This document shows, in pieces, positions 1 through 32,781 of a stretch of 32,781 nt of DNA (positions within the stretch are counted from its first letter, which is position 1; each line of letters begins with the position of its first letter). This stretch comes from an uncultured Spirochaetaceae bacterium (GTDB lineage Bacteria; Spirochaetota; Spirochaetia; Sphaerochaetales; Sphaerochaetaceae): NCBI GenBank assembly GCA_946629155.1, contig CAMOXM010000003.1:1-32781 (forward strand), written 5' to 3'. The position numbers and the translations under genes are program-made. The notes under the pieces were generated by a model, which was not told the origin of the DNA, ran no database searches, and saw only the letters and a list, made by a program, of their open reading frames with translations.

Positions 1-2
1 TA

Positions 3-1196
3 TATCAGACCACGGATGACGAAGCCGTCGAGAAGCTGCTCAACGATGATAAGGGCGCGTTCTATCTCGGAATCGATCCGACGGCGGACAGTCTTCATAT
101 CGGGCACTTTTTCGCGCTCAGGGTTTTCAGGTTTCTTCAAGAGGCCGGTCATCAGGGCATATTGCTGATAGGCGGGGCTACTTCGAGGATAGGCGATCCC
201 AGCGGAAAGAGCGATATGCGCAAGATGCTCGATCAGGAGACGGTTAGCGGAAACCTTGAAAGCATCAAGAGGCTTGTGAGCAATTTCATAATCGTCGATG
301 GGCCGGGGAAGGCGATTTTCCATTCCAATGCGGAGTGGATGTCGGGGTATGATTATGTCGATTTCCTCAGGGACGTGGGCGTTCATTTCAATGTGAACTC
401 GATGCTTCAGGCGGATGCCTATAAGAACAGGATAAAGGAAGGCGGTCTGACTTTCCTGGAAATGGGATACATGCTCATGCAGGCGTACGATTTCGTTCAT
501 CTCAAGTGCAAGCATGGCTGTCGGCTGCAGATAGGCGGAAGCGACCAATGGGGAAACATCGTCGCAGGAACGGCTCTCAACAGAAAGATGTTCGGCATCA
601 AATCCGAAAAGGATGAGATATACGGGCTTACCAATCCTCTTCTGCTGACCAAAGACGGCAAGAAGATGGGCAAGACCGAAAAAGGAACGCTCTGGGTTGT
701 CGGCGACAAGACGCCTGCCTTCGATTTCTATCAATATTTCTACAACATAGAGGATGAAAGCGTCGAAATGCTGCTGCGCCTGTTTACCGAAATCGATTTG
801 AAGGAGATCAGGGAGCTGTGTTCTTCGGATATCTTGAAGGCGAAACGGAGGATGGCGCTTGAGATCACGGCTTTGGTGCATGGCATGGAAGAGGCCAAGA
901 GGACGGAACAGACCGCTATTTCGCTTTTTTCCGACAAGTCCAAATCCGCCGATGCTCCGTCTTGCAGCGTCATCGTTCCCGAAGGCGATCTTCTTCTCGT
1001 GGATTTGATGGCCGATATAAAGTTCGTTCCTTCCAAGTCCGAAGCCAGAAGGCTCATTCAGCAAGGCGCGGTGAGCGTGGATGATGCCAAGGTCGATTCA
1101 ATAAATTTCGCTTTCGCCCATTCGGAAATGAAAAAGAAGGGAAGCGTTCTGATCAAGCGCGGCAAGAAGAATTTCATAAAAGTGGATTTCACTTAA
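3..1196 (+). CDS. tyrS: tyrosine--tRNA ligase, 5' end cut by window edge
   Basis: The frame is open from nt 3. It carries the class I HIGH motif (DPTADSLHIGH, nt ~72-107), a KMSKS-like motif (KKMGKTE) and a C-terminal S4-like tail. ORF-track entry 162..1196 is the same frame. Confidence 0.9.
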   Translation, partial: YQTTDDEAVEKLLNDDKGAFYLGIDPTADSLHIGHFFALRVFRFLQEAGHQGILLIGGATSRIGDPSGKSDMRKMLDQETVSGNLESIKRLVSNFIIVDGPGKAIFHSNAEWMSGYDYVDFLRDVGVHFNVNSMLQADAYKNRIKEGGLTFLEMGYMLMQAYDFVHLKCKHGCRLQIGGSDQWGNIVAGTALNRKMFGIKSEKDEIYGLTNPLLLTKDGKKMGKTEKGTLWVVGDKTPAFDFYQYFYNIEDESVEMLLRLFTEIDLKEIRELCSSDILKAKRRMALEITALVHGMEEAKRTEQTAISLFSDKSKSADAPSCSVIVPEGDLLLVDLMADIKFVPSKSEARRLIQQGAVSVDDAKVDSINFAFAHSEMKKKGSVLIKRGKKNFIKVDFT

Positions 1197-1208
1197 GCGG
1201 TTTGTCGT

Positions 1209-2420
1209 ATGGAAGTGAAGGATAACGGCTTGGTCGAGGATAAGGATGCTGTTCGCAAGGCGAAGAAACTCAAATTCGTAGAGCTGCATGAGGATGTCGT
1301 GCTGAACGGCATCTGCATCCCCGCATACACCAGATTGCCTATTATGACCGATAGCGAGATGGTCAAGGGGAGCATGGAGATTGATAAGAACGCCATAATC
1401 CTCGGTTTGGCAGAAGCGGTTCGAACGAATGTCGAAAACGAGGACATAGCGTTTTTCAAGAGAATACTTCTTAATGACAGGACTTTGGTCGAACGTCTCA
1501 TGAAGCAGGTGTCGTCGATAGGCAAGGACAGTTCCATCGATGACATAAAGCGCAATTATCATGCCATACAGCTTCTCAGATGCTTGCAGGAGACCGAGCT
1601 TTCATTTGTCAATCAGGCGCTGGCGCTTATCAATATGATTCACGACGAGATAGACGACGAGGCTGCGCTTGAGGATATGGAGGACGAGCTTTTCGAGCTT
1701 TTGAAGGCGGGGCTTGAGCTTTATCCGAAATCCTATTCGCTGCTTTTCCACATGGCGGATTATCATAAGAACATGGGCAATTTCGAACTTGCCGAGAAAT
1801 ATGCCGACAAACTGAATGAAAACGGCTATGATGACGATGAAGTCGCGAAGCTGAAAGAGGACATAAGGTATTATTCGGAAAAGAACGAGAGGATTCTCTA
1901 CATATATGACCTGGTGAATCTCAATCGGATTGACGATGCGATAAGAAGCACCAACGAATTTCTGAGCACGGAAAAGGATGATTGGCATGCCAATTTTCTT
2001 CTCGGATGGGCGTATAGGCTGAAGGAAGATTACGAAAACGCCGAAAAATGCCTTTTGCAGAGCGTAGCCAAAGGCGGCGGCGATTTCGCAGAGAACTTCA
2101 ATGAGCTTTCGCTTGCCGCATGGAATCTGGGCAAAAAGGAGCTTGCGATCAAATACAGCGAGATGGCGGCGGATTTGGATGAGAAATCGGTTGCTTATGC
2201 CTGCAATACTGCGATGATGTGCCTTGAAACCAAGGACTACGAGAACGCTTACAGATATTTGTGCGATACGTGGAAGCTTGACAGTAATGATGAGGTTCTC
2301 AAGGAGCTCATAGGAAGATACGAGAAAGAGACGGGAAGCGATTTCGCTTATCCCAAGCCGCTGAAGGAGATTGAAAGGCAGGGCGAGAATTGCTGCCATC
2401 ACGAGAAGCGCCATGATTGA
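1209..2420 (+). CDS. helical-repeat (TPR-like) hypothetical protein
   Basis: 403-aa ORF with TPR-like repeats (AWNLGKKELAIKYSEMAADLD, YENAYRYL). It is 12 nt downstream of tyrS, and its stop overlaps the next start. Confidence 0.55.
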   Translation: MEVKDNGLVEDKDAVRKAKKLKFVELHEDVVLNGICIPAYTRLPIMTDSEMVKGSMEIDKNAIILGLAEAVRTNVENEDIAFFKRILLNDRTLVERLMKQVSSIGKDSSIDDIKRNYHAIQLLRCLQETELSFVNQALALINMIHDEIDDEAALEDMEDELFELLKAGLELYPKSYSLLFHMADYHKNMGNFELAEKYADKLNENGYDDDEVAKLKEDIRYYSEKNERILYIYDLVNLNRIDDAIRSTNEFLSTEKDDWHANFLLGWAYRLKEDYENAEKCLLQSVAKGGGDFAENFNELSLAAWNLGKKELAIKYSEMAADLDEKSVAYACNTAMMCLETKDYENAYRYLCDTWKLDSNDEVLKELIGRYEKETGSDFAYPKPLKEIERQGENCCHHEKRHD

Positions 2421-3264
2421 TTACAAATACGAAAAAGGCAGGAACATAGGTGAGGCGTTCGGAAAGCTGTTCGAGATCCTGAGTCTTCTGAGGTCGCCCG
2501 AAGGTTGTCCGTGGGACAGGAAGGAAACCCCTGAGAGCGCCATAGCCAATTTGAAGTCGGAGCTTTTCGAAGCGCTTGATGAGGTTGTCAGGGGCGATGC
2601 GGACGGAATAGTCGAGGAAACGGGTGACATTCTTCTCAATGCCGTCATGCTCATGGTCATATTGAAGGATGTCAAGGGAATCGACCCTGAAAGAATAGTG
2701 GATGCGACTTGCAAGAAGCTCGTTTCCAGACACCCTCACGTGTTCACTAAGAGCGTGAAGGCTGCAAACAGCGATGATGCGCTGCAGGTTTGGAATTCTG
2801 TCAAGAAAACGGAAGGCAAGGTTGCTGACAAAGATGATTTCTTCTCTAGAATACCTAAATCATGCGGAACTTACGAAAGGGCTGGGGAGGTTTTGGACAA
2901 GGCCATAGGCGCTGGGTTCACATGGGAGAAGACGCAGGATGTTCTGGACCAGGCGGCTTCGGAAATCGAGGAAGTCCGACAGGAGATCGTCAGGCAGCCT
3001 TTCGATGATAACCTCATGGATATGGAAATAGGCGATATGATCTTCTCGGCTCTTGCAGTGGCGCGATATGTCCGCAAGGATCCGGAGACGTGCTTGCGCA
3101 AGTCCTTGGCGAAATTCGAAAAACGCTTCAACAAGATGCGCGCCGAAGCGGACAAGGACGGAATCAGAATCGAAAAGGGGAGCAAGTTTCCGTTGGATGT
3201 ACTTGACAGATATTGGCGAGATGCCAAAAGGCTGGTCGATGAAGAGGCCGCAGCGGGATCCTAA
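2413..3264 (+). CDS. mazG: MazG-family nucleoside triphosphate pyrophosphohydrolase
   Basis: MazG signature LRSPEGCPWDRKET; two-domain length (~284 aa). The start ATG at 2413 overlaps the upstream stop (ATGATTGA); the ORF-track start 2371 was rejected. Confidence 0.8.
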   Translation: MIDYKYEKGRNIGEAFGKLFEILSLLRSPEGCPWDRKETPESAIANLKSELFEALDEVVRGDADGIVEETGDILLNAVMLMVILKDVKGIDPERIVDATCKKLVSRHPHVFTKSVKAANSDDALQVWNSVKKTEGKVADKDDFFSRIPKSCGTYERAGEVLDKAIGAGFTWEKTQDVLDQAASEIEEVRQEIVRQPFDDNLMDMEIGDMIFSALAVARYVRKDPETCLRKSLAKFEKRFNKMRAEADKDGIRIEKGSKFPLDVLDRYWRDAKRLVDEEAAAGS

Positions 3265-4493
3265 TGCTTAAAGCTTCCGAGTTGCATTACAGACGGGACA
3301 GGCGGGGTGCAAGTCCGGCAGGAAAAGAAAGGCTTTCTGTTTTCAGGCCGGAGCAGGAGGAGGTTTTCCGAATCCTCTCGCTTCCTTTTTTCAACAGGTA
3401 TTCCGATAAGACGCAAGTGTATTTCCTCATGGAGAACGACGACATAACCCACAGGGGGCATCATGTTTATAAGGTGTCGTTTCTTTCCAGACTCATCGCC
3501 GCAGCTTTGAATCTCAACGAGACGCTTTGCGAGTCCATATCCCTTGCGCATGACATAGGCCATCCTCCGTTCGCTCATTCGGGCGAGCGCTTTTTGGATA
3601 GGATAATGACCGGCAAGGCTGGAATCCATTTCAACCATGCGCTTCAGAGCATCAGGGTCGTTGAGAAAATCTTTCCGCTCGGCTTGTCTTTGGAAACGCT
3701 TTGCGGAATCGCTTGCCATTCCGGCTTCCTGTTTGATGAAAAGGGGAGGATAGAAAACGCTTCGTTCGAGCATAATCTTGATAGCTTCGATGGCTTCGAC
3801 AATTTCATTTCGCAATGCTATGAGGAAGGGCCGAAACTCATCAAGTCGGCTATCGCTCCTTCATTCGAAGGGCGCGTGGTTCGAATATGCGACATAATAT
3901 CCTATATTTTCCGCGACAGGGAGGATGCGCTGCTCATAGGGTATGACTTCAAATTCGACAATGAAGAGAAAAGTCTGGATGGAGAACGCAAGTTCGTGCA
4001 GGATGTGATAAGGCAATCGCAAAGCAAGGGTTGCGTATGCATGAGCCGCAAAGCCATTGAAACGCTTCAAGTCCTGAGAAAGGAAAACTCCGAACTCATA
4101 TATTCCTCCTCAGACTTCAACAACATAGAGCAAAGCGTGATATACCCTTTGTTCGAGAATCTTTTCATGAGGTTCTTGGACGATTTGAGGAAGGAAGACA
4201 GGTCGTCCGTGATTTTCAAGCATCATATCGATTACATAGAAGGATTCAGGAAAAACAGTCCGGCTTGCCGGCCGAACGGGCCTTATTACAGGATAGACAG
4301 CGAAGCGGACTATTTTCTCATCGCCTCCGATTTCCTTTCGAGCATGAGCGATGATTATTTCATTTCGATTTGCAGGCTGTATTTTCCCAACATAGCGAAA
4401 AAACTCGCCCTCACCGGATATTTCGAAGGCTTCAACCCGAACAAGCGGCGCAAGACCACGGCAATTCTAACTCCCCCTTTATTCGATATTTGA
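3264..4493 (+). CDS. dGTPase-like HD-domain deoxynucleoside triphosphate triphosphohydrolase
   Basis: HD motif LAHDIGHPPFAHSGE, as in the dGTP triphosphohydrolase family; N-terminal RDR...KTQV element. The start overlaps the mazG stop (TAATG). Confidence 0.8.
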   Translation: MLKASELHYRRDRRGASPAGKERLSVFRPEQEEVFRILSLPFFNRYSDKTQVYFLMENDDITHRGHHVYKVSFLSRLIAAALNLNETLCESISLAHDIGHPPFAHSGERFLDRIMTGKAGIHFNHALQSIRVVEKIFPLGLSLETLCGIACHSGFLFDEKGRIENASFEHNLDSFDGFDNFISQCYEEGPKLIKSAIAPSFEGRVVRICDIISYIFRDREDALLIGYDFKFDNEEKSLDGERKFVQDVIRQSQSKGCVCMSRKAIETLQVLRKENSELIYSSSDFNNIEQSVIYPLFENLFMRFLDDLRKEDRSSVIFKHHIDYIEGFRKNSPACRPNGPYYRIDSEADYFLIASDFLSSMSDDYFISICRLYFPNIAKKLALTGYFEGFNPNKRRKTTAILTPPLFDI

Positions 4494-4519
4494 CAAATCT
4501 TTGCCATTCGGTTTACAAT
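4490..4519 (+). promoter_or_regulatory. sigma70-like promoter (TTGACA-18-TACAAT) for the outer-membrane protein gene
   Basis: TTGACA at 4490-4495 and TACAAT at 4514-4519. An AAGGAG ribosome-binding site lies 7 nt before the ATG at 4557. Confidence 0.4.
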
Positions 4520-4556
4520 CTAACAAAATAATCTTTTGAAAAAAAGGAGTTTTTTC

Positions 4557-6206
4557 ATGAAAAGGAAAATTGCTATTATCGCAATGGTGGCGTTCGTGTC
4601 CGTTTCATCACTGTTCGCCGCCAGCAGTTTCGGTGGTAAGGCCAGGCTGAGACTTGGTGTCAAGAAAGACACTAACAACGATAACTTCAGATATGGTATG
4701 GAAGATGCCAGCGATGCCAACTTCAATTTCGAACTTCTTGAGAACACCAAGAACATCGCAGGCAAGGGTTCCACTTACGCTGAAATCAGCGCGATTGCTA
4801 AGATAAGATTTAAGAGGGTGACCGATTCTCTCACTTTCAACTGGAATGACATTTCCCTGACCGATAGGCTTCAGTACATGATCGGCTTGAATTACGCCAA
4901 CTTGGTGTTCGATGCCGAGAAGAACTTCAAGCTCGGTATTTCCGGAATATCGCCTGTTCAGAGATATGCGCAAGGATGGGAAGTCGAACTTGATAACGGC
5001 AACACCATCGGCACGACCCCGTTTATGACGTTCAATACCGCTTTCAAGAGCGATAACGACTATTACCAGAACTACGTAAGGGCTCACGGCGGCTGGCTGC
5101 CTGCGATGACGCTTACTTATGGCAAGGCTGCTTTGTCTTTGGGTCTTGCCGGCGGATATGGACCTGGAAGCAAGGATGACCCGAGCTACCTCGTTCTGCT
5201 TCAGGGCAACGACATGGTTGTTTCGGACGGCACGAAGCTTTCCGGAAACATCGGTATATTCCGCAACAACGCTCTCATAGTTCCTGGGGTGACAGTGACA
5301 GAGGATGGACCGCAGCACCAGACTTCGGATCAGACGCATTTGCTCTATGGTGCTAAGCTTGATTACAAGAAAGACGATGTGGCTCTTAAGATCGGTGCGA
5401 CTGGTAACGCCAAGATCGCTTCCGGCGATGATCTGCCTTTCACCGATGTCGATGAGGCGAACGCAATCGAAGCGTCTTTGAACTTCGCTTATACGGGCGA
5501 TATCAAAGCCTCCATCGATGCTTGGTTCCTTGATAACCAGGCTCTTTGGGCTGATGATGATGAGCCGGATTGGGTCACTTATGAGAACACTGCCGATCTC
5601 GGTTATGTCTATCGAAGGGCAGATGGTTCTTTCCTCGGAAAGGAGCAGCGCAGGGGCGTGAACAACGTCACTCTTCACAAGGCTCTTTCCGTGAGGGCTA
5701 ATGTCCAGCCGATCGACATGCTCGGAATAACCCTCAGGGGTCAGGACCTCCTCAACCAGTGCATAATCGGCTTGGATGCTCCCATCAAGGTTTCCGATGA
5801 TCTCACGATTACACCGACTTTCGAGTACACCGTGGATACTGAGAAGACCTATGCTGACGGTTCTTGGTCGAACAACGGCGAGGCTAACCCGATCATCGAA
5901 GGTCAGGTCGCTTGCAACTACAAGCAGCCGATGTACACCATCTACGGATATATCAGAGCTGGTTCCGAACTCCATGCTGATAGGTTCCAGAAGGACGGCA
6001 AGGCCGGTTCGAATTCTCTTTGGATCAAGCCATACCTCAACATCCAGACCAGAAATCTGATTGATGGCGCCAGGCTTACCTTCCAGTGGAGCCATGGAAC
6101 GTTCAACACCGATGGCGAGTTGGACGGATGGGTTCCCAGCGACAAGTACCATGCAGGTTCGGGTATCGGAAGGATTTATGTCGAAGCAAGAATCGACTTC
6201 AAATAA
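4557..6206 (+). CDS. outer-membrane beta-barrel (porin-like) protein with signal peptide
   Basis: N-terminal signal peptide MKRKIAIIAMVAFVSVSSLFAAS; alternating amphipathic beta-strand character; C-terminal ...ARIDFK aromatic end. A strong terminator follows. Confidence 0.6.
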   Translation: MKRKIAIIAMVAFVSVSSLFAASSFGGKARLRLGVKKDTNNDNFRYGMEDASDANFNFELLENTKNIAGKGSTYAEISAIAKIRFKRVTDSLTFNWNDISLTDRLQYMIGLNYANLVFDAEKNFKLGISGISPVQRYAQGWEVELDNGNTIGTTPFMTFNTAFKSDNDYYQNYVRAHGGWLPAMTLTYGKAALSLGLAGGYGPGSKDDPSYLVLLQGNDMVVSDGTKLSGNIGIFRNNALIVPGVTVTEDGPQHQTSDQTHLLYGAKLDYKKDDVALKIGATGNAKIASGDDLPFTDVDEANAIEASLNFAYTGDIKASIDAWFLDNQALWADDDEPDWVTYENTADLGYVYRRADGSFLGKEQRRGVNNVTLHKALSVRANVQPIDMLGITLRGQDLLNQCIIGLDAPIKVSDDLTITPTFEYTVDTEKTYADGSWSNNGEANPIIEGQVACNYKQPMYTIYGYIRAGSELHADRFQKDGKAGSNSLWIKPYLNIQTRNLIDGARLTFQWSHGTFNTDGELDGWVPSDKYHAGSGIGRIYVEARIDFK

Positions 6207-6231
6207 TAAGAATTGACTCGATAACAATTTC

Positions 6232-6268
6232 GGGCTCCTGGGTCGTTAGGCTTCAGGAGCCTTTTTTT
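6232..6268 (+). terminator. Rho-independent terminator
   Basis: GGGCTCCTG...CAGGAGCC stem followed by a T7 run, directly after the OMP stop. Confidence 0.65.
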
Positions 6269-6285
6269 ATTGGAGGTTTTCCTGA

Positions 6286-6383
6286 AGGGCGCTTCTAAAA
6301 ATCCCAGAGTCCAAACCTGCCAGATGTCCTTCCGACTGAAAAGCCACAAGCATCTTCGAACAGCAGGTTTTTAGAAGTGCCCT
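6286..6383. repeat. MITE-like element, short copy A (~98 bp) with terminal inverted repeats AGGGCGCTTCTAAAAA / TTTTTAGAAGTGCCCT
   Basis: The terminal inverted repeats were read directly. It belongs to the same family as the copies at 26641-26802 and 31415-31579. Confidence 0.7.
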
Positions 6384-6537
6384 GAAATTTTTTTCTTCAT
6401 GATGCTCGCCCTTCCGTCGCATAGCATCCGTTTCGAAAAAAATTCCAGGGCAACCTCCTGATTGCAACTTTTACGGAAAAAGATATAATAGGAATAATAA
6501 TATATTGTTCGTCTATTATAATAGAGGAGAATGAGAG

Positions 6538-7737
6538 ATGAAGGACAAAGTAACGATTGGAATGTACATCGATCAGCTTAGGGGTTATGATACTTCTAAA
6601 ATGTATCTGAACGATTTTTATCACACCTGGAAGGAAAGCGATGACGAGATCGCTGCTACCTTCACTGTGGCTGAGATTCTCAGGGGGCTTAGGGAAAACA
6701 ACATTTCCAGCAAGGTCTTCAAGTCGGGTCTTGGAATTTCGCTTTTCAGGGACAACTCGACTAGGACGAGGTTCAGCTTCGCTTCCGCTTGCAATCTTCT
6801 CGGACTCGAGGTTCAGGATTTGGATGAGGGCAAGAGCCAGATAGCGCACGGCGAGACCGTTAGGGAAACGGCCAACATGATTTCGTTCATGGCTGATGTC
6901 ATCGGAATCAGGGATGACATGTATATAGGAAAGGGCCACGCCTATATGAAGGAAGTCGCCGATGCTGTTCAACAAGGCTACAGGGATGGCGTTCTCGAGC
7001 AGAGGCCTACCCTTGTCAATCTTCAATGCGACATCGACCACCCGACTCAGACGATGGCTGATATGCTTCATGTCATCAATTATTTTGGCGGCGTCGATAA
7101 GCTCAAGGGAAAGAAAGTCGCTATGACTTGGGCATACAGTCCCTCTTATGGCAAACCGCTCTCTGTTCCGCAGGGCGTGATCGGCCTTTTCTCGAGGTTC
7201 GGCATGGAAGTGGTTCTCGCGCATCCGGAAGGCTACGACATCATGAAGGACGTCGAGGACGTCGCCAGATCCAACTCGCTCAAGAGCGGCGGTTCGTTCA
7301 GGAAAGTCAATTCGATGGAAGAGGCTTTCGAGGGTGCGGACATCGTTTACCCTAAGTCTTGGGCTCCGTATTCCATTATGGAGGAAAGGACAAGGCTTGT
7401 CGAAACGGGCGACAAGCAGGCGCTTGCCGACCTTGAAAGAAGGTGTCTTGAGAACAACGCCAGGTTCAAGAATTGGGAGTGCACCGAAGAGCTTATGGCT
7501 TCCACGAGGAACGGCAAGGCTCTCTATCTGCATTGTTTGCCCGCTGATATTACGGGTGTTTCATGCGAAGCCGGCGAGGTTTCCGCTTCTGTTTTCGACA
7601 GGTATAGGGATCCTCTTTACAAGCAGGCTTCTTTCAAGCCTTATATCATAGCCGCGATGATCTTCCTTTCGAAGTTCAAGAATCCTGCGGAAAAGCTACA
7701 GCAGCTGCTTGACGAGGCTAAGCCGAGAATCAAATAA
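6538..7737 (+). CDS. YgeW-like (knotted) carbamoyltransferase of the OTC/ATC superfamily
   Basis: Carbamoyl-phosphate motif STRTRFSF and an HCLP motif. Its 399-aa length, with N-terminal and internal extensions, is typical of YgeW-type enzymes rather than canonical OTC. Ribosome-binding site GAGGAG. Confidence 0.75.
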   Translation: MKDKVTIGMYIDQLRGYDTSKMYLNDFYHTWKESDDEIAATFTVAEILRGLRENNISSKVFKSGLGISLFRDNSTRTRFSFASACNLLGLEVQDLDEGKSQIAHGETVRETANMISFMADVIGIRDDMYIGKGHAYMKEVADAVQQGYRDGVLEQRPTLVNLQCDIDHPTQTMADMLHVINYFGGVDKLKGKKVAMTWAYSPSYGKPLSVPQGVIGLFSRFGMEVVLAHPEGYDIMKDVEDVARSNSLKSGGSFRKVNSMEEAFEGADIVYPKSWAPYSIMEERTRLVETGDKQALADLERRCLENNARFKNWECTEELMASTRNGKALYLHCLPADITGVSCEAGEVSASVFDRYRDPLYKQASFKPYIIAAMIFLSKFKNPAEKLQQLLDEAKPRIK

Positions 7738-7810
7738 GGATTGATTCGATTATGCGGAGCAAACCGTAAAGTGCCGTTTGCTGCGTATCCGCGCTGCTGC
7801 GTGGTTAGGG

Positions 7811-7839
7811 GGCGATGGGATTTTCCTGTCGCCTTTTTT
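7811..7839 (+). terminator. probable Rho-independent terminator
   Basis: Imperfect GC stem GGCGATGGGA/TTCCTGTCGCC followed by TTTTTT after the carbamoyltransferase stop. Confidence 0.4.
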
Positions 7840-7859
7840 ATTAGAGGTATTTTCAAAAT

Positions 7860-8010
7860 TCCTTTCTTCACGCTACTCGCTCTTCCAGCGTAAGCCGCAA
7901 GTCCTTCGGATTCACCTCCGGAACGGGCATATACACAAAGTATTAGCCCGTTCCGGAGGGGAACGCCCTACGTCGGAATAGACTTCGCATCGTTTTGAAA
8001 TCAATTTTGA
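7860..8010. repeat. diverged copy of the composite intergenic repeat family (CTTCAYGCTRCTYGCTCTTCC ... AGACTTCGCATCRTTTTGAAATCA) with an internal 11-bp-arm hairpin
   Basis: It shares both end blocks with the 13012 and 13215 copies. The internal hairpin is CCGGAACGGGC...GCCCGTTCCGG. Confidence 0.5.
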
Positions 8011-8070
8011 AAAGACCTAATTAGAGATGATTGCCTTGAGATAAATTTTGGGACAATCTCCCTCGTTCGG

Positions 8071-8101
8071 ATTTCTAGAAGCATTTGGGTTTTTAGAAGC
8101 G
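8071..8101. repeat. solo MITE terminal-repeat-like fragment (ATTTCTAGAAGCA...GTTTTTAGAAGCG)
   Basis: It matches the GTTTTTAGAAG terminal-repeat core of the MITE family; no second end is nearby. Confidence 0.35.
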
Positions 8102-8161
8102 TTCCGGATATGCTGGTTATCGGCTGGCTGATTCCGGAAGCGGTTTATTAGGAGAAGATAA

Positions 8162-9064
8162 ATGTTTGCGAGAAAGATGGCGGCATTGATGCTGCTGATG
8201 GTTTTGACTTGTTTTTCATGCGCCAAGAACGCTGAAGGCGCAAAGGGTTCGGCTGATGTCGAGGCGACAGGTTCCGAGAGTTCCGAATCCGGTTCCAGAC
8301 CAACCGATTATGTTCAAATAAACGACAATGCCTTGAAGGTTAAGAGAGCGAACGGCGAGACGGTTGAGATCGCGCCTTGCGCCCCGTCGAACACCTGCGA
8401 TGATGTCGCCTATGCCCTTGCGATGCAGATTATCGGCAATATCAAGGGCATCTATTCCGAGGTCTATGGCAGGGAGCAGAAAGCGAACCTTTCCGATTCC
8501 GAAATCGGTTCTTTCCTTCAGGGCTTGCTTGATGCGGAAAACGGCAGGGAGTTGGATTACGGATTCATGATGGATATTGGGAATCGTCTTCAGGCCGATG
8601 CGGATGCGAAAAGGGCCAAGAGCCGCGAAGCAGCCGAGAACTATTTCAAATCGTTGGAGGCTCGCGAAGACATAATCAAAACTGATTCGGGTCTTATGTA
8701 TGAGGTGATTGCCGAAGGCGACGGCAATGGCGGAATCGATAGCGAATCGAAAGTGAATGTAGATTATGTCATGTCGGTCTATCAGGAAGGCGCGCCTGAT
8801 AACAAAGTCGAGGCGGATAGCAATCAGGATATTGATTTCATCGTTTCCAATCTGATTCCCGGAGCTATCGAGGGTTTGAAGCTTATGAGGGAAGGCTCTG
8901 AGTATGTGTTCTATATAAATCCCGAACTCGGATACGGACCTGTTGCGGTAAGCCCCGTAATCGGACCGGATTCGTATCTCATATTCAAAGTGAAGGTCAA
9001 CAAGATACATCCGGACGAAACGCCTGAAGATAGTGAAGCGCCTTCTTCCGAACGGACTGAATAG
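8162..9064 (+). CDS. FKBP-type peptidyl-prolyl cis-trans isomerase lipoprotein (FkpA/Mip-like)
   Basis: Signal peptide with a lipobox-like LTCFSC; C-terminal FKBP domain (VNVDYVMSVYQEG...YVFYINPELGYGP). Confidence 0.75.
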   Translation: MFARKMAALMLLMVLTCFSCAKNAEGAKGSADVEATGSESSESGSRPTDYVQINDNALKVKRANGETVEIAPCAPSNTCDDVAYALAMQIIGNIKGIYSEVYGREQKANLSDSEIGSFLQGLLDAENGRELDYGFMMDIGNRLQADADAKRAKSREAAENYFKSLEAREDIIKTDSGLMYEVIAEGDGNGGIDSESKVNVDYVMSVYQEGAPDNKVEADSNQDIDFIVSNLIPGAIEGLKLMREGSEYVFYINPELGYGPVAVSPVIGPDSYLIFKVKVNKIHPDETPEDSEAPSSERTE

Positions 9065-9093
9065 GCGGCTGACAAGCGCTTTGCAAGGAGGAC

Positions 9094-9675
9094 TTGCTTA
9101 TGAGTAGGAATGGCGTAGTGAACAGAAGCGTCAATCTCTTGGTTGCGGGAATAATATCATTGGTTGCCGTAATTACGGGAATTCTGTTGCTGTTCTATAC
9201 CTACGACACGATGAAGGCGATTACCGTAGTCATCGGCATAGCCGCTTTATTCGTAGCCATTCGTTCGTTGATGATATCCAAGGAGATCGATGATCCGAGT
9301 CTTAAATCATCCATGAAGGTCAGGGCTTTGATATCGATAGCGGTAGCCGTCATGATGATAGTTTTCCCGTCTCTCTTATACAACGTCAATAAGTATATCT
9401 GGTATTTTGTGATTTATTTGGCGGCTTTCGTGCTGATTTCGTCGGGGGTGCTGGCGATTGCGCAAGCGATATTGTTCAAATCGGAATGGTGGAAAAGCTC
9501 GCTGATTTTCGAAGGGCTGCTTTCATTAGTGGCAGGATTGGCTTTGCTTCCCGATGTAATGACGAGGTTTTTAGGCGATTTCATATTGAAGCTGTTCGGA
9601 ATCGCATTGGTGGTGCTGGGCGTTTGCTATTTCATATCGAACTTCAACAGGCGATACGATTTGAAGGAGATATAG
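9094..9675 (+). CDS. polytopic membrane protein (HdeD/DUF308-like short-repeat TM protein)
   Basis: About six hydrophobic helices with repeated GxxxL spacing; no other signature. Confidence 0.55.
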   Translation: MLMSRNGVVNRSVNLLVAGIISLVAVITGILLLFYTYDTMKAITVVIGIAALFVAIRSLMISKEIDDPSLKSSMKVRALISIAVAVMMIVFPSLLYNVNKYIWYFVIYLAAFVLISSGVLAIAQAILFKSEWWKSSLIFEGLLSLVAGLALLPDVMTRFLGDFILKLFGIALVVLGVCYFISNFNRRYDLKEI

Positions 9676-9724
9676 GCTTACGCTCGACATCGTTCTGATA
9701 TGCGCGACGGCGCTTTGCATTGGC

Positions 9725-10240
9725 ATGAGCGCCGTTTTCTTTTTCATGTGGCGGAATACCGTCCGCAAGTATTCGCTTCGGGAAACCGAAAAGCTTATCC
9801 GGAAATATCGGGACGAGTTCAATGGCATCGTAAGCGAAAAGCTGGAAATAACTCAGGAAAAGGCTATTGAAATCACAGACAGGTTCAATTCCGTAGAAGG
9901 CGAGATCGAATATTTCAACCAAAGGATGCGTGAAGCGAAAGCGCTCCTCATGAAGCTCGACAATACTAACGAACTGATACAGAATACCGTCGAGAAGAAT
10001 CTGAGCCGCGATGAAGCGCTTATCACGATGAATAAGGAACTCGAGGACCTGAAGAGGAAGATAAGCAGTTCGGATGGAGGACTAAGCGGCGCTATGGCTG
10101 AAATGGTGAACGGCATGGAAGAGGCGTTGAAGAGGATAAAGGCTGTCGAGACGAGCAATGCTAAGCTAAGAAAGGATTTTGACGATTTCGAGCATATCAT
10201 TGTCAGCATAGTGGAACGGCTTAAGGTTTTGGAGAAGTAG
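9725..10240 (+). CDS. coiled-coil protein with N-terminal hydrophobic segment; the start may lie upstream on a non-ATG codon
   Basis: Heptad-rich sequence. The in-frame upstream residues LDIVLICATALCIG continue the hydrophobic helix back to nt 9677. Its stop abuts the asnS ATG. Confidence 0.5.
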   Translation: MSAVFFFMWRNTVRKYSLRETEKLIRKYRDEFNGIVSEKLEITQEKAIEITDRFNSVEGEIEYFNQRMREAKALLMKLDNTNELIQNTVEKNLSRDEALITMNKELEDLKRKISSSDGGLSGAMAEMVNGMEEALKRIKAVETSNAKLRKDFDDFEHIIVSIVERLKVLEK

Positions 10241-11620
10241 ATGAAAAGAACTATAAGGGAGATATTGCAATTGAGCGCGGGAAGCGAAGCGACGGCTACC
10301 GGTTGGGTGAAAACGAAAAGAGACAGCAAGAACGTCGCTTTCATTTCCCTTGGGGACGGAACATGTTTCGATGCGCTCCAAGTCGTCATAGATAAAAGCA
10401 ATTTCAAGGATTTGGGTGTGGTCGAAGCCATGAACACTGGCGCGTCATGCCAATTCGAAGGCGCGCTCGTCGAGAGCGTCGGAAAGAACCAGAGCGTGGA
10501 GCTTCAGGCGAAGAGCTGCAAGATGTTCTGCAATGCGGATGACTCCTATCCGCTTCAGAAGAAAAGGCAGACATTCGAGTTCTTGAGGGAGATGCCCCAT
10601 TTGCGCGGCAGAACCAACACTTTCGGCGCGGTTATGAGGGTGAGAAGCCTTTTGGCGTTTGCCATACACAAGTTCTTTCAGGAGAAAGGTTTTTTTTACC
10701 TCAACACGCCTCTTGTAACCACATCTGATTGCGAAGGCGCGGGCGAGATGTTCGAGGTGACCACTTTGGACATCTCCAAGCCGCCCAGAACGAAGGACGG
10801 CGATGTCGATTTCGCTAAGGATTTCTTTTCCAAGAAAGCGTTTCTGACGGTTTCGGGACAGCTTGAAGGCGAATCGTATGCGACGGCAATAAGGAACATA
10901 TACACTTTCGGCCCGACTTTCCGTGCGGAGAAATCATCTACTACCAGGCATTTGGCTGAGTTCTGGATGGTGGAGCCGGAAATGGCCTTTTACGATTTGA
11001 ACGACGATGCCGACCTCGCCGAAGAATTCCTGAAGCATATTTTCAAATATGTTCTCGACAACGATGCTCGCGATATGGAATTTTTCGACAAGTTCATTTT
11101 GGAAGGCGTGACCGAAACCATAAGGCACGTGATCGAAAAGCCGTTCGTGCGCATGTCATACACGCAAGCGATCAAGGAATTGGAGAAGAACAACAAGAAG
11201 TTCGAATATCCCGTGAAATGGGGCTCCGACATTCAGACCGAGCACGAGCGCTACATAAGCGAGACCGTATGCAAGGCCCCTGTGATCCTCACCGATTATC
11301 CCAAGGAGATAAAAAGCTTCTACATGAAAGCGAATGACGACGGCAAGACTGTCAGAGCCATGGATGTTCTCGTTCCGCGTCTCGGTGAAATCATAGGCGG
11401 CAGCGAGAGGGAGGAGAACTACGATAAGCTTCTCGCAAAGATTCGCGAGCTCGGGCTCAAGGAAAGCGAATACGAGTGGTACTTGGATCTTCGCAAGTTC
11501 GGCAGCGTTCCACATTCCGGATTCGGTCTCGGCTTCGAGAGGGCCGTTCTTTATCTGACAGGCATGCAGAACATAAGGGATGTGATAGCATATCCGCGTT
11601 TTTGGAAATCTGAGAAATAA
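10241..11620 (+). CDS. asnS: asparagine--tRNA ligase
   Basis: Class II aaRS motifs FRAE, GGSEREE and GFGLGFERAVLY; N-terminal OB anticodon-binding domain; ribosome-binding site GGAGAAG. Confidence 0.9.
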   Translation: MKRTIREILQLSAGSEATATGWVKTKRDSKNVAFISLGDGTCFDALQVVIDKSNFKDLGVVEAMNTGASCQFEGALVESVGKNQSVELQAKSCKMFCNADDSYPLQKKRQTFEFLREMPHLRGRTNTFGAVMRVRSLLAFAIHKFFQEKGFFYLNTPLVTTSDCEGAGEMFEVTTLDISKPPRTKDGDVDFAKDFFSKKAFLTVSGQLEGESYATAIRNIYTFGPTFRAEKSSTTRHLAEFWMVEPEMAFYDLNDDADLAEEFLKHIFKYVLDNDARDMEFFDKFILEGVTETIRHVIEKPFVRMSYTQAIKELEKNNKKFEYPVKWGSDIQTEHERYISETVCKAPVILTDYPKEIKSFYMKANDDGKTVRAMDVLVPRLGEIIGGSEREENYDKLLAKIRELGLKESEYEWYLDLRKFGSVPHSGFGLGFERAVLYLTGMQNIRDVIAYPRFWKSEK

Positions 11621-11632
11621 AGGGAGGATAAT

Positions 11633-12997
11633 ATGGGTTTGATTAAGGCGCTGACAGGAAGCGTAGGCTCTATGTTCGGCGATCAATGGAAGGAATACTT
11701 CTATTGCGAGGCGATTTCGAGCGATACTTTAGTCGTGAAGGGCGTTAAGCGGACAAGCAGCCGAAGCTCAAATACGAAGGGAACCGATAATGTCATTTCG
11801 AACGGTTCCGGAATCGTTGTTGCTGACGGGCAATGCATGCTGATAGTCGATCAGGGCAAAGTCGTCGATTTGTGTTCCGAGCCCGGTCTCTACACTTTCG
11901 ACAAGTCATCCGAGCCTTCGATATTCTCATCCGGTCTCGGCAAAGGGATAATCGATTCCTTCAAGACGATCGGGAGAAGGTTCGCCTACGGCGCTGATGC
12001 CGCTACGGATCAGAGGGTGTATTATTTCAATACGAAGGAGATAACCGACAACAAGTTCGGCACGCAGAACCCCGTTCCCTTCAGGGCTGTGGATTCGAAA
12101 ATCGGGCTTGATCTGGATGTTTCCATAAGATGCGCCGGCATCTATTCGTATCGCGTGACCGATCCTTTGAAGTTTTACGCCAATGTTTGCGGAAACATAT
12201 CATCCGATTTCAAAAGAAGCGAGATAGACAGCCAGCTCAAGGCGGAGTTCGTTTCCGCTCTTCAGCCTTCGTTCGGCAGGCTTTCGCAATTGGAGTTGCG
12301 CCCCAACCAAATACCGTTGCACACAACTGAGCTTGAAAATGCGCTCAATGATTCTTTGTCGCAGAAATGGGGAGGCATGCGTGGGATCGAGGTTTCTTCC
12401 GTTGCCATAATATCATTGACATTGCCTGACGAAGATGCCGACATGATAAAGAAAATCCAAAAGGCGGCTATTCTTCGTGATCCGCTTATGGCGGCGGCAA
12501 GCATGACCGAAGCGCACAATACTGCCATTCAGAATGCCGCTTCGAACTCCGCCGGAGCGATGAACGGCTTTGTCGGAATGGGAATGGCTGGAAGCATGAG
12601 CGGAATGGGCGGTGCAGGAAACATCCAGTCTCTCTATCAGATGGGTATGAACAGAAGTCAGATGGGAGCAGGTCAGAACCAAGCTAGCATGAATCAGAAC
12701 CAAGGTCGATTCGGCGGTCAATTCGCAGGCCAGCCCCAGTCGGGTTTTTCCCAGCCGCAGTTCACGCAGCCCCAACCTGCGCAACCGCAGCCTATGCAAT
12801 CCCAGCCTGCGCAGTCCGGATGGAAATGCTCATGTGGAACGGTGAACAGCGGGAAATTCTGCACGGAGTGCGGCAGCCGCCGTCCGCCTCAGGAATTCCG
12901 CTGCGATAAGTGCGGCTGGAAGCCGTCCGACCCTGCCAATGTGCCGAAGTTCTGCCCGAATTGCGGCGACAGGTTCGACGAGTATGATATTGTATAG
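11633..12997 (+). CDS. SPFH/band-7 domain protein with Gly/Met/Gln-rich linker and C-terminal double zinc ribbon (COG4260 / B. subtilis YdjI-like)
   Basis: N-terminal SPFH-like region, a low-complexity GMGMAGSMSGMGGAG...QPQ linker, then CSCG...CTECG and CDKCG...CPNCG ribbons. Confidence 0.75.
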   Translation: MGLIKALTGSVGSMFGDQWKEYFYCEAISSDTLVVKGVKRTSSRSSNTKGTDNVISNGSGIVVADGQCMLIVDQGKVVDLCSEPGLYTFDKSSEPSIFSSGLGKGIIDSFKTIGRRFAYGADAATDQRVYYFNTKEITDNKFGTQNPVPFRAVDSKIGLDLDVSIRCAGIYSYRVTDPLKFYANVCGNISSDFKRSEIDSQLKAEFVSALQPSFGRLSQLELRPNQIPLHTTELENALNDSLSQKWGGMRGIEVSSVAIISLTLPDEDADMIKKIQKAAILRDPLMAAASMTEAHNTAIQNAASNSAGAMNGFVGMGMAGSMSGMGGAGNIQSLYQMGMNRSQMGAGQNQASMNQNQGRFGGQFAGQPQSGFSQPQFTQPQPAQPQPMQSQPAQSGWKCSCGTVNSGKFCTECGSRRPPQEFRCDKCGWKPSDPANVPKFCPNCGDRFDEYDIV

Positions 12998-13011
12998 GAG
13001 GTTCTTTTAAG

Positions 13012-13118
13012 ACTGCTTCCTTCATGCTGCTTGCTCTTCCGTCGCATAGCATTTTCCTCTAAAATGCGCAAATGCACAAAGCATTGGCGATTTTCTCGAA
13101 AAATGCTCTGCGGCAGAA
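13012..13118. repeat. intergenic repeat, copy 1 of a near-identical ~105-bp direct duplicate (continues to ~13150)
   Basis: ACTGCTTCCTTCATGCTGCTTGCTCTTCCGTCGCATAGCATTTTCCTCTAAAATGCGCAAATGCACAAAGCATTGGCGATTTTCTCGAAAA, repeated at 13215. Confidence 0.7.
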
Positions 13119-13214
13119 TAGACTTCGCATCATTTTGAAATCAGTTTTAAAATAACCTCTATAAGAGGTTTCTTCGAGCAGCAGGTTTTTTTAAAGCACC
13201 CCGAAGATTTCGAA

Positions 13215-13350
13215 ACTGCTTCCTTCATGCTGCTTGCTCTTCCGTCGCATAGCATTTTCCTCTAAAATGCGCAAATGCACAAAGCATTGGCGATTTTCTC
13301 GAAAACGCTCTGCGTCGGAACGAGCTTCGAGATCGCTTTTTAGGAGTTGT
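13215..13350. repeat. intergenic repeat, copy 2 (direct duplicate, ~203-bp period), reaching the ribosome-binding site of the next gene
   Basis: Near-identical to 13012-13118. Its tail, CGGAACGAGCTTCGAGATCGCTTTTT, parallels CAGAATAGACTTCGCATCATTTTG of copy 1. Confidence 0.7.
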
Positions 13351-13353
13351 CTA

Positions 13354-14463
13354 ATGTCCGATGTCAATCATTACAAATGTCCGTTGTGCGGCGCCCCTAT
13401 CAATTACGTTCCCGGCACCGATGTCCTTTCGTGCGATTATTGCGGTACAAACGTTCAGGTCTCTTCGCTGACGCAAGCAAGCGAAGAAAAAAGTTTTAAT
13501 TGGAAAAGCGATTCGGGCTCGGCGAAGACGGACGGACAGCCTGAGCGCGAATATGTCTGCAAGTCTTGCGGGGCGAGCATCGAATCCTTTGAGGATTCCT
13601 TTACGACGGCTTGTCCGTATTGCGGAAACAATGTCGTCGTGAGCGATGAGACGACAGGCGGCAGCAGACCGAACCTCATAATACCTTTTGGCCTCAAAGC
13701 CGATGAAATAAGGCAGAGGATTTCGGATTACCTGAAGAAGCTGAAGCTTTTGCCGAATGGTTTTTCGGCGGCTGCCAAAGCAGGCGAGCTCAAAGGCATC
13801 TATGTTCCTTTTTGGCTTTTTGAGTGCACGGCCGACGGTTCGATCAGTCTTCATGCCCAGAAGGAGAGCAGCGTCACCAGGTCGTTCAGAATCGAATCCT
13901 CTTCGACATCTGCGCCGGGCGCCAGGCAAGGAAATACTCGTCAGGAAACCGTTAGGAAGATTTCGCACTATCGCTTGGAAAGGGAAGGCAGGTTCGAGTT
14001 TTCAAAGCTTCCTGTGGATGCTAGCACCCATTTTGACGATGAGGCTATGGATGTGCTTGAGCCTTACGACTACGGAAAGCTCATAGAGTTCGACACTGCA
14101 TATTTCACTGGCTACTTGGCAGAGAAGTTCAACACATCGTATGAGAATGAGACGAGTCGTGGCTTCGCTAAAGTCAGAGAAGGAATTCTCGATTATTTCA
14201 AAAATGCGGAATCCGGTTATTCTAGTTTGACTGTCGAGAAAGACGATATGAAAATCGAAATCGATAATGTGCAATATGCCATGCTTCCCGTGTACGCTTT
14301 GAATTTTTCATTCAAAGGCGAAAACCATCGCATTTATGCAAACGGGCAGACTGGCAAGGTAACAGCCGACCTTCCTGTTGACGCAGGCAAATCATGGAAA
14401 TATTCCATTTTGACATTTTTGCCGGTTTTTGCTTTGGCATTCGCAATTTGCATGTTCATTTGA
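13354..14463 (+). CDS. double zinc-ribbon protein with C-terminal transmembrane anchor (YdjG-like?)
   Basis: The start was moved to the ATG at 13354 (AGGAG 7 nt upstream). It has CPLCG..CDYCG and CKSCG..CPYCG ribbons and a C-terminal TM segment SILTFLPVFALAFAICMFI. Confidence 0.65.
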   Translation: MSDVNHYKCPLCGAPINYVPGTDVLSCDYCGTNVQVSSLTQASEEKSFNWKSDSGSAKTDGQPEREYVCKSCGASIESFEDSFTTACPYCGNNVVVSDETTGGSRPNLIIPFGLKADEIRQRISDYLKKLKLLPNGFSAAAKAGELKGIYVPFWLFECTADGSISLHAQKESSVTRSFRIESSSTSAPGARQGNTRQETVRKISHYRLEREGRFEFSKLPVDASTHFDDEAMDVLEPYDYGKLIEFDTAYFTGYLAEKFNTSYENETSRGFAKVREGILDYFKNAESGYSSLTVEKDDMKIEIDNVQYAMLPVYALNFSFKGENHRIYANGQTGKVTADLPVDAGKSWKYSILTFLPVFALAFAICMFI

Positions 14464-14478
14464 AAAGGAGGTGGGATT

Positions 14479-14697
14479 ATGATGGAAAAGCTTGCAACCA
14501 ATTATCCTTTCATAATAGGGGCTTTCATCTTGTCGGCATTTATAGCTTTCATAGTATGGCTGTCTCTCCGTTCGCAAATGAAATACCAGAAGACGAGGCA
14601 AGTCAACATGACCTATTTGAACGCCGATAATGTTCGGATTCGCAAAAGCAAGGACATTTTCCTGTACGAAGAAACCAGCGGTGGTGAGGACAAGTAG
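14479..14697 (+). CDS. small single-pass membrane protein
   Basis: 72 aa with one TM helix; strong ribosome-binding site AAAGGAGGTG; 15 nt after the previous stop. Confidence 0.5.
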   Translation: MMEKLATNYPFIIGAFILSAFIAFIVWLSLRSQMKYQKTRQVNMTYLNADNVRIRKSKDIFLYEETSGGEDK

Positions 14698-14731
14698 GAA
14701 GAATAGTTTGATCCTGAGTTTAGTTATGTTG

Positions 14732-14772
14732 TTTTACGCAAATCGATTTGTGTCAAATTAATTTGCGTAAAA
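14732..14772. promoter_or_regulatory. perfect 12-bp-arm palindrome TTTTACGCAAAT-N17-ATTTGCGTAAAA (candidate operator or stem-loop)
   Basis: The arms are exact reverse complements. No T-run follows, so a simple terminator is unlikely. Confidence 0.45.
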
Positions 14773-14791
14773 TTACAGCGCGTTCGGAGGA

Positions 14792-15124
14792 ATGCCCTAT
14801 TTAAATTTTCTTATCGTCAGCGAGGAACCCGCCTTTTTCAACATAGGCGTTTATAGCGCGAATAGCAGAAGGTTCGGATATAGGCAATTCGATGTAGTGA
14901 CCCAAGATGACGACGGATATGTTTCATGGGAATGCAAATACACCAACAAGAAAGTTTCCATCGGAACCGTTTCGGAAGAGGAAGAGCAGGCGCTGAACAG
15001 CGAGTTCGGCATTTCGAGAACAGGCTTCATATCGAAAAGCGGATTCACGGATGAAGTGCTGCATCGCAAGCCAGGCTATTTGCACTCTTTGGCGGAATTA
15101 TATGATGAGAAGCTTGACTTGTAG
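14792..15124 (+). pseudogene. C-terminal (DUF234-like) remnant of an Arch_ATPase-family AAA+ ATPase gene
   Basis: 110-aa ORF matching only the C-terminal module of that family (FDVV...WECKYTNKKV...FISKSGFTDE). The ATPase part is absent. Confidence 0.45.
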
Positions 15125-15162
15125 AGCGGTATCAAGGAAACATTTGCCATCAAGGAAATATT

Positions 15163-15191
15163 TTGTAGAAAAACCGCTTTTATACTATAAT
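15163..15191 (+). promoter_or_regulatory. sigma70-like promoter TTGTAG-17-TATAAT upstream of the ABC-F gene
   Basis: Hexamers read directly; the ATG is at 15202. Confidence 0.4.
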
Positions 15192-15201
15192 GTGAAAGAT
15201 T

Positions 15202-16842
15202 ATGATTAGCGCATCGAATATTTCACTTTCATACGGAACGCAGGTTCTGTTCAAAGACGTGAATATAAAGTTCACGAGCGGAAATTGCTACGGAATCATC
15301 GGGGCCAACGGAGCAGGGAAATCCACATTCATGAAAATACTGTCCGGAGAAATAGAGCCGGATTCCGGAAACATCACCATAACCCCGGGCGCGAGGATGG
15401 CCGTCCTCAAGCAGAATCATTTCGAGTTCAACGAATTCACAGTTCTCGACACCGTCATAATGGGATTCAAGAAGCTGTACGAGATAAAGAAAGAACGCGA
15501 GGAGATTTATCAGAAAGAGGATTTCACGGACGAAGACGGCATAAGGGCGAGCGAGCTTGAAACCGAGTTCGCCGAACTCGGAGGCTGGGAAGCCGAATCG
15601 GATGCCGCCACTTTGCTTTCGAGCATCGGGGTCGTCGCTTCTCTTCACGACAAGTTCATGAAAGATATCGAGGATACGGACAAGGTCAGGGTGCTTCTCG
15701 CTCAGGCGTTGTTCGGTAATCCCGACATATTGCTGCTTGACGAGCCGACGAACCACTTGGATCTTGAAAGCATCGTCTTTTTGGAGAATTTCCTTCTGGA
15801 TTTCAAGAACACGGTCATAGTGGTGTCGCATGACAGGCATTTTCTGAATACCGTTTGCACGCATATCGCTGACGTCGATTTCGGTAAGATAACCTTGTTC
15901 GTGGGCAACTACGACTTCTGGTATGCTTCTTCGCAAATCGCCGCAAGGCAGGCAAAGGACGAGAAGAAGCGCGCTGATGAGAAAATCGCCGAATTGAAGG
16001 AATTCATACAGCGCTTCGCTTCGAATGTTGCGAAATCCAGACAGGCCACGAGTCGCAGGAAATTGATCGAGAAGCTTACCGTGGAAGACATCAAACCGTC
16101 ATCGAGGAGATTCCCTTATGTTGCATTCAAGCCCGGCAGGGAGATAGGGAACAAGGTTCTGGAGCTCAACGGGCTTTCCTACGAGAATGCAGGCGAAACG
16201 CTTTTGAACAACTTGTCTTTTATAATCGAACCAGGTGACAAGGTTGCTTTCGTAGGGCCAATGCACTCTTCCAAAACAGCGCTCTTCGACATAATCTGCG
16301 ATAGGGTGAAGCAGGCATCCGGCGATTTCGGGTGGGGCGTGACCACATCAGTCAGCTATTTTCCGAAAGACAACGATTTCATGTTCCAAAACGATGATAC
16401 GATATTCTCGTGGCTGTCGAGATTCGCACCGCCTGATTCGGATGAGACATTCATCAGGTCTTTTCTGGGCAGAATGCTTTTTTCGGGTGACGAGGTGTTC
16501 AAGAAAGTCAAGGTGTTGTCAGGCGGAGAGAAGGTCAGGTGCGTGCTTTCCAAGATGATGCTTGAGAATTGCAACGTGCTTGTTTTCGACGAGCCGACTA
16601 GTCATCTCGATTTGGAAAGCATACAGTCGCTGAACAACGGGCTTGTCGATTTCAAAGGAGTGATTCTTTTCAATTCGCATGACCACGAATTCATATCGTC
16701 CATCGCCAATAGGATAATAGAGTTCACGCCGAACGGAATCATAGACAGGCGCGAAGGCTTCGACGATTATCTGAATGATGAGGCGGTTAGGGAAAAGAGG
16801 GCGCAGCTTTCCGGAGGAAAAGATATAAAGCTGTCGATTTAG
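15202..16842 (+). CDS. ABC-F family ATPase (EttA/YbiT-like translation factor)
   Basis: Two ABC cassettes with Walker A motifs GANGAGKST and GPMHSSKT, signatures LSGGEK / LSGGE, no TM domain, and an inter-domain charged linker. Confidence 0.85.
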   Translation: MISASNISLSYGTQVLFKDVNIKFTSGNCYGIIGANGAGKSTFMKILSGEIEPDSGNITITPGARMAVLKQNHFEFNEFTVLDTVIMGFKKLYEIKKEREEIYQKEDFTDEDGIRASELETEFAELGGWEAESDAATLLSSIGVVASLHDKFMKDIEDTDKVRVLLAQALFGNPDILLLDEPTNHLDLESIVFLENFLLDFKNTVIVVSHDRHFLNTVCTHIADVDFGKITLFVGNYDFWYASSQIAARQAKDEKKRADEKIAELKEFIQRFASNVAKSRQATSRRKLIEKLTVEDIKPSSRRFPYVAFKPGREIGNKVLELNGLSYENAGETLLNNLSFIIEPGDKVAFVGPMHSSKTALFDIICDRVKQASGDFGWGVTTSVSYFPKDNDFMFQNDDTIFSWLSRFAPPDSDETFIRSFLGRMLFSGDEVFKKVKVLSGGEKVRCVLSKMMLENCNVLVFDEPTSHLDLESIQSLNNGLVDFKGVILFNSHDHEFISSIANRIIEFTPNGIIDRREGFDDYLNDEAVREKRAQLSGGKDIKLSI

Positions 16843-16905
16843 AAACGTTTTTCAAGTTTTGTTCTGAAAGGGTGGTATTCAGATACATATAGGAGGAGGA
16901 AACAG

Positions 16906-18858
16906 ATGAGAGAATTGAAGACGATTGACGAAGTTAACTTCAAAGGCAGAAGGGTTCTTATCAGATTTGATTTCAATGTGCCGGTGAAGGATGGCGTGAT
17001 TCAGGACGATGAGAGAATAGTTCAGAGCTTGCCTACGCTGAATTTGGTGCTTTCCAAAGGCGGAATCCCTGTCATAATGGCCCATTTCGGCAGGCCGAAG
17101 GGCGAGGCGAATCCGAAATACAGCCTTGCTCCAGTGGCGAAGAGGCTTGAGGAGCTCATAGGGAAAAAGGTCGTTTTGCTTGGCGACATCACCAGCGATG
17201 CGACTTATGAGAAGATAAAGGCCGCAGAAGTCGGAGATGTAATTCTTCTTGAAAACATAAGGTTCGAGAAAGGTGAGGAGAAGAACGATAAGGAGCTGTC
17301 CAAGGCGCTCTCGAAATTCGCCAATGTCTATATCAATGACGCATTCGGATGCGCGCACAGGAATCATGCCTCTACCGAAGGCGTAACGCATTTCATCGAC
17401 GATTGCTATGCGGGTTTCCTTATGAAAAAGGAAATAGACATTCTCTCAAAACTCAGAAAGAATGCCGATGCTCCATTCGTGGTGATTGTCGGAGGCTCCA
17501 AGGTTTCATCGAAGATAAGCGTTCTTGAGAGCTTTTTGAAGATCGCCGACAAGATAGTGATCGCAGGAGCGATGGCCTATACATTCCTCAAAGCGCAGGG
17601 TCATGCTGTCGGAAAGAGCATGGTGGAGGATGATTATCTCGAAACGGCTCTTTCGTTCCTCAATAGGGCTGCTGAACTTAAGAAGAAGATTGTTCTTCCT
17701 TCGGACCATGTGTGCGCTAAGGAGTTCGACGCTTCTGCTGAGCCTGTGGCCGTTAACAGCGTCGATATTCCGGAAGACCTGATCGGCATGGACATAGGGG
17801 AGAAGACGCTTGCGGATATCAAGAAGGCGATAGGCGGAGCAAAGACCGTGTTCTGGAACGGACCTGCCGGAGTGTTCGAGTTTGATAATTTCGCCAAGGG
17901 AACCAATGAAATCGCTCGCATGATAACTTCTTTGAGAGATGCCAAGACGGTTGTCGGCGGCGGAGATAGCGTCAGCGCCATCAAAAAGAGCGGGCTTAGC
18001 GACAAGATATATCATGTTTCGACCGGAGGCGGCGCATCGCTTGAATTCCTTGAAGGCAGATATTTCGATAGTCTGACGGCGTTGTACAGAAGAGGCAATC
18101 GCAGAAAGCTCGTGGCCGGTAACTGGAAGATGAACATTACGAAGCCGGAGGGCCTTGAAATCGCAACTTATCTTAGGGATAAGGCTGATGTTCAGAACGT
18201 TGAAATTGCACTTTGTCCCGAATTCCCGCTTCTTGATTGCGTTGCTAGCACTCTTTCGAAGTCTCAGATCGATGTGTATGCGCAAAATGTGAACGAAAAC
18301 GAGAAGGGCGCGTATACAGGCGAGGTTTCCTGCGAGGTAGTCAAATCGGTCGGCGTTCGCAAAACCATTCTCGGGCATAGCGAGAGAAGGGAGTTCTTCA
18401 CTGAAACGAATTCATTGCTGAACAAAAAGCTCAAGAGGGCTTTCGAATACGGTTTCGATGTGATCCTGTGCGTGGGCGAGGATAAGCTGAGAAGGAAGGT
18501 CGGCTCTTGGAAAAGATTTCTCGCGTTCCAGCTCACCAACTGCTTGAAGGGGATTTCCCCTGCGGATGCGAAGGAGCACCTGATCATCGCTTACGAGCCT
18601 ATATGGGCGATTGGAACCGGCAAAAGCGCGACGGCTGAAGATGCTGAAGAGGCGATTTCGTATATAAGGGGCAGGATTGCCAAGATATTTTCGGAACGCA
18701 TAGCGGATAATATCAAGATTTTGTATGGCGGTTCTGTCACGCCCGAAAACGCTAACGAGATCATGACGCAGAACGACATCGACGGCGTTCTCGTCGGCGG
18801 CGCATCGCTCAACAAGGAGAAGTTTTCTAAGATATGCGAAGTCGCCGCAGCACTGTAG
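16906..18858 (+). CDS. pgk-tpiA: bifunctional phosphoglycerate kinase / triosephosphate isomerase fusion
   Basis: PGK domain to ...GGGASLEFLEG. The TIM domain follows in the same frame, from LVAGNWKMN, with AYEPIWAIGTGKSAT and ILYGGSV. One continuous 650-aa ORF; ribosome-binding site AGGAGGAGG. Confidence 0.85.
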   Translation: MRELKTIDEVNFKGRRVLIRFDFNVPVKDGVIQDDERIVQSLPTLNLVLSKGGIPVIMAHFGRPKGEANPKYSLAPVAKRLEELIGKKVVLLGDITSDATYEKIKAAEVGDVILLENIRFEKGEEKNDKELSKALSKFANVYINDAFGCAHRNHASTEGVTHFIDDCYAGFLMKKEIDILSKLRKNADAPFVVIVGGSKVSSKISVLESFLKIADKIVIAGAMAYTFLKAQGHAVGKSMVEDDYLETALSFLNRAAELKKKIVLPSDHVCAKEFDASAEPVAVNSVDIPEDLIGMDIGEKTLADIKKAIGGAKTVFWNGPAGVFEFDNFAKGTNEIARMITSLRDAKTVVGGGDSVSAIKKSGLSDKIYHVSTGGGASLEFLEGRYFDSLTALYRRGNRRKLVAGNWKMNITKPEGLEIATYLRDKADVQNVEIALCPEFPLLDCVASTLSKSQIDVYAQNVNENEKGAYTGEVSCEVVKSVGVRKTILGHSERREFFTETNSLLNKKLKRAFEYGFDVILCVGEDKLRRKVGSWKRFLAFQLTNCLKGISPADAKEHLIIAYEPIWAIGTGKSATAEDAEEAISYIRGRIAKIFSERIADNIKILYGGSVTPENANEIMTQNDIDGVLVGGASLNKEKFSKICEVAAAL

Positions 18859-18886
18859 AAAGAGGTTTTTCAAAAAGAAGGGTTCT

Positions 18887-19486
18887 ATGCTGAACAGAAA
18901 AATATTGTTTTTCGTTTTGCTTTCGGGTGTGTGCGCATCTGCGTTTTCGATGAATTTAGGAGCGTCGGCGTCTCAGCAAGAGGTCACGACTGCCCAGCCA
19001 GGTGGTGCCGCCGTATATCAGTCGCCGGTCGAAGAGGGGTTCAAACTCGGATTCGGAATCGGTATTTATGGGACTTTCGACGGTGAAAAAGTGGTTCATT
19101 TCGGAGGAATGCCATCGGTTAGCGTTCAGACGAGCATAATCAAGGATGTGGCATCTTTGGGCATCGGCGCTGAATTTGCGAATGTTTCAGGCTCTGATAC
19201 CAGGAGGAAAATGCTTTTCGAGTTGAAGGTTCGAGATGAGTTCTTGTTCAAGATAATGAGGGCGACGCCTCAGAACCAATATAACGACACCTATCTCGGA
19301 TTGGTCGGCGAATACAAGCTTGTCACCAATTCCGCAGATCCGACTATGTATATGCTGGGTGCGGTCTTAAGAAGCGAAGGAACCAAGACGCCGTTATACG
19401 GGACGGCCGATCTCGGCATAGCATGGTATAAGGATAGCTCCGACGTCTGCTTTGTCGGGTCATTGGGCATAGGAGCAAGGTTCTAG
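18887..19486 (+). CDS. small outer-membrane beta-barrel protein (OmpW/OmpA-like) with signal peptide
   Basis: Signal peptide MLNRKILFFVLLSGVCASAFS, Gly/aromatic-rich alternating pattern, and a C-terminal ...GARF with terminal Phe. Confidence 0.55.
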   Translation: MLNRKILFFVLLSGVCASAFSMNLGASASQQEVTTAQPGGAAVYQSPVEEGFKLGFGIGIYGTFDGEKVVHFGGMPSVSVQTSIIKDVASLGIGAEFANVSGSDTRRKMLFELKVRDEFLFKIMRATPQNQYNDTYLGLVGEYKLVTNSADPTMYMLGAVLRSEGTKTPLYGTADLGIAWYKDSSDVCFVGSLGIGARF

Positions 19487-19528
19487 TTCTATCGCCTTAA
19501 GCAAGATTGCTTGATCACATAAAATTTT

Positions 19529-19557
19529 GGCTTCCTCTTTGATGGGGAAGCTTTTTT
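19529..19557 (+). terminator. Rho-independent terminator
   Basis: GGCTTCCTC...GGGGAAGC stem followed by T6 after the OMP stop. Confidence 0.55.
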
Positions 19558-19590
19558 ATTTTATTATTGAGACCTTTTTCAAAATTTCTT

Positions 19591-19832
19591 GGCTATGTCC
19601 GAAAGTTCGACTGATAGGACAGGGCCGTGGAGCCGGAGAGGTGCCGGAGAGGCGCGTTTCGGGGAGGAAACCCTAATGCAGGATGAGGCTTTGTATCTTA
19701 CGGTGCTTCGCATCCGCGATTACGTTGTATGCCTATCCAAATGGGTTTTTGCCCTGGAGCGCGCATATCCGACGCATATCCGGCGACTGGATATGGCTGA
19801 ATAAATGATCAGTCATTTATTCGGACATAGCC
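19591..19832. repeat. GC-rich ~242-bp segment bounded by a perfect 13-bp inverted repeat (GGCTATGTCCGAA / TTCGGACATAGCC); candidate MITE or structured RNA
   Basis: Terminal inverted repeats are exact. Inside are direct repeats GCCGGAGAGG x2 and GCATATCCG x2, and a 10-bp-arm palindrome GAATAAATGA-TCAG-TCATTTATTC at 19799-19822. Confidence 0.4.
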
Positions 19833-19882
19833 GGATTTTTCGCACTTGTGACAATTCCGCGTTTTTGTCGTCTATAAATGGT

Positions 19883-21433
19883 ATGTGTGATTTTATATGT
19901 GGCGAAAAGGAAACGTTGGGCAAGAAGCCTTATGAAATTGACAATCATATTGTAGCCCGCCTCGGCGTTCCGTCGCTTCGCCCCCAGCAGCGGCAGGTGC
20001 TGGAGAAGGTTATGGGATGCTACGACGACGTTTTCGCTGTTCTTCCTACGGGAGCGGGCAAAACGCTGTGCTTCATGTATTATGCGCTCGCTTGCGGAGG
20101 GGTGGTGGTGATCGTTTACCCTTTGCTGTCCCTTATGAACGATCAGATCAGGCGCTTCAGGAAGGCGGGCATAGATGTTGCGGTTTTGCGTGGAGGCCAG
20201 ACTAAAGGTCAGAGGGCGGATGCCCTGTCCGCTATCGGCTCCGGGCGTGTTAAGGTCGTGATGACAAACCCCGAAACGCTTATGCAGGAGCAGGTGCTGA
20301 ATTCGCTCGCCAAATTGACGGGTGCAAGCGTGGTTTTCGATGAGGCTCATACGATTCCGCAATGGGGTGATACGTTCAGACCCGCAATGTTGCGTCTTGG
20401 CGATGCTCTGGCGCTTTTGGATGTAAAGAGGGTCTTGGCATTCACAGCTACGGCCAATGAGGAAACGATATCCGGCTTTGCCAGGATTTTGCATAGGCCG
20501 CGCTCGCTAACAAGGCTGACGTTCAGTTCGGATAGGAAGAATATAGAATACAGGCGCGCTATTGCTGTTTCGAGGATGCAGGCGATTGCCGCTATTCTTG
20601 CATCTTGTGAGAGACCGTGCGTTGTTTTCTGCAACAGCAGAACCAAGGTGGAGGCACTTGGAAATTTCATAAGGTCAAAATACCCGGATTATCCTGTCGG
20701 ATGCTATCATGCTGGATTCGGCAAGAAGGAGCGTGAGCGAATCGAGGATTGGTTCAGATATTCCGACGATGCGGTTCTGGTGGCGACATGCGCCTATGGG
20801 ATGGGCATGGATAAGAGCAATATAAGGACATCCATTCATTTTTGCTTGCCGGACAGTGTGTCGGCGTTTCTCCAGGAGTCGGGTAGAATCGGCAGGGACG
20901 GCGACCCGAGCGTGTCGTGGGCGATAGTCAAGCGCAGTGAAATGATGTTTTGCAAATCAGAGAAGCGCATGTTCCTGCTCTCGACGTTTTTAGGTGGCGA
21001 TTGCATTAGAGCGACTCTTTTGGCGGAAATGGGGGAAAGGCTTGAAACGATTGAACTTTCGGAAAGCAAGGGTCGTGGGTGCCATTCTTGCGATGTCTGT
21101 TTGAATAGGCGTGAAAAGGATGCTTTGGGCGAAATGATAGCGGATTTCATGCGTAAGACTAGATGCGTCTTTAATGAGAATGCTGCGATATTGGCTCTTA
21201 TCGGGACGAGAAGCAAGGTTGTTCCTTGCAGTTGGCTGATTCCATGCTTCGGCGCATTGAAGGATATCGATAGGCGCATGGTATTCGAGGGCGTGCACGA
21301 GGCGTACTTGATTCGGAAATCGAATAGGAGACATTTACGGAAACGTTTTTCTATTTTGGCGAAGATTTGTATGATATTGAATGGCGTTGGCAAAAAAAAT
21401 AAAATTGGATATCAGGTGAACAACTATGGCTGA
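19883..21433 (+). CDS. RecQ-family DNA helicase (short form with zinc-binding RQC, no HRDC); start uncertain
   Basis: Motif I PTGAGKTLCF, DEAH box VVFDEAH, motif VI QESGRIGRDG and a C-x-C-D-x-C zinc motif (CHSCDVC). The ORF-track start 19805 lies inside the inverted-repeat element, so the ATG at 19883 was chosen. Confidence 0.8.
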   Translation: MCDFICGEKETLGKKPYEIDNHIVARLGVPSLRPQQRQVLEKVMGCYDDVFAVLPTGAGKTLCFMYYALACGGVVVIVYPLLSLMNDQIRRFRKAGIDVAVLRGGQTKGQRADALSAIGSGRVKVVMTNPETLMQEQVLNSLAKLTGASVVFDEAHTIPQWGDTFRPAMLRLGDALALLDVKRVLAFTATANEETISGFARILHRPRSLTRLTFSSDRKNIEYRRAIAVSRMQAIAAILASCERPCVVFCNSRTKVEALGNFIRSKYPDYPVGCYHAGFGKKERERIEDWFRYSDDAVLVATCAYGMGMDKSNIRTSIHFCLPDSVSAFLQESGRIGRDGDPSVSWAIVKRSEMMFCKSEKRMFLLSTFLGGDCIRATLLAEMGERLETIELSESKGRGCHSCDVCLNRREKDALGEMIADFMRKTRCVFNENAAILALIGTRSKVVPCSWLIPCFGALKDIDRRMVFEGVHEAYLIRKSNRRHLRKRFSILAKICMILNGVGKKNKIGYQVNNYG

Positions 21434-22412
21434 ATTGAAAAAGATATCGTACGAGAAGACAAACAGGTTCGTCTTGTTCCTTAAAATGCTGAAAGGCGTC
21501 AGCAACAATGCTATCGAGAGGCTCGTTCAGGACTTTTCTTTGGATGGATTGCCCGATGTCTATGACAGGGCCGTTCTCGATGCTTTTATGGAAAAGGTGT
21601 CGGAAATCAATAAAAGCGATCGGAAGCAGGCTTTTGATTTTTCGAGGATGGAGCGAAGTCAGGTAGATGAGGCGTTGGAGAAATGCAGGCATTGCGAGGA
21701 AGTGTTGAAGAACAGCAATGCTTCGTATTGCACGAGATTTGATGATGTCTATCCATGGCAGATAAGGGATAGCAGGTATTTGTGCCTTGGCGGAGGCAAG
21801 ATGTTAAGTAGCGTCATTCCAAGCGTTTTGTATTGCAAAGGTGATGTCGGCACGGCTTTTTCCACTGTCAAGGCGTGTGCTGTCGTCGGTGCGAAGCAAT
21901 GCTCCGAATATGCCATTGAAGCAGGCAGGAAGGTTTCCGCATCGGCTGTGTCCAAGGGTTACGCGGTTGTCGGAGGGCTTATGCCCGGATGCGAAACAGC
22001 AGGGCATGAAGGCTGTTTGCAAGCAGGGGGAAAGACCATCGCGGTTATGGCTTCCGGCATCGACAACGCTTGTCCTCCTCAGGACTCTGACCTTGCTGAA
22101 AGAATTGTTTCCAAAGGCGGCCTTTTGCTATCGGAACAGCATCCCGGAACATCCTTCACTTCCTTTTCGCTAATGGGGCGCAACAGGATTCAAGCGTTGC
22201 TTTCCGATAAGGTGATAGTCTTGCAGTCTCCTATCAAGGGCGAGGCCATGAATGTTGCCAAGAATGCCTATGAGTTCGGAAAACAGGTTTATGTTCTTGA
22301 TCCTAAGATATTCGGGCCCGAAGACGATGCTAGCGGAAATGCAGAGCTGGTCTCGAAATTCGGCGCGAAGAAATTCACCCTCGACGATTTGGAACGAGTC
22401 ATTAAATTTTGA
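21426..22412 (+). CDS. dprA: DNA processing protein DprA (Smf)
   Basis: DprA Rossmann-fold signature AVVGAK...[16 protein letters not shown]...[16 protein letters not shown]...LLSEQHPGT; N-terminal SAM-like region. It overlaps the recQ-like stop by 8 nt. Confidence 0.8.
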
Positions 22413-22430
22413 AGAGACTCTGAATGACCG

Positions 22431-24950
22431 ATGCAAGATAAAAGCGGGAAGCCCGATAAAATCATAGTCAGGGGCGCAAGAGTCCATAACCTCAAGAACA
22501 TAGATGTAGAAATACCGTTGAACAAGATCGTCGGCATAGCCGGCGTTTCAGGTTCGGGAAAATCCTCTTTGGCGCTTGGGGTGTTGTATGCTGAAGGTTC
22601 GAGAAGGTATTTGGAATCGCTTTCCACATACACCAGAAGGAGAATGACGCAGGCTGCGAAGGCGGATGTGGACGAGCTTCTATATGTTCCGGCTTCGCTT
22701 GCATTGCATCAAAGGCCTGCCGTGCCCAACATACGCTCGACCTTCGGAACTGGAACGGAATTGCTGAACAGCCTGAGATTGATGTTCTCACGCCTTTCAA
22801 GCCATAAATGCCCTAACGGTCATTATCTGGAGCCGTCTCTGAATGTCGCAGCGGAACGCGAATTGGCTTGTCCGGTTTGCGGCGAGCGATTTTACGCTCC
22901 TGGCGCAGAGGAGCTTGCCTTCAATTCCCAAGGGGCGTGCCCGAAATGCGATGGCGTAGGGACCGTGCGGACTGTTGATGAATCCACGCTTGTTCCAGAT
23001 GAAACCCTTACGATCGATGAAGGAGCCGTTCTGCCTTGGCAGACTCTCATGTGGTCTTTGATGAAGGACATAGCGCGCGAGCTGGGCGTCAGGACCGATG
23101 TGCCGTTCAACAAGCTTTCCAAGAAAGAGCGGGACATAGTCTTTTACGGCGAGCCTAAGAAGCATCACATGGTTTACCAGATGAAAACGGGCGACGCCGG
23201 TGAAATGGATTTCACCTACTACAATGCCATCTACACGGTTGAAAACGCCTTGTCGAGAGTCAAAGACGAAAAGGGGATGAAGCGCGTTGAGAAATTCCTG
23301 AAGGAAGGCGTATGCCCCGAATGCCATGGAACAAGGCTTTCCGAGAAAGCAAGAGGTCCCAGGTTGAGAGGCATCTCGCTTGATGAAGTCTGCAAGATGA
23401 CATTGTCGGATGCCATAGATTGGGTGCGGGGCGTGCCGTGTAGCTTGCCTTCGGAGATGAGAGCAATGGCGGAATCCATTTGCGAATCGTTTTTCACGGT
23501 GGCGAAAAGGCTGATTGATTTGGGCTTAGGCTATCTGACGCTTGATAGGGCTGCCTCGACGTTATCCACTGGCGAAAGGCAGAGGATGCAGTTGGCTCGT
23601 TCCGTCAGAAACAGGACGACGGGCGTTCTCTATGTTCTTGACGAGCCTTCGATCGGTTTGCATCCCGCGAACATCAAAGGTTTGAATGCGGTGATGCATG
23701 ACCTTGTGTCCGATGGAAATTCAGTAATTCTAGTGGATCACGATACGAACATTTTGTCCGAAGCCGATTGGATAATCGAATTGGGACCTGATTCGGGCAG
23801 AAACGGCGGTCATGTGATAAACGAGGGAACGATTGGCGATACCATAAGGAACGAACGTTCTAAAATCGCTCCGTTCTTGTCCGGCAAGGCAAACAGGACG
23901 ATTCGTCTGAAACTTGATGAGGATGTTTTCAAATATGGGGAAATATTCCTTTCAACAGATAGAATTCATACTGTCCGACCATTAGAAGCCAGAATTCCGA
24001 AAGGGAGGATGACTGTCGTAACGGGAGTTTCCGGATCGGGAAAGACGACATTCGTGTTGGAAAGCCTTGTTCCAGCCGTTCGAAGCAAGCTGTCAGGCGA
24101 CAAGCTGCCGCAGCACATAAAGGACATTCGCGCCGAGGGTATAAGGCAGATAAAGCTTATAGATGCGACGCCTATAGGGGTGAACATCCGTTCGACAGTC
24201 GCTACTTATGCGAATGTTCACGATGAATTGCGCAGAGTTTTTTCAAAGATGAAGAGTTCGGCTGACCTGAACTACAAGGCAGGCGACTTCTCATACAATA
24301 CAGGATGCTTGAGGTGCCCGACTTGCGATGGAGCGGGCAGCATAAGTCTTGATGTCCAATTCTTGCCTGATGTCGACATACCGTGTCCCGATTGCCATGG
24401 GTCGAGGTATTCCAAAGAATCCGAAAAGGTAAGATACGTTGTCAAAAGCGCCGTCAAGCCGAACGAGGAATACACGATTTCGCAGATAATGGCAATGGAT
24501 ATAAACAGCGCATTCGGAGTGTTGAAGGATATCGCCCCCATAAGGCAGAAACTGAAGGTGCTGAAGGATTTGGGCTTGGGTTATTTGACATTGGGCGAAG
24601 CTACGCCGAGCTTGTCCGGAGGGGAGGCGCAAAGGTTGAAGCTGGCTTCGGAGATGGGGAAAACGCAATCCGATGCGATATTCGTTTTCGACGAGCCTAC
24701 GATAGGACTTCATCCGCTTGATGTCCAATCCTTGCTTGCTGTGTTTCAAAGGCTTATTGATAGTGGTGCCACCGTCGTCGTCATCGAACATGACTTGGAT
24801 GTGATAGGAAACGCCGATTACATCATAGATATGGGTCCCGATGGCGGCGATAAAGGCGGTGAAATCGTCTATGCTGGGACTCCTGAGGGAATATGTGGAT
24901 GCGAGAGAAGCCAGACAGGGAAGTATTTGGGGATGTTTCTGTCTGAGTAG
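22431..24950 (+). CDS. UvrA paralog, class II (lacks UvrB-binding domain)
   Basis: N-terminal [36 protein letters not shown]; two ABC modules; zinc fingers CPVCG and CPKCDG. Only ~30 residues sit where canonical UvrA has the ~140-residue UvrB-binding domain. 839 aa. Confidence 0.8.
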
Positions 24951-25013
24951 AGAATTTTTCATCGGATAGAAGATGACGTAATTTTTGAAAAACTAAAAGA
25001 TAAAGCGTAATAC

Positions 25014-25043
25014 TTGTCAATTATACATCTTTAGGAGTATAAT
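25014..25043 (+). promoter_or_regulatory. sigma70-like promoter TTGTCA-18-TATAAT before DUF3990 copy 1
   Basis: Hexamers read directly; AGGAG at 25033-25037; the ATG is at 25050. Confidence 0.35.
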
Positions 25044-25049
25044 AGTGTT

Positions 25050-25728
25050 ATGAAAAAGACAATCTATCATGGTTCGAACTCAATCATCGAGAAACCTGTT
25101 TTCGGATACGGAAAGGTTCGCAACGATTATGGATTGGGCTTTTATTGTACGGAAGAATTAGATATGGCAAAAGAGTGGGGCGTTTCAAAAAATGCCGGTG
25201 GATATGCCAACATTTACAAAATCGAAATGGACGGGCTTCTGTTTTTGATTTGAATTCTGATGAATGCACAATTCTTCATTGGCTTGTGATTCTTCTTGAG
25301 AACAGGACTTTTGATATCAGCTCCGCACTTGCGCAAGAGGCAAAAAGAGCTATCTTATTAAAAACTTTTCCACGCCTTATGAAGATTATGATATCATCAC
25401 TGGCTATCGTGCGGATGATAGTTATTTTTCGTTCGCCCAGGATTTTATCAATGGCACTATTTCCGTGCGGAACTTGGGCAATGCAATGAAATTGGGAAGG
25501 CTTGGGAATCAGTTTGTCTTAAAAAGCAGGAAGGCTTTTGAAGCAATTCACTTTGTCGGTTTCGAAGCGGCAGAATCTTCCGTATGGTTTGCAAGGAAAG
25601 AGAATAGAGACATGAGCGCGCGCCGGCAGTATCTCGATGGCGAGAGAAACAAGAGGCAGTCTGGTGATTTGTATATTGTCCAAATTCTGGAGGAGGGGAT
25701 TAAAGCCGATGATCCGCGCTTACGATAA
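25050..25728 (+). pseudogene. DUF3990-family gene, frameshifted (three reading-frame pieces)
   Basis: Pieces at 25050-25253, ~25236-25385 and ~25380-25728 each align to the intact paralog 27047-27745 (YHGS, DYGxGFYCT, GYRADDSYFS, ADDPR). Both shifts sit at homopolymer runs. Confidence 0.65.
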
Positions 25729-26338
25729 GAGCTATCTTTCAAAGGCTCAATCTTCACTCGCTTCAATGCTCGATTTCGCAATTTACGATTTGAAGCAGGA
25801 GCTTGAGGAATTTTATAAGAAATTTTTGGAATCAAACATATCGAAACGATTTGAATCAGGCGAATCATCGGTAATCGCCGGAAAGTCGGGTGTTGAGCTT
25901 GCACTTGAGGTTATGGGGGACGAGGGGCTTGCAAAGGAATATCGTCCGGTTGCGAATCGAAGTCCGGAGTATTGGACTGGATGGGCTCTCGCTTATTTTC
26001 AATGGCAGACCAATCTTACTTTCGGGCAGATAAATTCGTTCGTTCCGATTGCGGAAGTGCTTGCCATGTATAACCCTTATCACGAAATGGATATCTCCCA
26101 ATTTTGCGACAAGATGACGGAGCTTTACAATTCCAGGAAGCATGAAACGAATCTGAAAAGATACCGTCTTGCTGCTGGCCTTTCCCAAAACGAATTAGCC
26201 GAAGTGTCCGGCGTTCGAGTTCGAACGATTCAGCAATACGAGCAGAGGGTGAAAAACATAAACGCTGCTAGGGCGGAAAGCGTCATCGCCTTGTCGAAAG
26301 CCCTTAATTGCCCGGTCGAAATGCTGATGGAGGTGTAG
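25709..26338 (+). CDS. DUF3791-like N-domain fused to XRE-type HTH (partner of DUF3990)
   Basis: Paralog of 27711-28358 (MIRAY..., SPEYWTGWALAYFQW, C-terminal HTH LAAGLSQNELAEVSGVRVRTIQQYEQ). The start ATG sits inside GATGATCC, overlapping the upstream ORF end. Confidence 0.7.
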   Translation: MIRAYDKSYLSKAQSSLASMLDFAIYDLKQELEEFYKKFLESNISKRFESGESSVIAGKSGVELALEVMGDEGLAKEYRPVANRSPEYWTGWALAYFQWQTNLTFGQINSFVPIAEVLAMYNPYHEMDISQFCDKMTELYNSRKHETNLKRYRLAAGLSQNELAEVSGVRVRTIQQYEQRVKNINAARAESVIALSKALNCPVEMLMEV

Positions 26339-26385
26339 TGGAATAATTTTTGCGAAATCGGAACTGTGGTCTTCAGGAGCGCCCT

Positions 26386-26634
26386 TTAGATAGGTTTCGC
26401 AACTTTTTCGACATCGCTTGTCGTCATCTCTAGGTATTTCGCCACGCTGTAGAGCGGGATGCCGAGGCCGAATGGGTCGAAGCCGCAGAGGAACAGCACG
26501 TACGAATCGCGTATGCTCTGATAGTCGCCGCCCTTTGCGAGCATCCCGATGTCCATCAGGCTGGCCGACTCCAGCCAGCGCCTGAAGGCCGCGTTGTCCG
26601 CCTCTACCGCTTTGGCGAAGCCTGCCGGTTTCAA
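26386..26634 (-). CDS. small hypothetical ORF (82 aa), GC-rich and antisense to the neighbouring genes; possibly a gene remnant
   Basis: The only plausible minus-strand ORF in the window. Local GC is well above its flanks. Its start abuts MITE copy B. Confidence 0.3.
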   Translation of the reverse strand: MKPAGFAKAVEADNAAFRRWLESASLMDIGMLAKGGDYQSIRDSYVLFLCGFDPFGLGIPLYSVAKYLEMTTSDVEKVAKPI

Positions 26635-26640
26635 GTCATA

Positions 26641-26802
26641 AGGGCGCTTCTAAAAACCTGCTGTCTAGAGAGCGCCTGTGGATTTCGGAATCGGAAAAGC
26701 GTCCGGAAATCGCATGATACTGTCGTATTTTGCTATTTTCGGGCGATTTTCAGAGCCGAAAGGTATAGGCGAAATCGGACTCTGAGGGTTTTAGAAGTGC
26801 CT
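26641..26802 (-). repeat. MITE-like element copy B (162 bp), inverted relative to copy C
   Basis: Terminal repeats AGGGCGCTTCTAAAAAC ... GTTTTAGAAGTGCCT. The interior is ~85% identical to the reverse complement of 31415-31579. Confidence 0.75.
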
Positions 26803-26889
26803 ATAATATATCCTTTCACAACGCTTTTTTCAAGGTAAGCTGCGTCTCCTATATATTATGTCCCTGAAAATGCGTGATTGTCCCTAAAC

Positions 26890-26919
26890 TTGTCAAAATT
26901 TTTGGTGAGATAGTATTTA
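26890..26919 (+). promoter_or_regulatory. candidate promoter (TTGTCA-16-TAGTAT) with downstream small palindromes (ATCGTT-GT-AACGAT) in a ~130-nt leader before DUF3990 copy 2
   Basis: Hexamers and palindromes read directly. The palindromes are a possible operator for the HTH partner. Confidence 0.3.
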
Positions 26920-27046
26920 TTTGGATAGAGTATAGTAGAAAAAGGTTTTAATAAATCAGCACACCCCTCGACAAAGTATCGTTGTAACGATATAATAATG
27001 TAACGTCGATGAAAATTCTCACGATATTCGCAAAAGGAGAAATGGC

Positions 27047-27745
27047 ATGGCGATCATCAGGCTTTTTCATGGTTCGGATCATATTGTAAAAAGGCCGGAT
27101 TTATCTGCAGCCAGGCCGGCGAATGATTACGGCAAAGGATTCTATTGCACGTTTTCTTTGGAAATGGCGAAGGAGTGGGCATGCAAGAAGAACACCGACG
27201 GTTTTGCGAATGAGTATGCTTTTGACGACGAAGGACTTAGAATCTTGAATTTGCTTGACGGAAAGCATACCGTTCTTAATTGGATAGCCTTATTGCTGAA
27301 ACATCGTGTTTTTGTCATAAATGATGAGATTGCTTTGGACGCAAAGGACTATATCATAGATAATTTTTCCGTGGATACGACTGGATATGACGTTATCAAA
27401 GGGTACAGGGCGGATGATTCGTATTTTTCTTATGCGCAGTCATTTGTTCACAATGCATTGCCTTTGCGTTGCTTGGGCAGGGCTTTAAGACTTGGTGAGC
27501 TTGGAGAGCAAACGGCTCTTGTTTCGGAAAAGGCATTCGATCGGATCGAGTTCGTATTGGCAGAGCCGGTAAGCAAAGAGATTTATTATCCTAAGTTCGT
27601 CGCACGCGATACCAGTGCCCGAACAGCATATAGCGAAGAGATTAAGAGGGGCAGGTCTTATCGTGATGATATTTTCGTGATGGATATCATAAGGGGAGAA
27701 GTTAAGAGCGATGATCCGCGCATACAATGCATTATACTTAAGTGA
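27047..27745 (+). CDS. DUF3990-family protein (intact copy)
   Basis: 232 aa; conserved LFHGS, NDYGKGFYCT, GYRADDSYFSYAQ and SDDPR blocks shared with the degraded copy. Ribosome-binding site AAAGGAG. Confidence 0.75.
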   Translation: MAIIRLFHGSDHIVKRPDLSAARPANDYGKGFYCTFSLEMAKEWACKKNTDGFANEYAFDDEGLRILNLLDGKHTVLNWIALLLKHRVFVINDEIALDAKDYIIDNFSVDTTGYDVIKGYRADDSYFSYAQSFVHNALPLRCLGRALRLGELGEQTALVSEKAFDRIEFVLAEPVSKEIYYPKFVARDTSARTAYSEEIKRGRSYRDDIFVMDIIRGEVKSDDPRIQCIILK

Positions 27746-28358
27746 TGCTCAAATTTTTCTTGCCAATGCGTTTGATTATGCATTGAACGACTGCGGCCAG
27801 GAGCCGGATTGGTTCGGGTTTGTTTTCGCTCGCTCCGCCATATGCAGACGATTCGAAACGGGAAGCCCTGCAGTCATATCGGGCAAGTCGGGCAAAGAGG
27901 ACGTGAGAGAGCTGCTGCAGACGATTGTGCCCGATGAAGAATTTCCGCCGGCATCTTTTTCGCAGGAACGGTCGTCTGCTTATTGGGCTGGATGGGCGCT
28001 TGCATATTATCAGTGGTTTACAGTAAAACGATTTAAAGACATTTTCATCCGTGTTCCGCTTTCGGAAATCCTATTGATGCATAAGCTTTACCATGAGATG
28101 GATTTGACCAATTTCGTCGAGGAATTAGATAGGAGATATGATTCGGTTGTCTTGGAAACGAAATTGAAGAAGATACGGGAATCCAGAGGGCTATCGCAAG
28201 CACAGCTTGCTGAAATGTCTGGAGTGGCCAAGCGTTCCATACAGCTATATGAGCAGAGAGTAAACGATATAGACAAATCCCAAGGTCAAACTTTGTATAA
28301 GCTCTCAAGAGTGCTAGGCTGCGACATAGAGGATTTGCTGGAAAGCCCGGAAAAATAG
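27711..28358 (+). CDS. DUF3791-like N-domain fused to XRE-type HTH (partner of DUF3990)
   Basis: It overlaps the DUF3990 3' end by 35 nt. The C-terminal classic XRE HTH is LSQAQLAEMSGVAKRSIQLYEQ. Confidence 0.75.
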   Translation: MIRAYNALYLSDAQIFLANAFDYALNDCGQEPDWFGFVFARSAICRRFETGSPAVISGKSGKEDVRELLQTIVPDEEFPPASFSQERSSAYWAGWALAYYQWFTVKRFKDIFIRVPLSEILLMHKLYHEMDLTNFVEELDRRYDSVVLETKLKKIRESRGLSQAQLAEMSGVAKRSIQLYEQRVNDIDKSQGQTLYKLSRVLGCDIEDLLESPEK

Positions 28359-28540
28359 GCCATATACGGTCGCCGGATACGCGCCGAATATGTGCGCCTC
28401 GGAACGAAAACCCATTAGGATAGGCACGAAGCCTCATCCTGCATTGGGATTTACGTTCCAGTTTGAAAGAGCAAGCAGCATGAAGAAGACCATTCTGCAG
28501 GCGAGAGATTCTTAGGGAAGATATGCCTGACCATAGAACC

Positions 28541-28795
28541 ATGGAGCACATAAACGAGTCTTTTGACTATGAGGTTTACGGCAAATCCTACGATGGCGAG
28601 ATATGGAGTGCGAACAGATCCTATCCGTTCAATAACTACCATGAGTTCGAGTACCATTTCATCAGCCTTTTCATGCACAGGTTCTTCGGCGAATCACGTT
28701 GCCTTGCCCTTTACGATGCTCTGAATCTCGATGCGGACTGCCTGTGGTATCAAATTCATGTGAATATGGAGAAAGAAAGATGTCTACACTATTAA
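28541..28795 (+). CDS. small hypothetical protein (84 aa), aromatic/acidic-rich
   Basis: Non-repetitive ORF with ribosome-binding site AGGGAAG. No recognisable family. Confidence 0.3.
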   Translation: MEHINESFDYEVYGKSYDGEIWSANRSYPFNNYHEFEYHFISLFMHRFFGESRCLALYDALNLDADCLWYQIHVNMEKERCLHY

Positions 28796-28868
28796 AGGCG
28801 AATATATAGAGCCGAGACAGGGTCGAGACGATTGTAAATCGACCGAATTTGGATGCTGATAGAACTAA

Positions 28869-28956
28869 CTATTGGAAAAACAACTAAAATTGGGTAGAAA
28901 AGTATTGGAAAAACAACTTAAATGAAGTAAAATAGTATTGGAAAAACACTTTACAG
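28869..28956 (+). repeat. three tandem ~33-bp direct repeats (core TATTGGAAAAACAACTNAAAT) immediately upstream of the AAA ATPase gene
   Basis: Units at 28869, 28902 and 28935 were read directly. Confidence 0.6.
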
Positions 28957-28978
28957 CATAAAGGCGATTAGTTTTAGT

Positions 28979-30295
28979 ATGTTTAGAAGAAAAATAGAAG
29001 AAAGGCTGTATGAGTATTATAAGAACCCGGATGATAGGGTTCTCATTGTGGAAGGCGCAAGGCAGGTCGGCAAGAGCTTTATAATCCGTCACACGGCAAA
29101 GAACAGCTTTGAGAATTTCATAGAAATAGATTTGAAGGCGGATCTCGAAGGCGACAGGCTTTTTGCAAATGCCAAAAGCACGCGCGACTTCTATTTGGCA
29201 TTGAGCTCGAAATATGGGCAGAGCCTTGGAGATTTTCAGAACACGATTGTTTTTTTGGATGAGATTCAGTTTTATCCGCATCTGATGACATTGCTCAAGG
29301 AGTTGAAGAAGGAGGATAGGTTTCGATACATAGCAAGCGGGTCTCTGTTGGGGGTGACGTTGAGACAGATTTTCATACCGATGGGCTCAATAGAGGAAGT
29401 CAGGATGTTTCCGCTTGATTTCGAGGAATTCCTTTGGGCTAACGGAGTAGGCGTTGACGTGGTTTCGTATTTGAGGAGATGTTTTGACGATGTTGCCGAA
29501 GTCGGCGAAGACATTCACTCTAGAATTCTGAGATTGTTCAAGGATTATCTCATATCGGGCGGGTTTCCGGATGCGGTGAAGGAATATGTGATAAACCAGA
29601 ATGTGCAACGGATGCGAAAGGTTCACGATGAAATATTTGCATACTATAGCGCGGATTGCTCTCAATACGACAATGAACACAGGCTGAAAATCATGCGAAT
29701 CTACGGCTCTCTGATCTCTAATATGCAAAACAAAGTGAAAAGGGTGCAGTTCAAGAAAATCGAGGGACTCGCAAATGCCAATGCCGAGAAATATGTCGAT
29801 GAATTCGATTATTTGGCATATTCGGGCGTCGCTTTGTTCACGCGCGCTGTCAGCAACCCCGTTTTTCCGCTTTCTGAAACTAGCAGTAAGAACCTGTTGA
29901 AATTGTATTACAACGATGTCGGGATTCTCACGAACCTTTTGTTTAAGAATAACATCAATGCAATCCTTGCCAATGACAAGGGCATAAACTTAGGTTGCGT
30001 CTATGAGACCGCCTGCGCATGCGAGCTCGCAAGCCATGGACACGAGCTTTTTTATTTCGACAGCAAAAAGACAGGCGAAGTCGATTTTCTGATAAATGAC
30101 TACGACAAGCTGTCCGCAGTTCCAATAGAGATAAAATCGGGCAATGATCAGAACAACTTCCGCGCCATACCTAAGCTGGTCGACAGAAACGGCAACTACA
30201 AGCTGTCCTGCGGTTATGTCTTCGGAAACAAGAATGTAGCTGTGAGGCAAAACGACCTTATCATCATGCCGGTTTACATGATTATGTTTGCGTAG
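28979..30295 (+). CDS. AAA+ ATPase with C-terminal DUF4143-like domain (COG1373-type)
   Basis: N-terminal Walker A EGARQVGKSF and Walker B-like IVFLDEIQ; a C-terminal restriction-endonuclease-like module, typical of this abundant family. Confidence 0.8.
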   Translation: MFRRKIEERLYEYYKNPDDRVLIVEGARQVGKSFIIRHTAKNSFENFIEIDLKADLEGDRLFANAKSTRDFYLALSSKYGQSLGDFQNTIVFLDEIQFYPHLMTLLKELKKEDRFRYIASGSLLGVTLRQIFIPMGSIEEVRMFPLDFEEFLWANGVGVDVVSYLRRCFDDVAEVGEDIHSRILRLFKDYLISGGFPDAVKEYVINQNVQRMRKVHDEIFAYYSADCSQYDNEHRLKIMRIYGSLISNMQNKVKRVQFKKIEGLANANAEKYVDEFDYLAYSGVALFTRAVSNPVFPLSETSSKNLLKLYYNDVGILTNLLFKNNINAILANDKGINLGCVYETACACELASHGHELFYFDSKKTGEVDFLINDYDKLSAVPIEIKSGNDQNNFRAIPKLVDRNGNYKLSCGYVFGNKNVAVRQNDLIIMPVYMIMFA

Positions 30296-30409
30296 GACAT
30301 TCTCGAAGCAGATGGTAATGTTGAAAAATCCATTCGGCTGCTGTATTGATCTGTCGTTTTGCTATCGAAATATTTTTCTATATATGCTATATTATTTGTG
30401 ATTGCTAAT

Positions 30410-31379
30410 ATGGAAATATCACTGCCTGAATTCATTGATAACATGCACAAGACGCTTAGTCAAAGCATCAAGGAGGAAATTAAGCCGGGAAGCAGGATTT
30501 CCGTGGCTGTGGCTTGTTTTTCGATTTATGCATATCGGGAATTGAAGAATGAACTAAAGGATATTGATGAATTGAGGTTTGTGTTCACTTCTCCGACCTT
30601 TATCGCGGATCGGATTAAGAAAGAAAAGCGCGAGTTCTATATTCCGCGTCTTAATCGCGAAAGAAGTCTTTACGGCACCGAGTTCGAAGTGAGATTGCGG
30701 AACGAGCTCAAGGCAATCGCAAAAGAATGTGCGGGATGGATTAGGAGAAAAGCTCGTTTCAAATCAAATTCAACTCAGCAGAACATGCCGTGCTTTATGA
30801 ATGTCGATGAAGAAACGGGAAGCAGCGGATTCTCGCATGGTCGATTTGTCGGAATTGTCTATGGATGATGATTATGATTTAGACGATCAGAACGCAAGCG
30901 ATATGTTTGAAATCGGAAAGAAGGTCAGAATCGATTTGAACGATATGGACTATGTCACATGGCTTGCGGATTTGAAACTCGATGCTGCAGTTCTCGATGG
31001 ACTTGAGGTTCTGACTTCTGAAATCACTCCGGAAAAAGATTCGAAGCTTCAAAAGCTGATTGGGATAATCAGGGGTAAAATAGAAAATCCAATCAACGAG
31101 GGCAATAGGAAGGTGATTATATTTTCCGCATTCGCCGATACTGTGGAGTATCTTTATGGGAATCTGAGTGGGTTCTTAAAGGAAAAGTACGGATTGAATA
31201 CCGCAATGGTCAGCGGCACTACGGAGGGGCGAAGCACTCTTGAAAAGTTCAGTTGCGACTTGAATGCCGTGCTTACTTATTTCTCGCCTCTTTCAAAGGA
31301 TAAGGATGTGATCTATCCAGGTGACACGAGGAGCATAGACATTCTTATTGCAACGGATTGCGAATGTGCAACAGGTTAA
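30410..31379 (+). pseudogene. remnant of a PLD-like nuclease + SNF2/ResIII-type helicase gene (N-terminal PLD piece and C-terminal helicase piece only; core ATPase domain missing)
   Basis: 30410-30868 encodes ...ISVAVACFSIYAYRELKNEL...LRFVFTSP...FSHGRFVGIVYG and then a stop. A different frame, 30801-31379, encodes the helicase C-domain (KVIIFSAFADTVEYLYGNL...YFSPLSKDKD...IDILIATDC) and stops just before MITE copy C. Confidence 0.55.
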
Positions 31380-31414
31380 ATTTGATGCGGACATAGGCCG
31401 TATCGACATAGTGA

Positions 31415-31579
31415 AGGGCGCTTCTAAAAACCTCAGAGCCCGATTTCACCTGATGCCTTTCGGGTCTGAAAATCGCCGGAAACCAGCAAAATATGACAGT
31501 ATTCCGCTGGTTTACGGCGATTTTCCGCCTCTGAAATCCGCAGGCGCTCTCTGGGCAGCAGGTTTTTAGAAGTGCCCTG
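31415..31579 (+). repeat. MITE-like element copy C (165 bp) with terminal repeats AGGGCGCTTCTAAAAAC / GTTTTTAGAAGTGCCCT and a long internal hairpin
   Basis: The terminal repeats are reverse complements with one mismatch. The internal repeat is GAAAATCGCCGGAAACCAGC / GCTGGTTTACGGCGATTTTC. Confidence 0.8.
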
Positions 31580-31591
31580 AATGAAATAAGC

Positions 31592-31951
31592 GTGAGAACG
31601 ATTCCTGCGATTCAGACGGGTGATAAGGTTCAAAGCATTTACGTTTTAGACGTGGCTATGAAAACGAAGAAATACGAGCCGAAAAATATAGAGCGAATCG
31701 CAAGGCTGATTCCACAAAATCTTGTTTTTGTTCTGCATTTTGAGGGAGAAATACAGCTTGCTGTCTTTTGCGAAAAGCTTTTTGCAACCGACTGGCTTTC
31801 TGAAAGCAGGGCAGTTATTCCGCTTGCGGGGTTGAATTTTGATGAGGTTTGGGAAAATATAATAAAAAGAACCGGCGGCGGAGAGTGGAATGGCTCTCTG
31901 ATCTTAAGCTTAGGTATCAGACCGCTCAGATTAAGGTTTCTGTTAGCGTAA
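31592..31951 (+). CDS. hypothetical ORF (119 aa, GTG start), probably a truncated gene fragment
   Basis: It starts immediately at the MITE boundary and has no start context. Confidence 0.3.
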   Translation: MRTIPAIQTGDKVQSIYVLDVAMKTKKYEPKNIERIARLIPQNLVFVLHFEGEIQLAVFCEKLFATDWLSESRAVIPLAGLNFDEVWENIIKRTGGGEWNGSLILSLGIRPLRLRFLLA

Positions 31952-31956
31952 ATTCC

Positions 31957-32225
31957 GAATTGATTAAGTTTTATTGGTCTCTTGGTGAAGATATTTTCTC
32001 CATGAAAAAAGAGAGCAAATGGGGGTGATGGATATTTTGAAAAAATAAGTAAGGATTTAAAAACGATACTCCCAAATACTAAAGGATTTTCACCTTCAAA
32101 CCTTAGGTATATAATGCGGTTTTACGAATTTTTCCTAATTTTTCCACAAGTTGTGGAAGAATTTGAAGGAAGCGGTCATTCGCATATTTCATTAATTCCT
32201 TGGGGTCATAAAAGGCAGGCGATTC
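31957..32225 (+). pseudogene. N-terminal fragment of a YhcG/DUF1016-like PD-(D/E)XK nuclease, frameshifted
   Basis: The N-terminal signature of that family is read across one frameshift near 32030: ELIKFYWSLGEDI...KWG / ISKDLKTILPNTKGFSPSNLRYIMRFYEFF...ISLIPWGH. The nuclease domain is absent. Confidence 0.5.
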
Positions 32226-32386
32226 TCACCGCAAATGCGCCCATAAGCAAGACATTGCGTCCTTGCAGGGAGGAGAGCGTTGATTTCGACAATACAGAGA
32301 ACCTCTACACAGAGGGCGACAACCTCGAAGTCTTGAAGCTTTTGCAGGAAACCTACCTCGGCAAAGTTAAGATGATTTATATAGAT
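32226..32386 (+). pseudogene. N-terminal fragment of a beta-class (Mod/N4-N6 type) DNA methyltransferase, truncated just before the DPPY motif
   Basis: ...ENLYTEGDNLEVLKLLQETYLGKVKMIYID follows in the same ORF as the YhcG fragment. AT-rich unrelated sequence comes next instead of DPPYN. Confidence 0.5.
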
Positions 32387-32597
32387 ATTAAGACCACGCA
32401 TATTGATACGGTTTTATGCCGAAATATAGCCTAAATTAGGCAAAAATAGGGTATTTATTGTAGTTTTTATAAATTTTTGGATTATTGTGTTTAGACTGGA
32501 TGATTAACTGATTATAACCTGAACACCCTTGATTTTAAATCGTTCGTTTGCAGACATAAAATTTACATTAAATGTAAAAAATGCTATCATTATAAAT

Positions 32598-32781
32598 ATG
32601 AATTTACATAAAAATATACCCAACGAATCTTATCACTTGAACATAGATGAAAGGGTAAATTTAGGTAGCTTTTATACGCCGCTAAAATATGTTGGTATTG
32701 CAGGTGCTTGGTTGAAGGAATATGGTGTAACTGATGACTATATTATATTTGATCCAAGTTGCGGATATGGTTCGTTTTTTA
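32598..32781 (+). CDS. gamma-class N6-adenine DNA methyltransferase (Eco57I/TaqI/HsdM-like), 3' end beyond window
   Basis: Motif X GSFYTP followed by motif I FDPSCGYGSFF. It is embedded in ~30% GC DNA, and the open frame runs to the window edge. Confidence 0.5.
   Translation, partial: MNLHKNIPNESYHLNIDERVNLGSFYTPLKYVGIAGAWLKEYGVTDDYIIFDPSCGYGSFF

Follow-up and report, generated by a model that had tools for sequence, protein, structure and literature searches.

A probable family of non-autonomous MITEs with IS5-type ends in an uncultured Spirochaetaceae bacterium

ERIC/IRU and Correia elements are MITEs that are palindromic over their whole length and are flanked by a TA duplication, and the IS5 element of E. 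coli, like the elements considered here, generates a 4-bp duplication. Bacterial MITEs derived from the IS5 family have already been described, i.e. BrickBuilt and MITEPgRS of P. gingivalis, which carry the ends of ISPg1/ISPg4, and the ATR element of Neisseria, which carries those of ISNme1 (PMC4596501), and spirochaetes have been noted as MITE-rich (PMC11602168). Here we analysed a stretch of 32,781 nucleotides from an uncultured Spirochaetaceae bacterium (hereafter the window), for which a sequence-only reading had proposed a family of non-autonomous MITEs. The repeats in this window very probably constitute such a family, gene-less, hairpin-forming and bounded by ends of the type used by IS5 transposases. 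The proposal is supported by autonomous insertion sequences (ISs) with matching terminal inverted repeats (TIRs), by target-site duplications (TSDs), by further copies elsewhere and by an empty site, in a related genome, for the block in which copy A lies.

Copies, ends and remnants in the window

The three full copies proposed from the sequence were all recovered at their places with slightly corrected coordinates (Table 1). They measure 96, 161 and 162 bp, show no similarity to transposases and are bounded by inverted ends of 15-16 bp (GGGCRCTTCTAAAAA / TTTTTAGAAGYGCCC), one end of copy B being degenerate. The 17-mer AGGGCGCTTCTAAAAAC has 7 matches in the window at up to 3 mismatches, as compared with 0.09 expected, a number reached in none of 100 shuffles. 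The terminal repeats had originally been described as 17 bp long; the repeats are genuine, but their outermost A/T is the inner base of the 4-bp TSD. Over 163 nt, copies B and C share 84% identity, in line with the earlier estimate of ~85%, and copy C has a 97% identical counterpart at a different locus (L139). Copy A matches the two ends of a 161-bp copy (L132:1675-1835) with 98% and 96% identity, respectively.

Table 1. Features of the window and related elements at other loci
Feature	Position	Strand	Details
Element ends			GGGCRCTTCTAAAAA...TTTTTAGAAGYGCCC; 16-bp TIRs; boundaries GGGC...GCCC
MITE copy A	6287..6382	+	96 bp; subfamily 2; central deletion of ~65 bp
TSD of copy A	6283-6286 and 6383-6386		TGAA
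MITE copy B	26642..26802	-	161 bp; subfamily 1; orientation opposite to copy C; low-identity end degenerate, GTTTTAGAAGTGCCT
TSD of copy B	26638-26641 and 26803-26806		ATAA
MITE copy C	31416..31577	+	162 bp; subfamily 1
TSD of copy C	31412-31415 and 31578-31581		TGAA
Decayed right end, family-1 MITE	13171..13207	+	TCTTCGAGCAGCAGGTTTTTTTAAAGCACCCC; nhmmer E 0.015; alignment
Possible decayed right end, weak	8071..8105	+	GGGTTTTTAGAAGCGTTCC; 3 mismatches; nhmmer E 1.5
Possible decayed right end, weak	26369..26385	+	GTCTTCAGGAGCGCCCT; 3 mismatches
Family-2 MITE-like element hosting copy A	6272..6460	+	ends about GAGGTTTTCCTGAAATTTTTTTC and inverted match
Autonomous IS	L042:4587-5871		1285 bp
Autonomous IS	L064:5183-6447		1265 bp
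Autonomous IS	L099:916-2169		1254 bp
Autonomous IS, one element at three sites	L141-L143		1313 bp; TSDs TCCA, ATAA, ACAA
Autonomous ISs with the same ends	L144, L145, L146		
Unrelated MITE family	Nitrosomonas/Gallionellaceae		141 bp
Unrelated MITE family	Sulfurimonas		266 bp
Unrelated MITE family	Undibacterium		99 bp
Unrelated MITE family	Alphaproteobacteria		53 bp

Among the solo ends suggested previously, the one at 13171-13207 is genuine and represents a decayed right end, while the two others are weak candidates; that at 8071-8105 is immediately preceded by a partial duplication, and that at 26369-26385 is unlikely to be a chance match given the 0.09 matches expected in the whole window. 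The 32.8 kb thus hold three intact copies and one to three decayed ends. A TIR-like string (GGGCGCTTCTAAAAT) was also seen at the end of an HD gene in locus L129, aligned against the window, and is probably due to chance or a remnant.

Copy A lies within the left end of an element of a second repeat family (family 2), and its excision in silico restores a colinear family-2 element. The two families adjoin because of this nesting, which also explains the recurrence of the TIR core beside the second repeat family noted earlier. The stretch 13163-13320 is a decayed copy of the same composite of a family-2 element and a family-1 MITE, the remnant at 13171-13207 occupying the same position within the family-2 left end as copy A. 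The related loci L129/L130 are devoid of the whole 193-bp block formed by the family-2 element and copy A; the block is flanked on each side by ATTG, of which the empty site keeps one. This insertion polymorphism concerns the composite, the insertion of copy A by itself being deduced from the paralogous comparison only. Copy A is also where the short-read contigs from this strain all break off.

Copy C is flanked by a fragment of an SNF2/DrmD-like helicase (E 2.3e-7) and by a 5'-truncated DUF4391 gene. It was thought to mark the breakpoint of the helicase remnant; it does adjoin this fragment, but its intact TGAA/TGAA duplication points to a simple insertion and argues against a rearrangement breakpoint. 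The small ORF (6397-7533, minus strand) reported beside copy A lies antisense to ygeW and found no support.

Searches of the window by Pfam and tblastn retrieved no transposase, as had been stated, and the Rfam models gave no match over its whole length at gathering thresholds. Copy C had no blastn match among plasmid and phage records, and scanning of viral contigs with the TIR yielded two single matches. The TIR string returned nothing relevant from the full text of papers, with one irrelevant match in yeast.

Duplications, distribution and autonomous relatives

Perfect 4-bp TSDs flank 65 of the 93 paired elements at the fetched loci, the permutation mean being 7.2 (maximum 16) and the shifted control giving 0; no other TSD length fits these elements. 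Perfect duplications of differing sequence flank all three window copies (TGAA, ATAA and TGAA) as well as 11 other members of the family. The targets are AT-rich tetranucleotides, mostly TNNA, a preference that is partly biased because the scan pattern began with A, so that either T was imposed on the first TSD position or A on the fourth.

Many more copies exist outside the window, with at least 10 in the Spirochaetales MAG RUG14265 and others in 10 metagenome contigs. The copies of the family fall into two diverged subfamilies, copy A being a deletion derivative, and share a non-coding interior with a mean column identity of 73% over 13 copies from unrelated loci and different genomes. MITE families occurring in several phyla (Table 1) are otherwise unrelated and have only the 16-bp end in common.

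Our search for autonomous ISs with matching TIRs identified nine elements of 1.25-1.31 kb in other bacteria, none of them a spirochaete, with the same ends and, in eight of the nine, perfect 4-bp TSDs. Their proteins match NF033581 ('IS5 family transposase') at 1e-82 to 1e-89, besides DDE_Tnp_1 and DUF772; the transposases of L042, L064 and L099 score 275-297 bits against NF033581 (cut-off 140) and contain PF01609 and PF05598. A profile search with these three transposases, aimed at a spirochaete helper, returned at least 7,915 proteins at E <= 1e-60, mostly on IS-sized contigs that carried no taxon names, and six ISs from this search (L141-L146) were then used to confirm ends and TSDs. An IS5 on a Sphingopyxis plasmid has the ends GGGCACCTCGAAAAA and the TSD AAAG. 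Two other candidates for full ISs were discarded: the TIR pairs in L013 and L053, spaced by 2.9 kb and 4.3 kb, respectively, each consist of two separate MITEs around ordinary genes, a glucose/sorbosone dehydrogenase in the former and MCP and GroEL in the latter. In L071 (Ruminococcus), the only transposase present is truncated.

Neither the window nor the fetched spirochaete loci nor the metagenome matches listed contained an autonomous IS with matching ends. A helper transposase would be expected to reside, or to have resided formerly, in the spirochaete lineage, and we infer DDE chemistry and mobilisation in trans for the window MITEs. According to the mechanism that we propose, the 16-bp repeats GGGCRCTTCTAAAAA(Y) would be the ends bound and cleaved by one IS5-group clade (DDE_Tnp_1 and DUF772). 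The transposase, supplied in trans, would bind both ends, and the element would insert at an AT-rich tetranucleotide, mostly TNNA, through a 4-bp staggered cut whose repair would leave the 4-bp duplication. The interior, a near-full-length imperfect palindrome, could fold into a single long hairpin, whether in single-stranded DNA or in RNA.

Hairpin structure and alternative explanations

The long hairpin noticed in the sequence was corroborated by folding, each copy reaching far lower energies than its shuffles: -87.2 kcal/mol for copy C (z -9.0), -55 kcal/mol for copy B (z -5.3) and -32.8 kcal/mol for copy A (z -3.9). RNAalifold recovered only the terminal stem from the mixed-subfamily alignment, whose centre is poor, and the structure of one copy was therefore tested instead. 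Across diverged copies, 83.8% of cells are paired in this structure as compared with 35-48% in slid controls, both partners have changed in 16 pairs and the covariation score reaches 0.191 (controls 0.04-0.09), although the structure was taken from one sequence of the set and kinship among the sequences inflates such scores.

Compensatory maintenance of the hairpin could reflect selection for something besides transposition. It is thus conceivable, albeit unlikely, that these are former MITEs now kept for a host function, e.g. as bidirectional terminators or attenuators, mRNA stabilisers or small RNAs. MITE roles of such kind have been considered in a review (PMC10969869), and the retention of the hairpin in diverged copies, the position of copies in intergenic DNA beside gene ends and a promoter-like site at 26833-26805 (minus strand), which would read through copy B toward an 82-aa ORF, are all compatible with this idea. 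Palindromic interiors are, however, common among MITEs and may serve transposition itself. Furthermore, the idea that the elements supply terminators or promoters fails at site A, where the terminator of the upstream gene and the ygeW promoter both map outside the block and also occur in the relative without it; copies B and C yielded no terminator-like site, to which the absence of Rfam matches can be added, and both copies are located within decayed defence-island DNA. The window copies have the appearance of passengers, carried by DNA that is intergenic or decayed, rather than of parts with a host function. In a broader version, to which we give equally little credence, one IS5-group clade, recognising a nearly invariant 16-bp end, would have launched many unrelated MITE families across several phyla and the spirochaete hairpin would be kept either for a host function or for an undescribed hairpin-dependent step of transposition. 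The host roles named under this version are RNA terminator, stabiliser and small RNA.

It is much less probable that every copy arose independently, as the internal-deletion remnant of a local full-length IS, the short form never having been amplified. MITEs do generally arise from ISs by deletion, and copy A itself originated by a deletion, but the same non-coding interior recurs in different genomes and at loci unrelated to one another, and it resembles neither the transposase genes nor the subterminal regions of the ISs identified, which argues that the short element itself has multiplied. Least credible of all is that these short, intergenic, palindromic and multi-copy elements are REP/REPIN- or ERIC-type palindromes spread by RAYT (Y1) proteins or kept as structured motifs instead of being moved by a DDE enzyme, since exact 4-bp TSDs of varied sequence are not products of REP/RAYT, IS5-type ISs have identical ends and Pfam detected no Y1 transposase in the window. 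A MITE family mobilised by an IS5-type transposase is the reading that we retain.

Comparison with described elements

The family in the window is new, although its kind is already known; with IS5-ended MITEs (PMC4596501) and the MITE richness of spirochaetes (PMC11602168) on record, the finding is sound but ordinary. Its importance lies mainly in annotation and assembly: the MITE copies account for the repeat patchwork of intergenic regions and for the interruption of contigs when this spirochaete is assembled from short reads, and the 16-bp signature combined with a 4-bp duplication can be used for finding IS5-type MITEs in many phyla.

BrickBuilt, MITEPgRS and ATR resemble the window MITEs in being non-autonomous, in measuring tens to hundreds of bp, in sharing their ends with IS5-family ISs, in their intergenic location, in nesting within other repeats and in numbering about 10-20 copies per genome. 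Their TIR is of the type GAGACCTTTGCA, as compared with GGGCRCTTCTAAAAA in the window family, which has no internal minisatellite and shows regular 4-bp TSDs instead of the irregular ones of BrickBuilt. An end type GAGACC/GAGGT...CAAAA is present in the second repeat family of the window and not in that of copies A, B and C. Like ERIC/IRU and Correia elements, a class covered by a review (PMC10969869), the window MITEs are imperfect palindromes of ~100-200 bp that form one long hairpin, lie between genes and may be co-transcribed; unlike them, they have different ends and a different duplication, share no sequence similarity with them and match no Rfam model. REP/REPIN elements (RAYT) are likewise short extragenic palindromes in many copies, but REPINs have neither target-site duplications nor IS-type TIRs, whereas the window MITEs have both. 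Close counterparts are also met among the IS5-group ISs, which share with the window MITEs identical or near-identical ends of 15-16 bp (GGGCRYYTCTAAAAA) and 4-bp duplications at AT-rich sites, and from which the MITEs differ by their length of 96-162 bp and their non-coding, unrelated interiors.

Family 1 in the window: copies, ends and hairpin

The sequence-only reading had described in the window a MITE family (family 1) with three full copies, A, B and C, plus solo ends. Our analysis confirms this observation and supports the MITE interpretation, which is backed by target-site duplications (TSDs), by autonomous insertion sequences (ISs) with matching terminal inverted repeats (TIRs) and by further copies beyond the window. 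The 17-mer put forward as the TIR has seven matches in the window at up to three mismatches, against 0.09 expected by chance, and a profile built from family members recovered exactly three full elements there, the same three. With this profile the solo end proposed at ~13165-13185 is recovered as a remnant spanning 13170-13190 (E 0.015); the one proposed at 8071-8101 gives a very weak match at 8079-8101 (E 1.5).

Element ends were set by aligning the flanks of every TIR match, both within the window and at the loci retrieved from public genomes. The repeats stood, but their outermost A and T belong to a 4-bp direct repeat, the element proper being GGGC...GCCC. Perfect 4-bp TSDs were found in 65 of the 93 paired elements from the window and fetched loci, against a mean of 7.2 and a maximum of 16 upon permutation of right flanks and 0 with shifted flanks; no other TSD length fits these 93 elements. 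The duplicated tetranucleotides are AT-rich, vary between copies and are mostly TNNA, a preference partly forced by a search pattern that began with A; five metagenome copies found with a flank-free pattern carry TCAA (three times), TTAA and TAAA.

Copies B and C, in opposite orientation, are 84% identical, close to the ~85% first estimated, and the long internal hairpin described for them holds for all three copies, which fold much better than shuffled sequence (z-scores -9.0, -5.3 and -3.9 for C, B and A). Most full-length copies form a single whole-element hairpin of -45 to -86 kcal/mol, with up to 60 pairs all bracketing the centre. When the structure of one copy was mapped onto an alignment of 13 mutually related copies, itself among them, 83.8% of cells were paired, against 35-48% with the partners slid by one to three columns; both sides had changed in 16 pairs, and the covariation score was 0.191, the slid versions reaching 0.04-0.09. 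Retention of the hairpin may reflect transposition or a secondary RNA role; no Rfam family for the element was found across the whole window.

IS5-type elements with the same ends

Scanning a genome collection with the TIR retrieved more than 115 stretches. Among the matches listed, three autonomous elements of 1254-1285 bp (L042, L064 and L099) have the same ends, perfect 4-bp TSDs and one ORF each (342-349 aa), whose products are IS5-family transposases (NCBIfam NF033581, 275-297 bits, cut-off 140) that also match Pfam DDE_Tnp_1 and DUF772. A profile search with these transposases revealed no fewer than 7,915 relatives (E <= 1e-60); six further ISs drawn from these share this type of end (GGGCATCTCTAAAAA / GGGCGCCTCTAAAAA or GGGCACTTCTAAAAA), five of them with perfect 4-bp TSDs, and an annotated IS5-family element of a Sphingopyxis plasmid shows GGGCACCTCGAAAAA ends and an AAAG duplication. 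Therefore, the link of transposase clade, end sequence and 4-bp duplication is well supported; by the chemistry of known DDE transposases, the duplication would arise from a staggered target cut and its repair. Included in the six further ISs is one 1313-bp IS5-type element at three sites in one assembly (L141, L142 and L143; ERZ22147072), with perfect TSDs TCCA, ATAA and ACAA; this autonomous clade member is apparently active and a potential helper for mobilisation tests.

Autonomous ISs with matching TIRs thus occur in other taxa. For the family's own spirochaete lineage, a search of the window, the fetched spirochaete loci and the metagenome matches found no helper, so that any current mobility of family 1 would be hypothetical. 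Among the matches listed, the 16-bp ends also surround unrelated interiors in other taxa, again with 4-bp TSDs; judging from this sharing of ends, the IS5 clade is the source from which many independent MITE families have arisen. A burst of ~141-bp MITEs was observed in Nitrosomonas sp. OFTM255 and Gallionellaceae MAGs, with at least 25 copies in the fetched pieces alone (L010, L013, L014, L020, L024, L029, L031, L041, L054 and other loci).

Features in the window and elements with family-1 ends in other taxa
Feature	Location	Remark
Copy A	6287-6382	TGAA both sides
Copy B	26642-26802	ATAA both sides
Copy C	31416-31577	TGAA both sides
Family 2, host of copy A	6272-6460	window
Family 2 copy	7845-8018	window
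Family 2 copy	13003-13160	window
Family 2 copy	13163-13320	window; decayed family-1 end
Family 2, further stretches	28440-28500 (reverse); 19568-19590	window
SNF2/DrmD-like helicase fragment	30801-31379	copy C between fragment and DUF4391 ORF
5'-truncated DUF4391 ORF	31592-31951	downstream of copy C
IS, 1254-1285-bp class	L042, Prolixibacteraceae	family-1 ends
IS, 1254-1285-bp class	L064, Rhodonellum	family-1 ends
IS, 1254-1285-bp class	L099, proteobacterium	family-1 ends
~141-bp MITE	Nitrosomonas, Gallionellaceae	dozens of matches in one MAG
266-bp MITE	Sulfurimonas	family-1 ends, unrelated interior
99-bp MITE	Undibacterium	family-1 ends, unrelated interior
131-bp MITE	Acidiferrobacteraceae	family-1 ends, unrelated interior
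159-bp MITE	Coriobacteriales MAG	family-1 ends, unrelated interior
53-bp MITE	alphaproteobacterium	family-1 ends, unrelated interior

Empty site, nesting and neighbouring genes

The window comes from the chromosome of a Spirochaetaceae MAG, whose PGK-TIM fusion protein and YgeW carbamoyltransferase are identical on GCA_003454065.1 contig DMKZ01000154 and several metagenome scaffolds; the YgeW protein carries the NCBI label 'Spirochaetaceae bacterium'. Its genes are mostly of housekeeping type (tyrS, MazG, HD, ygeW, FKBP, Asn/Asp-tRNA ligase, SPFH, ABC-F, pgk-tpi, DEAD helicase, dprA and a UvrA-like gene), with a variable stretch from ~25 kb on (HTH, DUF3990, AAA_14/DUF4143, helicase fragment, truncated DUF4391). 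The phosphoglycerate kinase-triosephosphate isomerase fusion (16906-18858) is one 650-aa ORF (PGK 5e-148, TIM 4e-84), and 28979-32434 is a decayed, defence-island-like stretch with an AAA_14/DUF4143 ATPase, the helicase fragment and the DUF4391 ORF.

In two contigs of a close relative (L129/L130; YgeW 100% identical when rounded, flanking DNA 86-93%), the upstream gene's terminator and the ygeW promoter are not separated by the 193-bp block that stands between them in the window; ATTG flanks this block at either end, and the contigs retain just one ATTG. The block is not A alone but an element of family 2, a second MITE-like repeat family, with A inserted at TGAA inside its left end; in silico removal of A and one TGAA leaves it colinear with the family-2 copies at 7845-8018 and 13003-13160. 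Since a 36-nt decayed family-1 right end sits in the copy at 13163-13320 exactly where copy A sits in its host, the composite itself was copied and later eroded, which together with the nesting explains why, as already noticed, the second repeat family has the TIR core next to it again. Family 2, also present in L131, has inverted ends of ~22 bp (GAGGTnTTTTCAAAATT...; GAGGTnTTTTCAAAA, and GAGACCTTTTTCAAAA at 19568).

The relative differs elsewhere too. Between ygeW and the FKBP gene (L129:8400-8800) it has tandem ~134-bp units, each containing a degenerate motif that resembles a right end (CAGCAGGTTTCAGAATCGCCC); the window's arrangement at this place is shorter and different. A PTS EIICBA gene, flanked by the HD-domain gene and a 553-aa gene (L129/L130:2878-5001), with a TIR-like string (GGGCGCTTCTAAAAT) at its left junction in L129, is missing at window 4493-4536. 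A third conserved, hairpin-capable repeat module (AAACCCTAATGCAGGATGAGGC...GCCTATCCAAATGGGTTTT...GCGCATATCCGACGCATATCCGGCGAC), with no Rfam match at gathering score, lies at window 19585-19841 and 28359-28455 (inverted), and at L102:1234-1455, L035:959-1141 and L125:1-94; it occurs upstream of the DEAD-box helicase gene and, in the Spirochaetales MAG RUG14265, directly adjoins a family-1 MITE.

The copies had been proposed as possible sources of terminators or promoters. At site A, a terminator-like hairpin with T-run (6248-6262) and a promoter-like TTGCAA-16-TATAAT (6462-6489) both lie outside the inserted block and are conserved in the empty-site relative, so neither was donated by the insertion. 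An 82-aa minus-strand ORF with no family match has copy B 7 bp upstream of it; a minus-strand promoter-like site abuts the copy, and no terminator-like site was called at site B. Copy C, 36 bp after the ORF with the helicase fragment (E 2.3e-7) and 14 bp before the DUF4391 ORF, which misses ~56 N-terminal profile positions, does adjoin the helicase remnant whose breakpoint it was said to mark; given its intact duplication, it looks like a simple insertion into DNA already decayed, not the cause of the breakpoint.

Spread of family 1 and relation to known MITEs

Among the matches listed, similarity of the interior, unlike that of the ends, is limited to spirochaete material. Beyond the window, family 1 has at least 10 copies in fetched pieces of RUG14265 and others in 10 metagenome contigs, for which a family-specific 22-mer was the probe, 11 of these copies having perfect, sequence-varied TSDs; plasmid and phage records yielded no copy. 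Two subfamilies can be distinguished, subfamily 1 including B and C and subfamily 2 including A. The two halves of A match the ends of a 161-bp copy (L132:1675-1835) at 98% and 96% identity, and by this alignment A is a deletion derivative missing the central ~65 bp. A C-like copy with 97% identity at a different locus in L139 suggests fairly recent spread, and same-strain short-read contigs all end inside copy A, the expected behaviour of a dispersed repeat.

A full-text literature search on the family-1 end sequence found no published description, and family 1 is a new family of an already known kind: bacterial MITEs with IS5-family ends are on record from P. gingivalis (BrickBuilt and MITEPgRS) and Neisseria (ATR; PMC4596501), and in a census of 183,232 genomes Spirochaetes stood out as rich in MITEs, at ~145 per genome (PMC11602168). 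The ends of family 2 resemble the ISNme1/ISPg1-type ends (GAGACCTTTGCAAAA) that PMC4596501 tabulates for ISNme1 and for IS5-family elements and MITEs of P. gingivalis, and the hairpin of family 1 is in keeping with the palindromic layout that many bacterial MITEs have.

Follow-up and report, generated by a model that had tools for sequence, protein, structure and literature searches.

The window analyzed here (32,781 nucleotides of DNA from a rumen spirochaete, an uncultured member of the Spirochaetaceae) contains two adjacent, co-directional bicistronic units in which a DUF3990 gene comes first and the gene for a helix-turn-helix (HTH) partner second; each unit is probably a self-contained type II toxin-antitoxin-like ADP-ribosyltransferase (ART) module, possibly acting in abortive-infection defence. 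The long-form DUF3990 protein (with His8, Tyr33, Tyr57 and probably Asp115) would use NAD+ to modify an essential cellular or phage target, most plausibly a nucleic-acid base, since a NADAR hydrolase is part of the sister system PDC-M42. The partner gene would be translationally coupled through a 20-35-nt overlap and a Shine-Dalgarno (SD) sequence within the toxin gene; its M42B-like N-terminal domain would neutralize the toxin by binding, probably at the toxin's ~60-residue C-terminal extension, and its XRE HTH would bind a 16-bp promoter palindrome and repress the operon. In module 1, two recent indels have inactivated the toxin gene, which would leave an orphan antitoxin or repressor. The data directly document family membership, fold, conserved residues, the overlap of the genes, conservation of the putative operator, distribution and the lesions; toxicity, neutralization by binding, autorepression and target are what we infer for these modules.

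Gene organization, promoters and putative operators

The DUF3990 gene of module 1, predicted to have encoded an ART-fold toxin, is a pseudogene (25050-25728, forward strand; delimited by a three-frame reading and tblastn against copy 2), followed by an intact partner gene of 209 aa (25709-26338, forward strand) whose product combines an M42B-like, all-alpha N-terminal domain (residues ~1-140) with an XRE HTH (149-204). Module 2 consists of an intact DUF3990 gene of 232 aa (27047-27745, forward strand), encoding a predicted toxin of the H-Y-[D/E] ADP-ribosyltransferase fold, and a partner gene of 215 aa (27711-28358, forward strand), again with an M42B-like all-alpha N-terminal domain and a C-terminal XRE HTH (152-209). 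In both copies the partner ATG sits within GATGATCCGCG, inside the 3' end of the DUF3990 gene, with overlaps of 20 nt in copy 1 (ATG at 25709) and 35 nt in copy 2 (ATG at 27711). This position of the second start codon had been described in an earlier note on this DNA, as had the arrangement in two tandem units with a promoter each, and both descriptions hold: the units are co-directional, and strong sigma-70-like promoters matching the consensus at 11 of 12 positions precede module 1 (25014-25043, forward strand; TTGTCA-18-TATAAT) and module 2 (26968-26996, forward strand; TCGACA-17-TATAAT).

Both promoters contain palindromes. An inverted-repeat search found ATTATAC-N10-GTATAAT at 25020-25043 in the module 1 promoter, where the ATG lies 6 nt past the -10 hexamer; this promoter block is near-identical upstream of five intact relatives, and the sequence farther upstream is unrelated. 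In the module 2 promoter, the 16-bp palindrome TATCGTTGTAACGATA (26977-26992) lies between the -35 and -10 hexamers and overlaps the latter, and a search for inverted and direct repeats located a related repeat at 27016-27027. Relatives in other species carry TTGACA...GATATAAT at the equivalent position, and TATC(A/G)TTGNAA(T/C)GATA occupies the same place at nine related loci, within unrelated flanks; a second copy of the palindrome often precedes the SD sequence in those relatives. We infer that these promoter-embedded palindromes, conserved between species, are putative operators of the XRE HTH partner.

The partner start overlaps the toxin gene in all 78 informative loci of a set of 80 species loci (the contig ends in the other two), an SD-like GAGGAG plus ATG is conserved within the 3' end of the toxin gene, and the distance matrices of toxin and partner are correlated (r = 0.89); as in type II toxin-antitoxin systems, the two genes form an adjacent, co-directional, translationally coupled and conserved pair. 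The family is common among gut bacteria; the HTH-fused, NADAR-less form occurs in at least 594 species, and DUF3990 homologues (at least 8,000 clusters at 90% identity) show a patchy, cross-phylum distribution in Clostridia, Spirochaetes, Coriobacteriia, Bacteroidia, plasmids and Rhs effectors. The toxin-antitoxin-like organization proposed earlier is thus supported by the gene overlap, the HTH partner, the conserved putative operator, the patchy distribution and the co-evolving partners. Clustering of the ORFs flanking the 80 loci revealed no recurrent third gene (at most 6 of 80), with recombinases and defence genes often among the neighbours, and a tblastn search with the NADAR protein of locus L023 found nothing in the window or at the other 79 loci, L023 being the sole carrier.

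The DUF3990 fold and the identity of the partner

The DUF3990 identity of the first gene was confirmed by Pfam profile search: the copy 2 protein matched PF13151 with 139.7 bits (E = 7.8e-41; profile positions 1-152 of 152; gathering threshold 32.2 bits), and the N-terminal fragment of copy 1 matched with 58.6 bits (E = 7.8e-16). The motifs previously picked out, (Y/F)HGS, GFYCT and GYRADDSYF, occur in both copies. A non-ART fold without conserved pocket residues, together with a lack of toxicity or partner rescue, had been named as grounds for abandoning the proposed ART likeness; the predicted structure, a confident AF2 model, has the split beta-sheet ART fold instead, with ART-PolyVal as the nearest named viral folds and weak matches to ART-PolyVal in Pfam as well. 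H8, G9, Y33, Y57 and Q155 are invariant among members that are just 26-42% identical, and D/E115 is kept in 9 of 9 diverse members, at the canonical acidic position at the start of strand 5. H8-G9-S10 are located at the end of strand 4-10, Y33 within strand 32-35, and D115 directly before strand 116-120. The ART fold is predicted to be of the PARP/diphtheria-like H-Y-[EDQ] type, and the protein to use NAD+; the acidic catalytic residue is probably Asp115, the triad being read from sequence and secondary-structure order. The earlier comparison with H-Y-E-class ARTs stands as regards the fold and the conserved His and Tyr, but the acidic residue is more probably D/E115 than an Asp of the GYRADDSYF block, where D123 is frequently Asn and D124 is missing in one member. 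Searches of PDB sequences with both DUF3990 proteins and with a profile of diverse DUF3990 members gave no matches; the catalytic residues are therefore not mappable by alignment to a solved ART.

DUF3990 is already included in the Pfam ADP-ribosyl clan (PMC7955679) and is a known C-terminal toxin-tip domain of Rhs proteins among the T6SS effectors (PMC4524185, PMC10763514), where it forms the variable C-terminal tip, with immunity genes adjacent. A literature search on DUF3990, DUF3791, PF13151 and PDC-M42 found no functional study. The earlier statement that the pair has no assigned function is accordingly correct for experimental function, but too broad otherwise, since DUF3990 is already flagged by the Pfam clan, by the Rhs toxin tips and by the PADLOC defence candidates PDC-M10, PDC-M13 and PDC-M42.

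Both partners carry the C-terminal XRE HTH that had been noted (HTH_3, E ~3e-11; 3.4e-11 in copy 1). The description of their N-terminal domains as DUF3791-like was not borne out and this identity is rejected: the domains had no match in Pfam even at E ≤ 10, and the partner profile aligned to the DUF3791 protein of pBF9343 with an hhalign probability of 0.3% (against a single template sequence, so that very remote homology is still possible); in addition, no precomputed PF12668 assignment was present among the matches listed for ~5,900 partner homologues. The partners match PDC-M42B (PDLC04642) instead, copy 1 with E = 1.5e-7 (profile positions 1-136 of 138) and copy 2 with E = 5.7e-4 over the whole profile, and comparison of the partner profile with bona fide M42B gave an hhalign probability of 94.3%; by profile similarity, the N-terminal domain belongs to the PADLOC PDC-M42B family and is here fused to an XRE HTH. 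In MAGs of Treponema and Lachnospiraceae, intact DUF3990 genes are followed by partners that share 82-85% identity with that of copy 1. The N-terminal domain had no relative of solved structure among the matches listed, and similarity to the MqsA family TIGR03830 (30.5 and 24.6 bits, cut-off 61.8) was below threshold and restricted to the HTH region. A fusion of longer N-domain proteins (333-375 aa) to NADAR was considered and rejected; their extra C-terminal region has no Pfam match.

Comparison with known systems and biological role

PDC-M42, composed of DUF3990, M42B (the middle gene) and NADAR, is a PADLOC phage defence candidate proposed through guilt-by-embedding; PDC families are defined by their embedding in BREX, DISARM or type I RM systems (bioRxiv 10.1101/2024.01.29.577857). 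Two of the three components are found here, M42A as the DUF3990 protein (PDLC04641; E = 6.8e-40, profile positions 1-203 of 215) and M42B as the HTH-fused domain; because M42C (NADAR) is absent, the modules are a variant of PDC-M42 and not the complete system. As in PDC-M42, a homologous all-alpha M42B-like domain comes after a long-form DUF3990 with C-terminal extension, in tightly coupled genes; in contrast to PDC-M42, the modules have no NADAR gene, their M42B-like domain carries an XRE HTH as a fusion, their promoter contains a palindromic putative operator, and their toxins are just ~35% identical to M42A. The pair as such is already flagged in databases, and the HTH-fused, NADAR-less two-gene form is a new variant. 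The DUF3791-DUF3990 pairs (PADLOC PDC-M13, for example on pBF9343) also combine an ART-fold DUF3990 with a small helical protein, in overlapping genes and in surroundings that point to mobility or addiction; on plasmids of Bacteroides and Clostridium, these pairs adjoin ParA, zeta, HipA and Fic genes. Unlike the long form, their DUF3990 is short (159 aa), without the inserted helix and the ~60-residue C-terminal extension; the partner is encoded upstream, in the opposite gene order to the modules here, it has a Pfam DUF3791 domain and no HTH, and no profile similarity was found between it and the partner described here.

The ART-NADAR pair YarT-YbiA has been shown experimentally to be a toxin-antitoxin system (PMC11125620). 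Compared with YarT-YbiA, DarTG and the RES-Xre systems ParST, MbcTA and NatRT, the modules have the toxin gene first, an antitoxin of a different fold family and a reversed antitoxin domain order, with the presumed binding domain N-terminal and the HTH C-terminal. Pfam detected no DarT, RES, macrodomain, DUF2384 or Tox-ART-HYD1 signatures in the module proteins, which thus do not represent the combination of RES toxin and DUF2384 Xre antitoxin that characterizes RES-Xre (ParST/MbcTA). With MqsRA and HigBA the modules share the upstream toxin gene, an antitoxin consisting of an N-terminal toxin-binding domain (putative here) and a C-terminal XRE HTH, and promoter palindromes; yet the toxin has an ART fold and is not an RNase, and the partner lacks the zinc-ribbon CxxC motifs of MqsA and does not reach the cut-off of that family; what they have in common is architecture alone. 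ART-PolyVal (phage polyvalent/ejected proteins) and the C-terminal ART toxins of Rhs proteins are domains of secreted or injected giant proteins, whereas DUF3990 is here stand-alone and cytoplasmic, with a cognate regulator.

The modules could alternatively serve primarily in anti-phage defence, as an HTH-fused two-gene variant of PDC-M42, and not in addiction or stress response; the ART would be released or activated on infection and would ADP-ribosylate nucleic acid of the phage or the host, in the manner of DarT. Mechanistically this overlaps with the toxin-antitoxin reading, the main difference being the biological role. We regard it as rather unlikely, even though the DUF3990 protein and its partner match PDC-M42A and PDC-M42B, members of a classification built on embedding in defence systems, and DarTG is described as a defence system as well as a toxin-antitoxin pair; PDC-M42 is itself a candidate, and its NADAR component is absent from the window. 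The neighbourhoods point both ways: the modules lie beside a PDC-S01 ATPase gene and what remains of genes for an SNF2/DrmD helicase and a type III methyltransferase, and in other species the pair repeatedly has type I RM-like methylases and AAA_14/DUF4143 ATPases in its vicinity, but ordinary chromosomal genes surround most of the 80 loci, and the short DUF3990 pairs beside plasmid partition genes represent a classic addiction context. It is improbable, in our view, that DUF3990 is no toxin at all but either an inactive pseudo-ART or a regulated enzyme that carries out modification or repair with NAD+, with the partner as its transcription factor and the N-terminal domain as a ligand sensor. 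No toxin-binding precedent is known for this domain, which would suit such a role; however, DUF3990 differs from pseudo-ARTs in the strict conservation of its His, Tyr and acidic positions, it serves as an Rhs toxin tip beside immunity genes, and the strict overlap, the partner co-evolution, the plasmid addiction context, the patchy cross-phylum distribution and the NADAR linkage better fit conflict systems.

One point speaks against the neutralizing role assumed in the preferred toxin-antitoxin reading: the PDC-M42 triad has NADAR besides M42B, so that M42B may be an adaptor or regulator. A more specific version is possible but tentative: long-form DUF3990 might constitute a new family of nucleic-acid-base ADP-ribosyltransferases, with guanine or cytosine in DNA or RNA as the target implied by the NADAR-bearing sister system, and the M42B-like domain an antitoxin fold not described before, which would obstruct the active site of the ART, its HTH fusion coupling neutralization to operator binding, with no reversing hydrolase. 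If this version were true, the modules would represent a very widespread gut and rumen family of toxin-antitoxin or abortive-infection systems that operates without such a hydrolase. Toxin-antitoxin and defence systems that act by ADP-ribosylation, such as DarTG, RES-Xre and YarT-YbiA, are under active study, and to our knowledge every new ART family studied so far has revealed new target chemistry. The modules offer a concrete minimal two-gene system with mutable candidate catalytic residues (H8, Y33, Y57, D115) and a putative operator, and the natural NADAR-bearing sister system could serve to probe the modification; for genome annotation, a protein labelled "XRE family regulator" whose gene follows DUF3990 is best taken as a probable antitoxin.

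Inactivation of the first DUF3990 gene

The copy 1 DUF3990 gene is spread over three frames (0, then 2, then 1). DNA alignment to intact 225-aa relatives, from which both lesions are absent, identified the loss of 1 nt at 25237-25238 (TTT to TT) and the gain of 2 nt within the A-run at 25342-25346 (AAA to AAAAA); the first premature stop follows at 25251-25253. The two frameshifts beside an intact partner gene are as previously described, except that the second had been placed near 25380. Programmed frameshifting is ruled out, since the intact relatives encode the protein in one frame. Assembly errors are unlikely, and that both modules are in reality intact is very improbable. Both lesions do lie in short homopolymers (T2/3 and A3/5), and the available assemblies may share overlapping read sets of one study; yet both are reproduced in NCBI GCA_003454065.1 and ENA ERZ28612947, and the second also in ERZ1756109 and ERZ28612950, assemblies from different pipelines that are not copies of one another, as two of them carry one SNP relative to the window. 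Moreover, a 2-nt insertion is atypical for short-read error, the housekeeping genes in the ~25 kb upstream have no broken frames, and further gene fragments occur in the neighbourhood.

The earlier note had seen a decayed toxin with a retained partner; the toxin gene is indeed inactivated while partner and promoter are retained, but the decay is minimal and recent. After indel repair, the copy 1 gene is 78-81% identical to intact relatives and all motifs are intact. Relaxed selection on the pseudogene was considered and rejected: dN/dS is 0.05-0.07 and dS to the nearest relatives is saturated, which limits the claim to recent inactivation. The neighbours of the modules in the window are the PDC-S01 ATPase, the remnants of the SNF2/DrmD helicase and the type III methyltransferase, and other gene fragments. 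These surroundings look like a decaying island; neither tRNA genes nor integration signatures were found in the window. The copy 1 indels are a single event, compatible with the neutral loss of any dispensable gene in such an apparent island.

Organization and promoters of the two modules

The window sequence is matched by contigs of the Spirochaetaceae MAG GCA_003454065.1 and by several independent metagenome assemblies; between a UvrA paralog (22431-24950) and an AAA_14/DUF4143 ATPase it contains two co-directional two-gene units, each with its own promoter (module 1, 25014-25043; module 2, 26968-26996; both 11/12 against the sigma-70 consensus), and in both modules the ATG of the partner gene lies inside GATGATCCGCG, within the 3' end of the DUF3990 gene, essentially as the earlier note had described. 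Both genes of module 2 are intact: the DUF3990 protein (27047-27745, 232 aa) aligns with the whole Pfam DUF3990 profile (E = 7.8e-41), and the last ~60 residues of the partner (27711-28358, 215 aa) form an XRE helix-turn-helix (HTH_3, 3.8e-11). Module 1 combines a partner of 209 aa (25709-26338; HTH_3, 3.4e-11) with a DUF3990 open reading frame that is distributed over three frames. The toxins of the two modules are 42-47% identical and their partners 44%; the modules are old paralogs and not the products of a recent duplication.

The UvrA paralog (839 aa), located directly upstream of the modules, gave strong PADLOC matches to the MADS components mad3 (1.1e-64) and mad8 (4.1e-27), which may reflect the mere sharing of ABC-ATPase domains. 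Between the modules, a minus-strand ORF of 82 aa (26386-26634), with a G+C content above that of its surroundings and no family match found, is flanked by inverted repeats of 19 nt (26368-26386 and 26640-26658) that are 84% complementary; the segment 26368-26658 may represent either a small insertion or what is left of a gene.

The module 2 promoter contains a 16-bp palindrome, TATCGTTGTAACGATA (26977-26992), which lies between the -35 and -10 elements and overlaps the latter; the motif TATC(A/G)TTGNAA(T/C)GATA recurs at the equivalent position across relatives of many species, amid flanking sequence that is otherwise unrelated, frequently with a second copy 5' of the SD. Module 1-type loci carry a different conserved block, TTGTYAATTATACATCTTTGGGAGTATAAT, with its own palindrome. 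The obvious reading is that a dimeric XRE repressor would bind these promoter palindromes. The start codon of module 1-type loci follows just 6 nt past the -10 element (25038-25052 in the window, and equivalently in L088-L092, the intact relatives of module 1), so that the mRNA may have little or no leader; these loci also conserve an AGGAG within the promoter spacer.

The DUF3990 proteins and their partner family

Pfam places DUF3990 in the ADP-ribosyl clan (PMC7955679), and the folds listed for DUF3990 (figure for each in brackets) are those of PARP15 (8.6), the RES toxin ParT (8.3), tankyrase (8.1), diphtheria toxin (8.0), MbcT (7.4), Tpt1 (7.1), and Rhs ART toxins (6.0-6.4). ART-PolyVal domains come nearest among the named folds of viral models, in agreement with weak Pfam ART-PolyVal matches; sequence and profile searches found no alignable PDB sequence. 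In an alignment of nine DUF3990 members with identities down to 26% (both window copies, one PDC-M42A, one PDC-M10A, and proteins encoded on Bacteroides and Clostridium plasmids), the residues H8, G9, P17, D27, G29, G31, F32, Y33, T35, A41, W44, Y57, W79, R87, G119, A122, and Q155 are invariant. In the predicted model, H8-G9-S10 are found at the end of strand 1, Y33 within strand 2, Y57 within strand 3, and D115 (Asp in eight members, Glu in the ninth) directly before strand 5; H8, Y33, and D115, together with Y57, would correspond to the canonical H-Y-[EDQ] triad and second tyrosine of diphtheria-toxin/PARP-type enzymes. The previously suggested ART fold is upheld; the accompanying proposal that the acidic RADDSYF block supplies the catalytic acid is probably wrong. 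Within this block, the majority of the short members have Asn in place of D123, and one member has Ala in place of D124; since both positions vary, D115 is the better candidate, and judging from sequence and secondary-structure positions it would be the catalytic acid.

The N-terminal ~145 residues of the partner are predicted to be all-alpha, and their former label, "DUF3791-like", fails. Bona fide DUF3791 proteins encoded by pBF9343 and further plasmids match PF12668 at 1e-18 to 1e-19 and fall in PDC-M13, which together with PDC-M10 and PDC-M42 makes up the three DUF3990-based "phage defence candidates" (PDC) of PADLOC. The partner N-domain has no Pfam match even at E <= 10, its family shows no profile similarity to the pBF9343 DUF3791 protein taken as template (hhalign probability 0.3%), and the gene order is reversed, with DUF3791 located upstream of a short, 159-aa DUF3990 in the genuine pairs; together, these results speak against a DUF3791 identity. 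Both partner N-domains align along the whole PADLOC PDC-M42B profile (1.5e-7 and 5.7e-4), and comparison with a stand-alone M42B of 138 aa gave an hhalign probability of 94.3% (E = 1e-7) over 130 columns, with the common motifs RAY..YL, W.G, YQW, and H[ED]. This M42B belongs to a DUF3990-M42B-NADAR triad that adjoins a module-2-type pair in a Coprobacillus MAG. An exhaustive search for the N-domain family yielded 1,055 representatives after clustering at 50% identity: the majority are 210-226 aa long (the HTH fusion), some ~150 aa, and a few 333-375 aa; the longest proteins (P0413, P0418, P0497, and similar) continue for an extra ~150 aa beyond the HTH, a C-terminal region for which no Pfam match was found.

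In T6SS Rhs effectors of Serratia and Enterobacter, DUF3990 constitutes a variable C-terminal "toxin tip" whose function is stated to be unknown (PMC4524185, PMC12165300, PMC10763514); the PDC systems, explicitly presented as untested, were drawn from genes located inside BREX, DISARM or type I RM systems (bioRxiv 10.1101/2024.01.29.577857). The earlier statement that the pair has no assigned function stands insofar as literature searches found no experimental study of DUF3990, but the family was already known from its clan, the Rhs tips and the PADLOC candidates; the window module, with its fused HTH and no NADAR, is a widespread and experimentally untouched variant of a candidate system already catalogued.

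Spread of the pair and inactivation of the module 1 toxin

DUF3990 homologs form at least 7,999 clusters, and a scan of one genome per species located DUF3990 loci in at least 594 species, mainly gut and rumen Clostridia, with further representatives in Spirochaetes, Coriobacteriia, Erysipelotrichia, and Bacteroidaceae. Of the 80 loci kept, 78 have a partner homolog whose start lies inside the 3' end of the toxin gene (the remaining two are cut off by the end of the contig), and toxin and partner pairwise distances are correlated (r = 0.89); both results bear out the toxin-antitoxin-like logic originally proposed for the pair. The overlap retains an SD-like GAGGAG ~10-15 nt 5' of the partner ATG, within conserved toxin codons. 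No recurrent third gene was found in the flanks of the 80 loci (maximum 6/80); recurrent neighbors are serine/tyrosine recombinases, AAA_14/DUF4143 ATPases, RM methylases, and Fic, and the relatives of module 1 occupy unrelated chromosomal contexts. Since the pair is conserved without a third gene and in unrelated contexts, the two-gene unit is an autonomous, horizontally mobile cassette.

The module 1 partner has its nearest relatives in MAGs of Treponema and Lachnospiraceae (82-85% identity); each of them is preceded by an unbroken DUF3990 gene of 225 aa, with a 20-nt overlap as in module 1. DNA alignment to these relatives located two lesions in the module 1 DUF3990 gene, a 1-nt deletion (TTT to TT, 25237-25238) and an A-run extended by 2 nt (AAA to AAAAA, 25342-25346); the two frameshifts noted before are thus present, although the second lies ~35 nt from its reported position and inserts two bases. 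An artefactual origin of these frameshifts is very unlikely: both lesions occur in two assemblies from different pipelines, the second lesion occurs in two further assemblies, and no frame is broken in ~25 kb of upstream housekeeping genes. Because two of the lesion-bearing assemblies are one SNP away from the window, they are not copies of one sequence, and the lesions are taken as real. With both indels repaired, the module 1 DUF3990 protein is 78-81% identical to its intact relatives, keeps every motif, and has a dN/dS of 0.05-0.07 over the whole divergence, so the inactivation is recent; the presumed decay of this toxin amounts to these two indels alone. Position 25305, which falls between the lesions within the module 1 pseudogene, is the exact start of two independent metagenome assemblies (L003, L004); the shared breakpoint suggests a branch in the assembly graph, perhaps caused by strain heterogeneity at the first lesion.

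Proposed function and defense context

We consider it moderately probable that the module acts as a type II toxin-antitoxin pair in which the toxin gene precedes that of the antitoxin, an order also found in MqsRA and HigBA; the M42B-like domain of the partner would neutralize the H-Y-[D/E] ART toxin, and its HTH would autorepress transcription. In the nine-member alignment, a C-terminal extension of ~60 residues, at positions 170-232, is restricted to those long DUF3990 forms whose partners are M42B-like, and is a plausible docking surface for the partner. [quoted passage not shown] Short DUF3990 forms occur on plasmids beside ParA, zeta, HipA, and Fic genes, and this addiction context, the use of DUF3990 as Rhs toxin tip, and the loss of the toxin with retention of the partner in module 1 would indirectly support toxicity; that the pair consists of a non-toxic enzyme and its regulator appears distinctly improbable.

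The main alternative, a primarily anti-phage module, is rather unlikely as a separate explanation and largely compatible with the toxin-antitoxin/ART model; in its favor are the PADLOC origin of the family and the surrounding genes. Downstream of module 2, the region 28979-32781 looks like a decaying defense island, with an intact PDC-S01-type AAA_14/DUF4143 ATPase (28979-30295; PADLOC 2e-148), part of an SNF2/DrmD-like helicase lying in two different frames (30359-30868 and 30801-31379), DUF4391 (31592-31951), a DUF1016_N fragment (~31849-32028), and a type III methyltransferase fragment of 106 aa (32114-32434). Different DUF3990 cassette types also cluster together elsewhere: in the Coprobacillus MAG (L023, 6786-8335), the full PDC-M42 triad, with its NADAR gene at 7862-8335 (Pfam NADAR, 7e-50), lies ~0.5 kb downstream of a module-2-type pair, and in a Coriobacteriales MAG (L083, 9361-10292) a PDC-M10 pair lies ~4 kb from a module-2-type pair.

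Follow-up and report, generated by a model that had tools for sequence, protein, structure and literature searches.

The last 2.4 kb of the contig shows ordinary decay within a defence island. Positions 30410-32386 of the window (the whole 32,781-nucleotide stretch of DNA that was analysed) are very probably the inactive remains of one defence operon, followed from 32387 by unrelated AT-rich DNA. The segment was collinear with a conserved operon that encodes an SNF2 helicase with a PLD-fold N-domain, a DUF4391 protein, variable cargo, Mod, cargo and Res. The proteins of intact Blautia and Treponema operons matched no part of the window other than 30410-32386 (tblastn and blastx), and the matches there followed the operon order on a single strand; the helicase, DUF4391, cargo and Mod remnants were collinear with loci L004, L006 and L053. 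The lesions comprised four deletions, one small transposon and one frameshift (Table 1). A sequence-only reading of this DNA had described four separate pieces of defence-type genes, none of them intact. The defence assignment and the lack of any intact gene were both correct, and nearly all the described features were present with statistics well past chance, two details being corrected. The features are real, but the pieces belong mostly to one operon, and DUF4391 adds a fifth gene remnant.

Table 1. Features at the end of the window. The intact Treponema copy L006 was the main reference for remnant coordinates.
Feature	Position	Strand	Remarks
Helicase remnant 1	30410..30811	+	N-terminal PLD-fold domain, aa 1-136 of ~1086; about two thirds of the domain
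Deletion junction 1	30812..30839	+	~478 codons lost (helicase aa 137 to ~614, SNF2 motifs I-III); frame changes
Helicase remnant 2	30840..31361	+	Start of RecA2 lobe, aa ~622-795; cut after ILIATDC
DUF4391 remnant, part 1	31362..31414	+	aa ~25-44, fused directly to the helicase stump (deletion junction 2)
MITE-like element, 164 bp	31415..31578	.	Inserted in DUF4391; GA (or TGA) direct repeat on flanks
DUF4391 remnant, part 2	31579..31891	+	aa ~45-147 of ~202; the "small ORF at 31592"
Deletion junction 3	~31891		Bounds the YhcG remnant
YhcG/DUF1016 cargo-gene remnant	31892..32203	+	N-domain only (profile positions 2-96 of 137); frameshifted
Deletion junction 4	~32201-32203		Bounds the YhcG remnant
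Type III Mod remnant (beta-class N6_N4 methyltransferase)	32201..32386	+	aa 66-127 of ~639
Unrelated AT-rich non-coding DNA	32387..32597	.	GC 0.28-0.31
Perfect 17-bp palindrome TTTACATTAAATGTAAA	32562-32578		Overlaps promoter-like site (-35 at 32562, -10 ending 32590)
Small gamma-class N6-adenine methyltransferase, first 61 codons	32598..32781	+	M.PabI-like; runs off contig end

The two helicase pieces aligned to aa 1-136 and ~615-795 of intact helicases of 1086-1096 aa (E 1e-66 to 1e-75). The second piece was 75-76% identical to the L006 and L007 proteins (E ~1e-75) and gave partial matches to Helicase_C, DrmD and HmaA. At junction 1 the homology blocks stopped at 30811 and restarted at 30819/30840, equivalent to reference aa 615/622. 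Helicase aa 137 to ~614 were absent from the alignments, and the ATPase N-lobe is therefore deleted. The alignments bore out the earlier description of PLD-like N-terminal and Helicase_C pieces lying in different frames with the ATPase core deleted. They showed in addition that motif VI and the ~290-aa C-terminal region were gone, so that in place of an intact ~1080-aa helicase with SNF2 motifs I-VI the window holds pieces in two frames from which motifs I-III and VI are absent. The helicase remnant had also been described as ending at a MITE copy; it instead joined DUF4391 codon ~25 at 31361/31362, with the MITE inside DUF4391.

A homologue search with the helicase pieces returned only proteins of at most 540 aa, many of them internally deleted. 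These short matches reflect fragmentary metagenome contigs and candidate selection; a naturally split or systematically deleted helicase family was ruled out by the ~55 intact genes of ~1085 aa found in the genome scan. The AlphaFold model of the window's 134-aa N-terminal helicase piece was too poor to use (pLDDT 43), and a longer homologue took its place; the helicase N-domain profile gave no match among PDB sequences.

DUF4391 part 1 (IANVQQVKFDADIGRIDIV) aligned to aa 25-47 of the L006 DUF4391 protein with 65% identity, and part 2 was 68% identical to the same protein (E 2e-51). Part 2 matched PF14335 as found (E 8e-9, 36.2 bits against a cutoff of 29.9), and the gene after MITE removal scored E 7e-11 and 42.9 bits against the same cutoff, so that the gathering score was exceeded in both forms. 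The profile positions covered were 31-165 of 232, and the match is accordingly to a fragment. The small ORF that had been likened to the small protein of a helicase/small protein/methylase trio does occupy that place, but as a DUF4391 gene remnant. No PADLOC or NCBIfam model matched DUF4391, and the literature on DUF4391 is almost nil.

The MITE within this gene was short and non-coding, with terminal inverted repeats AGGGCGCTTCTAAAAACC and GGTTTTTAGAAGTGCCCT. Two further copies in the window, at 26641-26801 (84% identity, inverted) and at 6283-6386, brought the total to three; the 16-18 nt terminal repeats were conserved, and a flanking GA/TGA repeat was present at two copies. The fetched loci outside the window contained none. 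Excising the element and one GA in silico yielded RIDIVNEISVRTIPAIQ, which matched the reference RIDIVNEVSGRTIPAIQ and restored the reading frame.

The YhcG/DUF1016 remnant matched DUF1016_N with E 4e-7 as found and E 3e-21 once one G was removed from the G5 run at 32021-32025, where the frameshift sits, and it matched PADLOC PDC-S02 with E 7e-16. The one-base repair confirmed the frameshifted N-terminal fragment noted earlier. The frameshift itself could be a sequencing error. Intact YhcG homologues carry both DUF1016_N and YhcG_C; in the window the N-domain was partial and the PD-(D/E)XK nuclease domain YhcG_C was absent. The YhcG piece continued in frame into aa 66-127 of Mod, which stopped at MIYID (32386) where the references read KMIYIDPPYNT. 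The sequence-only reading had the YhcG piece running in frame into the N-terminus of a methyltransferase cut before its DPPY motif; the in-frame fusion and the cut were correct, but the first 65 aa are missing and the piece is not the true N-terminus. The Mod remnant matched the PADLOC MTase_III model PDLC03634 (E 3e-31) and was 87% identical to the L006 and L053 Mod proteins (E 3e-29), and it contained neither the catalytic DPPY nor the target-recognition domain. The Res subunit (ResIII helicase plus RE_endonuc) was also absent, since tblastn of the Blautia Res gave no match anywhere in the window.

Intact YhcG genes occupied slots of the same operon in L006, where YhcG abuts Mod, and in L015. 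Because of this adjacency in L006, the apparent YhcG/Mod chimera is explained by a deletion between neighbouring genes. Identity between the YhcG remnant and its L006 counterpart was only 39-46%; the operon family does carry YhcG as cargo in this place, and such a cargo gene in the ancestor of this lineage is putative.

The locus had been taken for serial replacement of cargo at a hotspot, that is, four independent defence or restriction genes arriving in turn at an integration site and each truncating its predecessor. The surrounding region is a defence island, the operon family does swap cargo (75 sequence clusters among 124 slot open reading frames), and the terminal AT-rich methyltransferase segment resembles a later arrival. 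However, the helicase, DUF4391, YhcG and Mod pieces kept the exact order and orientation of one conserved operon, YhcG and Mod are intact neighbours in L006, and the junctions were simple deletions between neighbours, with foreign DNA or element ends absent except for the MITE. Serial arrival is therefore disfavoured and appears improbable. The first 2 kb instead shows one operon eroded by internal deletions, because order and orientation were preserved and the intact YhcG of L006 lies directly upstream of Mod.

We also weighed an assembly artefact, in which the contig end would have been stitched together from reads of several strains or species and the deletions and the AT-rich tail would be contiguous in no genome. 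The window is a metagenome contig, its sharp GC change at 32387 coincides with the homology break, and in each of the three assembly records the contig breaks off at base 32781, suggesting an assembly-graph branch. Against this, the sequence was identical in the NCBI, ENA and Logan assemblies, the deletion junctions were free of the repeats that usually cause mis-joins, and the MITE had a proper flanking duplication and left a restored frame on removal. Similar independent truncations and fusions of the operon also occurred in isolate genomes, including Treponema zioleckii kT3 and Blautia stercoris. We consider a chimeric contig end very improbable; the assembly records may share the same reads, and individual junctions could thus be artefactual.

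A search for a closely related strain carrying an intact locus found none, and the state before decay was therefore reconstructed from homologues 65-87% identical at the protein level. The ancestral order would have been an SNF2 helicase (PLD-fold N-domain, probably catalytically inactive), DUF4391, a YhcG-type PD-(D/E)XK cargo gene, Mod and Res. In the proposed course of events, a ~1.4-kb deletion would have removed the helicase ATPase N-lobe and a ~0.9-kb deletion would have fused helicase codon 795 to DUF4391 codon ~25, after which the 164-bp MITE would have entered DUF4391. Another deletion may then have taken the stretch between DUF4391 codon ~147 and a point inside the cargo gene; the G run of that gene would next have acquired its one-base frameshift, and a deletion beginning in the cargo N-domain would have reached Mod codon 66. 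Finally, everything beyond Mod codon 127 (the catalytic PPY, the target-recognition domain and Res) would have been lost, and the AT-rich unit from 32387 would have displaced the distal portion of the former operon, or landed within it, at the point where the contig now ends. Breakpoints, collinearity and the inserted MITE can be read directly from the sequence; the order of events and their placement after the loss of selection are the probable reconstruction. The remnants contained no internal stops except at the G run, which suggests that the decay is recent.

No catalytic domain survives anywhere in the relic, methylation and restriction are both impossible, and the open reading frames seen there are accidental. 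The locus can be annotated as non-functional, and the accidental frames, at present "hypothetical proteins", can be flagged as pseudogene fragments. As a restriction operon reduced to pseudogenes in the defence island of a spirochaete assembled from a metagenome, the locus is of little consequence in itself; more interest attaches to the intact parent operon with its cargo slots.

The terminal AT-rich segment is the sole separate unit at the end of the locus. The ~30% GC DNA, the upstream palindrome and the start of a gamma-class methyltransferase at 32598 were all found as previously described. Motif X (FYTP) and motif I (FDPSCGYGSFF) were present, and the NPPY position, like any partner gene, lies beyond the contig end. 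On the basis of these 61 residues, the match to N6_Mtase had E 0.019 and 14.7 bits, against a gathering score of 20.4, and PADLOC MTase_II gave E 4e-6. The fragment was 55-63% identical over 49-53 aa to NPPY methyltransferases of 355-435 aa, relatives that often have lower GC than their surroundings. It was 43% identical to a Campylobacter plasmid methyltransferase that stands beside an overlapping "R.Pab1 family restriction endonuclease", and in 8 of 19 relatives an R.PabI-family gene overlapped downstream. The relatives are small gamma-class enzymes carrying NPPY, and in these pairs the M gene precedes the R gene, the order seen in bacterial PabI-family units (M.PabI with the restriction DNA glycosylase R.PabI, GTAC). 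In contrast to such complete units, the window offers only 61 residues with 43-63% identity (~50 aa), and some of the relatives are orphan methyltransferases on phage-like contigs. The most probable reading of the tail is the margin of a Type II restriction-modification cassette, or of an orphan methyltransferase, gained by horizontal transfer.

Either replacement or insertion is plausible for this segment. Bacterial PabI-family units are recorded as mobile insertions with M upstream of R (PMC4615327), and Mod homology ends abruptly at 32386, as expected had the AT-rich segment been inserted into Mod, with the remaining Mod and Res lying past the element and off the contig. However, neither the rest of Mod nor Res occurred elsewhere in the window, and the contigs in all three records stop at 32781. 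We regard insertion without replacement as somewhat unlikely, and even if it were true the operon would still be dead because of the upstream deletions. The non-coding tail had no DNA relative in the fetched loci or phage records, and the phage records gave no DNA or protein match to the terminal segment. A homologue search with the 61-aa methyltransferase start returned no candidate, and scans of metagenomes and viruses for a continuation of the contig found solely relatives of at most 63% identity.

The scan of genome contigs recovered 80 loci of the operon family in Treponema and Clostridia genomes from gut and rumen. Most of the loci with enough sequence showed the helicase/DUF4391/Mod trio, so the three-gene arrangement suggested earlier exists, with the beta-class Type III Mod in the methylase position instead of the terminal "Eco57I-like" gene. 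About 55 loci had an intact helicase of ~1080-1220 aa, with DUF4391, Mod and Res after it in every case where the contig was long enough; typical sizes were ~1085 aa for the helicase and ~200 aa for DUF4391. The compact form, L053 (operon at 10010-18868 of that locus), consisted of these four genes only. The gap between DUF4391 and Mod was at least 500 bp in 42 of 47 loci, and the family has three cargo slots, filled with co-oriented defence-type genes (YhcG, AAA_14/DUF4143, GmrSD, TIR, AbiEi/Eii, and an AAA_15/21 ATPase with a TOPRIM protein). Mod aa 66-127 were 86-90% identical across phyla. About one operon copy in six was visibly inactivated.

Mod and Res of the intact relatives resembled an EcoP15I-like Type III system, matching PADLOC MTase_III (E 1e-232) and REase_III (E 3e-289), and the Mod piece in the window matched the same Mod model. 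Res also matched PRK15483, the NCBIfam "type III restriction-modification system endonuclease", with E 4.5e-113 and 379 bits, under the 564-bit cutoff. Unlike a plain Type III system, the operon family adds an SNF2 helicase with a PLD-fold N-domain and DUF4391 upstream, and variable cargo between the genes, whereas the window copy has lost the PPY, the target-recognition domain and Res. The family is unnamed, its helicase corresponding to PADLOC C3a139 ("HKD+Snf2"), and the window keeps its gene order and orientation with Res missing. In contrast to PLD-nuclease and helicase proteins (SauUSI, C3a139, DISARM DrmD, HmaA), the catalytic His of the HKD motif is not conserved in the family helicases (consensus xFKSN), and matches to DrmD and HmaA were partial and far under the NCBIfam cutoffs (144.9 against 610 bits).

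DUF499 is the defining core of BREX-related systems (PMC12839542). A DISARM, Hma or DUF499-centred BREX-related parent was rejected, since L053 contains no partner genes and the DrmD scores fell below cutoff; the DISARM partners DrmA, DrmB and DrmC, HmaB-type partners and a DUF499 ATPase were absent beside the helicase and methylase. Accessory genes are known in restriction-modification operons, such as PrrC in the Type IC EcoprrI locus and BrxU in a BREX island, where unrelated co-oriented defence genes are likewise nested between core genes (PMC12707154). The scaffold here differs in being Type III with a helicase and DUF4391 and in having three slots, and the coupling of cargo to scaffold is putative. 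Tentatively, and with less than even confidence, we suggest that the intact parent represents a composite defence system still to be characterised, in which an SNF2 helicase with an inactive PLD-fold domain and DUF4391 precede Mod and Res and the three cargo slots are hypervariable. Its strongly conserved core segments, such as Mod aa 66-127, may anchor the recombination by which cargo is exchanged; on that view the window preserves a decayed witness of the system and not a random graveyard. This widespread helicase-DUF4391-Mod-Res family of gut and rumen Treponema and Clostridia, with its highly diverse cargo inside the operon, is a useful by-product of the analysis and a reasonable target for defence-system experiments and for the study of cargo swapping in restriction-modification operons.

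No tRNA that could mark an integration site was present anywhere in the window. The defence island around the relic contained an AAA_14/DUF4143 ATPase (PDC-S01), DUF3990/HTH pairs, a DprA-like gene and helicases.

The pieces at 30410-32781 were checked by three-frame translation and HMM scans, and mapped by blastx against the intact Treponema reference loci L006 and L007. The scans bore out the pieces listed by the sequence-only reading: a helicase C-domain (30801-31379; matching Helicase_C, DrmD and HmaA), a DUF1016_N domain (31849-32028; PDC-S02, E 7e-16), a Type III Mod in the ORF at 32114-32434 (PDLC03634, E 3e-31, profile positions 61-123 of 621) and the start of a gamma-class methyltransferase at 32598. 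The small ORF at 31592, left unassigned in that reading, proved to be part of DUF4391 and passes the gathering score of PF14335 with E 8e-9.

Features of the eroded locus, its upstream neighbour and the MITE copies
Feature	Coordinates	Match or remark
MITE copy, shortened inside to ~104 bp	6283-6386	
MITE copy, inverted	26641-26801	84% identity
AAA_14/DUF4143 ATPase, intact	28979-30295	PADLOC PDC-S01, E 2e-148
Helicase aa 1-136	30410-30811	82-83% identity to L006/L007 (blastx)
Deletion junction: helicase aa 137 to ~614 gone, frame shifts	30812-30839	
Helicase aa ~615/622-795, last residues ILIATDC	30819/30840-31361	75-76% identity
DUF4391 aa ~25-44, fused straight to helicase stump	31362-31414	IANVQQVKFDADIGRIDIV vs LTNAQQTKFDADISRIDIV
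MITE copy C, 164 bp	31415-31578	
DUF4391 aa ~45-147	31579-31891	68% identity
YhcG/DUF1016 N-domain, +1 frameshift at G5 run 32021-32025	31892-32203	
Type III Mod aa 66-127, last residues MIYID	32201-32386	87% identity

The MITE family, with terminal repeats AGGGCGCTTCTAAAAA, was present as three copies within 33 kb, all of which kept their terminal inverted repeats; no copy was found in the related loci fetched. Copy C has GA (or TGA) on either side, and its removal in silico together with one repeat gave ...RIDIVNEISVRTIPAIQ..., in agreement with the reference RIDIVNEVSGRTIPAIQ. Copy C therefore inserted cleanly into DUF4391, and the 166 inserted bases explain the one-base frame difference between the two DUF4391 parts. 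The helicase remnant, previously taken to end at this MITE, stops short of it. After repair in silico, DUF4391 scored E 7e-11 (positions 31-165 of 232) and the YhcG piece matched DUF1016_N at E 3e-21 (positions 2-96 of 137).

The homologues found with the two helicase pieces as queries were all short proteins, some with deletions of their own. Several of these helicase-family proteins (P0002, P0003, P0006, P0007 and P0049) carried internal deletions with differing junctions, and in P0049 the helicase N-domain ran straight into a tail resembling DUF4391. In metagenomes the parent operon appears often to have eroded independently; the isolate genome of Treponema zioleckii also held a truncated copy. 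The isolate genome of Blautia stercoris gave the order helicase, DUF4391, a 605-aa protein, N6_N4 methyltransferase and ResIII/RE_endonuc protein. The Blautia helicase has one in-frame TAG (JAXJHC010000019.1, 9850-10060 of the fetched locus) in place of a Glu codon present in homologues, and this divides it into annotated proteins of 521 and 534 aa; either the gene is a nonsense pseudogene or the TAG reflects an error of sequencing.

A profile of the N-terminal domain, run on one genome per species, matched at least 561 stretches; the 80 loci returned came mainly from Clostridia and Treponema of gut and rumen. The Blautia proteins showed the same gene order by tblastn in most loci extending far enough. 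The helicase was intact (1076-1220 aa) in ~55 of the 80, broken by stops or deletions in 10, aberrantly fused in 2 and off the contig in 13. One fusion, in an uncultured Treponema (CAKUZR010000003.1, 9989-15169 of the fetched locus), was a 1726-aa ORF that reads in frame from the helicase (left at ~aa 990) into Mod (entered at ~aa 75), with DUF4391 deleted. L083 had an 1812-aa ORF that begins as the N-terminal half of the helicase and passes into unrelated sequence. Examples of the operon are L053 10010-18868, L006 2260-12604 and L012 8085-18489.

L053 is a compact form of four abutting genes. Its helicase matched PADLOC C3a139 'HKD+Snf2' over the full length (E 7e-124; domains SNF2-rel_dom, ResIII and Helicase_C), a cluster name taken from a study that surveyed the gene neighbourhoods of type III CRISPR loci (PMC6546367). 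DUF4391 scored E 5.5e-36, Mod matched MTase_III (E 1e-232), and Res matched REase_III (E 3e-289) and NCBIfam PRK15483 (E 4.5e-113, under its cutoff). The family resembles Type III restriction-modification but adds an SNF2/PLD-fold helicase and DUF4391. DISARM, Hma and a DUF499-centred BREX-related system were rejected as parent, with partner genes absent and scores below cutoff. DUF4391 matched nothing in PADLOC or NCBIfam, and a literature search gave almost nothing, the two papers naming it concerning, by their titles and abstracts, subjects other than this operon.

Of 47 loci, 42 had a gap of 500 bp or more between DUF4391 and Mod, the longest being 5.9 kb; in places gaps also separated helicase from DUF4391 and Mod from Res. 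The three slots of the operon family carry co-oriented cargo of defence type and great variety: the gaps contained 124 plus-strand ORFs, which formed 75 sequence clusters and included AAA_14/DUF4143, GmrSD, TIR-domain proteins, AbiEi/AbiEii, an AAA_15/21 ATPase with a TOPRIM protein, 23S_rRNA_IVP and an SF1 helicase. Unrelated defence genes nested in restriction operons are already known, e.g. PrrC in EcoprrI (PMC12707154). Intact YhcG was cargo in L015 and in L006 (8019-9077), where it stops one base before the Mod start. The YhcG piece is not foreign to the operon family, and the in-frame run-on into Mod (the W codon at 32201-32203 is common to YhcG 'IPWGH' and Mod 'WPDK') is therefore most readily explained by a deletion that joined two neighbouring genes of the operon, rather than as a chimera. 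Across Treponema and Clostridia (L006, L016, L017, L040, L074 and others), Mod aa 66-127 showed 86-90% protein and up to 84% DNA identity, with only ~45-60% identity for whole Mod proteins; the segment may form a surface for interaction, or serve as an anchor for recombination beside the cargo slot.

On these alignments, the first 2 kb of this locus reads as a single operon eroded in place. The earlier observation was largely right, but its model of four serially replaced genes was not supported, and independent arrivals of defence genes one after another are improbable given pieces that follow the order of one operon. All catalytic modules are lost (SNF2 N-lobe and motif VI, YhcG_C nuclease, Mod PPY and target-recognition domain, and Res). 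The remnants contain no internal stops besides the G-run frameshift, which suggests that the decay was recent. Though real, it is an ordinary example of a pseudogenised defence locus, of low interest in itself; the intact parent family met on the way is of moderate interest.

Genes 5' of the dead operon are defence-island-like (DEAD/ResIII helicase, DprA-like, large ATPase, DUF3990/HTH pairs and the AAA_14/DUF4143 ATPase). The last of these adjoins the operon, and its family is slot cargo within the operon in L033 and L012. The window is one complete metagenome contig of 32,781 bp from a 'Spirochaetaceae bacterium' MAG. Contigs of GCA_003454065.1 and ENA ERZ28612947 encode the protein of 28979-30295 without any difference, and both stop at the base equivalent to 32781; for the product of 30801-31379, the longest contig on record has 32,781 bases. 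An assembly chimera is very improbable. Sequence past 32781 was sought and none was recovered.

After MIYID the reference Mod reads on as PPYNT, and in the window GC falls from ~0.43-0.46 before 32387 to 0.28-0.31 after it. This AT-rich tail is a separate unit, probably acquired horizontally. It may have replaced the distal operon or, less probably, been inserted into it; no further helicase, Mod or Res pieces were found across the whole window. As first noticed, a palindrome precedes the methyltransferase: a perfect 17-bp TTTACATTAAATGTAAA at 32562-32578, overlapping the -35 of a promoter-like site upstream of the ATG. The palindrome may act as an operator, either in autoregulation or for a controller protein, and its half-site AATTTACAT is found again at 32601-32609, a short way into the gene.

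The homologue search found no close homologue of the 61-aa methyltransferase start. By tblastn against plasmids, it matched Campylobacter proteins annotated 'Eco57I restriction-modification methylase domain' at 43% identity, and in C. coli p19565112 an 'R.Pab1 family restriction endonuclease' comes after the methyltransferase gene. Scans of viral and metagenome sequences added 73 relatives, at most 63% identical. Among 28 examined, many with GC below their surroundings, 27 encoded NPPY methyltransferases, mostly complete (353-434 aa), and the remaining one was a truncated 131-aa ORF. A ~255-aa gene overlapped the methyltransferase stop in 8 of 19 loci, and the three scanned all matched PF09522 RE_R_Pab1 (E 6e-34 to 8e-52). 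R.PabI enzymes are restriction DNA glycosylases specific for GTAC, and their restriction-modification units are mobile, with M preceding R in bacteria (PMC4615327). Judged by its NPPY relatives and their R.PabI-family neighbours, the terminal gene is thus probably M.PabI-like; NPPY, partner and specificity would fall past the contig end. The closest relatives (63% identity over 49 aa) were 374-aa NPPY orphans beside tail-fibre-like genes on two phage-like contigs of ~131-135 kb (L085 5980-7104 and L086 7980-9104; IMGVR_UViG_3300031994_000033 and Ga0247608_10000150).
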